DNA from: an uncultured Methanosarcinales archaeon
Lineage (GTDB): Archaea > Nanobdellota > Nanobdellia > Woesearchaeales > CAZXZL01
Assembly (NCBI GenBank): GCA_964645415.1
Contig: CAZXZL010000003.1
Location: 4,124-42,609, forward strand
Direction: 5' to 3'
DNA: 38,486 nucleotides
The translations under genes and the position numbers were made by a program. Below are positions 1 to 38,486 of the stretch, in pieces; within the stretch, counting starts at the first letter, position 1, and every line of letters begins with the position of its first letter. The notes under the pieces were generated by a model. It did no database searches. It worked only from the letters and a program-made list of their open reading frames with translations, and had not been told where the DNA came from.

Positions 1-18
1 TAATAATAATAATAATAA
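1..18. repeat. (TAA)6 microsatellite at window edge
   Basis: Six perfect taa units read directly at positions 1-18. It is truncated by the window start. Confidence 0.6.
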
Positions 19-198
19 ATATTTATTAGATTATTTTTTTGAATTTTATAATAAAAGAGACAATTTTGAAAATTTTCTAAAATCTTCTTGGAGTTTTATT
101 AAGAAGAATCAAAATTTAATTATTAATACTTAATTTTTAGGTTTTAACCTAAATATTGATATTAATTTAAATAGTTCTTACTTGAATTAGTTAATACA

Positions 199-1020
199 AT
201 GGAAAAAAAAGATATAATATTAATTTTAATTGTTGTTTTTATTTTTAGTGTTGCTTATACAATGAGCACTATGGAAAGAAATGGTGAAAAAGTATGTTAT
301 GATTTATATTCTCCTGTTTGTGGTGTTGATGGGAATACATATGGTAATGATTGTTATGCTGAAAGAGAAGGTGTTGAAATTGCTTATGAAGGAGAATGTA
401 ATTCTAAAGAAGAAATATCTTTAAAAGATTCTTATGGTAATAAAGTTCCAAAAGACTGTGTAAACTGGTTTGATGGATGTAATAATTGTAGAGTTTCTGA
501 AGATGGAAAATTAGCTTGTACTTTAATGTATTGTGATGAGAATATGTTGTCTGAACCAGAATGTAAATTATATGAAGATGAAGTTAAAGATGTAAATGAA
601 GTTGAAGAAACAGATATAATTAAAGAAGAATTAAATGAGAGTGAATTCAAAGAGAATGAAACTTCATTTTGTCCAGCTGTTTATGCTCCTGTTTGTGGTG
701 TTGATGGAAATACTTATGGGAATGATTGTGAAGCAAATGTAAACGATGTTGAAATTGCTTATTCTGGTGAGTGTAGTAATTCAAATGATAATAATTTTGA
801 ATCTAATCAAGAAGAAAATTTAAGTATTGATTCACCAAAGGACTATTGTGAGAAAAATGATGGGAATTGGGTTGATGATTATAATGAATGTGAAATGATA
901 TCTTTAGAAACTTGTGAGAATTTAGGTGGAGATTTTTTTGAGTGTGGGTCTGCTTGTAGACATGAAGAAGGTGAAAATATTCCTTGTACATTACAATGTG
1001 TCCCTTATTGTAAAGTATAA
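199..1020 (+). CDS. Secreted or membrane-anchored Cys-rich protein with two Kazal-type protease-inhibitor-like domains
   Basis: 273-aa ORF with an N-terminal hydrophobic anchor (ILILIVVFIFSVAY). It has two modules of the form C..PVCGVDGNTYGNDC..(12 aa)..GEC, typical of Kazal/follistatin-type domains. Nt 313-354 and 688-729 differ at only 3 of 42 positions. Extra Cys-rich modules are present (CVNWFDGCNNC, and a C-terminal run of about 8 Cys). Confidence 0.7.
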   Translation: MEKKDIILILIVVFIFSVAYTMSTMERNGEKVCYDLYSPVCGVDGNTYGNDCYAEREGVEIAYEGECNSKEEISLKDSYGNKVPKDCVNWFDGCNNCRVSEDGKLACTLMYCDENMLSEPECKLYEDEVKDVNEVEETDIIKEELNESEFKENETSFCPAVYAPVCGVDGNTYGNDCEANVNDVEIAYSGECSNSNDNNFESNQEENLSIDSPKDYCEKNDGNWVDDYNECEMISLETCENLGGDFFECGSACRHEEGENIPCTLQCVPYCKV

Positions 1021-1117
1021 TTTTTTCTTTTTTTTTTTTATTTAATTTCTTTATCTTTCTTTTTTATTTACTCTCTTTAGAAAAATATATTAACTTAGAA
1101 TAAAAATTTATTTTATT

Positions 1118-1384
1118 ATGTGGTATATCTATTTATTAAGATTGAAAGATAATTCTCTTTATACAGGGATAACCAAAGACATCGAGAATCGTATTGAAAC
1201 TCATCGTTCTGGAAAAGGTAGTAAATATGTAAGGAGTAGATTACCTTGTAAATTAGTTTATAAAGAAAAAGTTAAAAATAAAAGTTTAGCATTAAAAAGG
1301 GAATTAGAAATAAAAAGTTGGTCTAAATCCAAAAAAGAAAAATTGGTTTTTGATTACAAAAAGAAAAATACTCAAAAAAATTAA
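1118..1384 (+). CDS. GIY-YIG domain protein (UPF0213/YhbQ-like small nuclease-family protein)
   Basis: 88 aa. The N-terminus YIYLLRLKDNSLYTGITKDIENRIETHRSGKGSKY matches the GIY-YIG motif pattern. Confidence 0.8.
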   Translation: MWYIYLLRLKDNSLYTGITKDIENRIETHRSGKGSKYVRSRLPCKLVYKEKVKNKSLALKRELEIKSWSKSKKEKLVFDYKKKNTQKN

Positions 1385-1399
1385 TTATATTTTATAAAA

Positions 1400-1471
1400 C
1401 GCCCAAGCCGGGATTTGAACCCGGGGCACAAGCTCCGCAGGCTTGTATTTTATCCACTAAACTACAAGGGC
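1400..1471 (-). tRNA. tRNA-Arg (anticodon GCG) with two U-U mismatches in the acceptor stem
   Basis: The reverse complement folds as a cloverleaf. D arm is GTTT/AAAT. Anticodon stem is CAAGC/GCTTG with loop CTGCGGA. T arm is CCGGG-TTCAAAT-CCCGG. The acceptor GCCCUUG/CUUGGGC has mismatches at 5:68 and 6:67. It is a GC-rich island in AT-rich DNA. Confidence 0.7.
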
Positions 1472-2166
1472 TAAGAAGCAATGAAACTGAATTCATCATT
1501 TATCTGATTTTCATTAGATTGATAATGTATTGATTTTGAAATTATGTCATAAATTCCTTTTTCATGTCCTGCACCAACAACTGCTAATACATTTTCTTTT
1601 GTTCTCATTAATTTAAGTAGTCTTTCAGCCATATATTGGTTTCTCTCTTCAACCATGACTTTATATACTTTTGGAAAACGTTCTTTTGTTTCTTTTAATA
1701 ATCTCTCTAATGTTTCTTCATCTGGAACTGACTTAAGGTCAATATTATATTTTTTTGTTGTTCTTGTAAATATACTTTTTACTATGTCTTTAAATGTTAA
1801 AACATTTTTTAATCTATTTATTGTTATATTTATTGGTTGATCAATTAAAGAAATTCTTTTTTTATAATCTAATGATGTTTTAATTGCATCTTTGAACTCT
1901 TTACCAGGTGAAACACCCACTTTTTTCCCCATATGTTTTTGAATTTTATGGAGTACAAATGCAACAGTCCCTCCAAATATACCTATTTGTCTAATCATTT
2001 GAAAAAAACTCGGCCTCTCTCCTCTTAAAATCCCTACAAATCTATTATTGTCTAATTCTAAAGCTACAATATCTGCATATTCTTTTATCTCTTTTACTAC
2101 TTCATCAGCTGACTCTTTAGAAATATGAGATGTGCCAATAATTTTTAAATTTTTTATTTCTTTCAT
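1471..2166 (-). CDS. TraB/PrgY-family protein
   Basis: 231 aa. N-terminal LKIIGTSHISKESADEV..IVALELD and C-terminal VVGAGHEKGI match the TraB-family hallmark pattern (GTxHxS ... GAGH). Confidence 0.7.
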   Translation of the reverse strand: MKEIKNLKIIGTSHISKESADEVVKEIKEYADIVALELDNNRFVGILRGERPSFFQMIRQIGIFGGTVAFVLHKIQKHMGKKVGVSPGKEFKDAIKTSLDYKKRISLIDQPINITINRLKNVLTFKDIVKSIFTRTTKKYNIDLKSVPDEETLERLLKETKERFPKVYKVMVEERNQYMAERLLKLMRTKENVLAVVGAGHEKGIYDIISKSIHYQSNENQINDEFSFIAS

Positions 2167-2184
2167 AAATATCTTTCCTTAAAA

Positions 2185-2499
2185 TTATTCTAAAAGATAT
2201 AATCTTTTTTCTTCAATAGTTTTATAATTATAATATTTTTCAATTAGAATTGAATCATTAAAAATTTTAAATTTTGATGTTTTATAATTAAAATCGAATT
2301 CATGTTCTTCAAATTTTATTTTCACAAAGTCGTTTTTAATACTCAATTTTTTATATTTATCAAACCCTTTAACATTCCAAAGATCATCTTTATTTGATTT
2401 ATAATATATTAAAACATTTGATTTTTCTTCTAATGTATTTTCTATATCTTTAATAATAGTTTCTTCATCTTCAGAAATTATTTTTTCTAATTCATTCAT
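2185..2499 (-). CDS. Hypothetical protein (acidic/lysine-rich, no recognisable motif)
   Basis: 104-aa ORF lying 19 nt upstream of the TraB-like gene on the same strand. It is called on ORF length and operon context only. Confidence 0.45.
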   Translation of the reverse strand: MNELEKIISEDEETIIKDIENTLEEKSNVLIYYKSNKDDLWNVKGFDKYKKLSIKNDFVKIKFEEHEFDFNYKTSKFKIFNDSILIEKYYNYKTIEEKRLYLLE

Positions 2500-2644
2500 T
2501 GTTTTTTTTAAACTATGTTTTTATATAAATGTAACGTTGTTATGTGTTTTTCTAATATAAAGATAATAATTTTAGAATCATAATATTTAAATAATCACAT
2601 ATTACTTTTAGTAATAACCCCGACTTAATTGAGGTTTTTCTATT

Positions 2645-4975
2645 ATGGCATTATTTGGTGGTCCAACAGAAAAGGAAGCAGGTGAATATGAAGTTCTTAG
2701 AGAAAGTGATGAAGTTAAAATTTATGTACATTGTGATAAGTGTCCTAGGAGTCCTTCATTAGAAGATGATAAGGTTTGTATGTCAGAAACTTTTGATAAA
2801 TTATTAGAAGTTCCTGAAGCAACTAAATTAGTTTTTCATCAAGGTAGAGATTATGAATATGATGAAAAACAAACGGCAATGCTTTCTGAATTTGCATCTC
2901 TTTATAACAAGTTTATGAAAGATAAAGAGAGATTTGGTTATGATAATTTTAAAGCACCTGGAAAATATGGGAAGTACATGGATTCTGGATATAATAAAAT
3001 AAAAAATGATATTTTTAAATTAATGAAGGAAGATCCAATCGGGGCTTTTGTTGAAACTAAAAGAGAAATTAGAAGACAGAAAATATTTTTAGATAAAACT
3101 GTTGATATAGAATATGAAGATTATGTTAATCGTTATATCTCTGTTTTAGAATATATGGTAGACGAAATGAAAAAAACAAAATTAATTGTTGTTTCTAAGC
3201 CATATATCATGGGTTATGAAATAGGTAATAGAGAGGTATATCGAAATTACTTATTTCATCCTAGAATTAAGCCTGATTTTATGCATACAAAAGTAATGAC
3301 CAGTTATCCTACTGAAGGTTATGAAGTTGATAGTTATGAAGTCTTTGGAACAGATGTTACTATTTTTGAATTTGAAGATAAAGTACAAACACTTTATCAT
3401 ATGATCCCTCCTGAATTTAAACTTTCTGAAGAACAATATGAACTTTTAGAATTAGCAAGAAGTATTTTATCTGAACATGAACCTGAACAATCTGATTTTG
3501 TAGATCCAAAAAGGATGAGGAGTATTTTTAAGACAGTTGGTAAAGAGTTACTAATGGAACTTGTTTCATATAGGGAAACAGATATGTCTGAAGAAGATTT
3601 AGATAGTATGGCATCAATATTAGTAAGGTATACTGTTGGTTTTGGTCTTGTTGAAGTTCTTTTATCTGATGAAAAAATGCAGGATGTAAATATTAATAGT
3701 CCTTATGGTTCAACTCCTGTTTTTATTGTACATGGAGATCATGGTGATTGTATTACTAATGTTTATCCTACAAAAGCTGAATCTGAATCTTGGGCAGGTA
3801 AACTTAGAATGCTTTCAGGAAGACCTCTTGATGAATCTAACCAGATTTTAGATACTCAAATAGAATTACCTAATGCTTCTGTCAGAGTATCTTCAATTAC
3901 TAAGCCTTTGGATCCAACAGGTCTTGCTTTTTCATTTAGAAGACATAGAAGTGATCCTTGGACACTTCCTTTATTTATTCATGTTAAAACTATTAATGGA
4001 TTAGCTGCTGGTCTTTTAAGTTTTTTAATAGATGGAACGAGAACATTTTTAATTTGTGGAACAAGGAGTTCTGGAAAATCATCTTTTTTAGGTGGTATGA
4101 TTGTAGAAATCATGAGACGTTACAGAATTATTACTTTAGAAGACACTCTTGAATTACCAACAGACTCTCTTAGGGAAATGGGTTTTAATATACAACCAAT
4201 GAAAGTTGCAAGTTCTTTGGTAAAATCCGGAAATGAGATGAGTGCTTCTAATGGAATTCGTTCTACATTAAGATTAGGTGATTCTTCTTTAATCGTTGGA
4301 GAGGTCAGGAGTAAGGAGGCTATTGCTCTTTATGAAGCAATGCGTGTTGGTGCTGCAGCTAATGTTGTTGCTGGAACAATTCATGGTGACTCACCTTATG
4401 GTATATATGATCGTCTTGTAAATGATATTGGTTTACCAAAAACATCTTTTAAAGCTACCGATATAATTATTATTACTAATCCAATTAAAGCAGCAGATGG
4501 TATTCATAAAAAAAGGAGAGTTTTACAGATTACTGAGGTTAGGAAGAGATGGGAAAATGATCCAATGAATGAAGGAGCTTTTGTTGATTTAATGAAATAT
4601 AATCCTGAAACTGATGAACTTGAGCCAACAGATGCTCTTTTAAATGGAGATTCTATGATTATAAAAGATATTGCTGGTAAAATTACTGATTTTGTAGGAG
4701 AGTGGGATTTAGTTTGGGAAAATATTAAGATGAGAGGAAAAATGAAACAACATCTTGTTGATGTTGCCCATGAAACAGGAGATATGGATTTATTAGAAGC
4801 TGATTTCGTAATAAAATCTAATGATAAAATGCATCGTTTAATTGAAAAAGTAAGAAAAGATTTAGGTGAAATTGATCATGATGAGATCTTTTTTAGATGG
4901 AAAGAATGGCTTAATTATCAATTAAAAAAGAGAAAGAATAAAAAAACTGATTATTACGGTTTATCTAGTAATTAA
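2645..4975 (+). CDS. Type II/IV secretion-family ATPase, archaeal FlaI(ArlI)/PilB-like, with a long N-terminal extension
   Basis: 776 aa. Walker A is CGTRSSGKSS and the Walker B-like motif is SSLIVGEVR, followed by EAMRVG..AGTIHG, as in GspE/VirB11/FlaI ATPases. A GAGGT Shine-Dalgarno lies about 9 nt upstream. The gene is followed 4 nt later by a polytopic platform-like gene. Confidence 0.85.
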   Translation: MALFGGPTEKEAGEYEVLRESDEVKIYVHCDKCPRSPSLEDDKVCMSETFDKLLEVPEATKLVFHQGRDYEYDEKQTAMLSEFASLYNKFMKDKERFGYDNFKAPGKYGKYMDSGYNKIKNDIFKLMKEDPIGAFVETKREIRRQKIFLDKTVDIEYEDYVNRYISVLEYMVDEMKKTKLIVVSKPYIMGYEIGNREVYRNYLFHPRIKPDFMHTKVMTSYPTEGYEVDSYEVFGTDVTIFEFEDKVQTLYHMIPPEFKLSEEQYELLELARSILSEHEPEQSDFVDPKRMRSIFKTVGKELLMELVSYRETDMSEEDLDSMASILVRYTVGFGLVEVLLSDEKMQDVNINSPYGSTPVFIVHGDHGDCITNVYPTKAESESWAGKLRMLSGRPLDESNQILDTQIELPNASVRVSSITKPLDPTGLAFSFRRHRSDPWTLPLFIHVKTINGLAAGLLSFLIDGTRTFLICGTRSSGKSSFLGGMIVEIMRRYRIITLEDTLELPTDSLREMGFNIQPMKVASSLVKSGNEMSASNGIRSTLRLGDSSLIVGEVRSKEAIALYEAMRVGAAANVVAGTIHGDSPYGIYDRLVNDIGLPKTSFKATDIIIITNPIKAADGIHKKRRVLQITEVRKRWENDPMNEGAFVDLMKYNPETDELEPTDALLNGDSMIIKDIAGKITDFVGEWDLVWENIKMRGKMKQHLVDVAHETGDMDLLEADFVIKSNDKMHRLIEKVRKDLGEIDHDEIFFRWKEWLNYQLKKRKNKKTDYYGLSSN

Positions 4976-4978
4976 ATT

Positions 4979-7177
4979 ATGAATTTTAACGAAAAACAAG
5001 TTAAGGAATTAGCAAACAAATATCAATCACGTTTAAGTAATTTAGAGACAAATAAGAATAATAAAAATAATAACAATAAAAAACCAAAAAAAAATAACTT
5101 ACAAACTAATGATTTTGTTAATTCAAAAGATTATTTGGAATTTAAAAAACAATTTTTACCTCCTGAATTATCTAGATATGAACAGTTATGTAAAAAATTT
5201 GGAGGTTTGTTTGAAGTTAATCCTCCTCATGATGAGAAAATAAAACTAGAAGAATCTATCTCTTATGCTCATCTAAATATTACTCCTCAAGAAGCTCTTA
5301 GTTTTTCTTATATTTTTCCTATTGTTTTTATGATTGTAAGTTCAATTTCATCTTTTTTTATTTTTTTTATTTTAACAGGTGGTGAAACATCTCTTTTTTT
5401 CCCATTAGTTTCTGTTTTAATTGGTCTATTTTTAATGAATGTTTTAAGTGATTTACCTCATTTACTTTCTGAACAAATGATTATGAAGGCAGGAAGTTCT
5501 ATGATTCAAGCAGTTTTCTATGTTGTTACTTTTATGAGAAGCTCTTCTAATTTAGAATTAGCAATTAATTTTGCTGCAGACCATCTTCCTTCTCCACTAT
5601 CATTAGATTTTAAAAAAGTATTGTGGGATGTTGAAAATGGAAAATTTAGTACTGTAAAAGAATCTTTAGATGATTATCTTGTTAAGTGGAGAGGAAAATC
5701 TGATGATTTTATTGAAGCGATGCATATGATAGAATCTTCTCTTTATGAAGGTACTGAAGAAAGAAGACTTGAAATATTAGATAAATCTTTACAGTTAATT
5801 TTAGATGGAAACTATAATCAGATGCTTCGTTTTGCTAGAGAATTAAAAGGTCCAGTTGCAATGCTTAATATGATGGGTGTTGTACTTCCTGTTTTAGGAT
5901 TAGTCATTTTACCAATGGTTGTTAGTTTCATGGATGCAGTTAGATGGTTTCATATATCTACTCTTTATAATTTATTACTTCCTGCTGGAATTGCTTATTA
6001 TTCAAGAAAGATTCTTTTGAAAAGACCTGCTGCTTCAACTGGAAATTCTGACATTAATGTTCCTGTAAATGCCGAAAGTAACTTTTCTTTTGCGGGGATG
6101 AGTTTTACTTTAACTCCGATTGTTATTGCTTTAATAATAGGAAGTATTTTTATTTTGATTGGTTTTTCTCCTCTTTTTATGAATGCTGTTGGTATGCCTG
6201 ATATTACTTTTTCTGCAGAGTATAATATTCAATTTTTAGATTTTCAAATAGATGAAAGTGGTGAAGAAGTTGGACCTTATGGTCTTGGAGCAACTTTAAT
6301 TAGTTTATCTGCTGTAATTGGTGTTGGAATAATAGTTGGTTTAAGTAAAAAATTAAAGTCTGAAAAGCCCTATAATATGGTCCAAAAAGTTAAAAAACTG
6401 GAAGATGAGTTTTCCTCTTCAATTTATCAGCTTGCAAATAGACTTGGCGAAGGAATGCCACTTGAAAAGGCTTTTCAATCAGTTATTTCTTCTTCAAAAG
6501 GCTCTGCTACAGAGGAGTTTTATTCTAAAATAAATGATAACATTCGAAGACTTGGTATGAGTGTTGATCAAGCACTTTATGATCCTGAAAATGGTGCATT
6601 AAAAGATTATCCTTCTCCTTTAATGCATTCTACTATGAAAATATTAATTGAAAGTATAAAAAAAGGTCCAAGAATTGCTTCTAAATCTCTAATTCACATT
6701 TCTGAATATTCAGAGAGTATAAAAAGAGTTAATGAAAGATTGAAAGATTTAATGGCAGAAGTAATCTCTTCAATTAGGTCTCAAATGTCTATGATGGCTC
6801 CAGTAATTTCAGGTATTGTTGTAGGTATTACTTCTATGATTATATCTATTATTGGAAGGATTCAAGATGAAGTTGGAGAGATTGCTACTGAATCTGGTGG
6901 AGGCGCTGCTGGAGGAGCAGGAATGGGTCTCATGGATGCATTTCAACGAGGTGTTCCAGCATATTATTTTCAAATAGTAATTGGAATATACGTTATTACA
7001 TTAATTGCTATTCTTTCTAAACTAGTTGTTGAGTTAGAGAATGGTCCAGATGATGTTTTAGAAAATTTTGAACAGGCAAAAAATGTTATTAGAGGTACTA
7101 TGATTTATTCAGTTGTTTCTTTCTTTACAACACTTGGATTTAATATTATGGCGGCAATTATAATTACAACAATCTAA
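4979..7177 (+). CDS. FlaJ(ArlJ)/TadC-like type IV pilus platform membrane protein (T2SS-F-like, two cytoplasmic domains)
   Basis: 732 aa and polytopic. Two soluble helical segments lie between TM blocks (..ELAINFAADHLPSPLSLDFKKVLWDVENGKF.. and ..SSSIYQLANRLGEGMPLEKAFQSVI..), resembling the duplicated T2SS-F domain. The position directly after the ATPase supports the call. Confidence 0.65.
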   Translation: MNFNEKQVKELANKYQSRLSNLETNKNNKNNNNKKPKKNNLQTNDFVNSKDYLEFKKQFLPPELSRYEQLCKKFGGLFEVNPPHDEKIKLEESISYAHLNITPQEALSFSYIFPIVFMIVSSISSFFIFFILTGGETSLFFPLVSVLIGLFLMNVLSDLPHLLSEQMIMKAGSSMIQAVFYVVTFMRSSSNLELAINFAADHLPSPLSLDFKKVLWDVENGKFSTVKESLDDYLVKWRGKSDDFIEAMHMIESSLYEGTEERRLEILDKSLQLILDGNYNQMLRFARELKGPVAMLNMMGVVLPVLGLVILPMVVSFMDAVRWFHISTLYNLLLPAGIAYYSRKILLKRPAASTGNSDINVPVNAESNFSFAGMSFTLTPIVIALIIGSIFILIGFSPLFMNAVGMPDITFSAEYNIQFLDFQIDESGEEVGPYGLGATLISLSAVIGVGIIVGLSKKLKSEKPYNMVQKVKKLEDEFSSSIYQLANRLGEGMPLEKAFQSVISSSKGSATEEFYSKINDNIRRLGMSVDQALYDPENGALKDYPSPLMHSTMKILIESIKKGPRIASKSLIHISEYSESIKRVNERLKDLMAEVISSIRSQMSMMAPVISGIVVGITSMIISIIGRIQDEVGEIATESGGGAAGGAGMGLMDAFQRGVPAYYFQIVIGIYVITLIAILSKLVVELENGPDDVLENFEQAKNVIRGTMIYSVVSFFTTLGFNIMAAIIITTI

Positions 7178-7179
7178 AA

Positions 7180-8052
7180 ATGGTAATCGAATCAATCATA
7201 AAACCAAGAAATGCAATTAATAATCCACATAAAGTGATTTTATATACTTTTTCAGTATCTATACTTGCAATTATACTTTCTTATAATGTTTTTTATGATT
7301 TTTCATCTATTGCTTCTCTTGCTTTTATTGTTATAGGACTTCTACCTTTTATCAATAATATTTTGAAGATAGAAGAAGAGATAGACATGACTCTTGAAAA
7401 TGAAAATGAAATGATTAAACATCATAGAAAAGTTATTACTCTTTTTTTATATATGTTTATTGCAATAACTATGGCTTATTTAATTTTTTATTTAATAATG
7501 CCGACAAATGTAGTTGAAACTCTTTTTAATTATCAAATTCAAACAATTAATCAAGTTAATTCTCCTTCTGGTTCTGAAACTATTGTTGCTAATGTTATAT
7601 CAAATAATCCTTTTTTCATAATTTTATTAAACAATCTTAGGGTTATGTTATTTTGTATTGTATTTTCTTTTTTATATTCTTCAGGTGCTATATTCTTTTT
7701 AAGTTGGACTGCTTCTTTAATGGCAGCAGCTATCGGATCCTTTATTAGATCAGGAGTATCTTCGTTATTAGTTCAATTTGAATCACTATCTGGAATTCAT
7801 TATGTTCAAGTATTATCAATTGGCGTTTTAAGATATTTTATTCATGGTATTTTTGAAATAACTGCTTACCTCTTTGCTGCATTAGCAGGAGGAATAATCT
7901 CTTATGCTGTAATAAATCATCATTATCAATCAAAAAAATTTAATGAGATATTACTTGATTCATTTGATTTAATTATTCTTTCAGTAATATTTTTAATATT
8001 AGGTTCTTTAATAGAAGTGTATATTTCTCCTTTGATTGGAGGATTTATATGA
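7180..8052 (+). CDS. SpoIIM-family (DUF95-like) integral membrane protein
   Basis: 290 aa and multi-TM. The motif YFIHGIFEITAYLFAALAGG resembles the conserved HGxxElxA motif of the stage II sporulation protein M family. The start lies 3 nt after the platform gene. Confidence 0.55.
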   Translation: MVIESIIKPRNAINNPHKVILYTFSVSILAIILSYNVFYDFSSIASLAFIVIGLLPFINNILKIEEEIDMTLENENEMIKHHRKVITLFLYMFIAITMAYLIFYLIMPTNVVETLFNYQIQTINQVNSPSGSETIVANVISNNPFFIILLNNLRVMLFCIVFSFLYSSGAIFFLSWTASLMAAAIGSFIRSGVSSLLVQFESLSGIHYVQVLSIGVLRYFIHGIFEITAYLFAALAGGIISYAVINHHYQSKKFNEILLDSFDLIILSVIFLILGSLIEVYISPLIGGFI

Positions 8053-8055
8053 GGA

Positions 8056-8415
8056 ATGATTTTAATGTATAAAATGGTTGTTGTTGTTAGGAAAGATCTT
8101 AAAATGTCAAAAGGTAAATTATGTTCACAGGTATCTCATGCTGTCCTAAAATGTGGATTAAAATCAAAAAAACAAAAAAGTAAGATTTTTTCAATCTGGG
8201 AAAAAGAGGGCTCAAAAAAAATAATATTAAAAGTGAATTCATTAGAAGAATTAATTTCATTAAAAAATGATTTAGATTCTAACAATATTATTAACTCTTT
8301 AATTAAAGATGCAGGAAAGACTTTTTTTGATGAACCTACTATTACGGTTTTAGCTGCTGGGCCTGATTCTGAAGAAAGATTAAATAATTTTTTTGGAGAT
8401 TTAAAATTACTTTAG
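8056..8415 (+). CDS. pth2: Peptidyl-tRNA hydrolase, archaeal/eukaryotic type (Pth2)
   Basis: MVVVVRKDLKMSKGKLCSQVSHA... and ...TVLAAGP match the Pth2 pattern. The true start may be ATG 8065 or 8074, because a GAGGA site sits at 8051-8055. Confidence 0.85.
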   Translation: MILMYKMVVVVRKDLKMSKGKLCSQVSHAVLKCGLKSKKQKSKIFSIWEKEGSKKIILKVNSLEELISLKNDLDSNNIINSLIKDAGKTFFDEPTITVLAAGPDSEERLNNFFGDLKLL

Positions 8416-8416
8416 A

Positions 8417-9307
8417 ATGATATTTAAAAAGAAATCACGGAAAGAGAAGAAGAAAAAGAAACGAAAAAAAAGATACAAAAAAAATAAACATGATAAAAAG
8501 AGAAAAAAAGAAAAAAGATTTGAGCATTCTGGATTATATGATTTTTTAGTTTATCTTAAATTTTTAATTCAAATCATTTACTTTCCTATTCAATTAATAT
8601 TTTTTTTTCTTCGTTTAATTAATTTAAAACAATTAATATCTTCATTAGATTCTATAAAAGATTATATTAAAGGTTCAAAGTATACTTTTATAATAGCTTT
8701 CCTACTAATTATTACAACTTTTTTTGGTTTTTTTATTTATAATTATAACACATCTATCTATGAAAATCACTTAGTTAATAGTATTGAAAATTTTCAATCA
8801 GGAAGATTTCATTCATTAGTTACTTCTATTTTTATACATGGGTCTATCTATCACATGATTTCTAATATTCTAGCTTTAATCTTTTTTGGAAGGATGGTTG
8901 AAAGAAGATTGAAATCAAAGTTTATTTTAATCTTTTTTCTTTCTGGCATCTTTTCTAATTTATTACGAATCTTTATAACTAGTTCAGATGTTGGATCAAT
9001 TGGTGCTAGTGGTGCTATTGCAGCTCTTATCCCTATTGCCGTAATTTCTAATCCTATGTCTATTACTTTCTTCTTTCCTATGCCTATTACAACTATGGGG
9101 TTTGCAATCCTTTGGGTAATAAATGAATTTGCAGCATTGTCACTTTCAAATAATATTGCAAATGATGTTCATATCTTTGGATTCTCTTTAGGTTTCATTT
9201 TTGGTTTAATTTTTATTCGAAATGCATTTTATAAATTATTAGTGGGTATTATTGCTAACTTAATATTAGGGGTAATTCTTTATTATTTAGGTATAAGTTT
9301 TTTATAA
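8417..9307 (+). CDS. Rhomboid-family intramembrane serine protease with a poly-lysine N-terminus
   Basis: Rhomboid hallmarks are present: FIHGSIYHMISNILALIFFG (HxxxN) and GASGAIAAL (GxSG), in a six-or-more-TM protein. The first roughly 35 aa are almost entirely K/R. Confidence 0.8.
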   Translation: MIFKKKSRKEKKKKKRKKRYKKNKHDKKRKKEKRFEHSGLYDFLVYLKFLIQIIYFPIQLIFFFLRLINLKQLISSLDSIKDYIKGSKYTFIIAFLLIITTFFGFFIYNYNTSIYENHLVNSIENFQSGRFHSLVTSIFIHGSIYHMISNILALIFFGRMVERRLKSKFILIFFLSGIFSNLLRIFITSSDVGSIGASGAIAALIPIAVISNPMSITFFFPMPITTMGFAILWVINEFAALSLSNNIANDVHIFGFSLGFIFGLIFIRNAFYKLLVGIIANLILGVILYYLGISFL

Positions 9308-9387
9308 TTTTTAATTCAAATTAAACATACCTATATTTATAATAGAAACATTTAAATACCAAGTTATTAATTTTATAATGTGATAAA

Positions 9388-9951
9388 ATGACTTTTGCTG
9401 AAGCCTTTGAAACATTAATGACTGAGCATGGTGTTGCAATGTATGCTCTTCCTTTTATAATTATATTTACTATTGTTTTTGGTGTATTAGATAATTCTGG
9501 ACTTTTTTCAAAAAAAGATGGTAAAGATAATGTAAAAAAACCTAAATCAATTTATGTTGTTCTATCATTAATCTTTGCATTTGTAGGAACATATTTTATT
9601 AATGAATCTGGTGTTGCTGCCGGTTCAAGATTAGAATCTGCTTTGACTGGATCAATCCCAGTAGCAATTGTATTTATTATTGCTGTTTTATTTATAGTTA
9701 TTTTAGTTTCTTCTTTTGGTCTTGAAAAAAGCTGGTTAGAATTAGTTTTAGGTAAAGGTGATGATGGTCTTAAAATGAGTGGGATTTTTGTTTTAATATC
9801 TGTTTTATTAATTGTAGCTATATTTTTACATACTATTGGAATTTATTCATTTCCTCCTGCTTTAGGTTTTTTAAATACTGAACTAATCTCTTATTTAATT
9901 CCTATTTTAACTTTTGGAATTGTAGTTTGGTATGTTGTAAAAGAAGATTGA
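9388..9951 (+). CDS. Polytopic membrane protein, paralog 1 of 3 (unknown function)
   Basis: 187 aa. It shares architecture and local motifs with the next two ORFs: an N-terminal amphipathic segment, then a TM helix ending in ..Y/F-G/A-V-L, and a C-terminal TM helix ..P-I-x-x-F-G-x-V-x-x-Y/F-V-V followed by an acidic tail. GTGAT Shine-Dalgarno. Confidence 0.6.
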   Translation: MTFAEAFETLMTEHGVAMYALPFIIIFTIVFGVLDNSGLFSKKDGKDNVKKPKSIYVVLSLIFAFVGTYFINESGVAAGSRLESALTGSIPVAIVFIIAVLFIVILVSSFGLEKSWLELVLGKGDDGLKMSGIFVLISVLLIVAIFLHTIGIYSFPPALGFLNTELISYLIPILTFGIVVWYVVKED

Positions 9952-9984
9952 ATTTAATATTTTTTTAATAATTGGTGATAAAAA

Positions 9985-10578
9985 ATGTTTGAACAAATAT
10001 TCACAGAACTTGCAAATCAAGGAATCATTGATACAGCAATTCCAACTCTTTTAGTTTTTGCTCTTTTTTATGCAGTTCTTTATGAAACAGAAGTAATTTC
10101 AAAAAAGAAAGGAATTAATACAGTAATTTCATTTTCATTTGGTCTTTTATTTGCTTATTTTGGAAATCAAATTTATGTTGATTCAGGAATAACTTTAGTT
10201 CAATTAATAAATCACTCTATTTTAGATGTCACCATTATTATTTTAGCAGTTATCATGTTATTTGTATTATTAGGATCCATTGGTTATAATGGAGTTAATT
10301 TTGCAAATAGTAGTTATACTAAGTGGGGTTTTATCCTATTTTCATTATTTATTGTTGTATTTATTTTTATGCACACTGCAGGATTTTTACCAAGTAATAT
10401 TTCGAGTACTTTATCTAGTTATACTGAAAGTTTAAGCTTACTTGTTCCAATTGCAGTTTTTGGACTTGTTATTTACTTTGTTGTTAGTGAACCCGTTGAA
10501 GAAGATGATGATAAAGATAATGTTAAAGACAAAGCAAAAGAAATAATTAATGACATTGGTAAAGCTGTTGATAAATAA
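9985..10578 (+). CDS. Polytopic membrane protein, paralog 2 of 3 (unknown function)
   Basis: 197 aa with the same layout as 9388-9951. It has a GGTGAT Shine-Dalgarno and an acidic C-terminal tail (EEDDDKDNVKDK). Confidence 0.6.
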   Translation: MFEQIFTELANQGIIDTAIPTLLVFALFYAVLYETEVISKKKGINTVISFSFGLLFAYFGNQIYVDSGITLVQLINHSILDVTIIILAVIMLFVLLGSIGYNGVNFANSSYTKWGFILFSLFIVVFIFMHTAGFLPSNISSTLSSYTESLSLLVPIAVFGLVIYFVVSEPVEEDDDKDNVKDKAKEIINDIGKAVDK

Positions 10579-10608
10579 TTTATATAGAATAATTTTAATT
10601 TTTTTAAA

Positions 10609-11187
10609 ATGGCAACTTTATTAGATTTGGCTTTATTTGAATTCTTTGAACCTCTTTTCATATTTGTACTTATATATGCAATTCTTTATGGTGTTCTTAG
10701 TAAAATAAACATGTTTGGTGAAGATAGTTCATCTTTTAATGCTTTAATTTCTTTTGGAGTTTCTTTTCTTTTTATTTTATCTCCTAGTTTAAGAGAAGTA
10801 ATTTCTATTGCTCTTCCGTGGTATGCTCTTTTATTTGTCGTTTTAGGTTTTATCCTAATGTTCTTTTTATTTTTAGGTGTTGAAGATGATACTATTAAGA
10901 GTTTATTTTCTTCGAAAAAATATGGATTTGTTATATTTATTACGATTGTTATTTTTATTATAATATTTGTTTCTTCACTTATGGCAGTATATGGTGATGA
11001 TTTAAGAGATATGTCTGGAACCGATTACTCTGAAGACGATATCGAAGAAATTCCTGATGAAGCATATGCTGATAATATTGTTTTAACTTTAGTTCATCCA
11101 AAAGTTTTGGGAACATTATTTTTATTGGTATTTTCTGGTGCTGTTGTATTTTTACTTAGTTATTCTGAGTATGACATTTATGACTGA
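10609..11187 (+). CDS. Polytopic membrane protein, paralog 3 of 3 (unknown function)
   Basis: 192 aa with the same layout as the other two, plus an acidic loop (DYSEDDIEEIPDEAYAD). Confidence 0.6.
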   Translation: MATLLDLALFEFFEPLFIFVLIYAILYGVLSKINMFGEDSSSFNALISFGVSFLFILSPSLREVISIALPWYALLFVVLGFILMFFLFLGVEDDTIKSLFSSKKYGFVIFITIVIFIIIFVSSLMAVYGDDLRDMSGTDYSEDDIEEIPDEAYADNIVLTLVHPKVLGTLFLLVFSGAVVFLLSYSEYDIYD

Positions 11188-11241
11188 GATGACTTTTTAG
11201 TAGCAACAAAACTTTAATAAAATTAGTTACGATATTTTAAT

Positions 11242-11727
11242 ATGGCTGGTGATTCTAATAGTGGACAAGGTAATGTTAACAATAGTCCTTTTTCTAATAA
11301 AGTTAAAAATCAAAGTTCACAAGATGATGATAACCCTGTAAAAAAGATGCGTGATTTAATGCGTAGAATTCGTCTTGTTGAAGAGAGGATGGAATCATTA
11401 AGAAAAAAACTTCAGTTAATTGAAGATAATATGCTTAAAAATAATAGAAATTTCAAAGATGATGTAAAACATGTAAAAGATGAAAATGTTGATTTAAAAT
11501 TAAAAATTAAAAATATAAATGATGATATTAATTTAATTATTAAAGAATTAAAAAGTGCTCCTAAAAAAGAAGATGTAGAAGAGTTAAAAAAATATGTTTC
11601 TTTATGGGAACCGATTAATTTTTTAACAGAAAATGATGTTAAAAACTTATTAGATTGGAAAGTTGAAGAAGTAGTAGAAAAGAAACTTTCTCAAAAATTA
11701 AATGGTGATAAATATGCCTCAGAATGA
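11242..11727 (+). CDS. Coiled-coil protein (unknown function)
   Basis: 161 aa. It has a low-complexity N-terminus, then heptad-like charged repeats (RIRLVEERMESLRKKLQLIEDNM...). Confidence 0.55.
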   Translation: MAGDSNSGQGNVNNSPFSNKVKNQSSQDDDNPVKKMRDLMRRIRLVEERMESLRKKLQLIEDNMLKNNRNFKDDVKHVKDENVDLKLKIKNINDDINLIIKELKSAPKKEDVEELKKYVSLWEPINFLTENDVKNLLDWKVEEVVEKKLSQKLNGDKYASE

Positions 11728-12142
11728 ACAACTTGATGAAGCTATTCAAAATACAATTGAAGAAATTACTGAACAAATTATTGAAGAAAAATGGAATGAA
11801 CTTGTCGATATTATGAATAAGGTAATTGATTGGAAGAATGATGCAGAAGAAAGAATTACTAAATTAGAACAAAAAATAGAAGATGTTAGAAATTCTTTTC
11901 AAACATTAGAAAAATCTGTTATTAATAAAGTTGGAGAATATGATCAAAATGTTATGGAAGTAGGAACAAATGTTAAGGCTTTAGAAAAGGCTTTTCAAAA
12001 AATTGTTCCTCAATTTACAGAAGATGTTCATGAGCTAAGAAGAGTTGTAAAGTATTTAAAAGATATGAGAAAAATAGATATTAATCAAGTTGAGGAAGAT
12101 GATAATAATTTAGCTGATGAAAAAGTTTCAAGTTCTAAATAA
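11714..12142 (+). CDS. Coiled-coil protein (unknown function)
   Basis: The track ORF starts at 11702. I prefer ATG 11714 (MPQNEQL...) because GGTGAT lies at 11703-11708. It overlaps the upstream gene by 14 nt. The sequence is heptad-rich and acidic. Confidence 0.55.
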   Translation: MPQNEQLDEAIQNTIEEITEQIIEEKWNELVDIMNKVIDWKNDAEERITKLEQKIEDVRNSFQTLEKSVINKVGEYDQNVMEVGTNVKALEKAFQKIVPQFTEDVHELRRVVKYLKDMRKIDINQVEEDDNNLADEKVSSSK

Positions 12143-12164
12143 TTTTAATTGGTAGTGATAAATA

Positions 12165-12551
12165 ATGTCAAGAAAATCAAGAGGAATTGATGCTGAAAGA
12201 GAACTTTTACATATGTTATGGGATGAAGGTTGGGGTGCTATGCGTGTTGCTGGATCTGGTGCGATGAAGTATCCTAGTGCTGATGTTGTTGCAGGAAATG
12301 GTTTTCGTAGAATTGTAATGGAGTGTAAAAAATCTAAAAACGGTAGAAAATATATAAGTAAAGATCAAATTGAAGAGTTAAAAATTCTTTCTAAAAAATT
12401 TGCTGCTGAACCATGGATTGCTGTTAGGTTTCCACAAAAAATTTGGGAGTTTTTCATGCTTGAAGATCTTGATGAGAAGAAAAAGAGTTTTGCTATTAAT
12501 AGAGAAAAATCTATTACTTTTAAGCAAGTAATTGATAATTATGACTTCTAA
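12165..12551 (+). CDS. hjc: Holliday junction resolvase Hjc
   Basis: 128 aa. G..AERELLHMLWDEGWGAMRVAGSG....PSADVVAGNG...VMECKKS matches the archaeal Hjc pattern (the E..SGS..D..E-x-K nuclease core). Confidence 0.85.
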   Translation: MSRKSRGIDAERELLHMLWDEGWGAMRVAGSGAMKYPSADVVAGNGFRRIVMECKKSKNGRKYISKDQIEELKILSKKFAAEPWIAVRFPQKIWEFFMLEDLDEKKKSFAINREKSITFKQVIDNYDF

Positions 12552-12595
12552 ATTTTATCATTTCAGATTTTTTTAGTTTTCAGAGAAAAAAAGAG

Positions 12596-12679
12596 CGCCC
12601 AGGAGGGGATTTGAACCCCCAAGCTCCGAAGAGCACTGGATCTCAAGTCCAGCGGAATACCAGGTTATCCGACCTAGGC
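12596..12679 (-). tRNA. tRNA-Ser (anticodon TGA), class II with a long variable arm
   Basis: Reverse-complement cloverleaf. Acceptor is GCCTAGG/CCTGGGC. Anticodon stem is CTGGA/TCCAG with loop CTTGAGA. Variable arm is GCTC-TTCG-GAGC. T arm is GGGGG-TTCAAAT-CCCCT. Discriminator is G. Confidence 0.85.
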
Positions 12680-12795
12680 ATAGTATTATTTGTTAAGAGT
12701 TGGTTTTATTTATATCTTTCATTATTTTTATTTATCTTTTTAGTTTTGTGTGAAATTTTATTTCTTTTTATTTCTTTTTCTATTAGTTTTTTTTT

Positions 12796-13018
12796 CTTAG
12801 ATGATTTGTTCTCAAATTTTATCGAATTTGATAAGGATGGTACTATACTACCTGTAGCACTGTAGTTTCTATTAAATTCTATTTGTTTTTATCTTATTCA
12901 TATAATTACTTTTTTTTAGATGATTTTGATTTCTACTTTCTTTAGCTAAAGAAGAATACATACTGCACACTTAAACGAATAAATACACTTTAGCTAAAAC
13001 GAATACAGACTCTTTAGC
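12796..13018 (+). repeat. Intergenic repeat family, copy A (includes a 12-bp palindrome and ~24-nt tandem units)
   Basis: It shares cttagatgattt, aaggatggtac...gcac..tagtt..ttctattt, ttagatgattttgat and ctttagctaaag with copy B. A 26-nt core (12835-12860) is identical to the reverse complement of 38281-38306. Confidence 0.8.
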
Positions 13019-13113
13019 ATAATCTTTTTATTATTAATATAAATATATTTTAGTATACAAAATAATATAATAGATTAGAAAAATATATAAATTAACAAAA
13101 AGGATATTTGATA

Positions 13114-16100
13114 ATGGTAGAGTATACTATAGCGCATGCTACAATAGCCCTGTTAATAATCGCAGTTGTAGGAGGAGTAGGATCCACAGTAATAACTGAT
13201 GCAGAAAGTGATATTCTTGGAATTTGGGGTGAAGATCAAGAAGAGGATGTAGGATTTGAGCCGTATGAACCTGAATTAACTCAAAGTGAAAATGTTGTAG
13301 TCGATAATGTAATGTATTTTAAAGAAGGTGTTGAAATTTTTGAAAGGATTTCTTCTGACATTGTAAGTAATGAAAATCAAGTTGATTCAATCACTGGTGC
13401 TGGTTTTAGTTCACCTGTTTCAACCCAAGATTTACCAAGTGATATAAATGGTTATACTATTTATGATTTAATTTCTGAAACCAAAAATTATTATTCTGAT
13501 ATTGAAGACCCTAATTATAAAGATATAAATAACCCTTGTACAGATTATCTTGACTCAGGAAATCCTTCTTTTAAATTATCTATAGATAATAGTGATGAAG
13601 AAAATAGTAATCAAGATACTTTGAATACATATTTTTGTGGTGCTTTTGAGTTAGATAATAAAGATGATTTTCCGGATTATATTAAATATGAAAAAGATGA
13701 TAATAAGTTAACAATCCCAGTTAGCCATAGTCCATTTTCAGAACTTTTCTTAAACTATCAAAATATATTACCTAATGAAGGGCCAAGAACAGATGCTGGT
13801 CAATGGAGTACTGGTGATATGAGTCATTTGTTTAGTGAATCTCCTTTAAATGAAATAAACTTAGTTTTTCAAGTAGAGGATTATAGTGGGGATATGACTC
13901 ATATTATTGTACCTTTTGATACTGACCCTGAAGACTTTGAATTTTTTTACTTTGAAGATACTGAGTTAGAGTATAGTATTGCCCCACTTGTATTTAATGG
14001 AGGTTTTACAATACCATACTTTTACTTACCTGAACCTTGTTATGATGGAGATGGTGAGTTTGAAGATGAATGTCTTGGACAATCAAGTGGTTTTTTGGGA
14101 AGTTTTAGAGATTATTTAAATCAAAATTATAACTATCCTTCTTATCTTTTTTATTATGATTCTTTTCCTGAATCTGAAGAAGCTCATTGGGATTTTGATG
14201 AAGGAACATCTTTTTTCTGGGATATTATGTTCTCAGATTTATCTTATATTTATGATTCTATTTCTTCTCTTTTTTTAACAGAGGATGATGAAAATTTTGA
14301 AACGGATGGTGATATTTTTAATCATTTAGATGAGTCATATCGTGAGGGTGGAATTTTATACATGATGGGTTACCATGGTAATACTTCTAGAATCGTTCTT
14401 AATTATATTTTAGAAATTACAAAAGATAATAAAAAAGACATGATGGAAGATTTTTTGAGAGGTGATATACACAATGCTTGGAATAATGCTCCAGATAGAA
14501 TCATGAAAAATTTATTTTTAGATTTCTTTACAATTGAAGAAGAAAATGAACTTAGAGATAATACAATTAGTATTATTGAACGTTCAGTTTATAGTGATTA
14601 CGTAGATAATGTTTTAATGTTGCTTGATATAGAACCAAAAGTTACAGGATTTAATAATCAAGTTTCTGATTTTTTAGACCAATCTGATTCAAAATATATT
14701 TTAGAAGATAAATTAATGGAAGAGTATAGCGAGTCAAAATCAAATTTTTATTTATCTACATTAGAACAAATGGGTTCTTCTAATTTCTTTGATGCTTTTT
14801 CATCAATTGATCATAAAATATTACTTTTAAAAAATTATGAAAATAAAAACTATAATAAAAAAGACTTTAATCTTAATAGTTATCTTAATGATTTATCAAG
14901 GACTAAATCTGATGATGTCATTGAAAGTACTTTAAAGTTTAGTAGTATTCCTATTAATGAAGATTTAGAAAATTTCATTAAAGAAGTCGGATTAGAACGG
15001 TTTCATTCTTCACTAGAAAATTATTTTTCTTCTGGAAATAACTGGGATGATTTTTTTAAATCTTTTACTGGAAAAAACTTTAACTCTTTTGATAATTTCA
15101 TATATCAATATCCTTATTCAGAGATTAGTAGTTTTTCCGAATCTGAATTAGCTAGTTTAGGAATTTTTTTCATTATTGGAACTGAAAAATATCAATATAA
15201 ATATTTTAGGGATTTCTTATATAACAATCAACTTGAAGAGGATTTATACCTTGCTTCTGCTCAAAGTGGAAACAATTATGCTTCTTTTGAGATTGATAGT
15301 CCTCTATTTATAGATAAAGGAGGTGAAAATGTACCACAAAATTTTCATCTTATTTCACCTTGTCTTACTAACATCGATTTAACTTATGATAAAACATATT
15401 ATGAAATTGGGTCAAATGTTATCTACTTTCATGATGGTGTTTTACGGTTAAGTGATTCTTTAGAATCTGAGATAAAAGAAGATCTTTTATGTGAAAAAGA
15501 ATTTATTTTTGACCCTTATTTTGATTTAGAAAAAGATGATAGAGATGATTTGAATAATTACTTATTTGATCAATACTTTAATGATGATAAAAATCTGTTT
15601 TTTGAAATGATCTTTGAGAGTGATTTCTTTGATAAAAATTCTATTTTTGAATTCTATGATAATTTATATGAAGAATGTTTAAATGATTTATATTGCCATT
15701 TCTTTTTAGATGCATATCATTTAGATGAGGTTGCTGGAGAGATTTTATTTCAATTTTTTTCAGGCTTCCATAATTTTGGTGACTCCTTTCAATTTTATCC
15801 TATTTTTGGAAATAAAACTGATGGTGTTTGGAACTTTAATTTTGAATCGACTTTTGATGAGGGGCATCATAGTTATAGTTCTGCTAAGGGGGACTTTTTT
15901 ATAACTTCTGATAATATTCCAGCTTTTTTATTTCCTATTGCTTTAAGACATCGTTACCCACAATCTGATAATTTAAATGATGCAATTGACTCTGCATTTA
16001 ATGAATTTAATAAACTAAAACAGATTGAGGGAGAATGTAGTGAAATTATTTCATTAGTTGATGAGTATTTTTATTATGATTTTTATACAAAAATTAGAGG

Positions 16101-19100
16101 AAAAACTAGCGTATATGATTACTATTATTCTTCGGGTTCTCATAATTTTATAGATTCAGAATATCCTGAAAATTCTTTTTATGATTATTTTTATGTTAAT
16201 GAGTATACCTCTTCTGAAATTAATGACTTTAATGAGATTCTTTCTGAAGACCATATTCAAAAGTGGTTAAATGATAGAATTGGAAAGTTTAAATATGATT
16301 CTACTAAAGAAAATTTTATGTGTATTGAATATGTTGAAGAGTATATTTCAAATAAAGTAGATAACATTTTAGAATTAAAAGAGAGTTCTTCTTGTAATGA
16401 AGAGGTTAATTTAAATACTGGAGAAAGTATATCCTCGAGAATATCTACTAGTGAACGTAATAATATTATTATGCCAAATGAACCTTGTTTTAATGATCTC
16501 TTTCATCTTGAAAATATATTAAGTACCTCTTATTTACCTTTTGTTATAGATTCTTTATACTACGGAAAATCAAATATTGATAAAAATAATAGATACAATG
16601 AATTTATTGAAGAATTAATTTTACCTACTGTTTATATTGATGAAATAAGAAGAAATCATCAATCGATTTCAACATCAGATGAGAATTACAAAGAAAAGAA
16701 TCCTGAACTTAATACATACTTAAAACCATTTTCCTTTTTCTTTCAATTTTTATATCAAGATGTTGATGATAATTTAATTGTTTCTGATTTAGATGATAAA
16801 ATAAATAATTTATGTTCTGTTCCAGGGAGTTGTAATTATGAAGAATTAGATTATTTGAATTTTTCTGAATTAATTCATGAAAATAGTGATAATTTTAATA
16901 CTTTTTATTCTCCTTTTAGAGATTTTTTATTAATCCCAGATGATTTTGAGAGATTTAATTTAGACTTTAGTGAATCTGATAGTTCTGATGAAATCTATTC
17001 TAACCTTGAAAATATGTTTTCTTCAAAAGGTACCATGTGGAAAGATGATTATTTTGATATGATTTCTTTTATTAATCAAAATACTGATGGTGATTCTAAT
17101 AATTTACTTTTTGATTTTTATGAACAATTATATTCTGATTGTCTTTCTAATTTAGAATGTTCAATGTTTTTAGAATATTATAATCTTGATGAAGTCGTTG
17201 GAGAAATTCTTTTTAGATATTTTTCTGATTATTATCGATTAAATGAGATGTTTATAAGCATTGGTAGTAGTAGTTATTGGGATAATAAAAAACTATTTGT
17301 TACAGAAAGGAACATACCTTCTTTTTTATTTCCTATTGGATTAATGTATCGTTATAATACTAAATCTCTTGATGATGCATTAGATTTAGCAATCAATGAA
17401 TTTGATAATGAGATAAGTTCTGATTTAAGTTGTAATCAAATTATAAATATGGTTGATGAATATCTTTATGTTGATTATTTTAATAACAGACATTCTAGTG
17501 AATCATATTATGATGTATTTACAAGGGAAGGGGCAGGAATCGGTGCAACTGGCGATACACTCCCTATTCATTTTTATCAATCATACTCTGAAAATGAACT
17601 ATTTGAAGATTTAGAGACTGTAGATGATTGGTTTGATTTATTAATTGATGATTTATTTAATGAGTCAAGACCTTTAATGTTTGATGACTTTTCTTGTCTT
17701 AAAGAAGTTGAATCTTATGTAAATGACACATTAAACAAAATTAATGATAAATTTGAATCGAGTTCATGTAATAGTGATTTATTGTTAAGCCATTATGAAA
17801 GTGAAAAAATTGATTCAGATAGTGAAAATTTACCTAATAATTATTGTTTAAAAGAAATTCATAAATTAGACAATTTTTTATCTTCTAAAGGTTTACCTGA
17901 AATGATTGATAAATTACATAAGGGTGAAACATTAACATTTAATCTTGGACAAAGAAAATCTGACTTGAAAGATATAATGGAGACTTCACTTTATGAAAGT
18001 ATGTCTGATAATTTAAAAGGAAACTTTTTAGTCCCTTTTAATATGTTTTTTAACTTTTTAGATAATAATCAAGATAAAAACTCTTTTATAGATAATTCTT
18101 GTTACTATCCTTCATCTGATAATCATAATGATTTATTCATTTCAATAATTAGTGAACATATTGAAAAAGAATGTGAAAATAATTTTAAACCAGAAAGTTT
18201 ATTTGATAGGATATACAGTCTTAATATTATAAATGAGAATCACTTTGATAAATCTTATTTATATGATTTATTTAGTGATTTTGATGGTGAGATATGTGAT
18301 ATTCCTAGTACTGGAGAGGATTTCTTAAAAGAGATACATCAAAAAATAAGTGATGATTATAATAGTTTACATACTGATTTTATAATTTGTGACTTTGACT
18401 ATTATAATTTTAATCATGATTTATCAAAACATTTTCAAAACTCATTTAATGATTACGAATCAAATTTTTATCTTGATATCCCTTATCTTTTCTTTTCATT
18501 TTTATATGATGAAGATGTTTTAGATATTGATGGTTTAAAAACTCATGATAAAATTCTTAGTAGGCTTTTTAATTATGACTCAAAATCAAATATTCGTGGA
18601 AGTGATTTATGTGAAGAGAATTTCTTGTATTGTTTTTTTAATGAAGAGTTATTTGGTTATTATTATAATTGTTCTGATTATTCTGTTTCAGATGTTTCTC
18701 AAGATAGATCGGACTTTGTTTCACCAAGTTATATTTTAAGTGAACAATTATTTGATCCCATATCTTATGATATTCCTCTTCAAAATGTAATAGGAAGATT
18801 ATCATCTTATGTTGATAGTGATGATGATTTAGATTTTGATCAAAATGAATTCTATGATATTTTTTACAAAGAAGAACAATTTTCAACGAAAAATAATATT
18901 TTAGCTGAATCTGACCATATGAATGGTTTTTGTTATGGTAATTCATTTGAATTAAGAAAATCAAATGTTATTTTAACACAACTTAGATCTCAACAAATTG
19001 CTTTAAACGTTATAAGTGGTGCAGTTGGTTTTAAAGTAGGTTATAAATTTGGAGGTTTTATTGGTGGAAAAGCTGGTGCTGTTGCAGGAACTGGTGTTTT

Positions 19101-19275
19101 ACCGGGTATTGGTACTGGTGTTGGAGGTGCTGCAGGAACAGGATTAGGTGGTGGTTTAGGTGGGGGTATAGGATCTTTTCTTTTTTCAAGATCAACAAAT
19201 TTAGTTTATGATTTTATTATTTATCATCATGAAAGAGATCGTCTATATTGGCCAGAATCAGGGGTGGCATCATAA
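13114..19275 (+). CDS. Giant (2,053 aa) highly acidic, D/N/F/Y/S-rich surface protein with an N-terminal hydrophobic anchor, an internal ~330-380-aa duplication and a C-terminal glycine-zipper segment
   Basis: Uninterrupted ORF. The track start 13108 is TTG and the first ATG is 13114. The N-terminus is MVEYTIAHATIALLIIAVVGGVG. Duplicated blocks are visible directly (see findings). The C-terminus is GGFIGGKAGAVAGTGVLPGIGTGVGGAAGTGLGGGLGGGIG. I recognise no catalytic motif. Confidence 0.85.
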   Translation: MVEYTIAHATIALLIIAVVGGVGSTVITDAESDILGIWGEDQEEDVGFEPYEPELTQSENVVVDNVMYFKEGVEIFERISSDIVSNENQVDSITGAGFSSPVSTQDLPSDINGYTIYDLISETKNYYSDIEDPNYKDINNPCTDYLDSGNPSFKLSIDNSDEENSNQDTLNTYFCGAFELDNKDDFPDYIKYEKDDNKLTIPVSHSPFSELFLNYQNILPNEGPRTDAGQWSTGDMSHLFSESPLNEINLVFQVEDYSGDMTHIIVPFDTDPEDFEFFYFEDTELEYSIAPLVFNGGFTIPYFYLPEPCYDGDGEFEDECLGQSSGFLGSFRDYLNQNYNYPSYLFYYDSFPESEEAHWDFDEGTSFFWDIMFSDLSYIYDSISSLFLTEDDENFETDGDIFNHLDESYREGGILYMMGYHGNTSRIVLNYILEITKDNKKDMMEDFLRGDIHNAWNNAPDRIMKNLFLDFFTIEEENELRDNTISIIERSVYSDYVDNVLMLLDIEPKVTGFNNQVSDFLDQSDSKYILEDKLMEEYSESKSNFYLSTLEQMGSSNFFDAFSSIDHKILLLKNYENKNYNKKDFNLNSYLNDLSRTKSDDVIESTLKFSSIPINEDLENFIKEVGLERFHSSLENYFSSGNNWDDFFKSFTGKNFNSFDNFIYQYPYSEISSFSESELASLGIFFIIGTEKYQYKYFRDFLYNNQLEEDLYLASAQSGNNYASFEIDSPLFIDKGGENVPQNFHLISPCLTNIDLTYDKTYYEIGSNVIYFHDGVLRLSDSLESEIKEDLLCEKEFIFDPYFDLEKDDRDDLNNYLFDQYFNDDKNLFFEMIFESDFFDKNSIFEFYDNLYEECLNDLYCHFFLDAYHLDEVAGEILFQFFSGFHNFGDSFQFYPIFGNKTDGVWNFNFESTFDEGHHSYSSAKGDFFITSDNIPAFLFPIALRHRYPQSDNLNDAIDSAFNEFNKLKQIEGECSEIISLVDEYFYYDFYTKIRGKTSVYDYYYSSGSHNFIDSEYPENSFYDYFYVNEYTSSEINDFNEILSEDHIQKWLNDRIGKFKYDSTKENFMCIEYVEEYISNKVDNILELKESSSCNEEVNLNTGESISSRISTSERNNIIMPNEPCFNDLFHLENILSTSYLPFVIDSLYYGKSNIDKNNRYNEFIEELILPTVYIDEIRRNHQSISTSDENYKEKNPELNTYLKPFSFFFQFLYQDVDDNLIVSDLDDKINNLCSVPGSCNYEELDYLNFSELIHENSDNFNTFYSPFRDFLLIPDDFERFNLDFSESDSSDEIYSNLENMFSSKGTMWKDDYFDMISFINQNTDGDSNNLLFDFYEQLYSDCLSNLECSMFLEYYNLDEVVGEILFRYFSDYYRLNEMFISIGSSSYWDNKKLFVTERNIPSFLFPIGLMYRYNTKSLDDALDLAINEFDNEISSDLSCNQIINMVDEYLYVDYFNNRHSSESYYDVFTREGAGIGATGDTLPIHFYQSYSENELFEDLETVDDWFDLLIDDLFNESRPLMFDDFSCLKEVESYVNDTLNKINDKFESSSCNSDLLLSHYESEKIDSDSENLPNNYCLKEIHKLDNFLSSKGLPEMIDKLHKGETLTFNLGQRKSDLKDIMETSLYESMSDNLKGNFLVPFNMFFNFLDNNQDKNSFIDNSCYYPSSDNHNDLFISIISEHIEKECENNFKPESLFDRIYSLNIINENHFDKSYLYDLFSDFDGEICDIPSTGEDFLKEIHQKISDDYNSLHTDFIICDFDYYNFNHDLSKHFQNSFNDYESNFYLDIPYLFFSFLYDEDVLDIDGLKTHDKILSRLFNYDSKSNIRGSDLCEENFLYCFFNEELFGYYYNCSDYSVSDVSQDRSDFVSPSYILSEQLFDPISYDIPLQNVIGRLSSYVDSDDDLDFDQNEFYDIFYKEEQFSTKNNILAESDHMNGFCYGNSFELRKSNVILTQLRSQQIALNVISGAVGFKVGYKFGGFIGGKAGAVAGTGVLPGIGTGVGGAAGTGLGGGLGGGIGSFLFSRSTNLVYDFIIYHHERDRLYWPESGVAS

Positions 19276-19388
19276 TGGATGAAGATACAACAAAAATACC
19301 TTTTGTATTAATAATAGTAATAACTTTAATGCTACTAGGATTTATTTTAATGTCAGTTATAATCACAAATATTTTAACTGCTAACTAA
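19275..19388 (+). CDS. 37-aa single-TM micro-protein (below the ORF-track cutoff)
   Basis: I translated this myself: MDEDTTKIPFVLIIVITLMLLGFILMSVIITNILTAN. Its ATG overlaps the giant gene stop (TAATG at 19273-19277), which suggests translational coupling. Confidence 0.5.
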   Translation: MDEDTTKIPFVLIIVITLMLLGFILMSVIITNILTAN

Positions 19389-19413
19389 GTTTTAAAATAA
19401 AAAGATAAATAAA

Positions 19414-20274
19414 ATGGTTTATGATAATAAAAAGGGAATGCCTGCAGTTTTAGTTTCAATTATTCTAATGACTATTGTTTTTTTAATTTTATTATCTCTT
19501 GCAGGAGAGATTATGACTTTAGTTGTATCTGGAACTGATGATTTACGTTGTACTTGGAGTGCTGTTTTACATTCACATACATCAACTTTTTTTATGGGTG
19601 ATGGATTTGAACTAGATTGTAAAATAGATACTATTTTTATTAGTCTACAAAGAGACAATGATGAAAACCCTACAGATATTACTTTTCGTCAGGATGGTAA
19701 TGACCAGAGTATAGGTGTTCCTCAAAGATATCTCAATGCTGTTGAATCATGGAATCAAAACTCTTATGGAGAAGGTTTTTCATTTAATAATCCAAGCCAT
19801 AGGATTAGATATTTTTATGATACAAAAATTTCTCGTGAAATGATTGATTGTAAACAAAAGTTAGGAGATGGAAATATTGAACTTTTTGGTAATGATCCTA
19901 GTGGAAATACTTGTGTTATTTGTACTCGTTTTGTAATCCCAAATGAAAATGATTTAAATTATTTAAAACATATAACTCAAGGTGAATTAGTGGGTGAATT
20001 TTTAAGATCAAATCCTTATTCTTTTACTGATATTGACCATCAAAAATCATTGTGGGAAAAAATTAGATTTGAAGGACAAAGTGACCTTTTTGATACTATT
20101 GGTTATGATATGGATGAAAATCTTCTTATTGTTTATTCTGTATCAAGTGGTGGCCCTCTTGAGAGTATTCCTGTTATTGGACATTTATTTAGTGAAGATG
20201 ATAATGTAGGTCATAATATTTTTTTAACAACACCTGATGATTTAAGTAATTATTGTGATACTGTTGCAAACTGA
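19414..20274 (+). CDS. Pilin-like N-terminus protein (class III signal peptide-like), orphan globular domain
   Basis: 286 aa. The N-terminus MVYDNKKG-MPAVLVSIILMTIVFLILL has a basic patch, a small residue and about 20 hydrophobic residues. Six Cys are present. Confidence 0.6.
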   Translation: MVYDNKKGMPAVLVSIILMTIVFLILLSLAGEIMTLVVSGTDDLRCTWSAVLHSHTSTFFMGDGFELDCKIDTIFISLQRDNDENPTDITFRQDGNDQSIGVPQRYLNAVESWNQNSYGEGFSFNNPSHRIRYFYDTKISREMIDCKQKLGDGNIELFGNDPSGNTCVICTRFVIPNENDLNYLKHITQGELVGEFLRSNPYSFTDIDHQKSLWEKIRFEGQSDLFDTIGYDMDENLLIVYSVSSGGPLESIPVIGHLFSEDDNVGHNIFLTTPDDLSNYCDTVAN

Positions 20275-20281
20275 GGTTAAA

Positions 20282-20425
20282 ATGTTAAATAAAAAATCAA
20301 TGGAATTTTCGTATCTTGCTGGATTTTTACTAGCATTACTTTTTTTATTTTTATTAATACTTTTTATTGGAAATATGGCTTCTGAAAGTTTTGGAGTTAT
20401 TTCCTTTCTTGAAAGTGTTTTTTAA
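20282..20425 (+). CDS. 47-aa micro-protein with a pilin-like N-terminus (below the ORF-track cutoff)
   Basis: I translated this myself: MLNKKSMEFSYLAGFLLALLFLFLLILFIGNMASESFGVISFLESVF. A GAGG site lies 5 nt upstream of the ATG, and the gene fills the gap between two operon genes. Confidence 0.45.
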   Translation: MLNKKSMEFSYLAGFLLALLFLFLLILFIGNMASESFGVISFLESVF

Positions 20426-20433
20426 GAGGTGAT
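20426..20433 (+). promoter_or_regulatory. Shine-Dalgarno site (GAGGTGAT)
   Basis: It lies 3 nt upstream of ATG 20437. The same GGTGA/GAGGTGA core recurs upstream of ATGs at 9985, 11714, 12165, 27108(-), 29029, 30617, 31890, 32749, 33665 and 37377. Confidence 0.6.
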
Positions 20434-20436
20434 AAT

Positions 20437-20721
20437 ATGGAAGGTAGAGTTTTAGTTGGACTTATAATTGTGCTTTTATTAATTGTAGTTTTAATGCCGA
20501 TTTTTAGTGGAACAATTATTGATTCTTTTCAAGGGATGATGAGTGATAGAGAGGATGCAATAGGTGGTGCTTCAGGAGAAAAATGTGTTAGTAGTGTTAC
20601 TCCAAATAATATTTGTGAAGAGGAATACCAAAGACTTGATTATTATGAACAAGTAACTTATGAAATTGTTGCAGGAGACTATGAAGATTGTGAAGGTCAT
20701 TGTTATAGGCCAGTTTCTTAA
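20437..20721 (+). CDS. Small secreted or anchored protein (N-terminal TM, Cys-containing acidic domain)
   Basis: 94 aa. MEGRVLVGLIIVLLLIVVLMPIF is followed by an acidic domain with 4 Cys. A strong Shine-Dalgarno site precedes it. Confidence 0.6.
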   Translation: MEGRVLVGLIIVLLLIVVLMPIFSGTIIDSFQGMMSDREDAIGGASGEKCVSSVTPNNICEEEYQRLDYYEQVTYEIVAGDYEDCEGHCYRPVS

Positions 20722-20723
20722 GA

Positions 20724-21227
20724 ATGAAAAAAGCAGAAATGACTATGAGGGAATTAGTAGAGTTGATTATTGTAGCGATGGCTATTTTATTTGTATTTTT
20801 ACCAATTACTATGAGTATTTATCAATCTTTTTTTGTATCAGAATATCCTCTTTTAAATAATAGAATTGAAGATTTAAAATATACTCTTGAATCAACTCAC
20901 TCTTTTGATGATGATTTTAATATTAAATTTAGTTTTCCTTCTTATGATGAACTTGAAGGAGCTTTTGATGGTTTATTGAATTTTTTTGAGAATGATAATT
21001 ATTATAATATTTATTTTAAAAGTGATTCTCGTTTGAGTGAAATTTGTTATTCTGTTGATAATAATAGATACTGTAAAGATGTTAATTCTGATATACAATT
21101 TTATAAAAACGGAGAGAGATGTGAAGATTACTGTGTTGAAAATATTTATCGAGATAGTGAGGGAATAAGAAATTTAGAAATTTCATTTAATAGAGACTAT
21201 TTTGAAATTGAAGGGGTGGTATATTGA
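20724..21227 (+). CDS. Pilin-like N-terminus protein
   Basis: 167 aa. The N-terminus is MKKAEMTMRELVELIIVAMAILFVFL. The start lies 3 nt after the upstream stop. Confidence 0.6.
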   Translation: MKKAEMTMRELVELIIVAMAILFVFLPITMSIYQSFFVSEYPLLNNRIEDLKYTLESTHSFDDDFNIKFSFPSYDELEGAFDGLLNFFENDNYYNIYFKSDSRLSEICYSVDNNRYCKDVNSDIQFYKNGERCEDYCVENIYRDSEGIRNLEISFNRDYFEIEGVVY

Positions 21228-22114
21228 ATAAGAAAACTCAAAGTGACTTTTTAATACTTACTAAAGAATTATTTCAAATATTGCTTGTAGCAGGACCTAT
21301 ACTTATTCCTTTATTAAGTTATATTTCTATGATGAGCAGTAGTGAAGATTTTAATGATATATTATTATCTAAAGAAATGAAAATAACTTTGAATTCTATT
21401 GCTGGTATTGATTATCCTTCAGAATCTTATTTAGTTTCAGATGTTGGTTCTAGAATGATTGATATAAGTTCTGATTCTTTTTATATAAGTTCTGATGGTA
21501 GACACGATAAACAAATTAATTCAAAACTTTATCCCACATATTCTACTAGTTTTCAAGATACTAATATGTATACAACTTTTTCTACATTAGTCTCTTTTGA
21601 AAGAGATGATTCAATTGTAGGTTTTAGACGTTTTAGAGATTCATCATTAAAAGTTCATGTTCCGGATATTGAAACTTCAAATTATTTTTGGGATAAGAAA
21701 ACAATTTGTTTTAAAACAGATGATAATAGTTTAAGAAACTATATTGAAAGAGAGATTAGGGAATTGAATTCATATTTTGATATGCCTGGTTGTGATTTAA
21801 GTAACACTTTTGTTTATTCAGATGGTTTTAGGTCTTGTAATGTAACAATTCATTTAGAATCATCTAATAAAGAAAATCATGTATCTTTTCAATATTCTTC
21901 AAGAGAAAAAAATAAACTTTTTGCATTATTATTTAATGAAATGGTTTATGGCTTTGAAATTTATGATTATTCTATGAAATCAGGAGATTATAATTTAATT
22001 AAATTCAATTTTGATGAAAATGATTTGTTATATCGTTATTTACATGATGCTTTTTTAAATTTTTATGGCGAAATTAATTGTGATGAGAGGGAAAGATTAG
22101 ATGAGATTAAATAA
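21224..22114 (+). CDS. Pilin-like N-terminus protein
   Basis: 296 aa. A TTG start overlaps the upstream stop by 4 nt. The N-terminus is (M)NKKTQSDFLILTKELFQILLVAGPILIPLL. Confidence 0.5.
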   Translation: MNKKTQSDFLILTKELFQILLVAGPILIPLLSYISMMSSSEDFNDILLSKEMKITLNSIAGIDYPSESYLVSDVGSRMIDISSDSFYISSDGRHDKQINSKLYPTYSTSFQDTNMYTTFSTLVSFERDDSIVGFRRFRDSSLKVHVPDIETSNYFWDKKTICFKTDDNSLRNYIEREIRELNSYFDMPGCDLSNTFVYSDGFRSCNVTIHLESSNKENHVSFQYSSREKNKLFALLFNEMVYGFEIYDYSMKSGDYNLIKFNFDENDLLYRYLHDAFLNFYGEINCDERERLDEIK

Positions 22115-22577
22115 AAAATCAGAAGTTGGTGATTTAATTTTAAATTTATTTAGAGTCATACCGGTCATAATTATAATGACTTTTGTGTTAAATTTATTTT
22201 ATGGAAGACTTCCAGAAGTTCTTGAAAATTATAATGAGATTGATTTTTATTATTTAGGTAAAAGAATTTTAACAACTGATATAACAACTTCTGATTTTGG
22301 TGTTATTGATATAGATAAGATTACTGAAGAAAATATAAGAAATTTATTTATCACAGATGAGTTTGGTGCATGTTATAATATAACTTATCTTAAGGGAGGG
22401 GGTTATGAAAATGAGTATATGTGTTCTTCAGAGATTCATTCCTCTTTTTATTTACAATTTCAAGAATTTTCTAACCTTCGAGATAGTTATGAATATTCAT
22501 ATTTTGGTGTAGTTGAAACAGATAATTTAAAATCACCTGCTAATATAGATGTTATATTTTTTGATAAAAATGTTTGA
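22101..22577 (+). CDS. Pilin-like N-terminus protein
   Basis: 158 aa. The N-terminus is MRLNKKSEVGDLILNLFRVIPVIIIMTFVL. It overlaps the upstream gene by 14 nt. Confidence 0.55.
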   Translation: MRLNKKSEVGDLILNLFRVIPVIIIMTFVLNLFYGRLPEVLENYNEIDFYYLGKRILTTDITTSDFGVIDIDKITEENIRNLFITDEFGACYNITYLKGGGYENEYMCSSEIHSSFYLQFQEFSNLRDSYEYSYFGVVETDNLKSPANIDVIFFDKNV

Positions 22578-23106
22578 TTTTTTTAATAATAAAAAAGGAT
22601 TACTTGGAGATATCATCCTTATTTCATTACTACTTGTAACTGTAACAACTTTCTATTTTATTTTTTCAAGTGTTATTGAAAGTGATATAATTGAGTCTGA
22701 TCTTCATCTTCATGAAAATAATGCTTATGTGATTCCTTCTGTACTTTTAAGAAGTCAAGTTATGTGCTCAGGAGGAATTACAAATTATATCCAAATGAAG
22801 GAGTTTTGTAATGAAGAAGAAATTGAAGAACACATCGAAGATTTATTTAACTTATTTGATTTATCAGGTTTAGTTTATTTTCAACCCGATTCACAGTATG
22901 AAAGATGGTGTTTTCAAATTGAAAAAAGTCTTGATGTTCTAGCTAGACATTCTTCAGATATTTGTGAGAGAGAACAATATGGTTCTGATCCTAATTTTAT
23001 TTATCGTGATGGTGAATTAGATGTGGATTATGATGGAAGTAGTGATAATATTAGGTATCATTTTTATATTGGTGATGAAAGTTATGGATTTTATTTTATA
23101 TTGTAA
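22570..23106 (+). CDS. Pilin-like N-terminus protein
   Basis: The track ORF starts at 22549. I prefer ATG 22570 (MFDFFNNKKGLLGDIILISLLLVTVTTFYFIF), which overlaps the upstream stop by 8 nt. Confidence 0.55.
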   Translation: MFDFFNNKKGLLGDIILISLLLVTVTTFYFIFSSVIESDIIESDLHLHENNAYVIPSVLLRSQVMCSGGITNYIQMKEFCNEEEIEEHIEDLFNLFDLSGLVYFQPDSQYERWCFQIEKSLDVLARHSSDICEREQYGSDPNFIYRDGELDVDYDGSSDNIRYHFYIGDESYGFYFIL

Positions 23107-23163
23107 TTATTAAAAATAGATTTATTTAATTTGAATTGTTTATTTTAAATTTTAGTGGTTTAA

Positions 23164-25617
23164 ATGGTTTTTAAAAATAAAGTTGGCTTATCTTATAGTA
23201 TCTTACTTTTTGGAGTAAGTGTTTTAGTTTTTATCTCTGCTTTAATGGTGGGACAATCTAATTTAATGGATGCTGTAGATGTATATGCTCCTAACTCATC
23301 AATAGATATATTTAAATTATCATATTTATCTGATTCACTTAACCAATATTATAATGTAAAATCCGAAAATATTCTTAATAAACATTTAGATAACTTTCCG
23401 AAAGGAGAATTTGGATTTTATTTAATTAATAGTAAAAGTAAAGATAGATATTTGTTTAATCTTGAAGAGAGTCTTTATGATATTTATCCTATTAATTTAG
23501 AAGATAGTTCAGTAAATGTACTTATGAGTGAAGATCCTGAAATATATTCTACTTTTTCTGATCTTTCTGTTAGCACTTCAATATTTACTTCAAATTATGT
23601 TAATTACCGTTTATCTGAGAGAACTCTTAAAACAGGAGGTAATAATGTTTGTGATATCTCTTCTGATTTTAATTTTAATGAATTCTCAAATTGTAATCAT
23701 ATTTTTGAATCAGTATATGATATAACATCTGATCCAGAATTATCTCTTTTATTTACTGCTATATCTTATTTAGATACTAATTGTGATAATAGACCTTCTT
23801 TTGATGTTTTAAGATCAATTAGACGTGATGAACCTTCTTATTATATAGAAAATACAGATACTTTAATTGGTCGTATATTAAATCTTTATGAAGATGTTCA
23901 ACAATTAGATTTACAAAAATATGATGAAAGATTTTTATTTCTCTATTTACATCATAGAGGAGGTTATGATGAAATAAAAGAATTCCTTAATCGTGGCTAT
24001 CCTTATCAAGAAGCTATTTCAAGACATTGCTTTTCTTTCTTTTCTAATTATTGGACAGATGTTTTTGAAGATTTAGATGAAAATATTAAATCTTCTTATT
24101 TATATAAACAAGAAGAATATTTTTGTCGTGGTCGTGATATTGGAATGAACTATCCAAATACTGTTCTTCAAGTTTATAATAAAATGTGTGATGATGCGGG
24201 ATTTGAACTTGTTGAAGATGAAATCGAACATAAATTTTCTCCTGCGCAATTACATCGTTTATTTGATCAAAATGTTGATATATTTAGACCAATCATCCCA
24301 TTTTCTTTAGAGTTATATCAAGATGATATTTTAAAAAATTGTTTTTTCTCTCATGAAAATATATCTAACTGTTTAAATAAAAAATTAGAATCAAAAATTA
24401 ATGATAAAAATGAAATGATTGAAGAAGAATTTGATTTAATTGATCAAGGTTCTAATTATGATGACTTTAAAATTTCTCTTTTAGAGAGTAATAAAGTAGA
24501 TAATTTTATGGATTTTGCTTATCAACACTCAAAAATTGAAAGATGTATTACTATTAAAAATAAATTAAATGAAATTGATTATAGTTTAAACTCTGATGGT
24601 TGCTTATGTTTAAATTTAGGTGATGATATTTCGATTTCAGGTGAATATTTAGAATATAATGATTATGATTGGAATCTTCCATTGAGTGATTATGTTGGAC
24701 ATGGAGAGAGTATTTCTATTGAATTTAATAACATAGATGAAGAGTTTTTTCTCTCGACATCTTCTTTAGAAAATAATTGTGATTTCTATACAGACAATTT
24801 AAATCCAAAATTTTATCCCGCCCATTTTTCTGACTCTGAATTAGATTTTTTTGGTGTTTTAGAAATTGATAATGTAAATAGTAGGCAAATTGGATTTGAT
24901 AATTTTGATGCAAATATTTATCAACCAGATTATCCTTCTGAAGAATTTTTTGTAAGTTGGAATGATATTTCTAATGAATTATTTGGCTTGATGGGTTATG
25001 AATTAAGAATTTACTCTTATGATCCTTTAGAAGGAAGAGTTTCAAATACTTCTTCAAATTATTTTTTAAATCAAGATGATTCTTTTGAATTTGAGTATAA
25101 CTTTTCAGTTTCTGAAGAATTAGATAAACCTTTTGTTGATGGAAGTTCTTTTACTGTTAATATTTATACCAAAGATTGGTATGGTAATAAAAGAGAAGTT
25201 TTTTCAGAATATTTTGAATTTGAAGATGACTTACCTTTTGATTTTGCTAACTTATATGATGGTGATTCAATTTGTGATGGTTTAAGTAAAATTGAATCAA
25301 GTGATGAAGGAGAAATTGAGTTAAATTGGGATTTTAATAATTATTTAATGGATGGGACAGATATAACTAAAGACGCTTATGAAAACTATATTAAAAGACA
25401 TTTCAGTCATTATTTAGTTGGTTACAAAGAGTTTAGTGAAGAAGATTATGATGGAGTTAGTATTGATGAGTTTGATACAATAAAAGTGGATGATAGAAAC
25501 CTTTTATTAGATGACCTATCGAACCAAACAGATTATTCTGTATTTGTTCAACAAATTGATGTTTCAGAAAATTCAATTGATTATCTTTGTGATTATTCTG
25601 CATATGAAAGTATTTAA
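23164..25617 (+). CDS. Large (817 aa) surface protein with a pilin-like N-terminus and probable C-terminal beta-sandwich (FN3-like) repeats
   Basis: The N-terminus is MVFKNKVGLSYSILLFGVSVLVFISALMV. The C-terminal ~230 aa show two segments with an FN3-like pattern (..FFVSWNDIS..YELRIYSYD..FTVNIYTKDWYGN.. and ..IELNWDF..YLVGYKE..YSVFVQQIDVSEN). This domain call is pattern-based only. Confidence 0.6.
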   Translation: MVFKNKVGLSYSILLFGVSVLVFISALMVGQSNLMDAVDVYAPNSSIDIFKLSYLSDSLNQYYNVKSENILNKHLDNFPKGEFGFYLINSKSKDRYLFNLEESLYDIYPINLEDSSVNVLMSEDPEIYSTFSDLSVSTSIFTSNYVNYRLSERTLKTGGNNVCDISSDFNFNEFSNCNHIFESVYDITSDPELSLLFTAISYLDTNCDNRPSFDVLRSIRRDEPSYYIENTDTLIGRILNLYEDVQQLDLQKYDERFLFLYLHHRGGYDEIKEFLNRGYPYQEAISRHCFSFFSNYWTDVFEDLDENIKSSYLYKQEEYFCRGRDIGMNYPNTVLQVYNKMCDDAGFELVEDEIEHKFSPAQLHRLFDQNVDIFRPIIPFSLELYQDDILKNCFFSHENISNCLNKKLESKINDKNEMIEEEFDLIDQGSNYDDFKISLLESNKVDNFMDFAYQHSKIERCITIKNKLNEIDYSLNSDGCLCLNLGDDISISGEYLEYNDYDWNLPLSDYVGHGESISIEFNNIDEEFFLSTSSLENNCDFYTDNLNPKFYPAHFSDSELDFFGVLEIDNVNSRQIGFDNFDANIYQPDYPSEEFFVSWNDISNELFGLMGYELRIYSYDPLEGRVSNTSSNYFLNQDDSFEFEYNFSVSEELDKPFVDGSSFTVNIYTKDWYGNKREVFSEYFEFEDDLPFDFANLYDGDSICDGLSKIESSDEGEIELNWDFNNYLMDGTDITKDAYENYIKRHFSHYLVGYKEFSEEDYDGVSIDEFDTIKVDDRNLLLDDLSNQTDYSVFVQQIDVSENSIDYLCDYSAYESI

Positions 25618-25631
25618 TTTTTAATTATTTT

Positions 25632-26099
25632 TTAATTAGAAAAACACTCATCTATATTTAAAGAGTAGCTATATTTTTGACTTTGACATCGATATATTTC
25701 ATTTTCGTATTCAACATATGGAATAATTTCAACTTCCTCTATGTTTCTAATTCTCTCTCTATTAAATGCTACTTCTAACTCTTGTGATTCACCAATTTTT
25801 AGATTTTCATCAACAACTATTGATTGTGTATCACTATAACTATTTATATTTACTAATAATTCATCAAATTTTTTACTTCCATCATTAACCATTTCAAATA
25901 GTAAATGATTATCTTTAGTTATACAAAACTCATTTTCTTCTCTAAATGGAGTTCTAGTGTCTAATGATATTCTATTACATTTTCTAACAACTTCTGAAGA
26001 AATATCGTTTACTCTTTCTTCCCTAAATGCGGGAAATATAAAAAAAACTGCTAATAAAGTTGCAATTGCAATTATTAAAAAAACATCTACTTTACTCAT
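25632..26099 (-). CDS. Small N-terminally anchored protein (unknown function)
   Basis: 155 aa. The N-terminus is MSKVDVFLIIAIATLLAVFFIF. Its start overlaps the stop of the upstream RPA-like gene by 8 nt. Confidence 0.55.
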   Translation of the reverse strand: MSKVDVFLIIAIATLLAVFFIFPAFREERVNDISSEVVRKCNRISLDTRTPFREENEFCITKDNHLLFEMVNDGSKKFDELLVNINSYSDTQSIVVDENLKIGESQELEVAFNRERIRNIEEVEIIPYVEYENEIYRCQSQKYSYSLNIDECFSN

Positions 26100-27108
26100 T
26101 TTTTAAATCCTCAATTCTTTTTTTATACTTTTCAATCTCTTTTTCAACATTAACTTTTTTTACTTGATTTGCAACCACTTCCACTCTCTCAAATTGTTTA
26201 TTATAAATTGCTCTTCCATCAACTTCTATATATCTTCCTATCCCTTGATTCTTTATTCCTTCTTCTTTTAACCTTTTCTCTTCTGTTTTTAATAGGTTTT
26301 TAATTGTATTGTTGAAGAAAGTAATTCTTACTCTTTCAGTCCCATCGTCTAAAAATCCACTTATGAAAAATGAATCATCAGGGTCAACTTCTCCATGATC
26401 ATTACATTTTGAAACATTTGATTCTTCTTTTACTCTTTTTTTACATTCTGGACAAACTTTAAATGACCTTGGATCAAATAAATGTACTATGTGTCCTGCT
26501 AATGTAACGTAATGTCTTTTATCATCTTTAATTTGTTTTAAATCATATATTAACTTCTCGTTATAATTATTGTTATAGTTGTTTTGTTTTACTTCAATTT
26601 CTTCTTTTTTCTTTTTAATCTTAGTTTGATTATTTGCAATTAACTCTAAATTACCAAAGTTATTTTTTGATATTCTTAGGTTTTGGAATTCATATACATC
26701 TCCTTCTTTAAAATCTAATTTTTTAAATGTACTAACCATATCGTTCCAAAAAACCATTCTTGTTGTGCCTGTTTCATCACCTGCTTTTATAGATGCAACT
26801 TTTCCTTTAAAAGTTCCATTATCTGTTTGTTTTTCAAAAGAATTCACTTCAGAAACATCAGTTATTTTTAATGTTAAGGAAATATTATTCATTTCTTCAT
26901 TTAAGTCTTTTACTTTTATCTCTTTTCTAAATTCATCTTCGACATCAACACCCATCTCATGAGCGATAATCATTGCAGCACCTTGTTTTGAAACTAATCC
27001 TGCCAACTTATCTATTCTCTCTTCAATTTTCTTTTGAATTTCGCTTTTGTCTTTATCAGTCTTTTCACTAACTATTTCAATTATTTTATCATATGGAACA
27101 GTAATCAT
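26092..27108 (-). CDS. Replication protein A-like ssDNA-binding protein (OB folds plus a Cys4-type zinc element)
   Basis: The N-terminal helical domain ..LAGLVSKQGAAMIIAHEMGV is typical of archaeal RPA/RFA. OB-like segments are present, along with CPECKKRV...CNDHG. The track start 27120 is TTG. I prefer ATG 27108, with GAGGT about 11 nt upstream. Confidence 0.7.
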   Translation of the reverse strand: MITVPYDKIIEIVSEKTDKDKSEIQKKIEERIDKLAGLVSKQGAAMIIAHEMGVDVEDEFRKEIKVKDLNEEMNNISLTLKITDVSEVNSFEKQTDNGTFKGKVASIKAGDETGTTRMVFWNDMVSTFKKLDFKEGDVYEFQNLRISKNNFGNLELIANNQTKIKKKKEEIEVKQNNYNNNYNEKLIYDLKQIKDDKRHYVTLAGHIVHLFDPRSFKVCPECKKRVKEESNVSKCNDHGEVDPDDSFFISGFLDDGTERVRITFFNNTIKNLLKTEEKRLKEEGIKNQGIGRYIEVDGRAIYNKQFERVEVVANQVKKVNVEKEIEKYKKRIEDLKNE

Positions 27109-27225
27109 TTGAAAAATCAACCTCTTTTATTGAGTTAATAGTATTATCAGTATAATAATTTACCCATCTTATTTAAATTTTTCAGAATTTTTTTTATTTT
27201 TTTATAAACTTCTCTTATTTTTTAA

Positions 27226-27499
27226 CTTAGATGATTTAATCTCAATCTTTATCACAATTTTTATCAATTACTAAAAACAAAGTTTTTAGAATCTTTAAAT
27301 CAAAGATTTAATAGAAATTGGTAAGGATGGTACCATTCTAACGAATGGCACGGTAGTTTCTATAGTTATTCTATTTTATTACTGTTTCTGTTTTTATAAA
27401 CTTCTATTATTCCATTTCTAGAGGATTTTGATTTCTACATCATCGAAGATAAAAAGAGATTTCTACTTTCTTTAGCTAAAGCGAATACTACTTTCAAAG
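27226..27499 (+). repeat. Intergenic repeat family, copy B
   Basis: It has the same ordered blocks as copy A: cttagatgattt at 27226, aaggatggtac at 27323, gattttgatttctac, and the palindrome ctttagctaaag at 27470-27481. It also carries an internal insertion and a local duplication of gatttctac. Confidence 0.8.
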
Positions 27500-27587
27500 A
27501 AAAAAGAACGTAGATTATTTATTTGCACAATTATTTTATAATTTAAATTTAATAAAATTATTTTTATTTATTAAAAAATCAAAAGTA

Positions 27588-27596
27588 TTTTATATA
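27588..27596 (+). promoter_or_regulatory. Candidate TATA box for tRNA-Leu
   Basis: tttatata is preceded by a purine-rich aaaag (BRE-like) and lies about 26-34 nt upstream of the mature tRNA 5' end at 27622. The AT-rich background makes chance matches likely. Confidence 0.35.
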
Positions 27597-27621
27597 ATAT
27601 GTTTTTTTAGTTCATGTTGAT

Positions 27622-27707
27622 GTGGGGGTGCCGGAGTCTGGTCAATCGGGCAGGACTTAAGATCCTGTGGTTCAGTGCCTTCGTGGGTTCAAATCCCATC
27701 CCCCACA
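27622..27707 (+). tRNA. tRNA-Leu (anticodon TAA), class II
   Basis: Acceptor is GTGGGGG/CCCCCAC with discriminator A. Anticodon stem is CAGGA/TCCTG with loop CTTAAGA. It has a long variable arm and a T arm GTGGG-TTCAAAT-CCCAT. Confidence 0.85.
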
Positions 27708-27768
27708 TTTTGTTCTTTTTTAACATATTTTCGAAATTATTAAATACTTCAAAAAACAATAGTTCTAT

Positions 27769-28326
27769 ATGACTTTTTCTTTGAAAAAAGAATGGTACGG
27801 ATTTAAAAAAGAATTTTCTTCTTCTGTTTTTAAAGATTATTTTTTTATAACTACTGTTTTAACTTTCTTACTTTCATTTATTTTACTTTTAATAAATATT
27901 AACTGGAATTCTCATATTAATGATGTTTTTTTTAACTTTAATTCTTCTTTTAGGTTTTTAATTACTTTTTTCTCTTTCTCCTTATTATTTTACTTATTTA
28001 GATTTATAGAATATTTTATCTTTGGTTCTATCTTTTCTAATGAATATTTTAGAAAAAAGTTTACAAAAAGTTTATTTTTCTCTTTTATAATATATTATTT
28101 AGCTTGGTTTTTAATTATAATTAGTTCTTTTTTAGATAGTATGATTATTTTAGTATTAGGAATTATTTTATTTTCTCTTTCAATCTATATAACTATATTA
28201 AATCTTGAAAAGAATTTTTTATTAGATAAATTAAAATCAATATTAATTACTGGATTCATTTTCGTTATTAACTTTTTTTTATTTTTTGAGATAATTAATT
28301 TTACTTTTTCAATACTTTCTTTTTAA
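27769..28326 (+). CDS. Polytopic membrane protein (F/L/I-rich, unknown function)
   Basis: 185-aa ORF with four or more hydrophobic segments and no recognisable motif. Confidence 0.5.
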   Translation: MTFSLKKEWYGFKKEFSSSVFKDYFFITTVLTFLLSFILLLININWNSHINDVFFNFNSSFRFLITFFSFSLLFYLFRFIEYFIFGSIFSNEYFRKKFTKSLFFSFIIYYLAWFLIIISSFLDSMIILVLGIILFSLSIYITILNLEKNFLLDKLKSILITGFIFVINFFLFFEIINFTFSILSF

Positions 28327-28329
28327 TTT

Positions 28330-28989
28330 ATGAAAAAATTATATATATTTAATTACTTTTTACTTTCTATGAATTATTTTGAAATGAAAAAAAAAGAAGC
28401 AATCGATTTTTTAAAAGGTAATGCCTCCGATAATTCACAAAAAGGTAAAGTTGATGTTCAAATTAAACCTTTACTTGAGGTAATTAATGGTATAAATGAA
28501 TTTTATACTACAAGCTCTTGTGCTGGAAGAATTAATTTATTACAACTTAGGTCAGGAAAAAATGATAGTGATTGGATTTATATGACTCATAAGGTTATTT
28601 CTTTAGATTCTATTGATGAGATATGTGACTTAATTAAGTCTTCTTCTGGTGAAATCTGGTTTAAAATGGAAAGTCCTATTTTACACGTTTGTGCATCATC
28701 ATTAGATTATGCAGATAAGTTTTTACATATTGCAAATATGTCTGGTTTTAAAAGATCAGGTATTATTTCTACTTCAAAAAGAATAATGATTGAATGTTTA
28801 TCTACAGAGAAAGTAGAAATCCCTTTTAGATATAAAGACGAATTATTAATTGATGATAATCTTAAGTCTTATTTAACAAAAATTATTAAAATTTCTAACA
28901 AACGCTTGAAACGTTCGAGAAAAAAAATTGCTAATTTTGAAGAAAAATTAAAAAATAATTTTGCTGTGAGTGATTATCGAAATATTTAA
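28330..28989 (+). CDS. taw3: tRNA wybutosine/wyosine-synthesis methyltransferase Taw3 (TYW3 family)
   Basis: The FYTTSSCAGRI motif matches the family's SSCSGRI signature, and W..FKMESPILHV is also present. The true start is probably downstream, at MNYFEM at 28372 or MKKKEA at 28387. Confidence 0.7.
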   Translation: MKKLYIFNYFLLSMNYFEMKKKEAIDFLKGNASDNSQKGKVDVQIKPLLEVINGINEFYTTSSCAGRINLLQLRSGKNDSDWIYMTHKVISLDSIDEICDLIKSSSGEIWFKMESPILHVCASSLDYADKFLHIANMSGFKRSGIISTSKRIMIECLSTEKVEIPFRYKDELLIDDNLKSYLTKIIKISNKRLKRSRKKIANFEEKLKNNFAVSDYRNI

Positions 28990-29028
28990 ATGTTATAAGA
29001 AAACTTTATATTAATATTGGTGAGCCTT

Positions 29029-29547
29029 ATGTTTAAAAAATCTCAGATCCATACTGAAGTCTTTGTCTATATCTTGGCCCTTGTTATTGTCAGTTTTATC
29101 GTAGTATATGGATATAGTGCTGCAAGAGACTTTCAAGAAACAACTCATCAAGTTAATTTATTAACATTTAAAACAGAACTAGAAGGACAATTATCTTCTT
29201 ATGTTGGTGACCTTGGTTCTAGACGTAATAAAGAAGTTCGTGTTCCACAAGGTTTTGATGAGGTTTGTTTTGTTGATTTAACGATGGACTTTGAGGATTA
29301 TGAAAATCAAGATGATCTTTGGGAAGGTTTGGCCAATGATTATCCTCTAATATTTACTTCTTGGATGAATCAAGTTTCAGGAAATATTTTTCTTTTAAGA
29401 GGTGGAGTTCCAGAATTTATTCTTTACGTTCCCGATATGGAACTTGAATCAGAGAGGGTTTTTATATGTGAGGAGATTCTTGGTAGAAATTTAGAGTATT
29501 CTTTTAGAGGTAAAGGGGGTTCTGTTGAGGTTACAGGTATTAACTAA
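29029..29547 (+). CDS. Pilin-like N-terminus protein (minor-pilin candidate)
   Basis: The track start 29017 is TTG. I prefer ATG 29029, with GGTGA at 29019-29023. The N-terminus is MFKKSQIHTEVFVYILALVIVSFIVVYGY. Confidence 0.6.
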   Translation: MFKKSQIHTEVFVYILALVIVSFIVVYGYSAARDFQETTHQVNLLTFKTELEGQLSSYVGDLGSRRNKEVRVPQGFDEVCFVDLTMDFEDYENQDDLWEGLANDYPLIFTSWMNQVSGNIFLLRGGVPEFILYVPDMELESERVFICEEILGRNLEYSFRGKGGSVEVTGIN

Positions 29548-29549
29548 TA

Positions 29550-30617
29550 ATGGTAATGAAAATATTTAATAAAAAAGCAGGAATTATGGATGCCCAATTT
29601 GGTTGGGTATTTGCATTTATGATTGGAGTTATTATACTGTCTTTATTTACTGCTGTCGCTTTTCAAATTAGAAGTTCTTCTCAACAAAGAATATCTTATG
29701 AAATTCTAAAAACATTTAGATCTGTTTTTACTTCAGGTGGTACTGAAGTTGGGAGATTTTTTCAACTTGATTTAGTAAATGTGATTATGGATTATTCTTG
29801 TGTTGGAGGTGAGACATCTATTTCAGTTGAGGGGTTTTCTGAAGAGATACCTCTTGTTGTTTTTTCTCAAGAAAATTTAATTGGTAATCGATTTTATATA
29901 TATTCTACTGAATGGGATGTACCTTTTTTATCTAATTCAGTTGTATACTTGGCTTCAGAAAATTTTTATTTTTATATGGTTGAACCAAATGAAACTAGCT
30001 CTAATTATGATTCTTACAGAAGAGCAGTTGAATCTATTCCAAGTAGGTTTCCTTTTGGAATTATTGAAGAAGGTGAAGAAGTAAATGTTCCAGAAGAGGC
30101 AGATACAAGAGTAATAGTTTTTGAAGATATAGAAGAGGAATATAATTCAAATCTTAATGGTTTTTTTGAAGATAATTTTCCTAATTCTGTTATTGAAGTA
30201 TCTCCTGATTTATCTTCGGGTAGTTTTTTTGGTAATTTAACATATTATGATTATGGTGATTACAATAATCCCATTTCTCAAGAGCATTATTTTGGGACTC
30301 CTCTTTTAGTAGGTTCTTTTTTATCCTCTTCTGAGAACTATCGGTGTTTTTTTGATGAGATGGTTAATGACTTAGAAAATGTTCTTGATCTTTTTAAAAG
30401 ACGTTCTGAAAGATTAGTTGATTATTATAATAATGCTGATGATTATGATTGTTTTTATGTATATAATAAATTAATTGAGAAAATAGAAGATTATGAGAAT
30501 TTAATAAATAATTTTGATTATAATTATGATTCCTTTAAAAATTGGTATGATTTATATGATGGAATATTTAATATGAAGAATGAAGCAGATACTAAATCTT
30601 GTGAGGTGGTTTACTAA
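29550..30617 (+). CDS. Pilin-like N-terminus protein (minor-pilin candidate, 355 aa)
   Basis: The N-terminus is MVMKIFNKKAGIMDAQFGWVFAFMIGVIILSLF. The start lies 3 nt after the upstream stop. Confidence 0.6.
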   Translation: MVMKIFNKKAGIMDAQFGWVFAFMIGVIILSLFTAVAFQIRSSSQQRISYEILKTFRSVFTSGGTEVGRFFQLDLVNVIMDYSCVGGETSISVEGFSEEIPLVVFSQENLIGNRFYIYSTEWDVPFLSNSVVYLASENFYFYMVEPNETSSNYDSYRRAVESIPSRFPFGIIEEGEEVNVPEEADTRVIVFEDIEEEYNSNLNGFFEDNFPNSVIEVSPDLSSGSFFGNLTYYDYGDYNNPISQEHYFGTPLLVGSFLSSSENYRCFFDEMVNDLENVLDLFKRRSERLVDYYNNADDYDCFYVYNKLIEKIEDYENLINNFDYNYDSFKNWYDLYDGIFNMKNEADTKSCEVVY

Positions 30618-31099
30618 TGAAAAAATCACAGATTAAAATGGCTGAAACAGTATCTGTTCTTGTTATTTTTATTCTTGTCACTTTTATAGGATTCATTTTT
30701 TACTCTAACTATGAACAGACTCAATTAAGGAGAATTGAAAATAGATTTTCTGAATATGCTTCATTAGAAACTGTTCAATTGATAACATATCTTCCTGAGT
30801 TAAGATGTCCAACTACTGAAATGTCAAGAGGTTGTATTGATCTTTTAAAACTTAAATCTTTTATTAATAAAAGTGATGAAGGTCAAGAAGAGTTTCTTTT
30901 AGATTATATTGATACTTTAGGAAATAGTCGGATTCAGTTAAAAACTCATTATCCGAATAATTATTCTTTTTTAGTTTTTGATAACCTGCAAGAGGATGCA
31001 CCAAGAATTGATACTACATTTGTTCATGTTTCTTTGTATGATCCATTAAATTCAACTTATAATTATGGTGTTTTGGAGGTGGAACATGCTTCAAATTAA
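30617..31099 (+). CDS. Pilin-like N-terminus protein (minor-pilin candidate)
   Basis: The N-terminus is MKKSQIKMAETVSVLVIFILVTFIGFIFY. There is a TAATG stop/start overlap and a GAGGTGG site upstream. Confidence 0.6.
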   Translation: MKKSQIKMAETVSVLVIFILVTFIGFIFYSNYEQTQLRRIENRFSEYASLETVQLITYLPELRCPTTEMSRGCIDLLKLKSFINKSDEGQEEFLLDYIDTLGNSRIQLKTHYPNNYSFLVFDNLQEDAPRIDTTFVHVSLYDPLNSTYNYGVLEVEHASN

Positions 31100-31544
31100 T
31101 TCTAAATTTGGACAAACTGAAATAATTGGTTTACTTGTATTTATTTTATTATTATTTTTAGGGGTACTATTTGTTGTAATGAATTCTTTAGGTGATTCTG
31201 GTACTTTGCGAGAGGATTTTAGATATTCAGTATATGCTAGATCCTCACTTAATACTTTTTTATCAATGACTTTAGATGATGGTAGAGATTATTCAGAATT
31301 ACTTGTGGATAGTATTTCTGATGAGGATGAAGGAAATATTGATTATTTGAGTAATGTCTCTTTTGATATCTTAAATGAGACTTTTATTTATATGAATCAA
31401 GATTTTCATTACACAGTTGTTCACGAAGATGAATATTACATTGATTTAGGTCCTGGTTGTGCTGGTCGTAATACTGAAGCATCTAATTACCCTATCCCTG
31501 TTGGAGATGGTACTACTGTTTATTTTCAGATGGAAGTTTGTTAA
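31086..31544 (+). CDS. Pilin-like N-terminus protein (minor-pilin candidate)
   Basis: The track ORF starts at 31065. I prefer ATG 31086 (MLQINSKFGQTEIIGLLVFILLLFLGVLFVV), preceded by GGAGGTGG. It overlaps the upstream gene by 14 nt. Confidence 0.55.
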   Translation: MLQINSKFGQTEIIGLLVFILLLFLGVLFVVMNSLGDSGTLREDFRYSVYARSSLNTFLSMTLDDGRDYSELLVDSISDEDEGNIDYLSNVSFDILNETFIYMNQDFHYTVVHEDEYYIDLGPGCAGRNTEASNYPIPVGDGTTVYFQMEVC

Positions 31545-31592
31545 TAATTGATGCGAAATCTTTTTATATTATAATTATTGTTTTAGGTACAT

Positions 31593-31862
31593 ATGGTAAA
31601 TATCACAAAAAAATCAGAAGGTCTTAGTATGAATCTTATTGTTATCACTGCTATTGCTCTTGTTGTTTTAGTTGTACTTGTAGCAGTATTCACTGGAAGA
31701 ATGGGAGGTTTCACTTCTGATGTTGATTCTGGTACCCAATGTGTGGAAGGTTTTGGAGGAGAATGTGTTTCTGAAGACTCAGACATAGGAGATAGAGAAA
31801 TTTTAGGTTATGGTGAGTTAGTAGGTTGTGATGATAATCAAATTTGTGTAGAGCGAGAATAA
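31593..31862 (+). CDS. Mini-pilin 1 of 4 (class III signal peptide, Cys4 C-terminal domain)
   Basis: MVNITKKSEG-LSMNLIVITAIALVVLVVLVAVFTGRMGGFT is followed by a roughly 45-aa acidic domain with 4 Cys. It is paralogous to the next three genes. Confidence 0.75.
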   Translation: MVNITKKSEGLSMNLIVITAIALVVLVVLVAVFTGRMGGFTSDVDSGTQCVEGFGGECVSEDSDIGDREILGYGELVGCDDNQICVERE

Positions 31863-31889
31863 TTATAATTAATTTTGAGGTGTATAATA

Positions 31890-32156
31890 ATGAAAAAAGG
31901 TCAAGGATTAAGTATGAATGTTGTTGTAATCGCAGCTGTTGCTGTTATTGTTTTAGTAGTTTTAGTTGCAATCTTTACTGGACAGATGGGAGGTTTCACT
32001 GAAGGTCTTGAAGGAACAACTGAGTGTGAAAGTATAGGTGGAACTCAATGTTATGATGAAGAGAGTTTACCTGAAAATCATACTATTATTGGAAGAGGTT
32101 CTGGTGCAGGTTGTGAAGATGAAGATCAACCAATTTGTGCAAGAGATGATGGTTAG
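31890..32156 (+). CDS. Mini-pilin 2 of 4
   Basis: The track start 31875 is TTG. I prefer ATG 31890, after GAGGTG. The sequence is MKKGQG-LSMNVVVIAAVAVIVLVVLVAIFTGQMGGFT followed by a Cys4 domain. Confidence 0.75.
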   Translation: MKKGQGLSMNVVVIAAVAVIVLVVLVAIFTGQMGGFTEGLEGTTECESIGGTQCYDEESLPENHTIIGRGSGAGCEDEDQPICARDDG

Positions 32157-32189
32157 TAAAATTTAACTTTTTTATAATTTAATTTGAAA

Positions 32190-32453
32190 ATGAAAAAAAG
32201 TCAAGGTCTTAGTATGAATGTAATTGTAATTAGTGCTGTTGCTTTAGTAGTATTAGTAGTTTTAGTTGCAATTTTCACTGGACAGATGGGAGGTTTCACT
32301 TCTGATGTTGATTCTGGTACTAGTTGTGAAACTGGTTTTGGTGGTGAATGTATGTCTGAAGATGATTCTAATTTACTTAATGGTACTATTTTAGGTAGAG
32401 GAGAATCAGTTGGTTGTGAACCTAATGAAGTTTGTTTTAGTGAGAACAATTAA
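32190..32453 (+). CDS. Mini-pilin 3 of 4
   Basis: The track start 32184 is TTG and the ATG is at 32190. The sequence is MKKSQG-LSMNVIVISAVALVVLVVLVAIFTGQMGGFT followed by a Cys4 domain. A 35-nt tract (32286-32320) is identical to 31701-31735. Confidence 0.75.
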   Translation: MKKSQGLSMNVIVISAVALVVLVVLVAIFTGQMGGFTSDVDSGTSCETGFGGECMSEDDSNLLNGTILGRGESVGCEPNEVCFSENN

Positions 32454-32471
32454 TTTTTTTAGTTGATATTT

Positions 32472-32723
32472 ATGAAAAAAGGTTATTCGTTAAGTATGAG
32501 TGTTATTGTTACAACAGTCTTAGCATTAATTGTATTAGTAATATTAATTGCAGCTTTTACAGATTATGTTGGCGATGCTGGTGATGACATTGAACATTTA
32601 GACAATGATTGTGAAGTTGCAGGTGGGACATGTGTTTCACAAAGAGATAGTGAATGTAGAGATATAGGAGGATTTGTTATTGATAGAGATTGTCCTTCAA
32701 ATCAATTTTGTTGTATGGTATAA
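32472..32723 (+). CDS. Mini-pilin 4 of 4 (divergent, 6-7 Cys)
   Basis: The track start 32463 is TTG and the ATG is at 32472. The sequence is MKKGYS-LSMSVIVTTVLALIVLVILIAAF followed by a Cys-rich domain ending in CCMV. Confidence 0.7.
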   Translation: MKKGYSLSMSVIVTTVLALIVLVILIAAFTDYVGDAGDDIEHLDNDCEVAGGTCVSQRDSECRDIGGFVIDRDCPSNQFCCMV

Positions 32724-32733
32724 TTTTTTAATT

Positions 32734-32740
32734 GAGGTGA
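32734..32740 (+). promoter_or_regulatory. Shine-Dalgarno site (GAGGTGA)
   Basis: It lies 8 nt upstream of ATG 32749. Confidence 0.55.
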
Positions 32741-32748
32741 GTCTTTAA

Positions 32749-33441
32749 ATGTATGGTATAGAAACTTTAGGGAATTCTATTTGGTATCCGCTTAAATCCT
32801 TTGGGATTGGTTTAATTGAATTTATTCCACAACTTTTAGCAGCAATTATTGTGCTGGTATTTGGTTATTTTTTAGGTGTTTTATTAGAAAAAGGAATAAA
32901 GAAATTAATGAATTGGTTGAAGATTGATAAAGAATTTACAATTGATGATTATCATGGTTTTACAGCAAACATGTCTTTAGAAAAGACAGTTTCTGCGATT
33001 GCAAAATGGTATGTATTTATACTATTTGTTCAAGCAGCACTTCCTTTACTAAATTTAGGTGCGTTAAATGATTTTGCAAACCAATTTGTTTTATGGCTTC
33101 CAAATCTAATTGCTGGTGTAGTAATTGTCTTATTTGGCCTATATGTATCTGATTTTTTAGGAAAAGAGCTTTCAAATGTTAGAAATAAAGTTAGGAGTAA
33201 GCTTGCAGAACTTGGAAGATATTTACTTGCTTTTATATTCATTCTAGTTGGTCTTGAGCAAGTGGGTATTAAAGTAGCAGTTGTTCAGCAAACATGGCTT
33301 ATTATGTTTTCTGGTGTCGCTTTAGCTTTTGGTTTAGCTATTGGATTAGGTTTTGGACTTGGCATGAAAGAATATGCTAAGGAAATAATTGAAGAACTCC
33401 AAATGAAATATCGACATCAACATGATGAGGAAGCTAACTAA
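32749..33441 (+). CDS. Membrane protein with two conserved-TM-helix repeats (mechanosensitive-channel-associated TM_helix family-like)
   Basis: Two copies of the pattern (F/W)-(I/L)-P-x-L-(L/I)-A-x-(I/V)-(I/V)-V-L-x-F-G are present: LIEFIPQLLAAIIVLVFGYFLG and VLWLPNLIAGVVIVLFGLYVS. The pattern is recalled from the TM_helix repeat family. Confidence 0.5.
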   Translation: MYGIETLGNSIWYPLKSFGIGLIEFIPQLLAAIIVLVFGYFLGVLLEKGIKKLMNWLKIDKEFTIDDYHGFTANMSLEKTVSAIAKWYVFILFVQAALPLLNLGALNDFANQFVLWLPNLIAGVVIVLFGLYVSDFLGKELSNVRNKVRSKLAELGRYLLAFIFILVGLEQVGIKVAVVQQTWLIMFSGVALAFGLAIGLGFGLGMKEYAKEIIEELQMKYRHQHDEEAN

Positions 33442-33490
33442 AGATAAATTTGATATTTATCTTTGATTTTTTTTCTTTTTTTCTTTATTT
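33442..33490 (+). terminator. Hairpin plus T-tract terminator-like element
   Basis: The stem is AGATAAAT (33442-33449) paired with ATTTATCT (33455-33462) around a 5-nt loop. A T-rich run (ttgattttttttcttttttt) follows, directly after the stop at 33441. Confidence 0.45.
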
Positions 33491-33664
33491 TTTCTATTCT
33501 CTTTTCAATATATTTCAAACACAAAAATTAGTATATTTTTTTCTTATTTAGCTTTAATTATAAGTGTGAATCTTTTAAAGTACAATATTCACACTTTAAA
33601 AAACTTTTTATAAACTTTAATTATTAAACTAAAGTCTATTGTTTTAAAAACTTAAGAGGTTAAA

Positions 33665-34156
33665 ATGGAAAAAGAAAATAAAAAGAAATTTTTGATGACA
33701 GGATTTGTTGGTTTATTATTAGGAATATTTTTAATTTCAGTATTAATGTTTTTATCTGCACCATCTTTAATGATGATTGAATCTGAAAGTATGTATGACT
33801 TTGATGAAACTGTTAGTAGATTTAAAGAAATAGTTAATCAATCTGACTGGGGAATTTTAAATACTCATGATATGCAAGAAGTAAAGTCAAATTTAGGTTA
33901 TGATGTTTTACCAGTAAAAGTTTTTGATCTTTGTAGTGGCGAGTACTCTTATGAAATTTTAAAAAATGATGATGAAAGGATTGTTACTCCTATGATGCCT
34001 TGTAGAGTATCTATTTATGAAAAAAGTAATGGAAATACATACATTGGTATGATGAATTCTGGTTTAGTTGCAAGGTTATTTGGTGGAACAATAAATGAAG
34101 TAATGCAAAAAGCAACTGTTGAAACAAGAGAAATTGTTAATCAATTAACTGTATAG
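33665..34156 (+). CDS. DUF302-domain protein with an N-terminal TM anchor
   Basis: 163 aa. ..FDETVSRFKEIVNQSDWGILNTHDMQ....LPVKVFDLC....MPCRVSIYE matches the DUF302 pattern. An AGAGGT Shine-Dalgarno site is present. Confidence 0.6.
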   Translation: MEKENKKKFLMTGFVGLLLGIFLISVLMFLSAPSLMMIESESMYDFDETVSRFKEIVNQSDWGILNTHDMQEVKSNLGYDVLPVKVFDLCSGEYSYEILKNDDERIVTPMMPCRVSIYEKSNGNTYIGMMNSGLVARLFGGTINEVMQKATVETREIVNQLTV

Positions 34157-34163
34157 TTAGTTT

Positions 34164-35084
34164 TTATTTCAAGAAATTCATTGTTGTTTTTGTAATTTTT
34201 TTCTTTTCTTTTAATTTAGATATATCTCTTCTTAATTTTGAACTATTTTCCATTCCTTTTGAAAAACTCATTAATATTCTTTTATAGACTGATGATTTGA
34301 ATTGCCTTTTAATTATCTCATTATTGTTTTTATAGTAGTTCTCCATTGATTTCCAAAGTTTAATAAAATCTAAAAACATTTCTTTTTTATTTTTATAATT
34401 TGAATCAACATCAGGGTTTTTTAAAGCATATCTCCCTACCATAATCTCTTCAAAACCTTTTGATTTATGATTAATATTTTTATAATTGAGATCACCATTA
34501 CCAACAAATGTTATTTCTCTATATTTTTCTTTTATTTCTTTTAATCTTTTCCAATTTGCTTTTCCAGAATATCCTTGTTTTTTTGTTCTCCCATGTATAA
34601 TAACTAAATTAACTATATCTTTTACTTCTTTTAATATTTCATCTGAATTATCTTTCTCAAATCCTAACCTTATTTTTATATTTATAGGGATATGTGTAAT
34701 TTTATTTAATTTCAAGATATATTCTTTAATTTTATTTGGATACTTTAACATATAACTTCCCTCTTTATTCCCTACAACTCTTTTTGATGGACATCCAAAG
34801 TTAAGATTTATGAAATCACAGTTTTTATTAATATAATTTAATTCTTTGTCATTTTTAGATAAATATGATATTAGTTTGTCTATTTTTCCTATTAATTGAA
34901 TCCCATACTCACCTTTTTTATTTAGGAAAATATTTGGTTCATGAATCCCTTTAAATGATATTTCATGTGGATGACACATTTCAGAAATAGTTACATCATA
35001 TCCTAAATTTTTTGCAAATGTTCTAAATACTACATTTGTAAACTCATCAATTGGTGCAAGCCAGATTTTTTTTATATGTGACAT
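34164..35084 (-). CDS. tRNA-dihydrouridine synthase (Dus family)
   Basis: WLAPIDEFTN, FINLNFGCP and VIIHGRT motifs are present. I moved the start from the track's 35138 to ATG 35084 (MSHIKKIWLAP), because 35101-35138 belongs to the RNase P RNA. Confidence 0.8.
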   Translation of the reverse strand: MSHIKKIWLAPIDEFTNVVFRTFAKNLGYDVTISEMCHPHEISFKGIHEPNIFLNKKGEYGIQLIGKIDKLISYLSKNDKELNYINKNCDFINLNFGCPSKRVVGNKEGSYMLKYPNKIKEYILKLNKITHIPINIKIRLGFEKDNSDEILKEVKDIVNLVIIHGRTKKQGYSGKANWKRLKEIKEKYREITFVGNGDLNYKNINHKSKGFEEIMVGRYALKNPDVDSNYKNKKEMFLDFIKLWKSMENYYKNNNEIIKRQFKSSVYKRILMSFSKGMENSSKLRRDISKLKEKKKITKTTMNFLK

Positions 35085-35100
35085 TTTTATAATAAAATTA

Positions 35101-35340
35101 GATGGTAGATATAAGCCTCCTTCTGTATTAACTGGCATTTATCTACGCACTTACGTTTTCACAGGTAGGGATTCACTACGTTTCATTCAAATTATAATAT
35201 GTCATCTTTGCAGAATCATTCTAATATTATAATTTGATTCGTTTCTGTGTAAACCCAAAGCTATTAACTTTACACCTTGCGATGCCTACTCATCTGTGGG
35301 AGGACTTTCCTCATTATTATGTTGGCCAGCATCTACCATC
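35101..35340 (-). ncRNA. rnpB: RNase P RNA (compact, ~240 nt)
   Basis: On the minus strand, P1 is GAUGGUAGAU/AUCUACCAUC, a perfect 10 bp closing the molecule. P2 is GCUGGC/GCCAGU. CR-I is GAGGAAAGUCCUCC. CR-V is ACAGAAGGAGGCUUAU, which forms P4 (AAG-U-CCUCC/GGAGGCUU) with the canonical bulged U. GUGAAAACGUAAGUGCG resembles the conserved CR-II/CR-III specificity-domain motifs. The region is GC-enriched relative to its flanks. Confidence 0.85.
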
Positions 35341-35463
35341 TAAATATTGAACTAATTACTTATTTATCTAATTTATCCTATTTTTCTTTAAATAATTAAG
35401 TTATTTATAAAAAAGACTACATATTATCAAAAAAAATAAATAAGATGATTTAGAATTAATATT

Positions 35464-36648
35464 ATGAGCTCGCGAAAAAAAATTCTAATCGCAACTGACA
35501 ATTTTTTTCCTAGATGGGATGGTATTGTTCGTTTTCTTTATGAAATTGTTCCATATATAAAAAAATTCTATGATATTACAATATTAGCTCCTGATTTTAC
35601 AGATGATTTTTTTACAAATGATGAAGAAATGTCTATGTTTAAAAAAAGGTTTAAAGGTGTTAAAATAGTTTATTTTGATACTTCTAGTTTTTATGTTAAT
35701 GATTTTTCTTTTGCAAAAATAAATAAATCTACTATGAGAAGTTACATTAAAGATTCTGATGTTGTTTGGACTCATGCACTTGGTTCAATTGGATCAAATG
35801 CTATTGAAATTGCAAATGAAGAAGGTATTACAAATATTCATTACACACATTCTTTTACTTGGGAGTTAGTAGATTCTGTTTTAGATTTTCCTGTTGTCAA
35901 ACAAATTACTTCTTATATTACTAAATATTATGTTTTTAAAAAATATAAACTTCTTGATAAAATAATTGTTCCATATAAAGATATGATCGAAACTTTTAAA
36001 GATCTTGGAGTAAAATCTTCTTATGAAGTTATACCATTAGGAGTTAATACTAATGTTTTTAGAAGTAAGGGAAATATTGCAAAAAATGCTCTTAATATTA
36101 AAGGTCCTTCTATAGGATATTGTGGAAGGCTTGCTAAAGAAAAAAATATTGATATTGTCTATAAAACTTTTAAAAAATTAAAAAAAGAAATAGATGATTT
36201 ATCTTTAGTCATTTTAGGAAGTGGTTTAAGTAAATATGAAAAATTATTTAGTAATGATAATGATGTGAAATATATTAAGTCTACTATATTTCCACAAATG
36301 GTTTATCGAGCAATGGATGTATTTTTATTACCTTCTTATACTGAAACAACTTCTCTTACTACTTTAGAAGCTATGTCGACAAAGTCAGTTCCAATTGTTT
36401 CAAATGTTGGTTATCTTGGAAACTATGTTGAATCTGATTATAATGGATATATTCTTGATATCTCAAATAAATCTTTTAATGAATCTGTTGATCTTTTTTA
36501 TGACCGTGCAAAATTAGTTTTAAAAAATGAGTCTTTAAGAAAAAGACTCTCAAGAAATGCAAGAAAAACTGTAAAACTAAACTTTAATCTTGATAAAACA
36601 AAGATAGAAATAAATAATTTATTGAAAAGATGTTTAAATGATAATTAG
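35464..36648 (+). CDS. Glycosyltransferase, GT4 family (GT-B fold)
   Basis: 394 aa. GRLAKEKNIDIV, FLLPSYTETTSLTTLEAMSTKSVPIVSNVG (the E-x7-E region) and an N-terminal ILIATDNFFPRWDGI are present. Confidence 0.8.
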   Translation: MSSRKKILIATDNFFPRWDGIVRFLYEIVPYIKKFYDITILAPDFTDDFFTNDEEMSMFKKRFKGVKIVYFDTSSFYVNDFSFAKINKSTMRSYIKDSDVVWTHALGSIGSNAIEIANEEGITNIHYTHSFTWELVDSVLDFPVVKQITSYITKYYVFKKYKLLDKIIVPYKDMIETFKDLGVKSSYEVIPLGVNTNVFRSKGNIAKNALNIKGPSIGYCGRLAKEKNIDIVYKTFKKLKKEIDDLSLVILGSGLSKYEKLFSNDNDVKYIKSTIFPQMVYRAMDVFLLPSYTETTSLTTLEAMSTKSVPIVSNVGYLGNYVESDYNGYILDISNKSFNESVDLFYDRAKLVLKNESLRKRLSRNARKTVKLNFNLDKTKIEINNLLKRCLNDN

Positions 36649-37313
36649 TATATTAAAACAAATTCTTCAGCAAATAAATAATTGTTAGCCCATCCTGCAA
36701 ACTTTGATCTTATAAGAACGATTGGTGTAAGCTGGTAAATTGATATTTTTTGAGATTTAAATTGTTTTAATGCTTTAATTTTATCTCCAATATATTTGCT
36801 TATATCAAAATAAATCTTTATTTCATCCTTTAATTTTAGTGGTAAAATATTCCATACTTGAAAACCATAAACATTACCTTCAAAATTAATTTCTTTTACA
36901 GATTCTAGTGTTAATCTGTTTAAATATTTATGCATCGAATGTGGATCACTTTCTAAGTGTGTAAATATTCTATCTGGATTTTTTCTTTTAATTATTTCTT
37001 TTATTTTTCCTTTTAATTCTTCATCAAATTCCTTTGTATTCATATTATCAGTTATCTCTTTTTCATAATAATCCATGAATTTTACTTCTCCCCCAAGAAT
37101 ATCTGATGCTTTTCTTGATTCCTCAACTCTTTTAGTTTTTATTACATCTTTTTTTATCCAAGGATTTCCTAATTCACCATAAGTTAATATATATGATTCT
37201 ATTCCTTGACCTTCTGAATTAAATTTTGCAATAATCCCTCCACAACCTAATATTTCATCATCAGGATGAGCTGATATTATCAAATTTTTTATTTTTTTAG
37301 CCATTTTTATCAA
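36645..37313 (-). CDS. PIG-L/LmbE-family N-acetylglucosaminyl deacetylase
   Basis: The signature LIISAHPDDEILGCGG is present, with a downstream H..H region. Its stop codon overlaps the convergent GT4 stop (36645-36648). Confidence 0.85.
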   Translation of the reverse strand: MIKMAKKIKNLIISAHPDDEILGCGGIIAKFNSEGQGIESYILTYGELGNPWIKKDVIKTKRVEESRKASDILGGEVKFMDYYEKEITDNMNTKEFDEELKGKIKEIIKRKNPDRIFTHLESDPHSMHKYLNRLTLESVKEINFEGNVYGFQVWNILPLKLKDEIKIYFDISKYIGDKIKALKQFKSQKISIYQLTPIVLIRSKFAGWANNYLFAEEFVLIY

Positions 37314-37364
37314 AATATTTATATAATATTGTTGTTATTTATTACTATTGAGTAGTATGGGTTT

Positions 37365-37371
37365 GAGGTGA
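37365..37371 (+). promoter_or_regulatory. Shine-Dalgarno site (GAGGTGA)
   Basis: It lies 5 nt upstream of ATG 37377. The track ORF start at 37368 is a GTG inside this motif. Confidence 0.55.
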
Positions 37372-37376
37372 CACTA

Positions 37377-38072
37377 ATGAAATTTAAAAAAAATTTTAAA
37401 AATATATTATTACCATTATTATTTACCCTTTTAATAGTTTTCGAATTTGTTTCATCAATGGGGTTATTAGATGGAGAAATGATGTTTGTTCAACTTTTTT
37501 TAAACTTTAACTATCTAATTTTATTTGGAGTATTTCTATTAGTTTATACACAGATAAAGAGTCTTTCTAAGTATCCTTTATATTTTATCTTTTTTGGAGC
37601 TATAATAAATTCTATCTATCTTTATAATAGTTTAGGTGTTTATTCAATCTTGATTATAATTACTTCAGTATTGGGTATTTATGTAACATCAAGTTTATTT
37701 AGACCTAGTAGAAAGTTAAAAAAAGGAATTAGTAAAGTAGAATTATTAAAAAGAGAACTAAAAGATAAATTAGATCAAGATGTTGAAATTTACCATGGCT
37801 CTGAAAGGATTTCTAATAAAGATCTTGAGATTTATCATGATGAAAATGGTGAACCTAAAATTAGGCCATCAAAAAAATCAGTTGAAGAAATTGATATTAA
37901 CACTGCATCTGTTAGTGAATTACAAGAAATTAAATTTATTGGTAAGTCAAGAGCAGAAGAGATTATTAGAAAAAGACCATTTTCAAGTATTGATGAATTA
38001 ATTAATGTTTCAGGGATTACAAAAAATCGTTTAAAACAGATTAAAAAAGAAGGTAAAGCTTATTTAAGTTAA
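37377..38072 (+). CDS. Membrane-anchored ComEA-like helix-hairpin-helix DNA-binding protein
   Basis: The N-terminal part has about four TM segments. The C-terminus, IDINTASVSELQEIKFIGKSRAEEIIRKRPFSSIDELINVSGITKNRLKQIK, matches the ComEA tandem HhH pattern (NtAs..L..l.GIG...A..Ii..R.F.s...L..V.GI....l..i). Confidence 0.75.
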   Translation: MKFKKNFKNILLPLLFTLLIVFEFVSSMGLLDGEMMFVQLFLNFNYLILFGVFLLVYTQIKSLSKYPLYFIFFGAIINSIYLYNSLGVYSILIIITSVLGIYVTSSLFRPSRKLKKGISKVELLKRELKDKLDQDVEIYHGSERISNKDLEIYHDENGEPKIRPSKKSVEEIDINTASVSELQEIKFIGKSRAEEIIRKRPFSSIDELINVSGITKNRLKQIKKEGKAYLS

Positions 38073-38178
38073 TTTTTAAAGTTTGATTCATTCAAGAGGG
38101 TATTACCTTCAAATTTTATCTTTTTTTATTTTTATCTTTATTTTAGTTTAATTTTTATCTTAAAAATCTATATCCATT

Positions 38179-38342
38179 GCTTATCTTCTTCGAAGTTAGT
38201 CCATCAAAATCATCTAAAAAAAAGAAATAGGAGCTTATAAAAACAAAAATAGAAACAAATAGAATAATATGAGAACTAACGTGCTACAGGTAGTATAGTA
38301 CCATCCTGGTCAATTTATTAAACTAAAGTTTAGAACTTGTTA
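38179..38342 (-). repeat. Intergenic repeat family, copy C (inverted)
   Basis: The reverse complement reads ..ttgaccaggatggtactatactacctgtagcacgttagttctc..ttctatttgtttc..ttttttagatgattttgat..tcgaagaagataagc. The 26-nt core (38281-38306) is identical to copy A, and the flanks are similar to copies A and B. Confidence 0.75.
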
Positions 38343-38486
38343 AATTAAAAATTTAAAAGCATATAAAATCAGAGATTACTAAACTAAAGTTTAGAAGTGT
38401 GTAATATAAAATTACAAACTTTTAAGGGTTATTTAATCAGAGATTAAAAACTTACTAAACTAAAGTTTAGAACTTGTTAAATTAAA
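38316..38486. repeat. Iteron-like array of three boxes, tta(t/c)taaactaaagtttagaa, truncated by the window end
   Basis: Box cores (aaactaaagtttagaa) start at 38320, 38381 and 38457, giving spacings of 61 and 76 nt. Boxes 1 and 3 share about 33-35 nt (..actaaagtttagaacttgttaaattaaa). An aatcagagatta motif precedes boxes 2 and 3. The box contains the dyad CTAAA-g-TTTAG. Confidence 0.6.

Follow-up and report, generated by a model that had tools for sequence, protein, structure and literature searches.

The window analysed here, that is, the whole stretch of 38,486 nucleotides from contig CAZXZL010000003.1 of an uncultured archaeon, carries three related non-coding elements, two of which, copies A and B, flank a giant-protein operon, and the third of which, copy C, lies at the right end. 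The original prediction described them as repeats with shared ordered blocks and a core of 26 nt that is identical in A and C, and all of these blocks were found again in the sequence. The core, GGATGGTACTATACTACCTGTAGCAC, occurs exactly twice, at 12835-12860 on the forward and at 38281-38306 on the reverse strand, compared to an expectation of 0 from 100 shuffles, and with a GC content of 46% it is, as had been noted, richer in GC than its surroundings (25% for the genome). In the middle of the core of copy B, we likewise recovered the hairpin CCATTC-TAAC-GAATGG between the same flanks (27325-27351). A repeat search of the window returned A and C as an inverted pair (71 nt, 82%) and A and B as a direct pair with a spacing of 14,430 nt, in agreement with the previous estimate of about 14.4 kb and with the inverted placement of C. 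The lengths given for the three copies were too short: judged by repeat depth, A covers about 12740-13015 and B about 27186-27520, both on the forward strand, and C covers 38181-38486 on the reverse strand, where it is cut by the end of window and contig. For copy A, matches to other intergenic segments increase in depth from 3 to more than 30 at 12740-12756, and the depth drops below 5 past about 13010; the left border is fairly sharp, the right one gradual, extending over about 80 nt.

Copy A presents the modules in the order M, T, P1, K, M, T' and tail, where M is a T-rich, TATA-like stretch and T is the box TTAGATGATTT. Its T box at 12797-12807, as read from the sequence, is followed by the hairpin P1 in its short form, TCAAATTT-TATC-GAATTTGA, at 12812-12831, the stem of which covaries among copies, and by the core K at 12835-12867, which reads GGATGGTAC-hairpin-GCAC-TG-TAGTT and contains the hairpin P2 at 12840-12860. 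The second M and the second T box, T' (12916-12926), occupy 12868-12926, with 12758-12807 and 12877-12926 forming a direct repeat (D7), and a variable tail with CTTTAGC and CGAATAC modules closes the element at 12927-13015. In copy B, the T box (27227-27237) is followed by the 5' arm and loop of P1 (27255-27266), an insert of 47 nt (27267-27313), the 3' arm of P1 (27314-27320), K with the compensated P2 variant mentioned above (27325-27358), M (27359-27417), T' in the form CTAGAGGATTT (27418-27428) and the tail (27429-27520). Copy C, on the reverse strand, comprises tail (38181-38206), T' (38207-38217), M (38218-38273), K (38274-38306, the first 26 nt being those of copy A), the 3' arm of P1 plus linker (38307-38317) and a long insert of X/D modules inside P1 (38318-38486); the 'iteron-like' array proposed for 38316-38486 turned out to be this insert. 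What copy C lacks, namely the 5' arm of P1 and a T box (TTGGATGATTTG), lies beyond the window (locus L161), about 40-90 nt past its end in an independent contig.

The original prediction had named an assembly artefact as one outcome that would undo it. The copies are no such artefact: independent assemblies reproduce all three, which were found in ENA contigs from three samples and in Logan contigs from three runs at 99.9-100% identity, the Logan contigs ending exactly at element borders. The source-site samples are those behind ERZ27266011, ERZ27266004, ERZ27265998 and SRR9330139/41/43. The count of three copies, in turn, holds for the window only. In the genome that carries A, B and C (0.96 Mb, 25% GC, 79 contigs, scored 100% complete), the K motif GGATGGTAC-hairpin-GCAC-nnTAGTT was detected 59 times at up to two mismatches (29 exact, 36 near-exact), and a profile search of the contigs gave 91 matches, all but one of which (90/91) were intergenic; a first, loose pattern scan of genome contigs gave uninformative chance single matches only. 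The family comprises at least 60-90 hairpin-bearing non-coding repeats genome-wide. The repeated sequence amounts to 27 kb, i.e. 2.8% of the genome and 24% of the non-ORF DNA, is present in 71 of the 153 gaps of at least 250 nt, and includes convergent pairs of units within repeat clusters. It is also found at 79 of the 158 contig ends, and the genome is assembled into 79 contigs because the repeats terminate half of these ends; the repeat sites are those where long reads are needed and rearrangements can be expected.

About 50 regions show one and the same order, M-T-P1(insert)-K-M-T'-tail, with all modules co-oriented within a unit, and the variable parts of the units (120-350 nt in length) are made of a few recurring modules. 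In the 27 kb of repeats, exact matches to the 10-mer TAGATGATTT number 70, compared with five in the 85 kb of intergenic DNA outside them. P1 is an AT-rich hairpin of 7-8 bp, the loop of which optionally holds 40-200 nt of further hairpin modules. K is a core of 33 nt, AGGAUGGUA-(6-bp hairpin P2)-CAC-nn-UAGUU, and near-invariant save for the covarying P2 stem; its fixed positions are common to all subfamilies and the flanking columns are hypervariable. When copies were located via M-T' alone, K had 0-2 mismatches in 51 of 65 and was decayed in five. Since K comes in variants of 33 and 34 nt that shift the frame, no reading frame is conserved across copies, and a coding mini-ORF (TTG…TAG) through P1 and K was rejected on account of these variants and of the P1 inserts, which shift the frame as well. 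A CRISPR array was dismissed on the grounds that the units are 120-350 nt long and that their variable parts recur rather than being unique spacers.

With respect to the neighbouring genes, 27 copies have the same and 27 the opposite orientation, and divergent, tandem and convergent gaps are all occupied. Most of the neighbours are housekeeping genes, among them primase, TGT, RtcB, aldehyde dehydrogenase and MgtE, and adjacency to tRNA genes is not enriched (7/35 vs 136/860, p=0.48). Outside the window, some copies adjoin archaellin-like and S-layer-like genes. A promoter cassette for the downstream gene does not agree with the even split of orientations and the copies in convergent gaps. The same data bear on a cis-regulatory or recombination module dedicated to surface-protein and pilus operons, acting by co-regulation or by programmed inversion or excision. 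Such a module would fit the position of A and B on either side of the giant-protein operon, where they form direct repeats at a distance of 14,430 nt, the inverted orientation of C, and the archaellin-like and S-layer-like neighbours elsewhere. However, housekeeping genes adjoin most copies, orientation is random and extends to convergent gaps, a tyrosine recombinase search found no site-specific recombinase, and two independent 65-kb contigs, colinear with the window, as well as the other assemblies show the reference arrangement only. We consider this explanation very improbable. The family is not a switch for surface-protein genes: the co-control of surface-protein operons suggested in the original prediction is not supported by neighbours, gap types and orientations, and there is no evidence for the inversion or excision of the 14.4-kb block that it envisaged.

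Covariation among copies backs both hairpins of the unit. P2 is 98% paired, with double changes at three pairs in 17, 14 and 8 copies and four stem haplotypes, all of them Watson-Crick, and its score was reached by none of 500 shuffles. For P1, 205 of 264 pairs are Watson-Crick compared to 157±5.5 in shuffles, none of which (0/2000) reached the observed pairing, and the stem closes even across long inserts. RNAalifold independently predicts P1, P2 and a third hairpin, P3. The pairing of P1 and P2 is maintained through compensatory changes. An alternative pairing in copy A, between 12821-12833 and 12870-12882, was discarded; as ATTAAATTC, the partner, accompanies all P1 haplotypes alike, there is no covariation. 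G.T pairs are in excess of A.C pairs on the written strand in P1 (20 vs 3), P2 (6 vs 0) and P3 (28 vs 0), although the outer part of P2 holds an invariant A.C. This wobble excess is indirect evidence that favours the written strand as the one that folds. Directly 3' of K, runs of T5-T6 are found on the written strand only.

These features raise the question of whether the copies are multicopy genes for a small RNA, as had been among the first suggestions. The structured, dispersed and non-coding nature of the family and its covarying hairpins point in that direction, and we retain the status of an RNA gene as the main rival explanation, albeit an unlikely one. In such genes, M would be the promoter and the T box the transcription start, and the transcript would run through P1 and K to the oligo-T of the next M, with a short form of about 95 nt and, where inserts are present, a length of at most about 300 nt; T' would give rise to a second transcript covering the tail, and a host factor or a target would be bound by two conserved single-stranded segments, AGAUGAUUU and AGGAUGGUA. 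This is consistent with the commonest type of M, in which the TATA-like TTTATAAG is located upstream of AGATG, about 24-28 nt from its A, with the one-strand T5-T6 runs right after K, with covarying hairpins whose wobble pairs favour the written strand and with the invariance of K across subfamilies. Moreover, orientation independent of neighbours is what autonomous genes would show, and no mobility enzyme of six families is present. On the other hand, tRNA-gene promoters in this genome have an A-rich BRE (AAAATA-TTTATATA) where M has Ts, and the spacing from TATA to T box is not conserved because in a second type of M (…CATATAATTAC…) the distance between the TATA-like motif and the T box is no more than about 18-20 nt. 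In addition, the family has no match in Rfam and no homologue in 300 genomes of the same order, and 60 or more near-redundant genes would be unusual.

Known RNA classes did not provide a match either. At gathering thresholds, Rfam annotated RNase P and three tRNAs only in the whole window, and a permissive search over A and B gave sub-threshold chance matches only. Box C/D sRNAs were rejected, as the T box UAGAUGAU is not a full C box (RUGAUGA) and UAGUU, not CUGA, is found on the 3' side; the motifs needed for a K-turn or a bulge-helix-bulge are incomplete in K and T, and these readings were dropped as well. A loose K pattern matched the reverse strands of two tRNA-Leu genes, but they shared only GTGCC and CCATCC, a pattern effect, and an origin from tRNA was dropped. 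Integron attC-like sites were excluded by the lack of an integrase, by elements that are not co-oriented and by core-gene neighbours.

We also asked whether the family could be a classical non-autonomous transposon (MITE or REP/REPIN) that a transposase from another locus of the genome mobilises in trans. High copy number, intergenic location, restriction to one lineage, hairpins and the breaking of short-read assemblies all agree with such an element, and the earlier description 'MITE-like' is apt for dispersed, structured, non-coding repeats; it does not extend to a MITE in the strict sense, for which terminal inverted repeats and a transposase are lacking. An inverted-repeat scan of A and B found internal hairpins only and no terminal inverted repeats, the ends being a T-rich M on the left and a variable tail on the right. 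The right border is fuzzy, and no clear flanking target duplication is visible. Six Pfam families, PF01797 (Y1/RAYT), PF07282 (TnpB), PF00078 (RT), PF00589 (tyrosine recombinase), PF01609 (DDE_Tnp_1) and PF00665 (rve), were screened with positive controls that work, and none has a member in this genome, in spite of its completeness score of 100%; nor does the genome hold a multicopy protein gene or ORF family. Insertion polymorphism of the family was not observed. A transposon of this kind seems improbable.

No match to the family was found in 40 relatives or in 185,579 species genomes plus the JGI metagenomes, and a covariance model found it in 0 of 300 genomes of the same order. In 200 same-order genomes, only low-complexity T-rich sequences matched and never K, and the idea that relatives keep short parts of the element was abandoned on this basis and on that of the covariance model. 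An ATPase protein search for the closest relative returned no close relative. Lineage restriction is a weak argument here, because the genome is the sole sampled member of a family-level lineage.

On balance, we lean towards the view that A, B and C belong to a lineage-specific, genome-wide family of non-coding mosaic repeats similar to BOX, BIME and NIME, which is selfish or near-neutral. The family would have multiplied in the host lineage as repeated DNA of this sort, and recombination between copies would reshuffle it. K and the hairpins may be the cis-acting parts needed for propagation and would fold on the written strand, either as RNA or as single-stranded DNA. As side effects, transcripts of neighbouring genes would acquire hairpins and oligo-T tracts from the copies, and these would also offer homology for rearrangements. 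This view has against it that no mobilising enzyme of the six families, no multicopy protein gene, no terminal inverted repeats, no clear target duplications and no insertion polymorphism were observed. The constraint on K and a repeat share of 2.8% in a streamlined genome of 0.96 Mb fit a host function equally well. More speculatively, and in our estimation rather doubtful, the copies could be at least 60 genes or cis-elements for a new structured RNA of a DPANN-like archaeon, with a single-stranded 5' box similar to a Shine-Dalgarno sequence (AGAUGAUUU), a P1 hairpin that can expand and an invariant K domain; it would bind the ribosome or an RNA-binding factor of the host, as a platform or sponge, and be kept by selection or by a hairpin-dependent spread that needs no transposase. 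Archaeal genomes of the reduced, symbiont type are thought to have shed their repeats and mobile DNA. In the present genome, one structured repeat family accounts for about a quarter of all non-coding sequence, although none of the six mobility-enzyme families screened is represented.

Among archaeal elements, the MITEs of Sulfolobus (SM elements) and box C/D sRNA genes resemble the mosaic repeats described here as short, high-copy, non-coding sequences of intergenic DNA, and the T box contains GAUGA as the C box does. Unlike SM-type MITEs, the present family has neither terminal inverted repeats nor a partner IS element, and unlike box C/D genes it lacks a complete C box (RUGAUGA), a 3' D box (CUGA) and K-turn geometry. 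The Neisseria intergenic mosaic elements (NIME, dRS3), Correia elements and Rickettsia palindromic elements share with our family the mosaic of repeat units flanked by a short conserved box. They reside in genomes that are small or host-associated, where they provide substrates for recombination as well as promoter or terminator signals. Terminal inverted repeats and TA target duplications characterise the Correia elements, and in-frame insertion into genes the Rickettsia palindromic elements; neither feature is seen here.

REP/BIME and REPIN sequences of enterobacteria and pseudomonads are short imperfect palindromes in mosaic intergenic clusters, with common pairs of opposite orientation and hairpins held by compensatory change, and the conserved imperfect palindromes P1 and P2 occur in extragenic mosaic clusters of this kind. 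However, REPs are GC-rich and 20-40 nt long, whereas the modules of our family are AT-rich and form a unit of 200-350 nt, and REPs need a RAYT (Y1 HUH transposase), a protein family (PF01797) with no member in the window's own genome.

A close parallel, by analogy and not as a homology class, is with BOX-type elements, given the ordered modules in variable internal number and the lineage-restricted, non-coding character of the family. BOX of Streptococcus pneumoniae has the structure boxA-boxB(n)-boxC, and its transcription has been demonstrated. Like our family, BOX, RUP and SPRITE are small non-coding elements of ordered modules in variable internal number with extensive predicted secondary structure, have about 100 copies in one lineage and no dedicated transposase gene, and are likely to influence co-transcribed genes (PMC3049150). 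They have been called parasitic by the same argument from lineage restriction (PMC3049150). They share no sequence similarity with the archaeal repeats, which differ in their 0.96-Mb host, near-invariant core of 33 nt, duplicated T box and one-strand oligo-T. Should the repeats prove selfish, they would represent an archaeal equivalent of BOX and BIME; should they prove functional, they would constitute a large and new family of RNAs.

The three repeat copies of the window, A, B and C (the last on the minus strand), were found at the positions and with the shared blocks originally described, as judged by reading the sequence. Two exact occurrences of the 26-nt core are present in the window, at 12835-12860 (+) and 38281-38306 (-), against a chance expectation of none; copy B, at 27325-27351, keeps these flanks but has another hairpin between them, one that is fully paired. 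A repeat search of the window recovered an inverted match between A and C (71 nt, 82%) and a direct match between A and B, 14,430 nt apart, as well as a 50-nt T-rich stretch of copy A, ending in TTAGATGATTT, which is present on either side of the core. The extents of the original prediction turned out to be too short. Judged by how many other intergenic segments match at each position, the whole elements cover approximately 12740-13015 (+) for copy A and 27186-27520 (+) for copy B, and copy C (-) runs from 38181 to the end of the window.

Exact-protein look-ups located the same loci in assemblies from ENA (three samples) and Logan (three runs). Across A (L153), B (L157 and L158) and C (L161), these contigs agree with the window at 99.9-100%, which disposes of the concern that the copies are an assembly artefact. 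Logan contigs end at window positions 12854, 27438 and 38210, and the ENA contig L154 ends at 12740; each of these four ends falls at or inside an element, which is what a true dispersed repeat would produce. No sign of the proposed inversion or excision of the intervening block was seen in two 65-kb ENA contigs, one spanning A and B and the other C, both of which are colinear with the window. Only two positions within the elements differ between the independent assemblies, each by a single base: 12861 (T/G), directly after GCAC in copy A, and 27280 (A/T), in the P1 hairpin insert of copy B; the sampled populations are otherwise identical.

A, B and C belong to a real, genome-wide family of mosaic hairpin repeats. 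The window occupies C3:4124-42609 of its genome (961 kb, 79 contigs, 25% GC), which is archaeal as it contains RNase P RNA, Hjc and RPA-like OB-fold proteins. This genome holds 29 exact occurrences of the motif GGATGGTAC-N-GCAC-N-TAGTT and 59 if up to two mismatches in the first block and one in TAGTT are tolerated. A profile of the core plus downstream module gave 91 matches, 78 of them including the core, and 90 of the 91 are intergenic despite ORFs covering 88% of the genome. Sequence that recurs in three or more other intergenic segments adds up to 27 kb, corresponding to 2.8% of the genome and 24% of the non-ORF DNA. Of the 153 gaps measuring 250 nt or more, 71 contain such repeated sequence, and half of all contig ends (79/158) fall within it.

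About 50 regions follow a single module order and orientation, namely M (T-rich, TATA-like), the T box (TTAGATGATTT), hairpin P1, the 33-nt core K with hairpin P2 inside it, M, a second T box (T') and a tail. The distance from T to K is 37 nt in the short form; in long forms, the P1 loop sequence TTTATCA is followed by at least one insert, drawn from three recurring types. L161 reaches 92 nt past the window end, where copy C turns out to have a T box (TTGGATGATTTG) and a P1 5' arm of its own, so that the 'iteron-like' array at 38316-38486 belongs to a ~195-nt insert within P1 of copy C. The tails are assembled from a small set of recurring pieces, e.g. CTTTAGC, CGAATAC and TTCGAAGAAGAT, which are nearly restricted to the repeats, and convergent pairs and tandem units are common. 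By sequence comparison, many copies have a potential 9-bp hairpin with one conserved mismatch, between the tail motif AT(C/T)ATCGAA and the T' box directly upstream (UUAGAUGAU); in copy B, the T box (27219-27238) and the tail segment TACATCATCGAAGATAAAAA (27436-27455) show 85% complementarity over 20 nt. The spacer between the 16S rRNA 3' end (GATCACCTCCT) and tRNA-Ala (contig C1, ~1450-1520) contains TCAAATTTTATCAAA, whose resemblance to the P1 5' arm and loop may be a chance likeness in such AT-rich DNA.

The P2 helix is 98% paired in 53 aligned copies, and three of its pairs show two-sided changes (in 17, 14 and 8 copies), a level of covariation reached by none of 500 shuffles. Four P2 stem haplotypes are fully Watson-Crick (CCATTC/GAATGG, CTATAC/GTATAG, CCATAC/GTATGG and CCATAT/ATATGG), and another variant, the fifth, contains a single U.G pair. 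For P1, 205 of 264 pairs in 26 short-form copies are Watson-Crick, compared to 157±5.5 in shuffles, and stem closure is retained across long inserts. RNAalifold, applied to nine short units, predicted P1 and P2 unaided, plus a 4-bp P3 (AGGA/UYCU) enclosing P2, which is only a candidate because it shows just a one-sided C/U change. Upstream of 65 copies found through the M-T' module alone, K, scored at 14 fixed positions, has 0-2 mismatches in 51, is visibly decayed in five and absent in about nine. As the mean pairwise identity of K plus M is only 74% and the columns immediately beside the fixed positions of K are hypervariable, what the family conserves is the K sequence and the two stems.

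Multicopy sRNA genes are a possible, though rather unlikely, reading of the family. The commonest M type has TTTATAAG 24-28 nt ahead of the A of AGATG and T-runs come after K, which would suggest a self-contained transcription unit. However, the tRNA-gene promoters of this genome have an A-rich BRE (AAAATA-TTTATATA) that M does not have, and the TATA-like motif of the second M type is only ~18-20 nt from T. At non-canonical stem positions of the written strand, G.T is far commoner than A.C, mildly favouring folding of that strand, but an invariant A.C in the outer part of P2 speaks against it. Rfam gave no match for the family.

The idea of a module dedicated to surface-protein operons is unsupported and very improbable, since the elements share the orientation of the downstream ORF in 27 cases and oppose it in 27, occupy gaps of all three types (3 divergent, 12 tandem and 5 convergent), are not enriched next to tRNA genes and have varied neighbours on other contigs (fused primase, TGT, RtcB, aldehyde dehydrogenase, phosphoglucomutase, MgtE, an Lrp regulator and a KH protein). 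The primase (C8:12988-14493, -; 501 aa) fuses small and large subunit domains, and a repeat copy begins 3 nt past its stop codon. Another copy is directly adjoined by the gene for a 410-aa protein with SLT lytic transglycosylase and LysM domains (C55:369-1601, -), a peptidoglycan-directed enzyme in an archaeon. Within the window, 199-1020 (+) encodes a 273-aa protein with a weak Pacifastin-like match and two Kazal-type protease-inhibitor domains, unusual for an archaeon, which correspond to a 94-nt internal DNA repeat (80% identical); the gene at 1471-2166 (-), encoding a TraB/PrgY/GumN-family protein, adjoins tRNA-Arg.

The family was absent from 40 relatives, from 200 same-order genomes by BLAST (T-rich low-complexity matches only), from 300 same-order genomes by covariance model and, with a specific pattern, from a 185,579-species collection and JGI metagenomes; as the genome is without a close sampled relative, the label 'lineage-specific' cannot be dated. 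A classical MITE is improbable; A and B have no terminal inverted repeats at their ends, and no Y1/RAYT, TnpB, reverse transcriptase, tyrosine recombinase, DDE_Tnp_1 or rve domains and no multicopy protein families beyond archaellin-like and FtsZ paralogues were found in the genome. The four archaellin-/pilin-like paralogues, including C36:240-1546, C4:13651-14238 and C74:1-519, are the sole protein family with more than two copies. The tyrosine recombinase domain PF00589 was not found in this genome, scored 100% complete, and is present in 14 of 14 control genomes, so that a XerA-type chromosome resolvase seems to be either lacking or strongly diverged.

The family is, somewhat more likely than not, a selfish or neutral repeat whose cis-acting hairpins are conserved. 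It fails the tests that define MITEs and REP/RAYT elements. In build and distribution, the family is nearest to the BOX and BIME repeats (PMC3049150).

Follow-up and report, generated by a model that had tools for sequence, protein, structure and literature searches.

An operon of an uncultured Woesearchaeota archaeon that probably encodes accessory subunits of a type IV filament system

Introduction

Archaeal type IV pilus loci typically encode at least five minor pilins together with large adhesin-like or S-layer-like proteins, evolve very fast and are marked by many conserved cysteines (PMC4858521). Loci of the 'System 2' type combine ATPases with a long N-terminus, a single platform gene, several pilins, and membrane and large adhesin-like proteins (bioRxiv 10.64898/2026.04.22.720090).

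Here we analyse a ten-gene block (g1 to g10, positions 13114-25617) in a stretch of 38,486 nucleotides, hereafter the window, from an uncultured DPANN archaeon, Candidatus Woesearchaeota. The original prediction saw in this block a candidate for an undescribed surface or host-contact apparatus. We arrive at a different view: with a probability of roughly 0.7, the block is one operon that supplies a type IV filament (archaeal pilus) system with accessory subunits. Such a set of pilins would belong to a kind of system with a published general plan. The operon encodes seven pilin-like products, the giant g1, a putative surface protein, and other membrane-anchored proteins, and judged by its sequence it corresponds to the pilin cluster of a Woese-/Pacearchaeota type IV filament system in a rearranged, expanded form.

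Results

Organization and conservation of the operon

All coordinates of the ten consecutive plus-strand ORFs were verified (Table 1), and their tight or overlapping junctions were found as described, the gap before g6 being 2 nt and not 3 nt. From g1 to g10 the gaps are -1 (TAATG), 25, 7, 11, 2, -4, -14, -8 and 57 nt, so that all lie between -14 and +57 nt. Five genes have a Shine-Dalgarno-like GGTG/GAGG motif before the start codon, namely g2 (GGGGTGG at -14 to -8), g4 (GAGGT at -9), g5 (a strong motif, GAGGTGA), g7 and g8, against a background of 9%. The unit is bounded by an opposite-strand tRNA gene on one side and by a convergent gene on the other, and its GC content and GC skew are continuous with those of the neighbouring genes.

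Table 1. Features of the window discussed in the text (slash: boundary within the class-III-like N-terminus).
Feature	Position	Strand	Description or evidence
FlaI-like ATPase	2645..4975	+	776 aa; T2SSE and FlaI family matches
FlaJ/TadC-like platform protein	4979..7177	+	732 aa; family matches; homology to L006-L009 machines
u187/u197/u192	9388..11187	+	three paralogous polytopic membrane proteins (187, 197, 192 aa); paralogy
tRNA-Ser	12595..12679	-	ARAGORN; left boundary of transcription unit
Motif TAGTATACA	13051..13059	+	conserved, includes palindrome GTATAC; alignable stretch upstream of g1
TATA-box-like element TATATAAAT	13084..13092	+	kept in all three orthologous upstream regions
g1	13114..19275	+	ORF, 2,053 aa
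g1 repeat copy A	15637..16893	+	aa 842-1260; chunked BLASTP g1 vs g1
g1 repeat copy B	17101..18180	+	aa 1330-1689; chunked BLASTP g1 vs g1
g1 Gly-rich, GxxxG-dense C-terminal segment	19009..19206	+	about aa 1966-2031; sequence, hydropathy scan
g2	19275..19388	+	ORF, 37 aa; TAATG-coupled to g1
g3	19414..20274	+	ORF, 286 aa; MVYDNKKG/MPAV...
g4	20282..20425	+	ORF, 47 aa; MLNKKS/MEFSYLAGFLL...
g5	20437..20721	+	ORF, 94 aa
g6	20724..21227	+	ORF, 167 aa; MKKA/EMTMRELVELI...
g7	21224..22114	+	ORF, 296 aa; TTG start; 4-nt overlap with g6; MNKKT/QSDF... (orthologues KKG/QGDF, KRA/QGDF)
g8	22101..22577	+	ORF, 158 aa; 14-nt overlap with g7; MRLNKKS/EVGD...
g9	22570..23106	+	ORF, 178 aa; 8-nt overlap with g8; MFDFFNNKKG/LLGD...
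g10	23164..25617	+	ORF, 817 aa; MVFKNKVG/LSYS... (orthologues FNKKG/ISYS)
Convergent N-terminally anchored protein	25632..26099	-	155 aa; right boundary
Second pilin cluster d1-d8	29017..32723	+	d1-d4 159-355 aa; d5-d8 86-93 aa, KKGQ/GLSMN...

The ten-gene order, both micro-ORFs included, is identical in two related contigs, L004 and L005 (32-72% protein identity), and the K-K-[G/A/S/T] motif described below is kept there as well. The overlaps of -4 and -8 nt are identical in the three genomes; the third measures -14 nt in L004, as in the window, and -20 nt in L005. The flanking genes differ between the three. The region of about 430 nt 5' of g1 is alignable only in its last ~66 nt, which hold both TAGTATACA, a possible regulator site, and TATATAAAT, a candidate promoter of the operon. 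The latter lies 22-30 nt 5' of the g1 start codon, a spacing that would suit an mRNA with a very short leader or none. The internal junctions of the relatives offer no comparable space for a promoter. A promoter-like element before g1 only, tight junctions in three genomes and boundaries at both ends bear out the earlier claim of a single unit, and g1-g10 can be taken, on these sequence features, to behave as one conserved operon.

Pilin-like N-termini and export

In a hydropathy scan all ten products have exactly one hydrophobic segment, an N-terminal helix. In g3, g4 and g6-g10 a class-III-like motif, K-K-[G/A/S/T], precedes this helix; in g1, g2 and g5 no small residue follows the basic patch. 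The prepilin-like architecture proposed in the original prediction is present, in seven products rather than six since the 47-aa micro-ORF g4 is itself pilin-like. Orthologues either keep the small residue that follows the basic pair or replace it with another of G/A/S/T. A relaxed class-III detector gave 15 matches among the 133 ORFs of at least 35 aa in the window, 12 of them in the operon or the downstream pilin cluster and one in an unrelated real gene. Two observations count against the filament reading: the strict FlaFind regex fits g6 alone and fails in the other six motif-bearing products, and positions +1 to +4 of the motifs are unusually polar. The class III signal is a conserved, class-III-like N-terminus in seven products and a strict site in one.

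The giant is acidic as described (pI 4.1), yet this is not special to it: every operon product has a pI of 4.1-4.8, as have other exported proteins of the window, whose cytoplasmic proteins are mostly basic. Export is suggested by the avoidance of N-X-S/T sequons, which is expected if exported proteins are selected to stay unglycosylated. Sequons number 6 against 24 expected in g1, 0 against 9.8 in g3 and its orthologues, 3 against 15.7 in g6, g8 and g9 with theirs, and 9 against 35.6 in distant family members, while control motifs are undepleted and the cytoplasmic proteins of the window unaffected. None of the ten products received a Pfam, NCBIfam or PHROG assignment.

The giant protein g1

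The commonest residues of g1 are S, D, L, F, N, E, I and Y, and its hydrophobic helix is at aa 1-31. It contains an internal repeat (copies A and B in Table 1; 28-37% identity, E down to 4e-33), of which the orthologues, 1,195 and 1,205 aa long and 32-35% identical, hold one copy only. The Gly-rich C-terminal segment is not hydrophobic enough for a transmembrane helix call (Kyte-Doolittle) and has a Gly/Ala-rich counterpart in relatives; aa 1978-2029 match weakly a PHROG of unknown function. No Pfam, NCBIfam or PDB sequence match was obtained for g1. A full HMMER search with aa 791-1950 against 1.84 billion representatives returned only g1 itself and one 1,195-aa orthologue; for aa 1-790 the search covered Pfam, NCBIfam and PHROGs plus a word index of low sensitivity. 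We regard g1 as a clade-restricted, fast-evolving protein and as a candidate for a surface or contact role.

The smaller products

The single-helix membrane micro-protein g2 is 66% identical to its orthologue in L004, and L005 has a copy that was not called as a gene; g2 lies directly 5' of g3, the place that the 36-44-aa famM micro-pilins of distant loci take before the g3-like gene. The second micro-protein, the 'micro-pilin' g4 (orthologues 66-72% identical), matches the famA HMM, which represents micro-pilins of ~50 aa in distant loci (E 1e-5; 4e-7 and 2e-6 for its orthologues). N-terminally anchored and Cys-containing, g5 is 59-63% identical to its orthologues. By hhalign, the N-terminal segment of g6 is similar to positional family D of distant loci (79%, E 1.5e-5), a match that vanishes once the first 40 aa are removed. 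The best-conserved product is g7 (57-59% identity), which has no match in JGI metagenome contigs or the PDB. BLASTP relates g8 weakly to L006 11755-12180 (E 1.8e-4), and g9 is 24% identical over its full length to L003 8614-9132 (E 0.03). The last product, g10, is 50-56% identical to orthologues truncated by contig ends; a word-index search returned only itself, the PDB gave no sequence match, and its single-sequence AF2 model (pLDDT 31) is unusable. It is a candidate large-headed pilin or adhesin.

The g3 family and the FlaI/FlaJ machine

The sole widely conserved gene of the operon is g3, a signature member of a conserved Cys-rich family of Woese-/Pacearchaeota type IV filament loci that comprises 23 proteins and, in metagenomes, 170 loci, and to which it is linked by profile-profile comparison with 94-96% probability, also without the N-terminus. 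The family corresponds to no Pfam family. The AF2 model of g3, the one good structural model of the set (pLDDT 72.7), consists of a helix (9-39) and an alpha/beta head; it has no PDB or BFVD fold match and matches no known pilin or adhesin, and a head unlike any solved pilin counts against the filament reading.

In the 28 loci of at least 12 kb in which neighbourhoods were counted, family members are accompanied by a FlaJ-like platform gene (26/28), a FlaI-like ATPase (16/28) and 6-13 class-III-like ORFs each; a prepilin peptidase (Peptidase_A24) gene is present in 23/28, where it terminates the g3-containing cluster. In other Woese-/Pacearchaeota the family thereby has its place between the FlaI/FlaJ machine and the peptidase gene. 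T2SSE and Peptidase_A24 are assigned by Pfam in the gene tables of these loci. The suggested link to a FlaI/FlaJ-like motor is upheld by this association, seen in dozens of metagenomic contigs. The ATPase and platform of the window are 46-47% and 35-37% identical over their full length to the machines beside g3-like genes (L006-L009), from which we infer that they are the cognate machine of the operon. The likely accessory parts u187/u197/u192 have homologues adjoining FlaI in L006 and other loci. Downstream, the mini-pilins d5-d8 are candidate major pilins; hhalign matches their N-terminal segment to the last pilin of distant clusters (93%).

It should be noted that housekeeping genes stand between the operon and the genes for the ATPase and platform, 6 kb away, that no Peptidase_A24 gene was found in the window or the 10 kb 5' of FlaI, and that the similarity of g6, g9 and d5-d8 to distant loci is restricted to the N-terminal segment. 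Among the head domains compared with pilin-like genes of distant loci, g3 alone is homologous, and g5-g10 show no detectable homology. All these points count against the filament reading.

Discussion

If the block serves a filament, we propose that its seven pilin-like products would insert in the membrane and be trimmed by a class III signal peptidase of the Peptidase_A24 type, the gene for which would lie in another part of the genome. The FlaI/FlaJ machine would then lift the trimmed subunits into a filament with d5-d8 as its shaft. The bulky-headed g3, g7 and g10 would find a place only at the tip or in the initiation complex, mirroring bacterial minor pilins with PilY1, or GspH-K. Having no cleavage motif, g1 may stay membrane-anchored or travel as a non-pilin partner.

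The same products could be ordinary type II (signal-anchor) proteins, anchored in the membrane by the N-terminal helix, and make up or decorate the cell envelope in place of a filament, with g1 as an S-layer-like or matrix protein and K-K-[GAS] as a positive-inside anchor flank. The single N-terminal hydrophobic segment of all ten products, the small residue missing in three, the six strict FlaFind failures and the lack of a prepilin peptidase gene in the window and 10 kb upstream of FlaI would all agree with this, and S-layer-like large proteins do occur in type IV pilus loci according to Makarova et al. (PMC4858521). We nevertheless consider it unlikely, because the residue after the basic pair varies only among G/A/S/T, homologous g3 clusters so often end in a peptidase gene and the N-terminal segments are profile-similar to mini-pilins. 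Moreover, archaeal S-layer proteins are usually N-glycosylated, whereas g1 avoids sequons.

The same class-III substrate architecture and machine serve the pseudopili of bacterial type II secretion and the bindosome of Sulfolobus, so the operon might instead specify a pseudopilus-type device for secretion or uptake. Its pilin-like proteins would then make a short piston, or else a platform like the bindosome, and either export g1 or place binding proteins where they can take up nutrients or DNA from the host. The many small subunits and micro-pilins and a weak match of the ATPase to bindosome BasE point in this direction. However, no substrate-binding-protein, nuclease or transporter domain was found in any product with Pfam and NCBIfam, and four tandem mini-pilin genes suggest a real shaft; even though the present data would suit secretion and adhesion alike, we regard such a device as improbable. 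Least credible, and in our view very improbable, is that the block is cargo of a mobile element or provirus carrying its own surface or entry proteins. The adjoining tRNA-Ser gene, the variable neighbours and the orphan-like contents would suit such an origin, but there is no integrase, capsid, terminase or replication gene and no meaningful PHROG match, no tRNA lies beside the operon in L004 or L005, base composition does not set it apart, and in many genomes g3 belongs to the core of a pilus locus on the chromosome.

Returning to the accessory pilin set, roles at the pilus tip, as an adhesin or in host attachment are plausible by analogy. The rapid divergence and domain duplication of g1 would suit a protein that directly touches an external partner which varies, e.g. 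a host cell surface. As a diverged accessory set of a type IV pilus system common in these tiny archaea, the operon would be a reasonable candidate for host contact, and not a new machine.

Layout and conservation of the operon

The window is AT-rich (about 26% GC) and carries the archaeal genes for Hjc, a FlaI-type ATPase and PTH2. Its contig is also found in one ENA and one Logan assembly. The ten consecutive plus-strand genes named in the original prediction (g1-g10) are all present, bounded on the left by a tRNA gene and on the right by a convergent gene (Table). Their junctions measure, in order, -1, 25, 7, 11, 2, -4, -14, -8 and 57 nt; the gap before g6, earlier given as 3 nt, is 2 nt. 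The first gene had been singled out as an acidic giant. It is indeed acidic, but a pI of 4.1-4.8 is common to all ten products, and the other exported proteins of the window are likewise acidic, the cytoplasmic ones being mostly basic.

Coordinates of the operon genes and flanking features (window positions unless a contig is named; the slash in the motifs follows the small residue)
Feature	Position	Strand	Product or note	Identity to L004/L005 orthologues	N-terminal motif
Conserved stretch 5' of g1	13051-13116; L004 about 2665-2730; L005 about 3333-3398
TAGTATACA motif	13051-13059		Within the conserved stretch; candidate regulator site
TATA-like TATATAAAT	13084-13092		22-30 nt ahead of the g1 ATG; candidate promoter
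tRNA-Ser (left boundary)	12595-12679	opposite
g1	13114-19275	+	2,053 aa	32-35%
g2	19275-19388	+	37 aa	66% (orthologue)
g3	19414-20274	+	286 aa	50-52%	KKG/M
g4	20282-20425	+	47 aa	66-72%	KKS/M
g5	20437-20721	+	94 aa	59-63%
g6	20724-21227	+	167 aa	37-42%	KKA/E
g7	21224-22114	+	296 aa, TTG start	57-59%	KKT/Q
g8	22101-22577	+	158 aa	52-54%	KKS/E
g9	22570-23106	+	178 aa	43-44%	KKG/L
g10	23164-25617	+	817 aa	50-56%	KVG/L
Convergent gene (right boundary)	25632-26099

The identical ten-gene order is found on two related contigs, L004 from the window's own sample and L005 from another run, where the first gene encodes 1,195 or 1,205 aa. The micro-ORFs g2 and g4 are conserved in these relatives and must therefore be real genes. 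Both relatives share the overlaps of -4 and -8 nt; the remaining one measures -14 nt in L004, as in the window, and -20 nt in L005. Where the window has gaps of 25 and 57 nt, the relatives have 6 nt and 8 or -8 nt respectively, too little to accommodate internal promoters. Shine-Dalgarno-like GGTG/GAGG sequences precede g2, g4, g5, g7 and g8, against a background of 9%.

The spacer 5' of g1 is about 430 nt long in all three genomes and can be aligned only in its last ~66 nt. The spacing of the TATA-like element suggests that the g1-g10 mRNA is leaderless or nearly so. A scan for sigma-70 promoters and intrinsic terminators, which is not relevant to archaea, gave no enrichment.

Pilin-like N-termini

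Each of the ten products has exactly one strongly hydrophobic segment, and it is N-terminal in all of them. In seven products a basic pair and a small residue stand just ahead of this helix; in the orthologues the small residue is retained, or swapped among G, A and T only, and the g10 orthologues have KKG in place of KVG. The helix is present and the small residue absent in g1, g2 and g5. The proposal of at least six prepilin-like products thus holds as regards the architecture, and the number rises to seven since the 47-aa micro-ORF g4 is pilin-like too.

The prediction of class III signals gave a divided answer: the strict FlaFind pattern ([KRDE][GA][ALIFQMVED][ILMVTAS]x3) fits g6 only (KAEMTM), but a relaxed class-III-like motif is present in seven products. 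The residues at +1 to +4 are polar in the motif-bearing products other than g6, and they are also polar in homologous clusters that adjoin Peptidase_A24 genes. Since these peptidase-linked clusters fail the pattern too, it may be too narrow for this lineage. When all 133 window ORFs were put through the relaxed detector, 12 of the 15 matches fell in the operon or in d1-d8, the second, downstream pilin cluster; the others were two spurious ORFs and one MscS-like gene.

The g3 family and its pilus machine

A flanking-gene scan of genome contigs with an RPA-like query led to one distant Woesearchaeota contig, L003, which covers the wrong side of the gene. This contig carries a FlaJ gene followed by eight pilin-like genes, one of which can be aligned to g3. 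A g3 profile search then gave 23 family members, whose alignment has a class-III-like N-terminus and invariant Cys residues in the motifs C..SVL...PL.CK, DCW.MMGEGK.D.F and TCVICSR. The window g3 has both the N-terminus and the Cys motifs (HMM E 3e-57), and hhalign comparison with the distant family gives 96%, or 94% when the first 40 residues are left out. No member of the family has a Pfam match. The distant members (alignment A2, P0008-P0025) carry a second, Gly/Ala-rich hydrophobic segment and a Cys-containing C-terminal domain (CG...GCS...C), both of which are lost in the g3 proteins of the window clade. An AF2 model of g3 built on the 23-sequence alignment (pLDDT 72.7, pTM 0.72) consists of a helix at residues 9-39 and a mixed alpha/beta head. 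A Foldseek search of this model against PDB and BFVD had a best E of about 0.5 and matched no solved pilin.

Four distant loci have the same gene order, i.e. a 757-aa T2SSE ATPase, a platform protein of 708-732 aa, a micro-pilin of ~50 aa, a pilin-like gene of 250-390 aa, a micro-pilin of 36-44 aa, the g3-like gene, and then five to seven genes whose products start with K[KR][GA]. A Peptidase_A24 gene closes the cluster in L006, L009 and L010, and none is listed in the gene tables of L007 and L008. Scanning metagenomes with a narrower g3 alignment gave 170 loci, 80 of which were kept. Twenty-eight loci span at least 12 kb. FlaJ is represented in 26 of these and FlaI in 16, by homologues within 10 kb of the g3-family gene, and a homologue of Peptidase_A24 lies 4-5.5 kb downstream of the g3-like gene in 23. 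The peptidase search gave no hit in the other five, of which L013, L035 and L073 extend only about 3-4 kb downstream of that gene and L054 and L085 about 8-10 kb. In every locus, 6-13 ORFs of the same strand are class-III-like.

The window itself encodes an ATPase of the FlaI/PilB type together with a platform protein of the FlaJ/TadC type (2645-7177). These are 46-47% and 35-37% identical, over their full length, to the machines of the g3-like loci, and the 90%-identity cluster of the ATPase includes a protein annotated 'Candidatus Woesearchaeota archaeon'. The suggested link to a FlaI/FlaJ-like motor is borne out by this homology and by the proximity of such genes to g3-family genes. Also present in distant loci are three membrane-protein paralogues (9388-11187), which we call u-proteins. 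They are tandem, polytopic proteins of 187, 197 and 192 aa that belong to no Pfam family; they adjoin the FlaI gene in L006, L013, L025, L032 and L088, and they probably represent pilus-machine components not yet characterised. The search for a class III signal peptidase gene (Peptidase_A24: PibD/FlaK/EppA) was negative both for the window (tblastn E > 4) and for the 10 kb upstream of FlaI. Because g3, the machine and the u-proteins are shared with such loci, we regard g1-g10 as the pilin cluster of a g3-family system that has become detached from its machine and peptidase.

Several neighbouring genes deserve mention. A SpoIIM-like membrane protein begins 2 nt after the FlaJ-like gene and is followed by PTH2 and a rhomboid protease, with gaps of 1-3 nt (7180-9307). 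Two overlapping genes for coiled-coil proteins of 161 and 146 aa lie between the u-paralogues and Hjc (11242-12142), a coiled-coil protein is found in the equivalent place of L003 (2433-2903), and the window pair may serve the pilus system as a cytoplasmic accessory. At 199-1020 there is an N-terminally anchored, very acidic, Cys-rich protein of 273 aa with weak Kazal/Pacifastin matches in Pfam and a sequence, ...Y.PVCGVDGNTYGNDC.A..., that occurs twice; a Kazal-type, protease-inhibitor-like domain is unusual in archaea.

Micro-pilins, mini-pilins and the remaining subunits

In profile-profile comparisons g3 alone shows robust homology to the distant loci. The likeness of g6 to positional family D (79%), of g9 to families E and F, and of the mini-pilins d5-d8 to the terminal mini-pilin (93%) is lost when the N-terminal 40 residues are removed, and the assignment of g5-g10 and d1-d4 to positional families was rejected since the likeness is N-terminal only. 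When all the g and d products were compared by tblastn with about 85 loci, matches were obtained only for g3 and the u-proteins, and a metagenome scan with the g7 alignment found no relatives. Scans of every product against Pfam, NCBIfam and PHROG returned nothing usable, and none of the PDB sequence searches, made with g1, g10 and profiles of g3 and g7, gave a match.

Two families of micro-pilins, barely more than a class-III leader and one helix, recur in L006-L009 and L013-L089 (e.g. at 8655-8813 and 9739-9849 of L009). The first, of about 50 aa, stands at the cluster start and ends in ...AIEYLKNL.RFGK; the second, of 36-44 aa, lies immediately upstream of the g3-like gene. In the window g4 resembles the first family (E 1e-5 against the HMM of the ~50-aa micro-pilin) and g2 occupies the position of the second. 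The downstream cluster (29017-32723) consists of four larger pilin-like genes, d1-d4, and then the tandem d5-d8, whose products of 86-93 aa are 39-72% mutually identical. The latter are likely the major pilins; d1-d8 have no match among the Pfam and NCBIfam pilin families.

The giant g1 and the large g10

A word-index search with g1 and g10 found only the queries themselves, but this 'orphan' result is weak because the 32-35%-identical orthologues were missed too. A full HMMER search of 1.84 billion representatives with residues 791-1950 of g1 found g1 itself and the 1,195-aa orthologue only. Within g1, residues 842-1260 align with residues 1330-1689 (about 30% identity), a region that is single-copy in L004 and L005; judged from this repeat, internal duplication has enlarged g1. 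An AF2 model of g10 made without an alignment had a pLDDT of 31 and was discarded.

Other g3-family loci rarely contain ORFs of 900 aa or more; g1 and g10 are thus additions of the window clade. Large surface proteins do recur near the g3-family system and are non-homologous to g1; an example, encoded about 5 kb downstream of the pilin cluster of L008 (10550-15519), exceeds 2,864 aa and has faint Ig-like/fn3 matches in Pfam. Near the C-terminus of g1, residues about 1966-2031 (19009-19206) form a glycine-zipper-like, GxxxG-dense stretch with 25% Gly, which weakly matches a PHROG of unknown function. A C-terminal transmembrane anchor was considered and rejected, as hydropathy stays below the threshold; the weak BLAST similarity of the g1 C-terminus to g3 gets no support from the g3 HMM.

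Avoidance of N-glycosylation sequons

The giant has 6 N-X-S/T sequons where shuffled sequences predict 24 (P < 0.001), and its orthologues in L004 and L005 have 6 each (12.6 and 11.1 expected). The same depletion is seen in g3 with its orthologues (0 vs 9.8), in g6, g8 and g9 with theirs (3 vs 15.7), in g7 with its orthologues (4 vs 8.5) and in g10 (5 vs 9.3). Control motifs ([ST]-X-N, D-X-[ST], N-[ST], N-X-X-[ST]) are not depleted. Sequons are unaffected in the cytoplasmic proteins of the window (20 vs 22.7), in the d-cluster (10 vs 9.3) including the mini-pilins d5-d8, and in the Kazal-like secreted protein (3 vs 2.6). They are depleted in 19 distant g3-family members (9 vs 35.6) and in the cluster proteins of L003 and L006-L009 (22 vs 53.8). 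The simplest reading of these counts is that the operon products face the N-glycosylation machinery on the outside of the membrane and would be selected against glycosylation. The depletion also gives independent support for their export.

Comparison with known systems

The original prediction took the operon for an undescribed apparatus. Here we come to a different view, as its general plan has already been described for archaeal type IV pili and nothing about it is categorically new. Archaeal type IV pili typically comprise at least five minor pilins and large adhesin-like or S-layer-like proteins, with many conserved Cys and extremely fast evolution (PMC4858521). The 'system 2' loci have long ATPases, a single platform gene, pilins with or without the class-III motif, and membrane and large adhesin-like proteins (bioRxiv 10.64898/2026.04.22.720090). 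The window system resembles the euryarchaeal pili that Makarova et al. 2016 and the 2026 TFF preprint class as 'clade 2 / system 2' (e.g. Haloferax volcanii PilB3-C3 and PilA) in its ATPase with a long N-terminal extension (window: 776 aa), its one large platform gene, its pilin-like proteins with and without the motif, its accessory membrane and large adhesin-like proteins, its very fast evolution and its many Cys. It differs in that its pilin genes are divided between a cluster 6 kb and another 22 kb from the machine, and in that the signature g3 family is unannotated. Moreover, no sequence match to PilA/DUF1628-type pilins or to any Pfam/NCBIfam pilin family is detectable, and the window ATPase falls well short of the equivalog cut-offs for FlaI and BasE.

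The Epd system of Methanococcus maripaludis, which has a role in adhesion, consists of 11 genes on one transcript that encode minor pilins, a dedicated peptidase and large DUF2341 adhesin-like proteins. In both cases a long operon joins minor-pilin-like genes with large putative adhesins, and the major pilin is encoded elsewhere. However, there is no homology between the two, Epd has two platform genes and the peptidase in its locus, and g1 lacks DUF2341 or any other recognisable domain. No product has a Pfam/NCBIfam match, at E up to 1, to EpdA-E, AapA/B, UpsA/B, sugar-binding proteins or archaellins, and neither g1 nor g10 has a Pfam match to DUF2341 or the PilY1 beta-propeller. A functional analogy can be drawn to the minor-pilin tip/initiation complexes of bacteria (FimU-PilVWXE with PilY1, GspH-I-J-K, Streptococcus sanguinis PilB/PilC), which are of low abundance and are proposed to prime assembly and to present a tip adhesin. 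Like these, the operon encodes bulky or modular-headed pilins together with a large non-pilin partner, but it is archaeal, has no sequence or fold similarity to them and lacks the PilY1 beta-propeller.

Archaeal S-layer proteins can be recognised by their S-layer domains, are anchored at the C-terminus and usually carry sequons for N-glycosylation. The giant, on the other hand, matches no S-layer family in Pfam or NCBIfam, its anchor is N-terminal and its sequons are fourfold depleted. As a very large, mostly extracytoplasmic, membrane-anchored and variable DPANN protein, it is reminiscent of the nanohaloarchaeal SPEARE proteins, for which a role in host interaction has been proposed (PMC6642349). 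SPEAREs, however, have recognisable protease, laminin-G/adhesion and restriction-enzyme domains (PMC6642349), whereas g1 has none and is encoded in a pilin operon. In all, no homology was found to components of the Epd, Aap, Ups, bindosome, PilY1, S-layer or SPEARE systems. What seems to be undescribed is the g3 family as a hallmark, the helix-only micro-pilins, the avoidance of sequons and the giant orphan protein of this clade. Pilus-like structures have been proposed to mediate the contact of DPANN archaea with host cells (PMC6642349), and in Nanoarchaeota populations surface and pilus genes diversify fastest (PMC6142677).

Interpretation

We interpret g1-g10 as an operon for the accessory pilins and surface proteins of a type IV filament system, with a probability of roughly 0.7. 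The pilin-like products would be processed by a class III signal peptidase encoded elsewhere, and the machine at 2645-7177 would extract and polymerise the subunits, with the mini-pilins d5-d8 (86-93 aa) as the shaft. On the model of bacterial minor pilins, PilY1 and GspK, the large-headed g3, g7 and g10 would be placed at the tip or in the initiation complex, and g1 could act as a membrane-anchored or pilus-associated contact protein.

A single N-terminal hydrophobic segment per product is also what one might read as a set of envelope or signal-anchor proteins rather than a filament, which we consider improbable; most of the longer g3-family loci have a Peptidase_A24 gene at the end of the cluster. 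That the machine serves a pseudopilus for secretion or uptake is distinctly unlikely, and tandem mini-pilins are encoded downstream. The idea of a mobile element has so little probability that we rejected it; the PHROG scan gave nothing meaningful, and the operon adjoins no tRNA gene in L004 or L005.

Returning to the accessory operon of a type IV filament, the further step that it forms a tip adhesin for host attachment is, by analogy, a possibility that we hold tentatively and at less than even odds. Type IV pili are leading suspects in DPANN-host contact, and DPANN symbionts are thought to need a cell-cell connection with the partner. The fast divergence and duplication of g1 fit an interaction with a variable partner, and g1 and g10, being the most variable parts of the system, are the best candidates for partner specificity. 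One may speculate further that the operon is a dedicated, rapidly diversifying host-recognition tip organelle, in which seven minor pilins, micro-pilins included, would present g1, surfaces free of N-glycans would make specific contacts, and the glycine-zipper-like segment of g1 would enter the partner membrane and open a cell-cell connection; we think this unlikely.

The g3 family, found at no fewer than 170 metagenome loci and absent from Pfam, is a marker of a pilus system found widely among Woese- and Pacearchaeota, and identifies many nearby 'hypothetical' genes as candidate subunits of that system. In the window lineage the system has gained an orphan protein of 2,053 residues and a pilin-like protein of 817 residues. 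Sequon avoidance could help to predict archaeal surface proteins that must stay unglycosylated. To our knowledge, the ways in which DPANN archaea find, bind and exploit their hosts are largely unknown, and the operon, at candidate level and from an uncultivated organism, provides a useful set of candidates for DPANN host contact.

Follow-up and report, generated by a model that had tools for sequence, protein, structure and literature searches.

The giant gene and its operon

The window, i.e., the whole stretch of 38,486 nucleotides that was analysed, contains on its forward strand a long gene (13114..19275, +) for a surface protein of 2053 residues, referred to below as the giant. When the N-termini of its relatives were aligned with its own, the ATG at 13114 was borne out as the start. 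The giant is the first gene of an operon that continues with a 37-codon micro-ORF (19275..19388, +) as the second gene and with a row of pilin-like proteins. The genes downstream of the giant have KKG-type N-termini; that of the gene next to the micro-ORF (286 residues; 19414..20274, +) resembles a class III signal (NKKG/MPAV...). The core of this 286-residue protein has weak similarity to a family of hairpin-bearing proteins of roughly 300 residues, described below. When the operon products were compared with pilin families, there were no matches. Upstream of the giant lie the gene for a type IV filament ATPase and a platform-like gene, and an A24 prepilin peptidase is encoded in the genome, whose size is 0.96 Mb and whose GC content is 26%. 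An archaeal RNase P was found within the window, and the source organism is a DPANN archaeon of the Woesearchaeota type. The operon is carried by three diverged lineages (n = 3 for the comparison of lineages). The sole relatives of the giant that were found are P0008/L022 and L028/L029, and a Pfam search with the giant matched no family.

The giant begins with a transmembrane helix of the signal-anchor type (residues 4-28; 13123..13197, +), which was identified from its Kyte-Doolittle profile (19-residue mean of 1.6-2.3) and a simple Hessa-type biological-hydrophobicity sum of -0.3, and which is conserved in P0008. The body that follows is very acidic, bears Cys and comprises about 1,900 residues; it is presumably extracellular. 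Asp and Glu make up 18.9% of the protein overall, and its net charge is -258. In bins of 100 residues, the fraction of Asp and Glu is 16-25% along the giant, but the two bins at its C-terminal end have just 13% and 8%; there the fraction of Gly, 1-9% elsewhere, rises to 14% and 25%. The abrupt change in composition at the C-terminus that an earlier note on this DNA had described is thus borne out.

The C-terminal glycine-zipper module

Near its C-terminus, the giant has a net-basic module devoid of Asp and Glu (residues 1947-2032; 18952..19209, +). At 86 residues, this is the longest such run of the protein; none of 5000 shuffles contained one as long, and it is the sole such stretch besides the N-terminal transmembrane helix. 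That acidic residues are wholly excluded over 86 positions argues for constraint. Within the module lies the Gly-rich segment (19012-19185; residues 1967-2024), which reads ISGAVGFKVGYKFGGFIGGKAGAVAGTGVLPGIGTGVGGAAGTGLGGGLGGGIGSFLF. Gly accounts for 24 of its 58 residues, and two (GxxxG)5 runs flank an LPGIGT turn. The first arm (19027..19089, +) has Gly at positions 1972, 1976, 1980, 1984, 1988 and 1992, carries three Lys and is amphipathic, with a hydrophobic moment of 0.68; the second arm (19111..19173, +) has Gly at positions 2000, 2004, 2008, 2012, 2016 and 2020. Each arm is about 21 residues long, and the two are joined by the Pro-Gly turn VLPGIGT (19096..19116, +). The periodicity is stronger than the composition of the segment would yield: when the segment was shuffled, the 16 Gly-Gly pairs at i+4 had a P of 0.00025, and a P of 0.0008 was obtained for the two i+4 runs, each of six Gly. 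The motif by which transmembrane glycine zippers are recognized, (G,A,S)xxxGxxxG / GxxxGxxx(G,S,T), is repeated on one face of the helix. Two short tandem repeats of 12 nt (19023-19047 and 19144-19172) overlap part of this periodicity, which spans all 58 residues rather than the repeats only. A polar and aromatic tail of 29 residues (19186..19272, +) follows, ending in YWPESGVAS; its WPxxG end is conserved in an alignment with the relatives. Both the repeated GxxxG motifs and the polar tail are as the earlier note had read them. The C-terminal 300 residues of the giant were modelled with AlphaFold2, but the model was uninformative, with a mean pLDDT of 32.

The best 19-residue windows of the two arms have Hessa-type sums of +5.4 and +8.4, and their Kyte-Doolittle means are just 1.0-1.2; the tails of the relatives have sums of +6.0 and +7.7. 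It had been suggested that the giant is anchored at both ends. The N-terminal helix is indeed genuine and conserved, but these sums, together with the Arg, Lys and Asp residues that the relatives carry inside the stretch equivalent to the Gly segment, make a plain C-terminal anchor doubtful. Even with E-values as high as 10 allowed, none of the Pfam glycine-zipper models PF13488, PF13436, PF13441 and PF05433 was matched, and the best Pfam matches of the segment are irrelevant ones, e.g., MccV at E=9.2. A scan of all ORFs in the 0.96-Mb genome found no other comparable Gly-rich uncharged segment and no paralogous or orphan copy. An archaeosortase-type C-terminal sorting signal (PGF-CTERM and similar) was considered and rejected, given that the segment is unique in the genome and that a polar tail of 29 residues comes after it. 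The archaeosortase model PF09721 gave no match, a result that weighs little because the same model gave a match in only 1 of 14 control genomes.

A similar hairpin occurs in Cys-bearing pilin-like proteins of roughly 300 residues, encoded in Woesearchaeales pilin operons from other genera of the same order (loci L008/L023, L010/L024, L011/L025 and L013/L026). The hairpin of the giant aligns with that of one such protein without gaps over 54 residues, at 37% identity, and the E-values per genome are 1e-5 to 1e-4. An alignment of four sequences of this family has 26 invariant columns, which include those of the Gly zippers and of the PGxGT turn, and the turn of the giant fits the invariant hhPGxGT. 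A profile comparison of the giant with the family supported the hairpin only (probability of 57%, 40 columns). Judged by its sequence, then, the segment of the giant has the Gly zippers and the hhPGxGT turn that define the hairpin of this family.

In the two relatives of the giant, the homologous tail is 36 residues shorter and contains 7-10 Gly in 74 residues. These tails are nearly acid-free (2 D/E and 10-11 K/R/H in the 74 residues), have TG[IA]GAP in place of PGxGT, and do not conserve the Gly positions. They are 68% identical to each other, as compared with 59% across the whole giants. The flanks of the module are common to the giant and its relatives: both have NGFCYGN upstream, some portions of the tail and the terminal WPxxG. 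The alignments show that the Gly zipper is lineage-specific, and that it is an expansion, rather than a replacement, relative to the two relatives.

A conserved micro-ORF after the giant

The micro-ORF encodes the 37-residue protein MDEDTTKIPFVLIIVITLMLLGFILMSVIITNILTAN, a single-pass membrane protein with one strongly hydrophobic helix (simple Hessa-type sum of -5.4). Gene calls in both the ENA and Logan assemblies include it, and its codon-usage score is consistent with real hydrophobic coding. Orthologs are found at the same position, adjoining the 3' end of the giant, in the two related lineages (L022:6338-6451 and L028:7015-7128), and the length is 37 codons in all three; gene calling had overlooked the micro-ORF on two related contigs. 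The micro-protein is 62-86% identical among the lineages and is the best-conserved product of the operon, with 62% identity as against 37% for the giant. The dN/dS ratio is 0.10-0.12 in three of three pairs, with synonymous sites near saturation. A ratio of about 0.1, combined with a fixed length, indicates that selection acts on the peptide itself. The frame of the micro-ORF relative to the giant varies among lineages, and hence it is not a frameshift extension. By these measures, the micro-ORF pointed out in the earlier note is a real gene that looks translated and is under strong purifying selection, and its product is predicted to have a transmembrane helix. The earlier note would have been refuted by a micro-ORF that relatives do not keep; the two related lineages do keep it.

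The TAATG overlap reported at this junction (19273..19277, +) is also present; it consists of the stop codon of the giant (TAA, 19273-19275) and the ATG of the micro-ORF (19275-19277). A Shine-Dalgarno-like GGGGTGG (19261..19267, +) lies inside the last codons of the giant and places GGTG at -12; in the relatives, GGTG is found at -9 and -10. Genome-wide, GGTG is concentrated at -12 to -9, where 162 of the 754 long ORFs have it; it peaks at -10, against a background of 1.7 per kb. The micro-ORF probably forms a cistron of its own, served by a GGTG ribosome-binding site. In L028, the giant and the micro-ORF are separated by 1 nt, in L022 by 22 nt. The overlap from which the earlier note read translational coupling exists in the source lineage, but strict stop/start coupling is not conserved, because TAATG is one of three junction types among the lineages. 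The 286-residue gene has no Shine-Dalgarno sequence and begins 25 nt past the stop of the micro-ORF (6 nt in the relatives).

Interpretation and comparison with known systems

The reading that we favor, with a probability of about 0.5, is that the C-terminal module of the giant is a membrane-associated helical hairpin, that the micro-protein is a small membrane protein which partners it, and that both belong to a surface apparatus resembling a pilus. The giant would comprise an N-terminal signal-anchor helix, a long acidic body and a small-residue-rich, net-basic C-terminal module, which in the source lineage would have been expanded to (GxxxG)5 - VLPGIGT - (GxxxG)5, partly through the 12-nt repeats. 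The most likely fold of this module is a hairpin of tightly packed helices. Because its hydrophobicity is too weak for insertion as an ordinary anchor, the hairpin would be located at or in the membrane interface, or packed against a membrane partner. The micro-ORF starts at or just past the stop of the giant, and so both products would be made together. As for the micro-protein, it most likely serves the apparatus as a small membrane subunit or as an assembly factor, and it may be the membrane docking partner of the hairpin. The two are tied by the adjacency of their genes, which says little because nearly every product in such operons has a transmembrane helix.

A plain double anchor seems rather unlikely; i.e., that the Gly segment is an integral two-helix transmembrane hairpin in the cell's own membrane, which tethers the giant at both ends, while the micro-protein is an unrelated member of the operon. 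Membrane domains that consist of two glycine-zipper helices are known (Pfam PF05433, PF13488), and the acid-free module, unique in the giant besides its N-terminal helix, has the geometry of a hairpin, with ~21-residue arms on either side of a Pro-Gly turn. However, Hessa-type sums of +5.4 to +8.4 contrast with those of the clear transmembrane helices of the operon (-0.3 and -5.4), and the low Kyte-Doolittle means, the three Lys in the first arm, the charged residues in the relatives and the lack of any match to the Pfam glycine-zipper models all count against this arrangement.

It is unlikely that the hairpin is instead a membrane-active tip directed at a host. The giant, N-anchored in its own membrane, would then insert its distal zipper hairpin into the membrane of another cell, so as to tether or breach it, and the micro-protein would hold or shield the hairpin in the membrane of the producer until deployment; together with the pilin-like genes, the two would constitute a host-contact organelle of a Woesearchaeota clade. 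DPANN archaea are known for episymbiosis, and this 0.96-Mb genome is that of a DPANN archaeon. Moreover, pilin-like proteins that carry class III signal peptides, and that would be expected to leave the membrane, bear the same hairpin. Weak hydrophobicity, GxxxG repeats and a cationic amphipathic arm are typical of glycine-zipper peptides that insert post-translationally, such as VacA, CdzC/D, Tse4 and EsxX (PMC10240207, PMC5380434, PMC12744356). Nevertheless, the Gly zipper is missing from the giants of both relatives, and thus a host-insertion function would have to be lineage-specific or be borne by a less Gly-rich tail; nor does the micro-protein co-vary with the tip.

Quite improbable is a neutral low-complexity expansion, in which slippage has produced a flexible tail with no membrane role and the micro-ORF serves mainly as a translational relay to the 286-residue gene. 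The two tandem repeats inside the segment, the lineage-specific Gly richness, and the position of this Shine-Dalgarno-less gene 6-25 nt past the micro-ORF stop in all lineages would fit such a scenario, but the periodicity over the entire segment, the exclusion of acidic residues, the dN/dS and fixed length of the micro-ORF, and the resemblance to a hairpin with invariant Gly positions and turn in another protein family would not.

Lastly, glycine-zipper C-termini of large delivered proteins are known beside genes for membrane-protein immunity, as in EsxX with ExiCD (PMC12744356) and CdzC/D with the small transmembrane protein CdzI (PMC5380434), and adjacency and stop/start overlap are seen here too; yet the polymorphic pair raised in the earlier note, with the C-terminal ~90 residues as a pore-forming toxin domain and the 37-residue protein as its cognate immunity, is very improbable, since the flanks and extreme C-terminus of the module are conserved and the relatives differ by expansion (36 residues), the micro-protein is the best-conserved operon product, the genome has no orphan modules or paralogs, the surrounding genes are pilin-like rather than those of a known toxin-delivery system, and, in other genera, comparable operons encode pilin-like proteins with a similar hairpin. 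The micro-protein is not an immunity protein, and the comparison of orthologs gave no sign that the C-terminal ~90 residues and the micro-ORF are swapped or co-vary as a cassette: the flanks are kept and the micro-protein is not hypervariable.

DPANN archaea rely on contacts with other cells, yet hardly any part of their surface machinery has been annotated. To this machinery our reading would add a gene for a 37-residue membrane protein, supported by conservation, and it would assign a giant orphan surface protein to a pilin-like operon. The glycine-zipper hairpin emerges as a recurrent module in such operons, on different carrier proteins according to lineage, and the hairpin and the micro-protein offer a concrete pair for the study of surface-protein anchoring or deployment. 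The finding alone reveals no new kind of mechanism.

With transmembrane glycine zippers (Kim et al. 2005, PNAS 102:14278, as cited in PMC10240207) and the PF05433 and PF13488 domains, the giant shares GxxxG repeats on one face, two arms with a short turn, and a small-residue packing surface. It differs from these domains in that the Pfam zipper models do not match it, its zipper segment is far less hydrophobic than the clear transmembrane helices of the operon, and the Gly positions are not conserved in its orthologs. As in CdzC/CdzD-CdzI, EsxX-ExiCD, Tse4 and VacA, a zipper segment ends a surface or secreted protein and a small membrane protein is encoded adjacent to it. We found no sequence similarity to CdzC/CdzD, EsxX, Tse4 or VacA; furthermore, the locus is an archaeal pilin-like operon rather than a T1SS, T6SS or T7SS locus, it shows no cassette polymorphism, and its small protein is the most conserved product instead of a co-varying one.

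Loci of archaeal type IV pili that include minor pilins, e.g., that of the Epd pili of Methanococcus maripaludis (PMC3875500), and modular pilins (PMC8179133) likewise have a row of genes with class-III-signal-like N-termini, and here too ATPase and platform genes are close by and an A24 peptidase is in the genome. Unlike in those loci, no product falls in any pilin family and the N-terminus of the giant has no K/R-G cleavage motif; the pilus-like apparatus is here a putative one, read from its genes. In comparison with the roughly 300-residue family, the giant is without the class III signal peptide (no K/R-G at the N-terminus) and the Cys-bearing head. The layout, (GxxxG)n - hhPGxGT - (GxxxG)n followed by a tail (28-50 residues in the family), is nonetheless the same, as is the kind of operon, and in two of the four loci of the family a single-TM micro-ORF, of ~50 residues, comes directly after.

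The operon and its three lineages

The source genome (0.96 Mb in 79 contigs) has a completeness estimate of 100%, and the window has a GC content of 24-29% and contains an archaeal RNase P RNA. The giant, a 2,053-residue surface protein (13114-19275, + strand), heads a row of co-oriented genes: it is followed by a 37-codon micro-ORF and then by genes for products of 286, 47, 94, 167, 296, 158, 185 and 817 residues, and most genes in the row encode N-termini of the class-III-signal type, which combine a basic patch with a hydrophobic helix. Upstream of the giant are genes for a T2SSE-type ATPase (776 aa), its 732-aa polytopic partner, a SpoIIM-like protein, a rhomboid protease and Hjc; a gene for an A24 prepilin peptidase is located elsewhere in the genome. 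Pfam scans produced no meaningful match for the giant, its C-terminus or the neighboring genes.

Word-indexed searches of 5.8 billion proteins, using the whole giant and its C-terminal region as queries, returned only the giant itself. In the PDB, the C-terminus had sequence matches at chance level only, and 40 genomes of the same order yielded no match to the giant. Three other assemblies of the same organism (L003-L005) carry near-identical copies of the locus, with 1-7 nt differing over 9-12 kb; none of these differences falls within 18900-19500, and thus these copies are uninformative on conservation. Among the four near-identical assemblies, the four substitutions in the giant (16244, 16823, 16859 and 17549) are all non-synonymous (S1044F, P1237L, N1249I and T1479I), and a small cluster of differences is found in the intergenic region upstream (12850-12861 and 12993).

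When the last 1200 residues of the giant were compared with 1.84 billion representatives in a full HMMER scan, a single true relative emerged: P0008 (1195 aa, E=3e-31), in which the helix at the N-terminus and the landmarks at the C-terminus recur. Its contig, L022, holds the same operon (giant, then products of 37, 283, 51, 94, 170, 296, 160 and 189 aa). A third lineage, on contigs L028 (Logan) and L029 (NCBI), was found with a profile of the 286-aa protein; over the 421 bases compared at the junction of giant and micro-ORF, these contigs match each other. With the alignment of the 286-aa protein as query, no related loci were found in JGI metagenomes or GTDB genomes, and the comparison set for the giant and the micro-ORF consists of three lineages only. 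The giants of the relatives (L022:2728-6315 and L028:3396-7013) are 1195-1205 residues long. In the window's giant, two separate regions (residues 683-1221 and residues 1332-1661) align to the single central region of P0008, consistent with a lineage-specific internal duplication. Comparison with the relatives also settles the start codons: the giant begins with the ATG at 13114 and the micro-ORF with the ATG at 19275, and the alternative TTG codons at 13108 and 19248 were rejected.

The micro-ORF as a gene

As described in the earlier note, the stop codon of the giant overlaps the start codon of the micro-ORF (19275-19388, +) in the sequence TAATG, and the 37 residues encoded include a single, very hydrophobic helix. 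That note had raised the possibility that the ORF is not conserved in relatives; it is in fact present, with 37 codons and directly after the giant, in all three lineages (window, MDEDTTKIPFVLIIVITLMLLGFILMSVIITNILTAN; L022, MDENSTKIPMVVLILVTLMLIGFVAMSIIISNILTLG; L028, MDENSSKIPMIILILVTLMLIGFIAMSVIISNILTLG). The micro-protein of the window is 62% identical to those of the relatives, and the latter are 86% identical to each other, versus 37% and 59% for the giant; the other operon products show 38-60% identity to those of the window, and thus the micro-protein is the best conserved. By the Nei-Gojobori method, each of the three pairs of micro-ORFs gives a dN/dS of 0.10-0.12, and synonymous differences approach saturation when the window is compared with the relatives. 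Residues G22, S27 and N32 of the micro-protein are invariant.

The Shine-Dalgarno (SD) motif of this genome, GGTG, has its first base at -12 to -9 ahead of 162 of the 754 long ORFs; its background frequency is 1.7 per kb. The micro-ORF is preceded by GGGGTGG in the window, with GGTG at -12, and by GGTG at -9 and -10 in the relatives. Its codon usage fits a real hydrophobic coding sequence, and among spurious 37-codon open runs just 1.4% do so on both measures. On sequence evidence, we conclude that the micro-ORF is a real gene. Gene callers recognized it in the ENA and Logan copies of the organism and on L022 but missed it on L028 and L029; the uncalled copies are at L028:7015-7128 and L029:7038-7151, one of these contigs being an NCBI record. 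A degenerate DNA pattern for the micro-ORF had 0 matches in JGI metagenomes and GTDB genomes, and when 400 genomes of the order were searched with a micro-protein profile, the only matches were partial and TM-like, within larger ORFs.

The junction with the giant is TAATG in the window, TAAgATG on L028 and a 22-nt spacer on L022, and the frame of the micro-ORF relative to the giant also varies. Therefore, the micro-ORF is a separate, closely linked cistron whose overlap is not constant; a frameshift extension of the giant was rejected because the relative frames are not the same across lineages. The gene that follows (283-286 aa) has no SD and starts 6-25 nt past the micro-ORF stop in all three lineages, and so may rely on re-initiation. 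The operon genes for the 286-, 167-, 185- and 817-aa products lack any SD-like motif, and the gene for the 296-aa product (21224, +) starts with TTG and is preceded by GGGGTGG, the motif also seen before the micro-ORF.

The glycine-rich C-terminus and a recurrent hairpin

The glycine-rich sequence reported for the end of the giant comprises residues 1967-2024 (19012-19185), and the composition along the protein confirms that the change at the C-terminus is abrupt. The giant has 18.9% Asp+Glu overall and a net charge of -258; its longest Asp/Glu-free run is 86 residues (1947-2032), a length reached in 0 of 5000 shuffles, and the second longest is the N-terminal TM helix. The repeated GxxxG motifs also exceed what composition alone would give (16 i+4 Gly-Gly pairs, P=0.00025), and they form two runs, each with six Gly at i+4 (P=0.0008), on either side of VLPGIGT. 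Two short 12-nt tandem repeats lie within the segment, and thus slippage in four-codon units contributed to the Gly pattern. No other ORF of the genome has a comparable Gly-rich, uncharged stretch. An archaeosortase-type sorting signal was rejected, as the segment is unique in the genome, the tail is long and an exosortase-family match was not found.

In the alignment of the relatives, FGYYYNCSD, FxTKNNxL and GFCYGN are kept upstream of the tail, together with scattered tail positions and WPxxG at the extreme C-terminal end. The tails of the relatives (...RRNNLIALAVLQYPLRWGIVGGLTKTGIGAPLGRLADAGMSAGLSAFTTYGAYRTMNHNRWPQGPHD) have 74 residues after NGFCYGN, versus 110 in the window, with 7-10 versus 25 Gly, 2 versus 5 Asp/Glu and 10-11 versus 11 Lys/Arg/His; those of L022 and L028 are 68% identical, versus 59% for the whole giants. 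Judged from these tails, the conserved feature is a basic, nearly acid-free C-terminal module with many small residues, which in the window's lineage has expanded into a full glycine zipper.

When the last 111 residues of the giant were compared with 400 genomes of the order, proteins of 278-320 aa from four genera were matched. Each of these has a KKG-type N-terminus, conserved Cys, an inserted hairpin that follows the pattern (GxxxG)n - hhPGxGT - (GxxxG)n, and a tail of 28-50 residues. The family, which matches no Pfam model, is encoded in Woesearchaeales at L023:1061-1984, L024:5997-6959 and 5128-5997 (-), L025:9369-10235 (-) and L026:9258-10094 (-), in long pilin-like operons; in two of these loci the operon adjoins an RPA-like neighbor shared with the window. 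The 26 invariant columns of its alignment include the Gly zippers and the P-G-x-G-T turn. The window segment aligns with one member over 54 residues, gapless, at 37% identity, and profile-profile comparison supports the hairpin alone (probability 57%); the idea that the C-terminal domain of the giant is homologous to the head region of these proteins was rejected, as the alignment is confined to the hairpin. The 286-aa protein of the window (19414-20274, +) matches the family weakly (hhalign E=8e-4, probability 25%, 38-column core), has its Cys pattern in common and carries SIPVIGH in place of the hairpin; it may be a hairpin-less member of that pilin-like family. At two of the four loci (L023 and L025), the space behind the hairpin gene is occupied by a micro-ORF of about 50 aa with one TM helix, which is more like the window's second micro-ORF than the 37-aa one. 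This second micro-ORF (20282-20425, +; 47 aa, MLNKKSMEFSYLAGFLLALLFLFLLILFIGNMASESFGVISFLESVF) begins in the manner of a class-III signal, has GAGGT as its SD, and is 72% identical to an ORF of 47-51 aa at the same position on L022 (7336-7491) and L028 (7998-8141). A similar Gly-zipper hairpin, with IAPGVGT as its turn, forms the tailless end of a 282-aa Gln-rich, coiled-coil-like protein (L007, G347:C22:32801-32941), which matches DUF6861 weakly (E=0.003) in a setting unlike the pilin operons.

Membrane association and the role of the pair

Membrane insertion was assessed with a simple Hessa-type sum over the best 19-residue window, using scale values after Hessa et al. 2005. The sum is -0.3 for the N-terminal helix of the giant and -5.4 for the micro-protein, +5.4 and +8.4 for the Gly arms of the window, and +6.0 and +7.7 for the tails of the relatives. 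Kyte-Doolittle means of the arms are only 1.0-1.2, and arm 1 contains three Lys, with a hydrophobic moment of 0.68. The C-terminal membrane anchor suggested earlier is thus a poor fit, if of the ordinary translocon-inserted type. The AlphaFold2 model built for the last 300 residues from the three-sequence alignment was unusable (mean pLDDT 32) and carries no weight here. The profile of the arms fits a hairpin bound at the interface or packed against a partner. It would also fit a peptide that inserts after folding or oligomerization, as glycine-zipper toxins do (PMC10240207); that the module is a host-directed tip inserting into a membrane seems to us improbable.

We favor a structural reading of the module and the micro-protein, because comparison of the tail and the micro-ORF across orthologs revealed neither cassette swapping nor co-variation, the genome has no orphan copies of the module, and the genes around the pair are pilin-like, without resemblance to a known toxin-delivery system. 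In this structural reading, the C-terminal module would form a helical hairpin that lies at or within the membrane or packs against a membrane partner, and the 37-aa protein would be a small membrane subunit co-produced with the giant. Gene adjacency, and only that, points to a contact between the two. The toxin/immunity layout put forward in the earlier note is not borne out, as neither the swapped C-terminal cassette nor the co-varying, poorly conserved partner that it predicts was seen in the three lineages. Known analogues of such a layout are CdzC/D with the small TM protein CdzI (PMC5380434) and EsxX with ExiCD (PMC12744356); the likeness to these systems goes no further than a Gly zipper beside a membrane protein.

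Follow-up and report, generated by a model that had tools for sequence, protein, structure and literature searches.

Small pilin-like proteins with a cysteine-rich head, probably subunits of a surface filament, encoded by a tandem gene array in a Woesearchaeales archaeon

Introduction

Major pilin genes of archaea are normally found in tandem or as singletons apart from the operon encoding the assembly ATPase (PMC4858521). Among the described systems, the Epd pili of M. maripaludis, consisting of the major pilin EpdE (MMP1685) and the minor pilins EpdA-D and processed by the peptidase EppA, and the PilA1-PilA6 pilins of Haloferax volcanii are the closest to the genes treated here. Archaeal pilins with disulfides have been documented, as have small pilins and major pilins encoded in tandem (PMC4858521, PMC4371748, bioRxiv 10.64898/2026.04.22.720090). 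For the DPANN archaea, which are mostly uncultured episymbionts with largely obscure modes of host attachment, pilins of a "dark matter" type that escape recognition have been predicted earlier (PMC6393860).

Here, a stretch of 38,486 nucleotides from a Woesearchaeales genome (GCA_964645415.1, contig CAZXZL010000003.1, positions 4,124 to 42,609), referred to as the window, was analyzed with a focus on four adjacent small genes which a first-pass annotation of the DNA had described as tandem pilin genes with cysteine-rich heads. The small size, considered there to be unusual, and the disulfide-bearing head, considered to be remarkable for an archaeon, are not notable in themselves, as such features are already documented in the work cited above.

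Results

Organization of the four-gene array

Inspection of the ORF calls confirmed four tandem paralogous mini-pilin-like genes, g1 to g4, at 31593-32723 on the forward strand (Table 1), with the number of genes and the size range of about 83-89 aa as initially reported. The N-terminal motif common to all four products and the sequence FTG(Q/R)MGGFT in g1-g3 could likewise be read as described. The copies are 54-71% identical to each other in nucleotide sequence overall. The start of g2 was placed at the ATG at 31890, which is preceded by GAGGTG 8 nt upstream, although the mechanical ORF already begins with a TTG at 31875; g2 is identical to P0005. Counterparts of g1, g2 and g4 types are found in related loci, while g3 is without counterpart in locus L001, where the array comprises three genes. 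TATA-like boxes were seen by eye upstream of g1 and g3, an observation of little weight at 26% GC, and the promoter/terminator scan employed a sigma-70 model and is uninformative for an archaeon.

Table 1. Features of the window related to the mini-pilin-like genes. The arrow marks the candidate cleavage site.
Feature	Position	Strand	Remarks
Type II/IV secretion/assembly ATPase	2645-4975	+	776 aa; PF00437 T2SSE, E=2e-12
Probable membrane platform protein	4979-7177	+	732 aa; adjoins ATPase; weak PF00482 T2SSF, E=0.011, below Pfam cut-off
Second pilin-like cluster, seven genes	19414-25617	+	Short basic N-termini and hydrophobic helices; no Pfam matches
Four overlapping or abutting pilin-like genes	29017-31544	+	176, 355, 160 and 159 aa; K-[GAS]↓Q-type N-termini; putative minor pilins/priming complex
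g1, type A	31593-31862	+	89 aa; 4 Cys; MVNITKKS↓EGLSMN...; orthologs L001 gene A, L004 gene a
g2, type B	31890-32156	+	88 aa; 4 Cys; MKKG↓QGLSMN...; orthologs L001 gene B, L004 genes b and c
g3, extra copy	32190-32453	+	87 aa; 4 Cys; A-type head and B-like 5' part
g4, type C	32472-32723	+	83 aa; six-Cys canonical head, C-x6-C-x7-C-x11-C-x5-CC
Putative conversion tract g1/g3, 35 nt	31701-31735 = 32286-32320	+	Exact identity; permutation p<1e-4
Shared tract g2/g3, 24 nt	31977-32000 = 32277-32300	+	
Double-match region in g3	32277-32320	+	First 24 nt match g2, last 35 nt match g1; overlap ATGGGAGGTTTCACT common to g1, g2 and g3

A large family with a near-invariant N-terminus

With g3 as query against a database of 5.8 billion proteins, g1 (E=7e-29) and g2 (E=3e-20) were retrieved, and g4 matches the family profile at E=6e-27. 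At 50% identity, the family divides into at least 3,930 clusters, and all of its named matches are annotated as "hypothetical" and belong to Woesearchaeota/Nanoarchaeota. Scans of g1-g4, their neighbors and 44 family members against Pfam and NCBIfam gave only spurious matches to single-TM proteins; accordingly, g1-g4 and the 44 members lack significant similarity to described pilin families (Pfam Class_IIIsignal and Pilin_N, NCBIfam, solved pilins), and a PDB profile search with the family gave no match below E=1. Searches of the literature on Woesearchaeota/DPANN pilins, cysteine-rich pilins and archaeal beta-defensins yielded no description of the family, and the predictions of divergent pilins in DPANN that were encountered are all generic.

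Across 240 members, the N-terminus follows the pattern [KR][KR][AGS]-Q-G-[LIM]-S-x-N with at least 14 hydrophobic residues thereafter, the complete hydrophobic stretch extending over about 22-25 residues. Values of dN/dS are 0.02-0.2 for the N-terminus versus 0.25-0.7 for the heads, and this combination of conserved helix and variable head corresponds to the pattern of type IV pilins. AF2 predictions show the long N-terminal helix followed by a globular head that is expected from a pilin, with helix 9-40 and a small three-stranded head in g4 (mean pLDDT 78) and helix 9-43 and three strands in g3 (mean pLDDT 77). The helix core is modeled with pLDDT above 90 in both proteins, whereas the Gly-rich linker behind it is of low confidence (pLDDT about 62), so that the helix possibly falls short of the length seen in classical pilins.

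Association with further pilin-like genes and an assembly ATPase

Directly upstream of the array lie four larger pilin-like genes. Among about 36 loci of Woesearchaeota/Nanoarchaeota, 15-18 show these four genes in the same order, directly before one to four mini genes. In all four upstream families, the N-terminus is of the K/R-[GAS]↓Q type and continues into a hydrophobic stretch. They are without Pfam match, PDB searches with 29017-29547, 29550-30617 and 30617-31099 returned nothing, and a word-based homolog search with the 160-aa protein found just two close orthologs, both "hypothetical". The ATPase gene and its neighbor, the latter probably encoding the platform protein as judged mainly from its position, are located about 25 kb upstream of the mini genes; in the other loci, the ATPase was not seen within 6 kb of them. 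The array is associated in the window with a T2SSE ATPase, a weak-T2SSF neighbor and a four-gene module of other pilin-like proteins. Together with the short basic N-terminus and the hydrophobic helix, this linkage upholds the type IV pilin-like character originally assigned to the four products.

Candidate cleavage site and mature size

In each of g1-g4, a short basic leader with K/R at position -2 and G/A/S at -1 precedes about 20 hydrophobic residues, as is characteristic of class III signals, and the candidate sites are KKS↓E (g1), KKG↓Q (g2), KKS↓Q (g3) and KKG↓Y (g4). In the family, position -2 is K or R in 237/240 and position -1 is A, G or S in 238/240 members. Cleavage had previously been placed at G↓LSMN. 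The strict FlaFind pattern fits neither site, with G at +2 in the one and Q at -2 in the other. From the sequences, cleavage at K-[S/G]↓Q/E/Y, giving QGLSMN..., appears more likely than at G↓LSMN, as this motif is common to all five co-located families and to EppA substrates; the K/R-[GAS]↓Q N-termini match the KG↓Q sites of the M. maripaludis Epd pilins cut by EppA (PMC4371748, Table 1). Mature products would then comprise 79-84 aa, or 77-82 aa with the alternative site, and not about 60-70 aa as first estimated. A prepilin peptidase gene (Peptidase_A24) was found neither in the window nor in the 10 kb upstream.

The cysteine-rich head

Cysteines in g1-g3 are spaced C-x7-C ... C-x5/7-C, which replaces the C-x5-6-C spacing read at first. 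Moreover, g4 is not the divergent copy that it was taken for, the six-cysteine pattern being the family norm with 87 of the 124 aligned members showing CCCCCC; CxCxCC was found in 21, CCxCCx in 8 and other patterns in one or two members each. By this comparison, g4 is canonical and g1-g3 are a derived four-cysteine form having lost the Cys3/Cys6 pair. The paired losses of C2/C4 and C3/C6 are by themselves consistent with C1-C5, C2-C4 and C3-C6 disulfide pairing. Median spacing in the family (n=144) is 6, 5, 12, 8 and 0, compared with 6, 7, 11, 5 and 0 in g4. These values are close to the beta-defensin consensus C-x4-8-C-x3-5-C-x9-13-C-x4-7-CC, the ranges of which are wide.

In a Foldseek search with the g4 model, eight of the ten top matches are beta-defensins, albeit at non-significant E-values of 1.2-5 and probabilities not exceeding 0.54. 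The target-normalized TM values are 0.63-0.65, and the three-stranded sheet superposes at 2.0-2.3 Å over 35-36 residues. No defensin was matched with the g3 model. Furthermore, the PDB profile search gave a weak family match to 2k2z, and three family members match Pfam AtDEF-like (best E=1.5e-5). In contrast to a defensin as a cationic, free secreted peptide, the head is anionic, with a net charge of -10 to -12 in the window and a family median of -2, and is fused to a hydrophobic helix. Taken together, cysteine spacing, paired cysteine loss and weak Foldseek matches provide a lead only to a beta-defensin-like head.

Age of the copies and exchange of short tracts

Between the paralogs, dS amounts to 0.6-0.9, and three genomes share the types A, B and C as orthologs, which excludes the recent duplication that had been offered as one explanation for the identical tracts. 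The other, recombination among copies, finds support as local exchange. The 35-nt tract of g1 and g3 is exact as reported, identity ending at both sides, while the tract shared by g2 and g3 does exist but comprises 24 and not 25 nt, since the initial "c" is "t" in g2. In the GENECONV-type test suggested by the first-pass annotation, here a Sawyer-style permutation of polymorphic sites, the g1/g3 tract is significant (p<1e-4, Bonferroni <=0.001), whereas the g2/g3 tract is marginal with p=0.002-0.07 depending on the sequence set.

Further traits favor conversion. The head of g3 is of type A, yet its Q(+1), V and FTGQ are those of type B. At a position occupied by D in all three B-type orthologs, g2 encodes G, and GGA codons common to g1, g2 and g3 occur in no ortholog. 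Less favorable to conversion, a single-breakpoint test on g3 is only marginal (p=0.05-0.08). Window-specific sites common to g1, g2 and g3 number only three and are not significantly clustered (p=0.24), and they are thus weak support for conversion. If g3 had arisen from g2 and g1 by simple unequal crossing-over, the hybrid would be expected in second place, but it is third in the array, so that duplication followed by conversion is more likely. Short conversion tracts have probably homogenized the helix-head junction of g1, g2 and g3.

It seems unlikely that the tracts are due to an assembly artefact, or to a peptide motif kept by purifying selection in a genome of 26% GC with strong codon bias. 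Such an explanation could draw on the conservation of the peptide MGGFTSDVDS in every A-type ortholog, on the 69% of same-residue codons that are identical between g1 and g3 overall, and on the marginal breakpoint test and the few window-specific shared sites. The orthologs, however, encode the same peptide by GGT, TTT, ACA and TCA instead of the GGA, TTC, ACT and TCT used here, showing that the nucleotides are not forced by the peptide. Likewise, a run of synonymous differences in the flanking helix region of g1 and g3 and the permutation result speak for exchange. A public ENA contig of different size (65,539 nt; the longest contig with these proteins has 65,714 nt) contains an identical 6,240-nt stretch that includes the array, which argues weakly against a one-off chimera in the assembly.

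Discussion

The four genes probably encode small type IV pilin-like subunits, most likely the major ones, of a surface filament in DPANN archaea (Woesearchaeota/Nanoarchaeota). They belong to a very large, unnamed family, most likely of DPANN surface-filament subunits, with a small head that is predicted to be disulfide-knotted and may resemble beta-defensin. In such a filament, each precursor would be inserted into the membrane by its N-terminal hydrophobic helix, and a class III (prepilin) signal peptidase, presumably encoded elsewhere in the genome, would remove the basic leader of 4-8 residues, most probably at K-[S/G]↓Q/E/Y. The ATPase and the platform protein encoded at 2645-7177 could then polymerize the subunits, with the near-invariant helix forming the filament core and the head of about 45 residues facing outward, presumably stabilized by three disulfides in g4 and by two in g1-g3. 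The four larger upstream prepilin-like proteins might serve as minor pilins priming or capping the filament. The array itself comprises the types A, B and C, which are old and orthologous, and g3 as a further copy in which a head of type A is combined with a 5' end resembling type B. Speaking against a filament role are the lack of matches to known pilin models, the misfit to the strict FlaFind pattern, the failure to find a prepilin peptidase gene in the window or the 10 kb upstream, and the distance of 25 kb to the ATPase gene.

Two different roles for the proteins have to be weighed against a filament. They could be monomeric small surface proteins anchored by their signal, the TM helix presenting a disulfide knot that contacts the host or serves as receptor. 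With this, the single N-terminal TM-like helix, the tiny head, the Gly-rich low-confidence linker and the failure to match any pilin HMM would be compatible, as would the fact that all spurious Pfam matches are to single-pass membrane proteins. A plain anchor, however, does not need a near-invariant sequence, with polar S(+4) and N(+6) and K-[GAS]-Q, across thousands of clusters, and the conserved co-linearity with four prepilin-like genes suggests a multi-subunit assembly; we therefore regard a mere anchor as improbable. Still less credible is a secreted defensin-like toxin, antimicrobial or signaling peptide, the knot of about 45 residues being freed after cleavage of a Sec-type signal or pro-region near FTG↓R. 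The beta-defensin signature of cysteine spacing and GG-x-C, the connectivity suggested by the paired cysteine losses, the top Foldseek matches of g4 and the AtDEF-like matches would all suit such a peptide. But the heads are mostly anionic, unlike the cationic defensins, the structural matches are non-significant for g4 and missing for g3, and the neighboring genes are pilin-like and not related to immunity or export. Moreover, the N-terminus is the most conserved part of the proteins, whereas Sec signal peptides vary in sequence, and its hydrophobic stretch is long for a Sec h-region.

The assignment as filament subunits matters in that it would assign thousands of unannotated clusters to a family that probably supplies the main filament subunit of Woesearchaeota/Nanoarchaeota. 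The K-[GAS]↓Q motif offers a directly checkable processing site, and five gene families travel together as a conserved module. As a predicted compact disulfide knot with defensin-like cysteine logic, the head bears on protein-fold evolution and provides a handle for detecting such filaments. A more far-reaching proposal, which we consider tentative and rather doubtful, is an unrecognized DPANN-wide class of major pilins combining the pilin helix with a genuine beta-defensin-type (trans-defensin) knot and assembled with the four fixed minor pilins into a host-attachment filament of Woesearchaeota. If so, tandem head variants and gene conversion would constitute a system varying host or surface specificity. 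Tandem arrangement and a conversion tract are, as such, ordinary pilin biology, and the surface variation or mixed filaments envisaged by the first-pass annotation are speculative.

Comparison with known systems

In the pilE/pilS system of Neisseria, short tracts are exchanged among pilin paralogs, too. In the array, by contrast, every copy is complete and has a start codon of its own, exchange concerns the conserved helix-head junction instead of a variable region, and neither silent cassettes nor a dedicated recombination signal were identified. The bacterial Flp/Tad pilins and Geobacter PilA-N resemble the mini-pilins in that the mature subunit is mostly one hydrophobic helix with minimal head, but their sites are of the G↓xxxxEY or G↓FTLIE type and a disulfide-rich head is essentially missing, while the proteins studied here are archaeal and of about 80 aa.

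With the beta-defensin/trans-defensin fold (hBD-1, crocodile CpoBD13, tick carboxypeptidase inhibitor domains), the family head has in common six cysteines of similar spacing with a final CC, the GG-x-C motif before C2 and possibly the C1-C5, C2-C4 and C3-C6 pairing, although g1-g3 would keep two of the three disulfides. The heads differ in being anionic, fused to a pilin-type helix and archaeal, and the likeness is statistically non-significant, convergence of small disulfide knots being common. To our knowledge, the fold has been described essentially from animals; if the knot topology is truly that of beta-defensin, this would be a prokaryotic (archaeal) case.

PilA1-PilA6 of Haloferax volcanii are likewise paralogous major pilins with a nearly fully conserved hydrophobic domain and variable heads, encoded away from pilB/pilC (PMC4371748). 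They belong, however, to another family (arCOG02416), are larger and without cysteine knot, and are not organized as four tandem genes following a constant set of minor pilins. With the Epd pilins of M. maripaludis, sequence or profile similarity was not detected, and G(+2), S(+4) and N(+6) characterize the mini-pilins, which lack E at +5 and have a cysteine knot instead of a glycosylated domain as head; an EppA-like gene was not seen in the window or the 10 kb upstream. Nevertheless, both systems share a small pilin, the K/R-G/A↓Q motif with glutamine at +1 (PMC4371748, Table 1), the combination of several larger minor pilins with one small major pilin, and a major pilin gene located apart from the ATPase operon.

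Four tandem genes of a widespread, probable pilin family

The archaeal contig, with a GC content of 26% in the window and Taw3/TYW3, Hjc and PTH2 as archaeal markers, carries four co-directional mini-pilin genes (g1 to g4). As stated in the first-pass annotation, these are tandem and related, requiring only minor corrections: 23 columns are invariant in their full-length alignment, and homology among the copies is far above chance (E = 7e-29 and 3e-20; for g4, E = 6e-27 against the family profile). The 35-nt tract identical in g1 and g3 is exact. The string shared by g2 and g3 also exists, but is 24 nt long and had been given with a wrong first base. Likewise, g1 to g3 do possess four Cys, although spaced as C-x7-C...C-x5/7-C and not by five to six residues.

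Features of the window, with products as predicted
Feature	Position	Strand	Product or content
Inhibitor-domain protein	199-1020	+	273 aa; N-terminal hydrophobic segment, Kazal-type and pacifastin-type serine-protease-inhibitor domains
Three successive genes	9388-11187	+	187, 197, 192 aa; paralogous-looking membrane proteins
Giant ORF	13108-19275	+	2,055 aa; N-terminal hydrophobic helix
Second run, seven genes	19414-25617	+	286, 94, 167, 296, 158, 185, 817 aa; short basic N-termini and hydrophobic helices in all
Four upstream genes	29017-31544		overlapping or abutting, directly upstream of g1; short basic N-terminus and hydrophobic helix in each
Mini-pilin array	31593-32723	+	g1 to g4
g1	31593-31862	+	89 aa
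g2	31890-32156	+	88 aa
g2 sequon NHT	32058-32066 (approximate)
g3	32190-32453	+	87 aa
g3 sequon NGT	32376-32384 (approximate)
g4	32472-32723	+	83 aa
HHH protein	37368-38072	+	membrane-anchored; C-terminal helix-hairpin-helix DNA-binding domain

Pfam and NCBIfam models gave no match to g1 to g4. When searching 1.84 billion cluster representatives with a nine-sequence profile, 3,930 proteins passed a cut-off of E ≤ 1e-3 and 1,214 of them also E ≤ 1e-10; lengths among the 150 top-ranked matches listed range from 67 to 156 aa, mostly 80 to 100 aa. Repeating the search with a profile of 44 sequences resulted in more than 2,090 clusters at 90% identity. Here, the only informative source names were of the kind "hypothetical protein" from Candidatus Woesearchaeota, two names from JGI being apparent misannotations, and precomputed Pfam domains were absent. 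Scanning GTDB species representatives yielded 35 loci; all sources are either MAGs of Woesearchaeota, Nanoarchaeota or Nanobdellati, or TPA bins whose labels are implausible. The N-terminal consensus of 240 members is [KR][KR][AGS]-Q-G-[LIM]-S-x-N-x-I-I, after which come a hydrophobic run and FTGR-G-F. The family is probably a variant of known filament subunits, namely type IV pilins whose head and module are novel and very widespread. Family size, missing annotation and head architecture make it worth following up, and a description of the mini-pilin family, the five-family module or the defensin-like head was not found in the literature.

The cysteine-rich head

The head sequence is variable and Cys-rich, with six Cys in 165 of the 240 members and four in 65. 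Most frequent, with 144 members, is the pattern C-x6-C-x5-C-x12-C-x8-CC, and the six-Cys pattern of g4, previously regarded as a divergent copy, is actually the canonical family form. In a 124-sequence alignment, all six Cys columns (C1 to C6) are occupied in 87 sequences, 21 show CxCxCC and eight, namely g1 to g3 and their orthologs, CCxCCx, while every other pattern occurs only once or twice. Since C2/C4 and C3/C6 are each lost as a pair, this implies predicted disulfides C2-C4 and C3-C6 and, by elimination, C1-C5.

AF2 models built with the same alignment (mean pLDDT of 78 for g4 and 77 for g3) both predict a helix from residue 9 to 40-43, at pLDDT >90 in the hydrophobic core, then a low-confidence Gly-rich linker and a small three-stranded head. 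In a Foldseek comparison of the g4 model with the PDB, eight of the ten top matches were beta-defensins (hBD-1, hBD-2, crocodile defensin) with a target-normalised TM of 0.59-0.65 and an rmsd of 2.0-2.3 Å over 35-37 columns, albeit at E-values of 1.2-5.2, not significant alone; the g3 model did not match any defensin in the PDB. Weak sequence echoes were obtained with 2k2z, a tick carboxypeptidase inhibitor (E = 3), and, for three family members, with Pfam AtDEF-like. Cys spacing, a GG-x-C motif and the pairing suggested by joint Cys losses are all compatible with a beta-defensin signature. The heads are nonetheless anionic (-10 to -12 in the window, family median -2). A beta-defensin-type fold is a lead from sequence and modelling; the likeness is probably convergent and is no sign of antimicrobial function.

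In about 27 of 243 sampled members, a different head, CxxxC...CxC or CxxxC...C...CCC, recalling the CS-alpha/beta (cis-defensin) motif, is found on the same N-terminal helix (proteins P0026, P0034, P0037, P0058 and P0060; related loci L006 6001-6264, L009 6001-6273 and L038 5160-6895); the conserved helix therefore bears at least two kinds of disulfide knot. Another member (L009 8822-9142) has 12 Cys, suggesting a pair of six-Cys knots carried in series by a single helix, and P0060, P0067, P0113 and P0150 possess additional Cys-rich C-terminal extensions. N-x-T sequons occupy the same head column in g2 and g3 and are absent from the heads of g1 and g4; only 14 of 240 members have any head sequon. 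A second small disulfide-rich "eukaryote-like" module of the contig is the inhibitor-domain protein (PF00050 at E = 7e-10, PF07648, PF05375), whose Cys-rich animal-type domains are unusual for an archaeon.

Probable sequence exchange and history of the array

Exchange among copies is supported for the g1/g3 tract (Sawyer-type permutation, p < 1e-4), while the g2/g3 tract is marginal (p = 0.002-0.07); a single-breakpoint max-chi-square test for g3 gave p = 0.05-0.08. Orthologs encode the tract peptide by other codons, none of them containing the two GGA codons common to g1, g2 and g3, and at a position that is Asp in the three B-type orthologs g2 encodes Gly. Window-specific sites common to g1 to g3 are few, and their clustering is not significant. 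The array also occurs, with identical sequence, in another public contig whose length differs, and this argues weakly against chimerism. We conclude that local conversion between copies, at the junction of helix and head, is likely; it would even out a conserved segment and not reshuffle the variable surface.

Recent duplication, also proposed initially, is not borne out, as paralog dS amounts to 0.6-0.9. Two orthologous loci have the same surroundings, where TYW3 and the four pilin-like genes lie to one side and an MscS-like gene lies opposite; of these, L001 (NCBI Woesearchaeota MAG) holds three mini genes of the orthologous types A, B and C, and L004 (ENA) four, A, B, B' and C. Segment identity assigns g1 to A, g2 to B and g4 to C, while g3 combines an A-type head (68% identity to g1) with a 5' part that is B-like in having Q at +1, V and FTGQ. 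This A/B composite, compared with B' in L004, indicates that the extra middle copy arose independently in the two lineages. Both the window genome (L041, k141_711751; A-B-A/B-C) and L004 (k141_810551; A-B-B'-C) stem from ENA assembly ERZ27266011, hence two related Woesearchaeota with different pilin sets co-occur. dN/dS ranges from 0.02 to 0.2 for the N-terminal part and from 0.25 to 0.7 for the heads; values >1 in two duplicate pairs are noisy estimates.

Putative pilus module and comparison with known pilins

The four upstream genes recur in the same order directly 5' of mini gene(s) in 15-18 of about 36 diverse loci (tblastn), and about half of the loci have tandem sets of two to four mini genes. 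Throughout the four upstream families, N-termini are of the K/R-[GAS]|Q type. A T2SSE-family ATPase is encoded in the window, adjoined by a 732-aa protein with a weak T2SSF match; a prepilin peptidase was not found in the window or 10 kb upstream. In the best-supported reading, the g1 to g4 products would be major subunits of a type IV pilus-like filament and the upstream proteins minor or priming pilins, all presumably assembled by this ATPase and the probable platform protein. Predicted cleavage at K-[S/G]|Q/E/Y, a motif common to all five module families and fitting archaeal rules (K/R at -2, small residue at -1), is more likely than at the originally favored G|LSMN, and would give mature proteins of 79-84 instead of 60-70 aa.

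The second run, without Pfam match in any of its genes, could represent a further set of pilins or minor pilins; a relative, and a weak one, was found solely for the gene at its start, at a single other locus (L008). Situated between this run and the ATPase/platform genes, the giant ORF, likewise lacking Pfam matches, may encode an adhesin or surface protein. The three successive membrane proteins, encoded downstream of SpoIIM-like and rhomboid genes, show only weak matches to DUF4131 (ComEC N-terminal-type domain). The HHH protein (PF12836 HHH_3, E = 6e-15) resembles a ComEA-like DNA receptor, and its location on a contig that also bears the pilus genes hints at DNA uptake.

The array is real and its initial interpretation partly correct. 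Several features then deemed notable are already documented: tandem major-pilin genes apart from the ATPase operon (PMC4858521), Cys-bonded archaeal pilins (PMC4858521; bioRxiv 10.64898/2026.04.22.720090) and unrecognisable DPANN pilins beside type IV pilus genes (PMC6393860). Neither the tandem array nor the conversion tract departs from what is usual for pilins. The closest analogues are the paralogous major pilins PilA1-6 of H. volcanii with their conserved H-domain and the Epd system of M. maripaludis, in which several minor pilins accompany a small major one and the sites are of the KG|Q type, where EppA cleaves at KG|Q and requires Gln at +1, an N-terminal motif in common with the upstream genes described here (PMC4371748).
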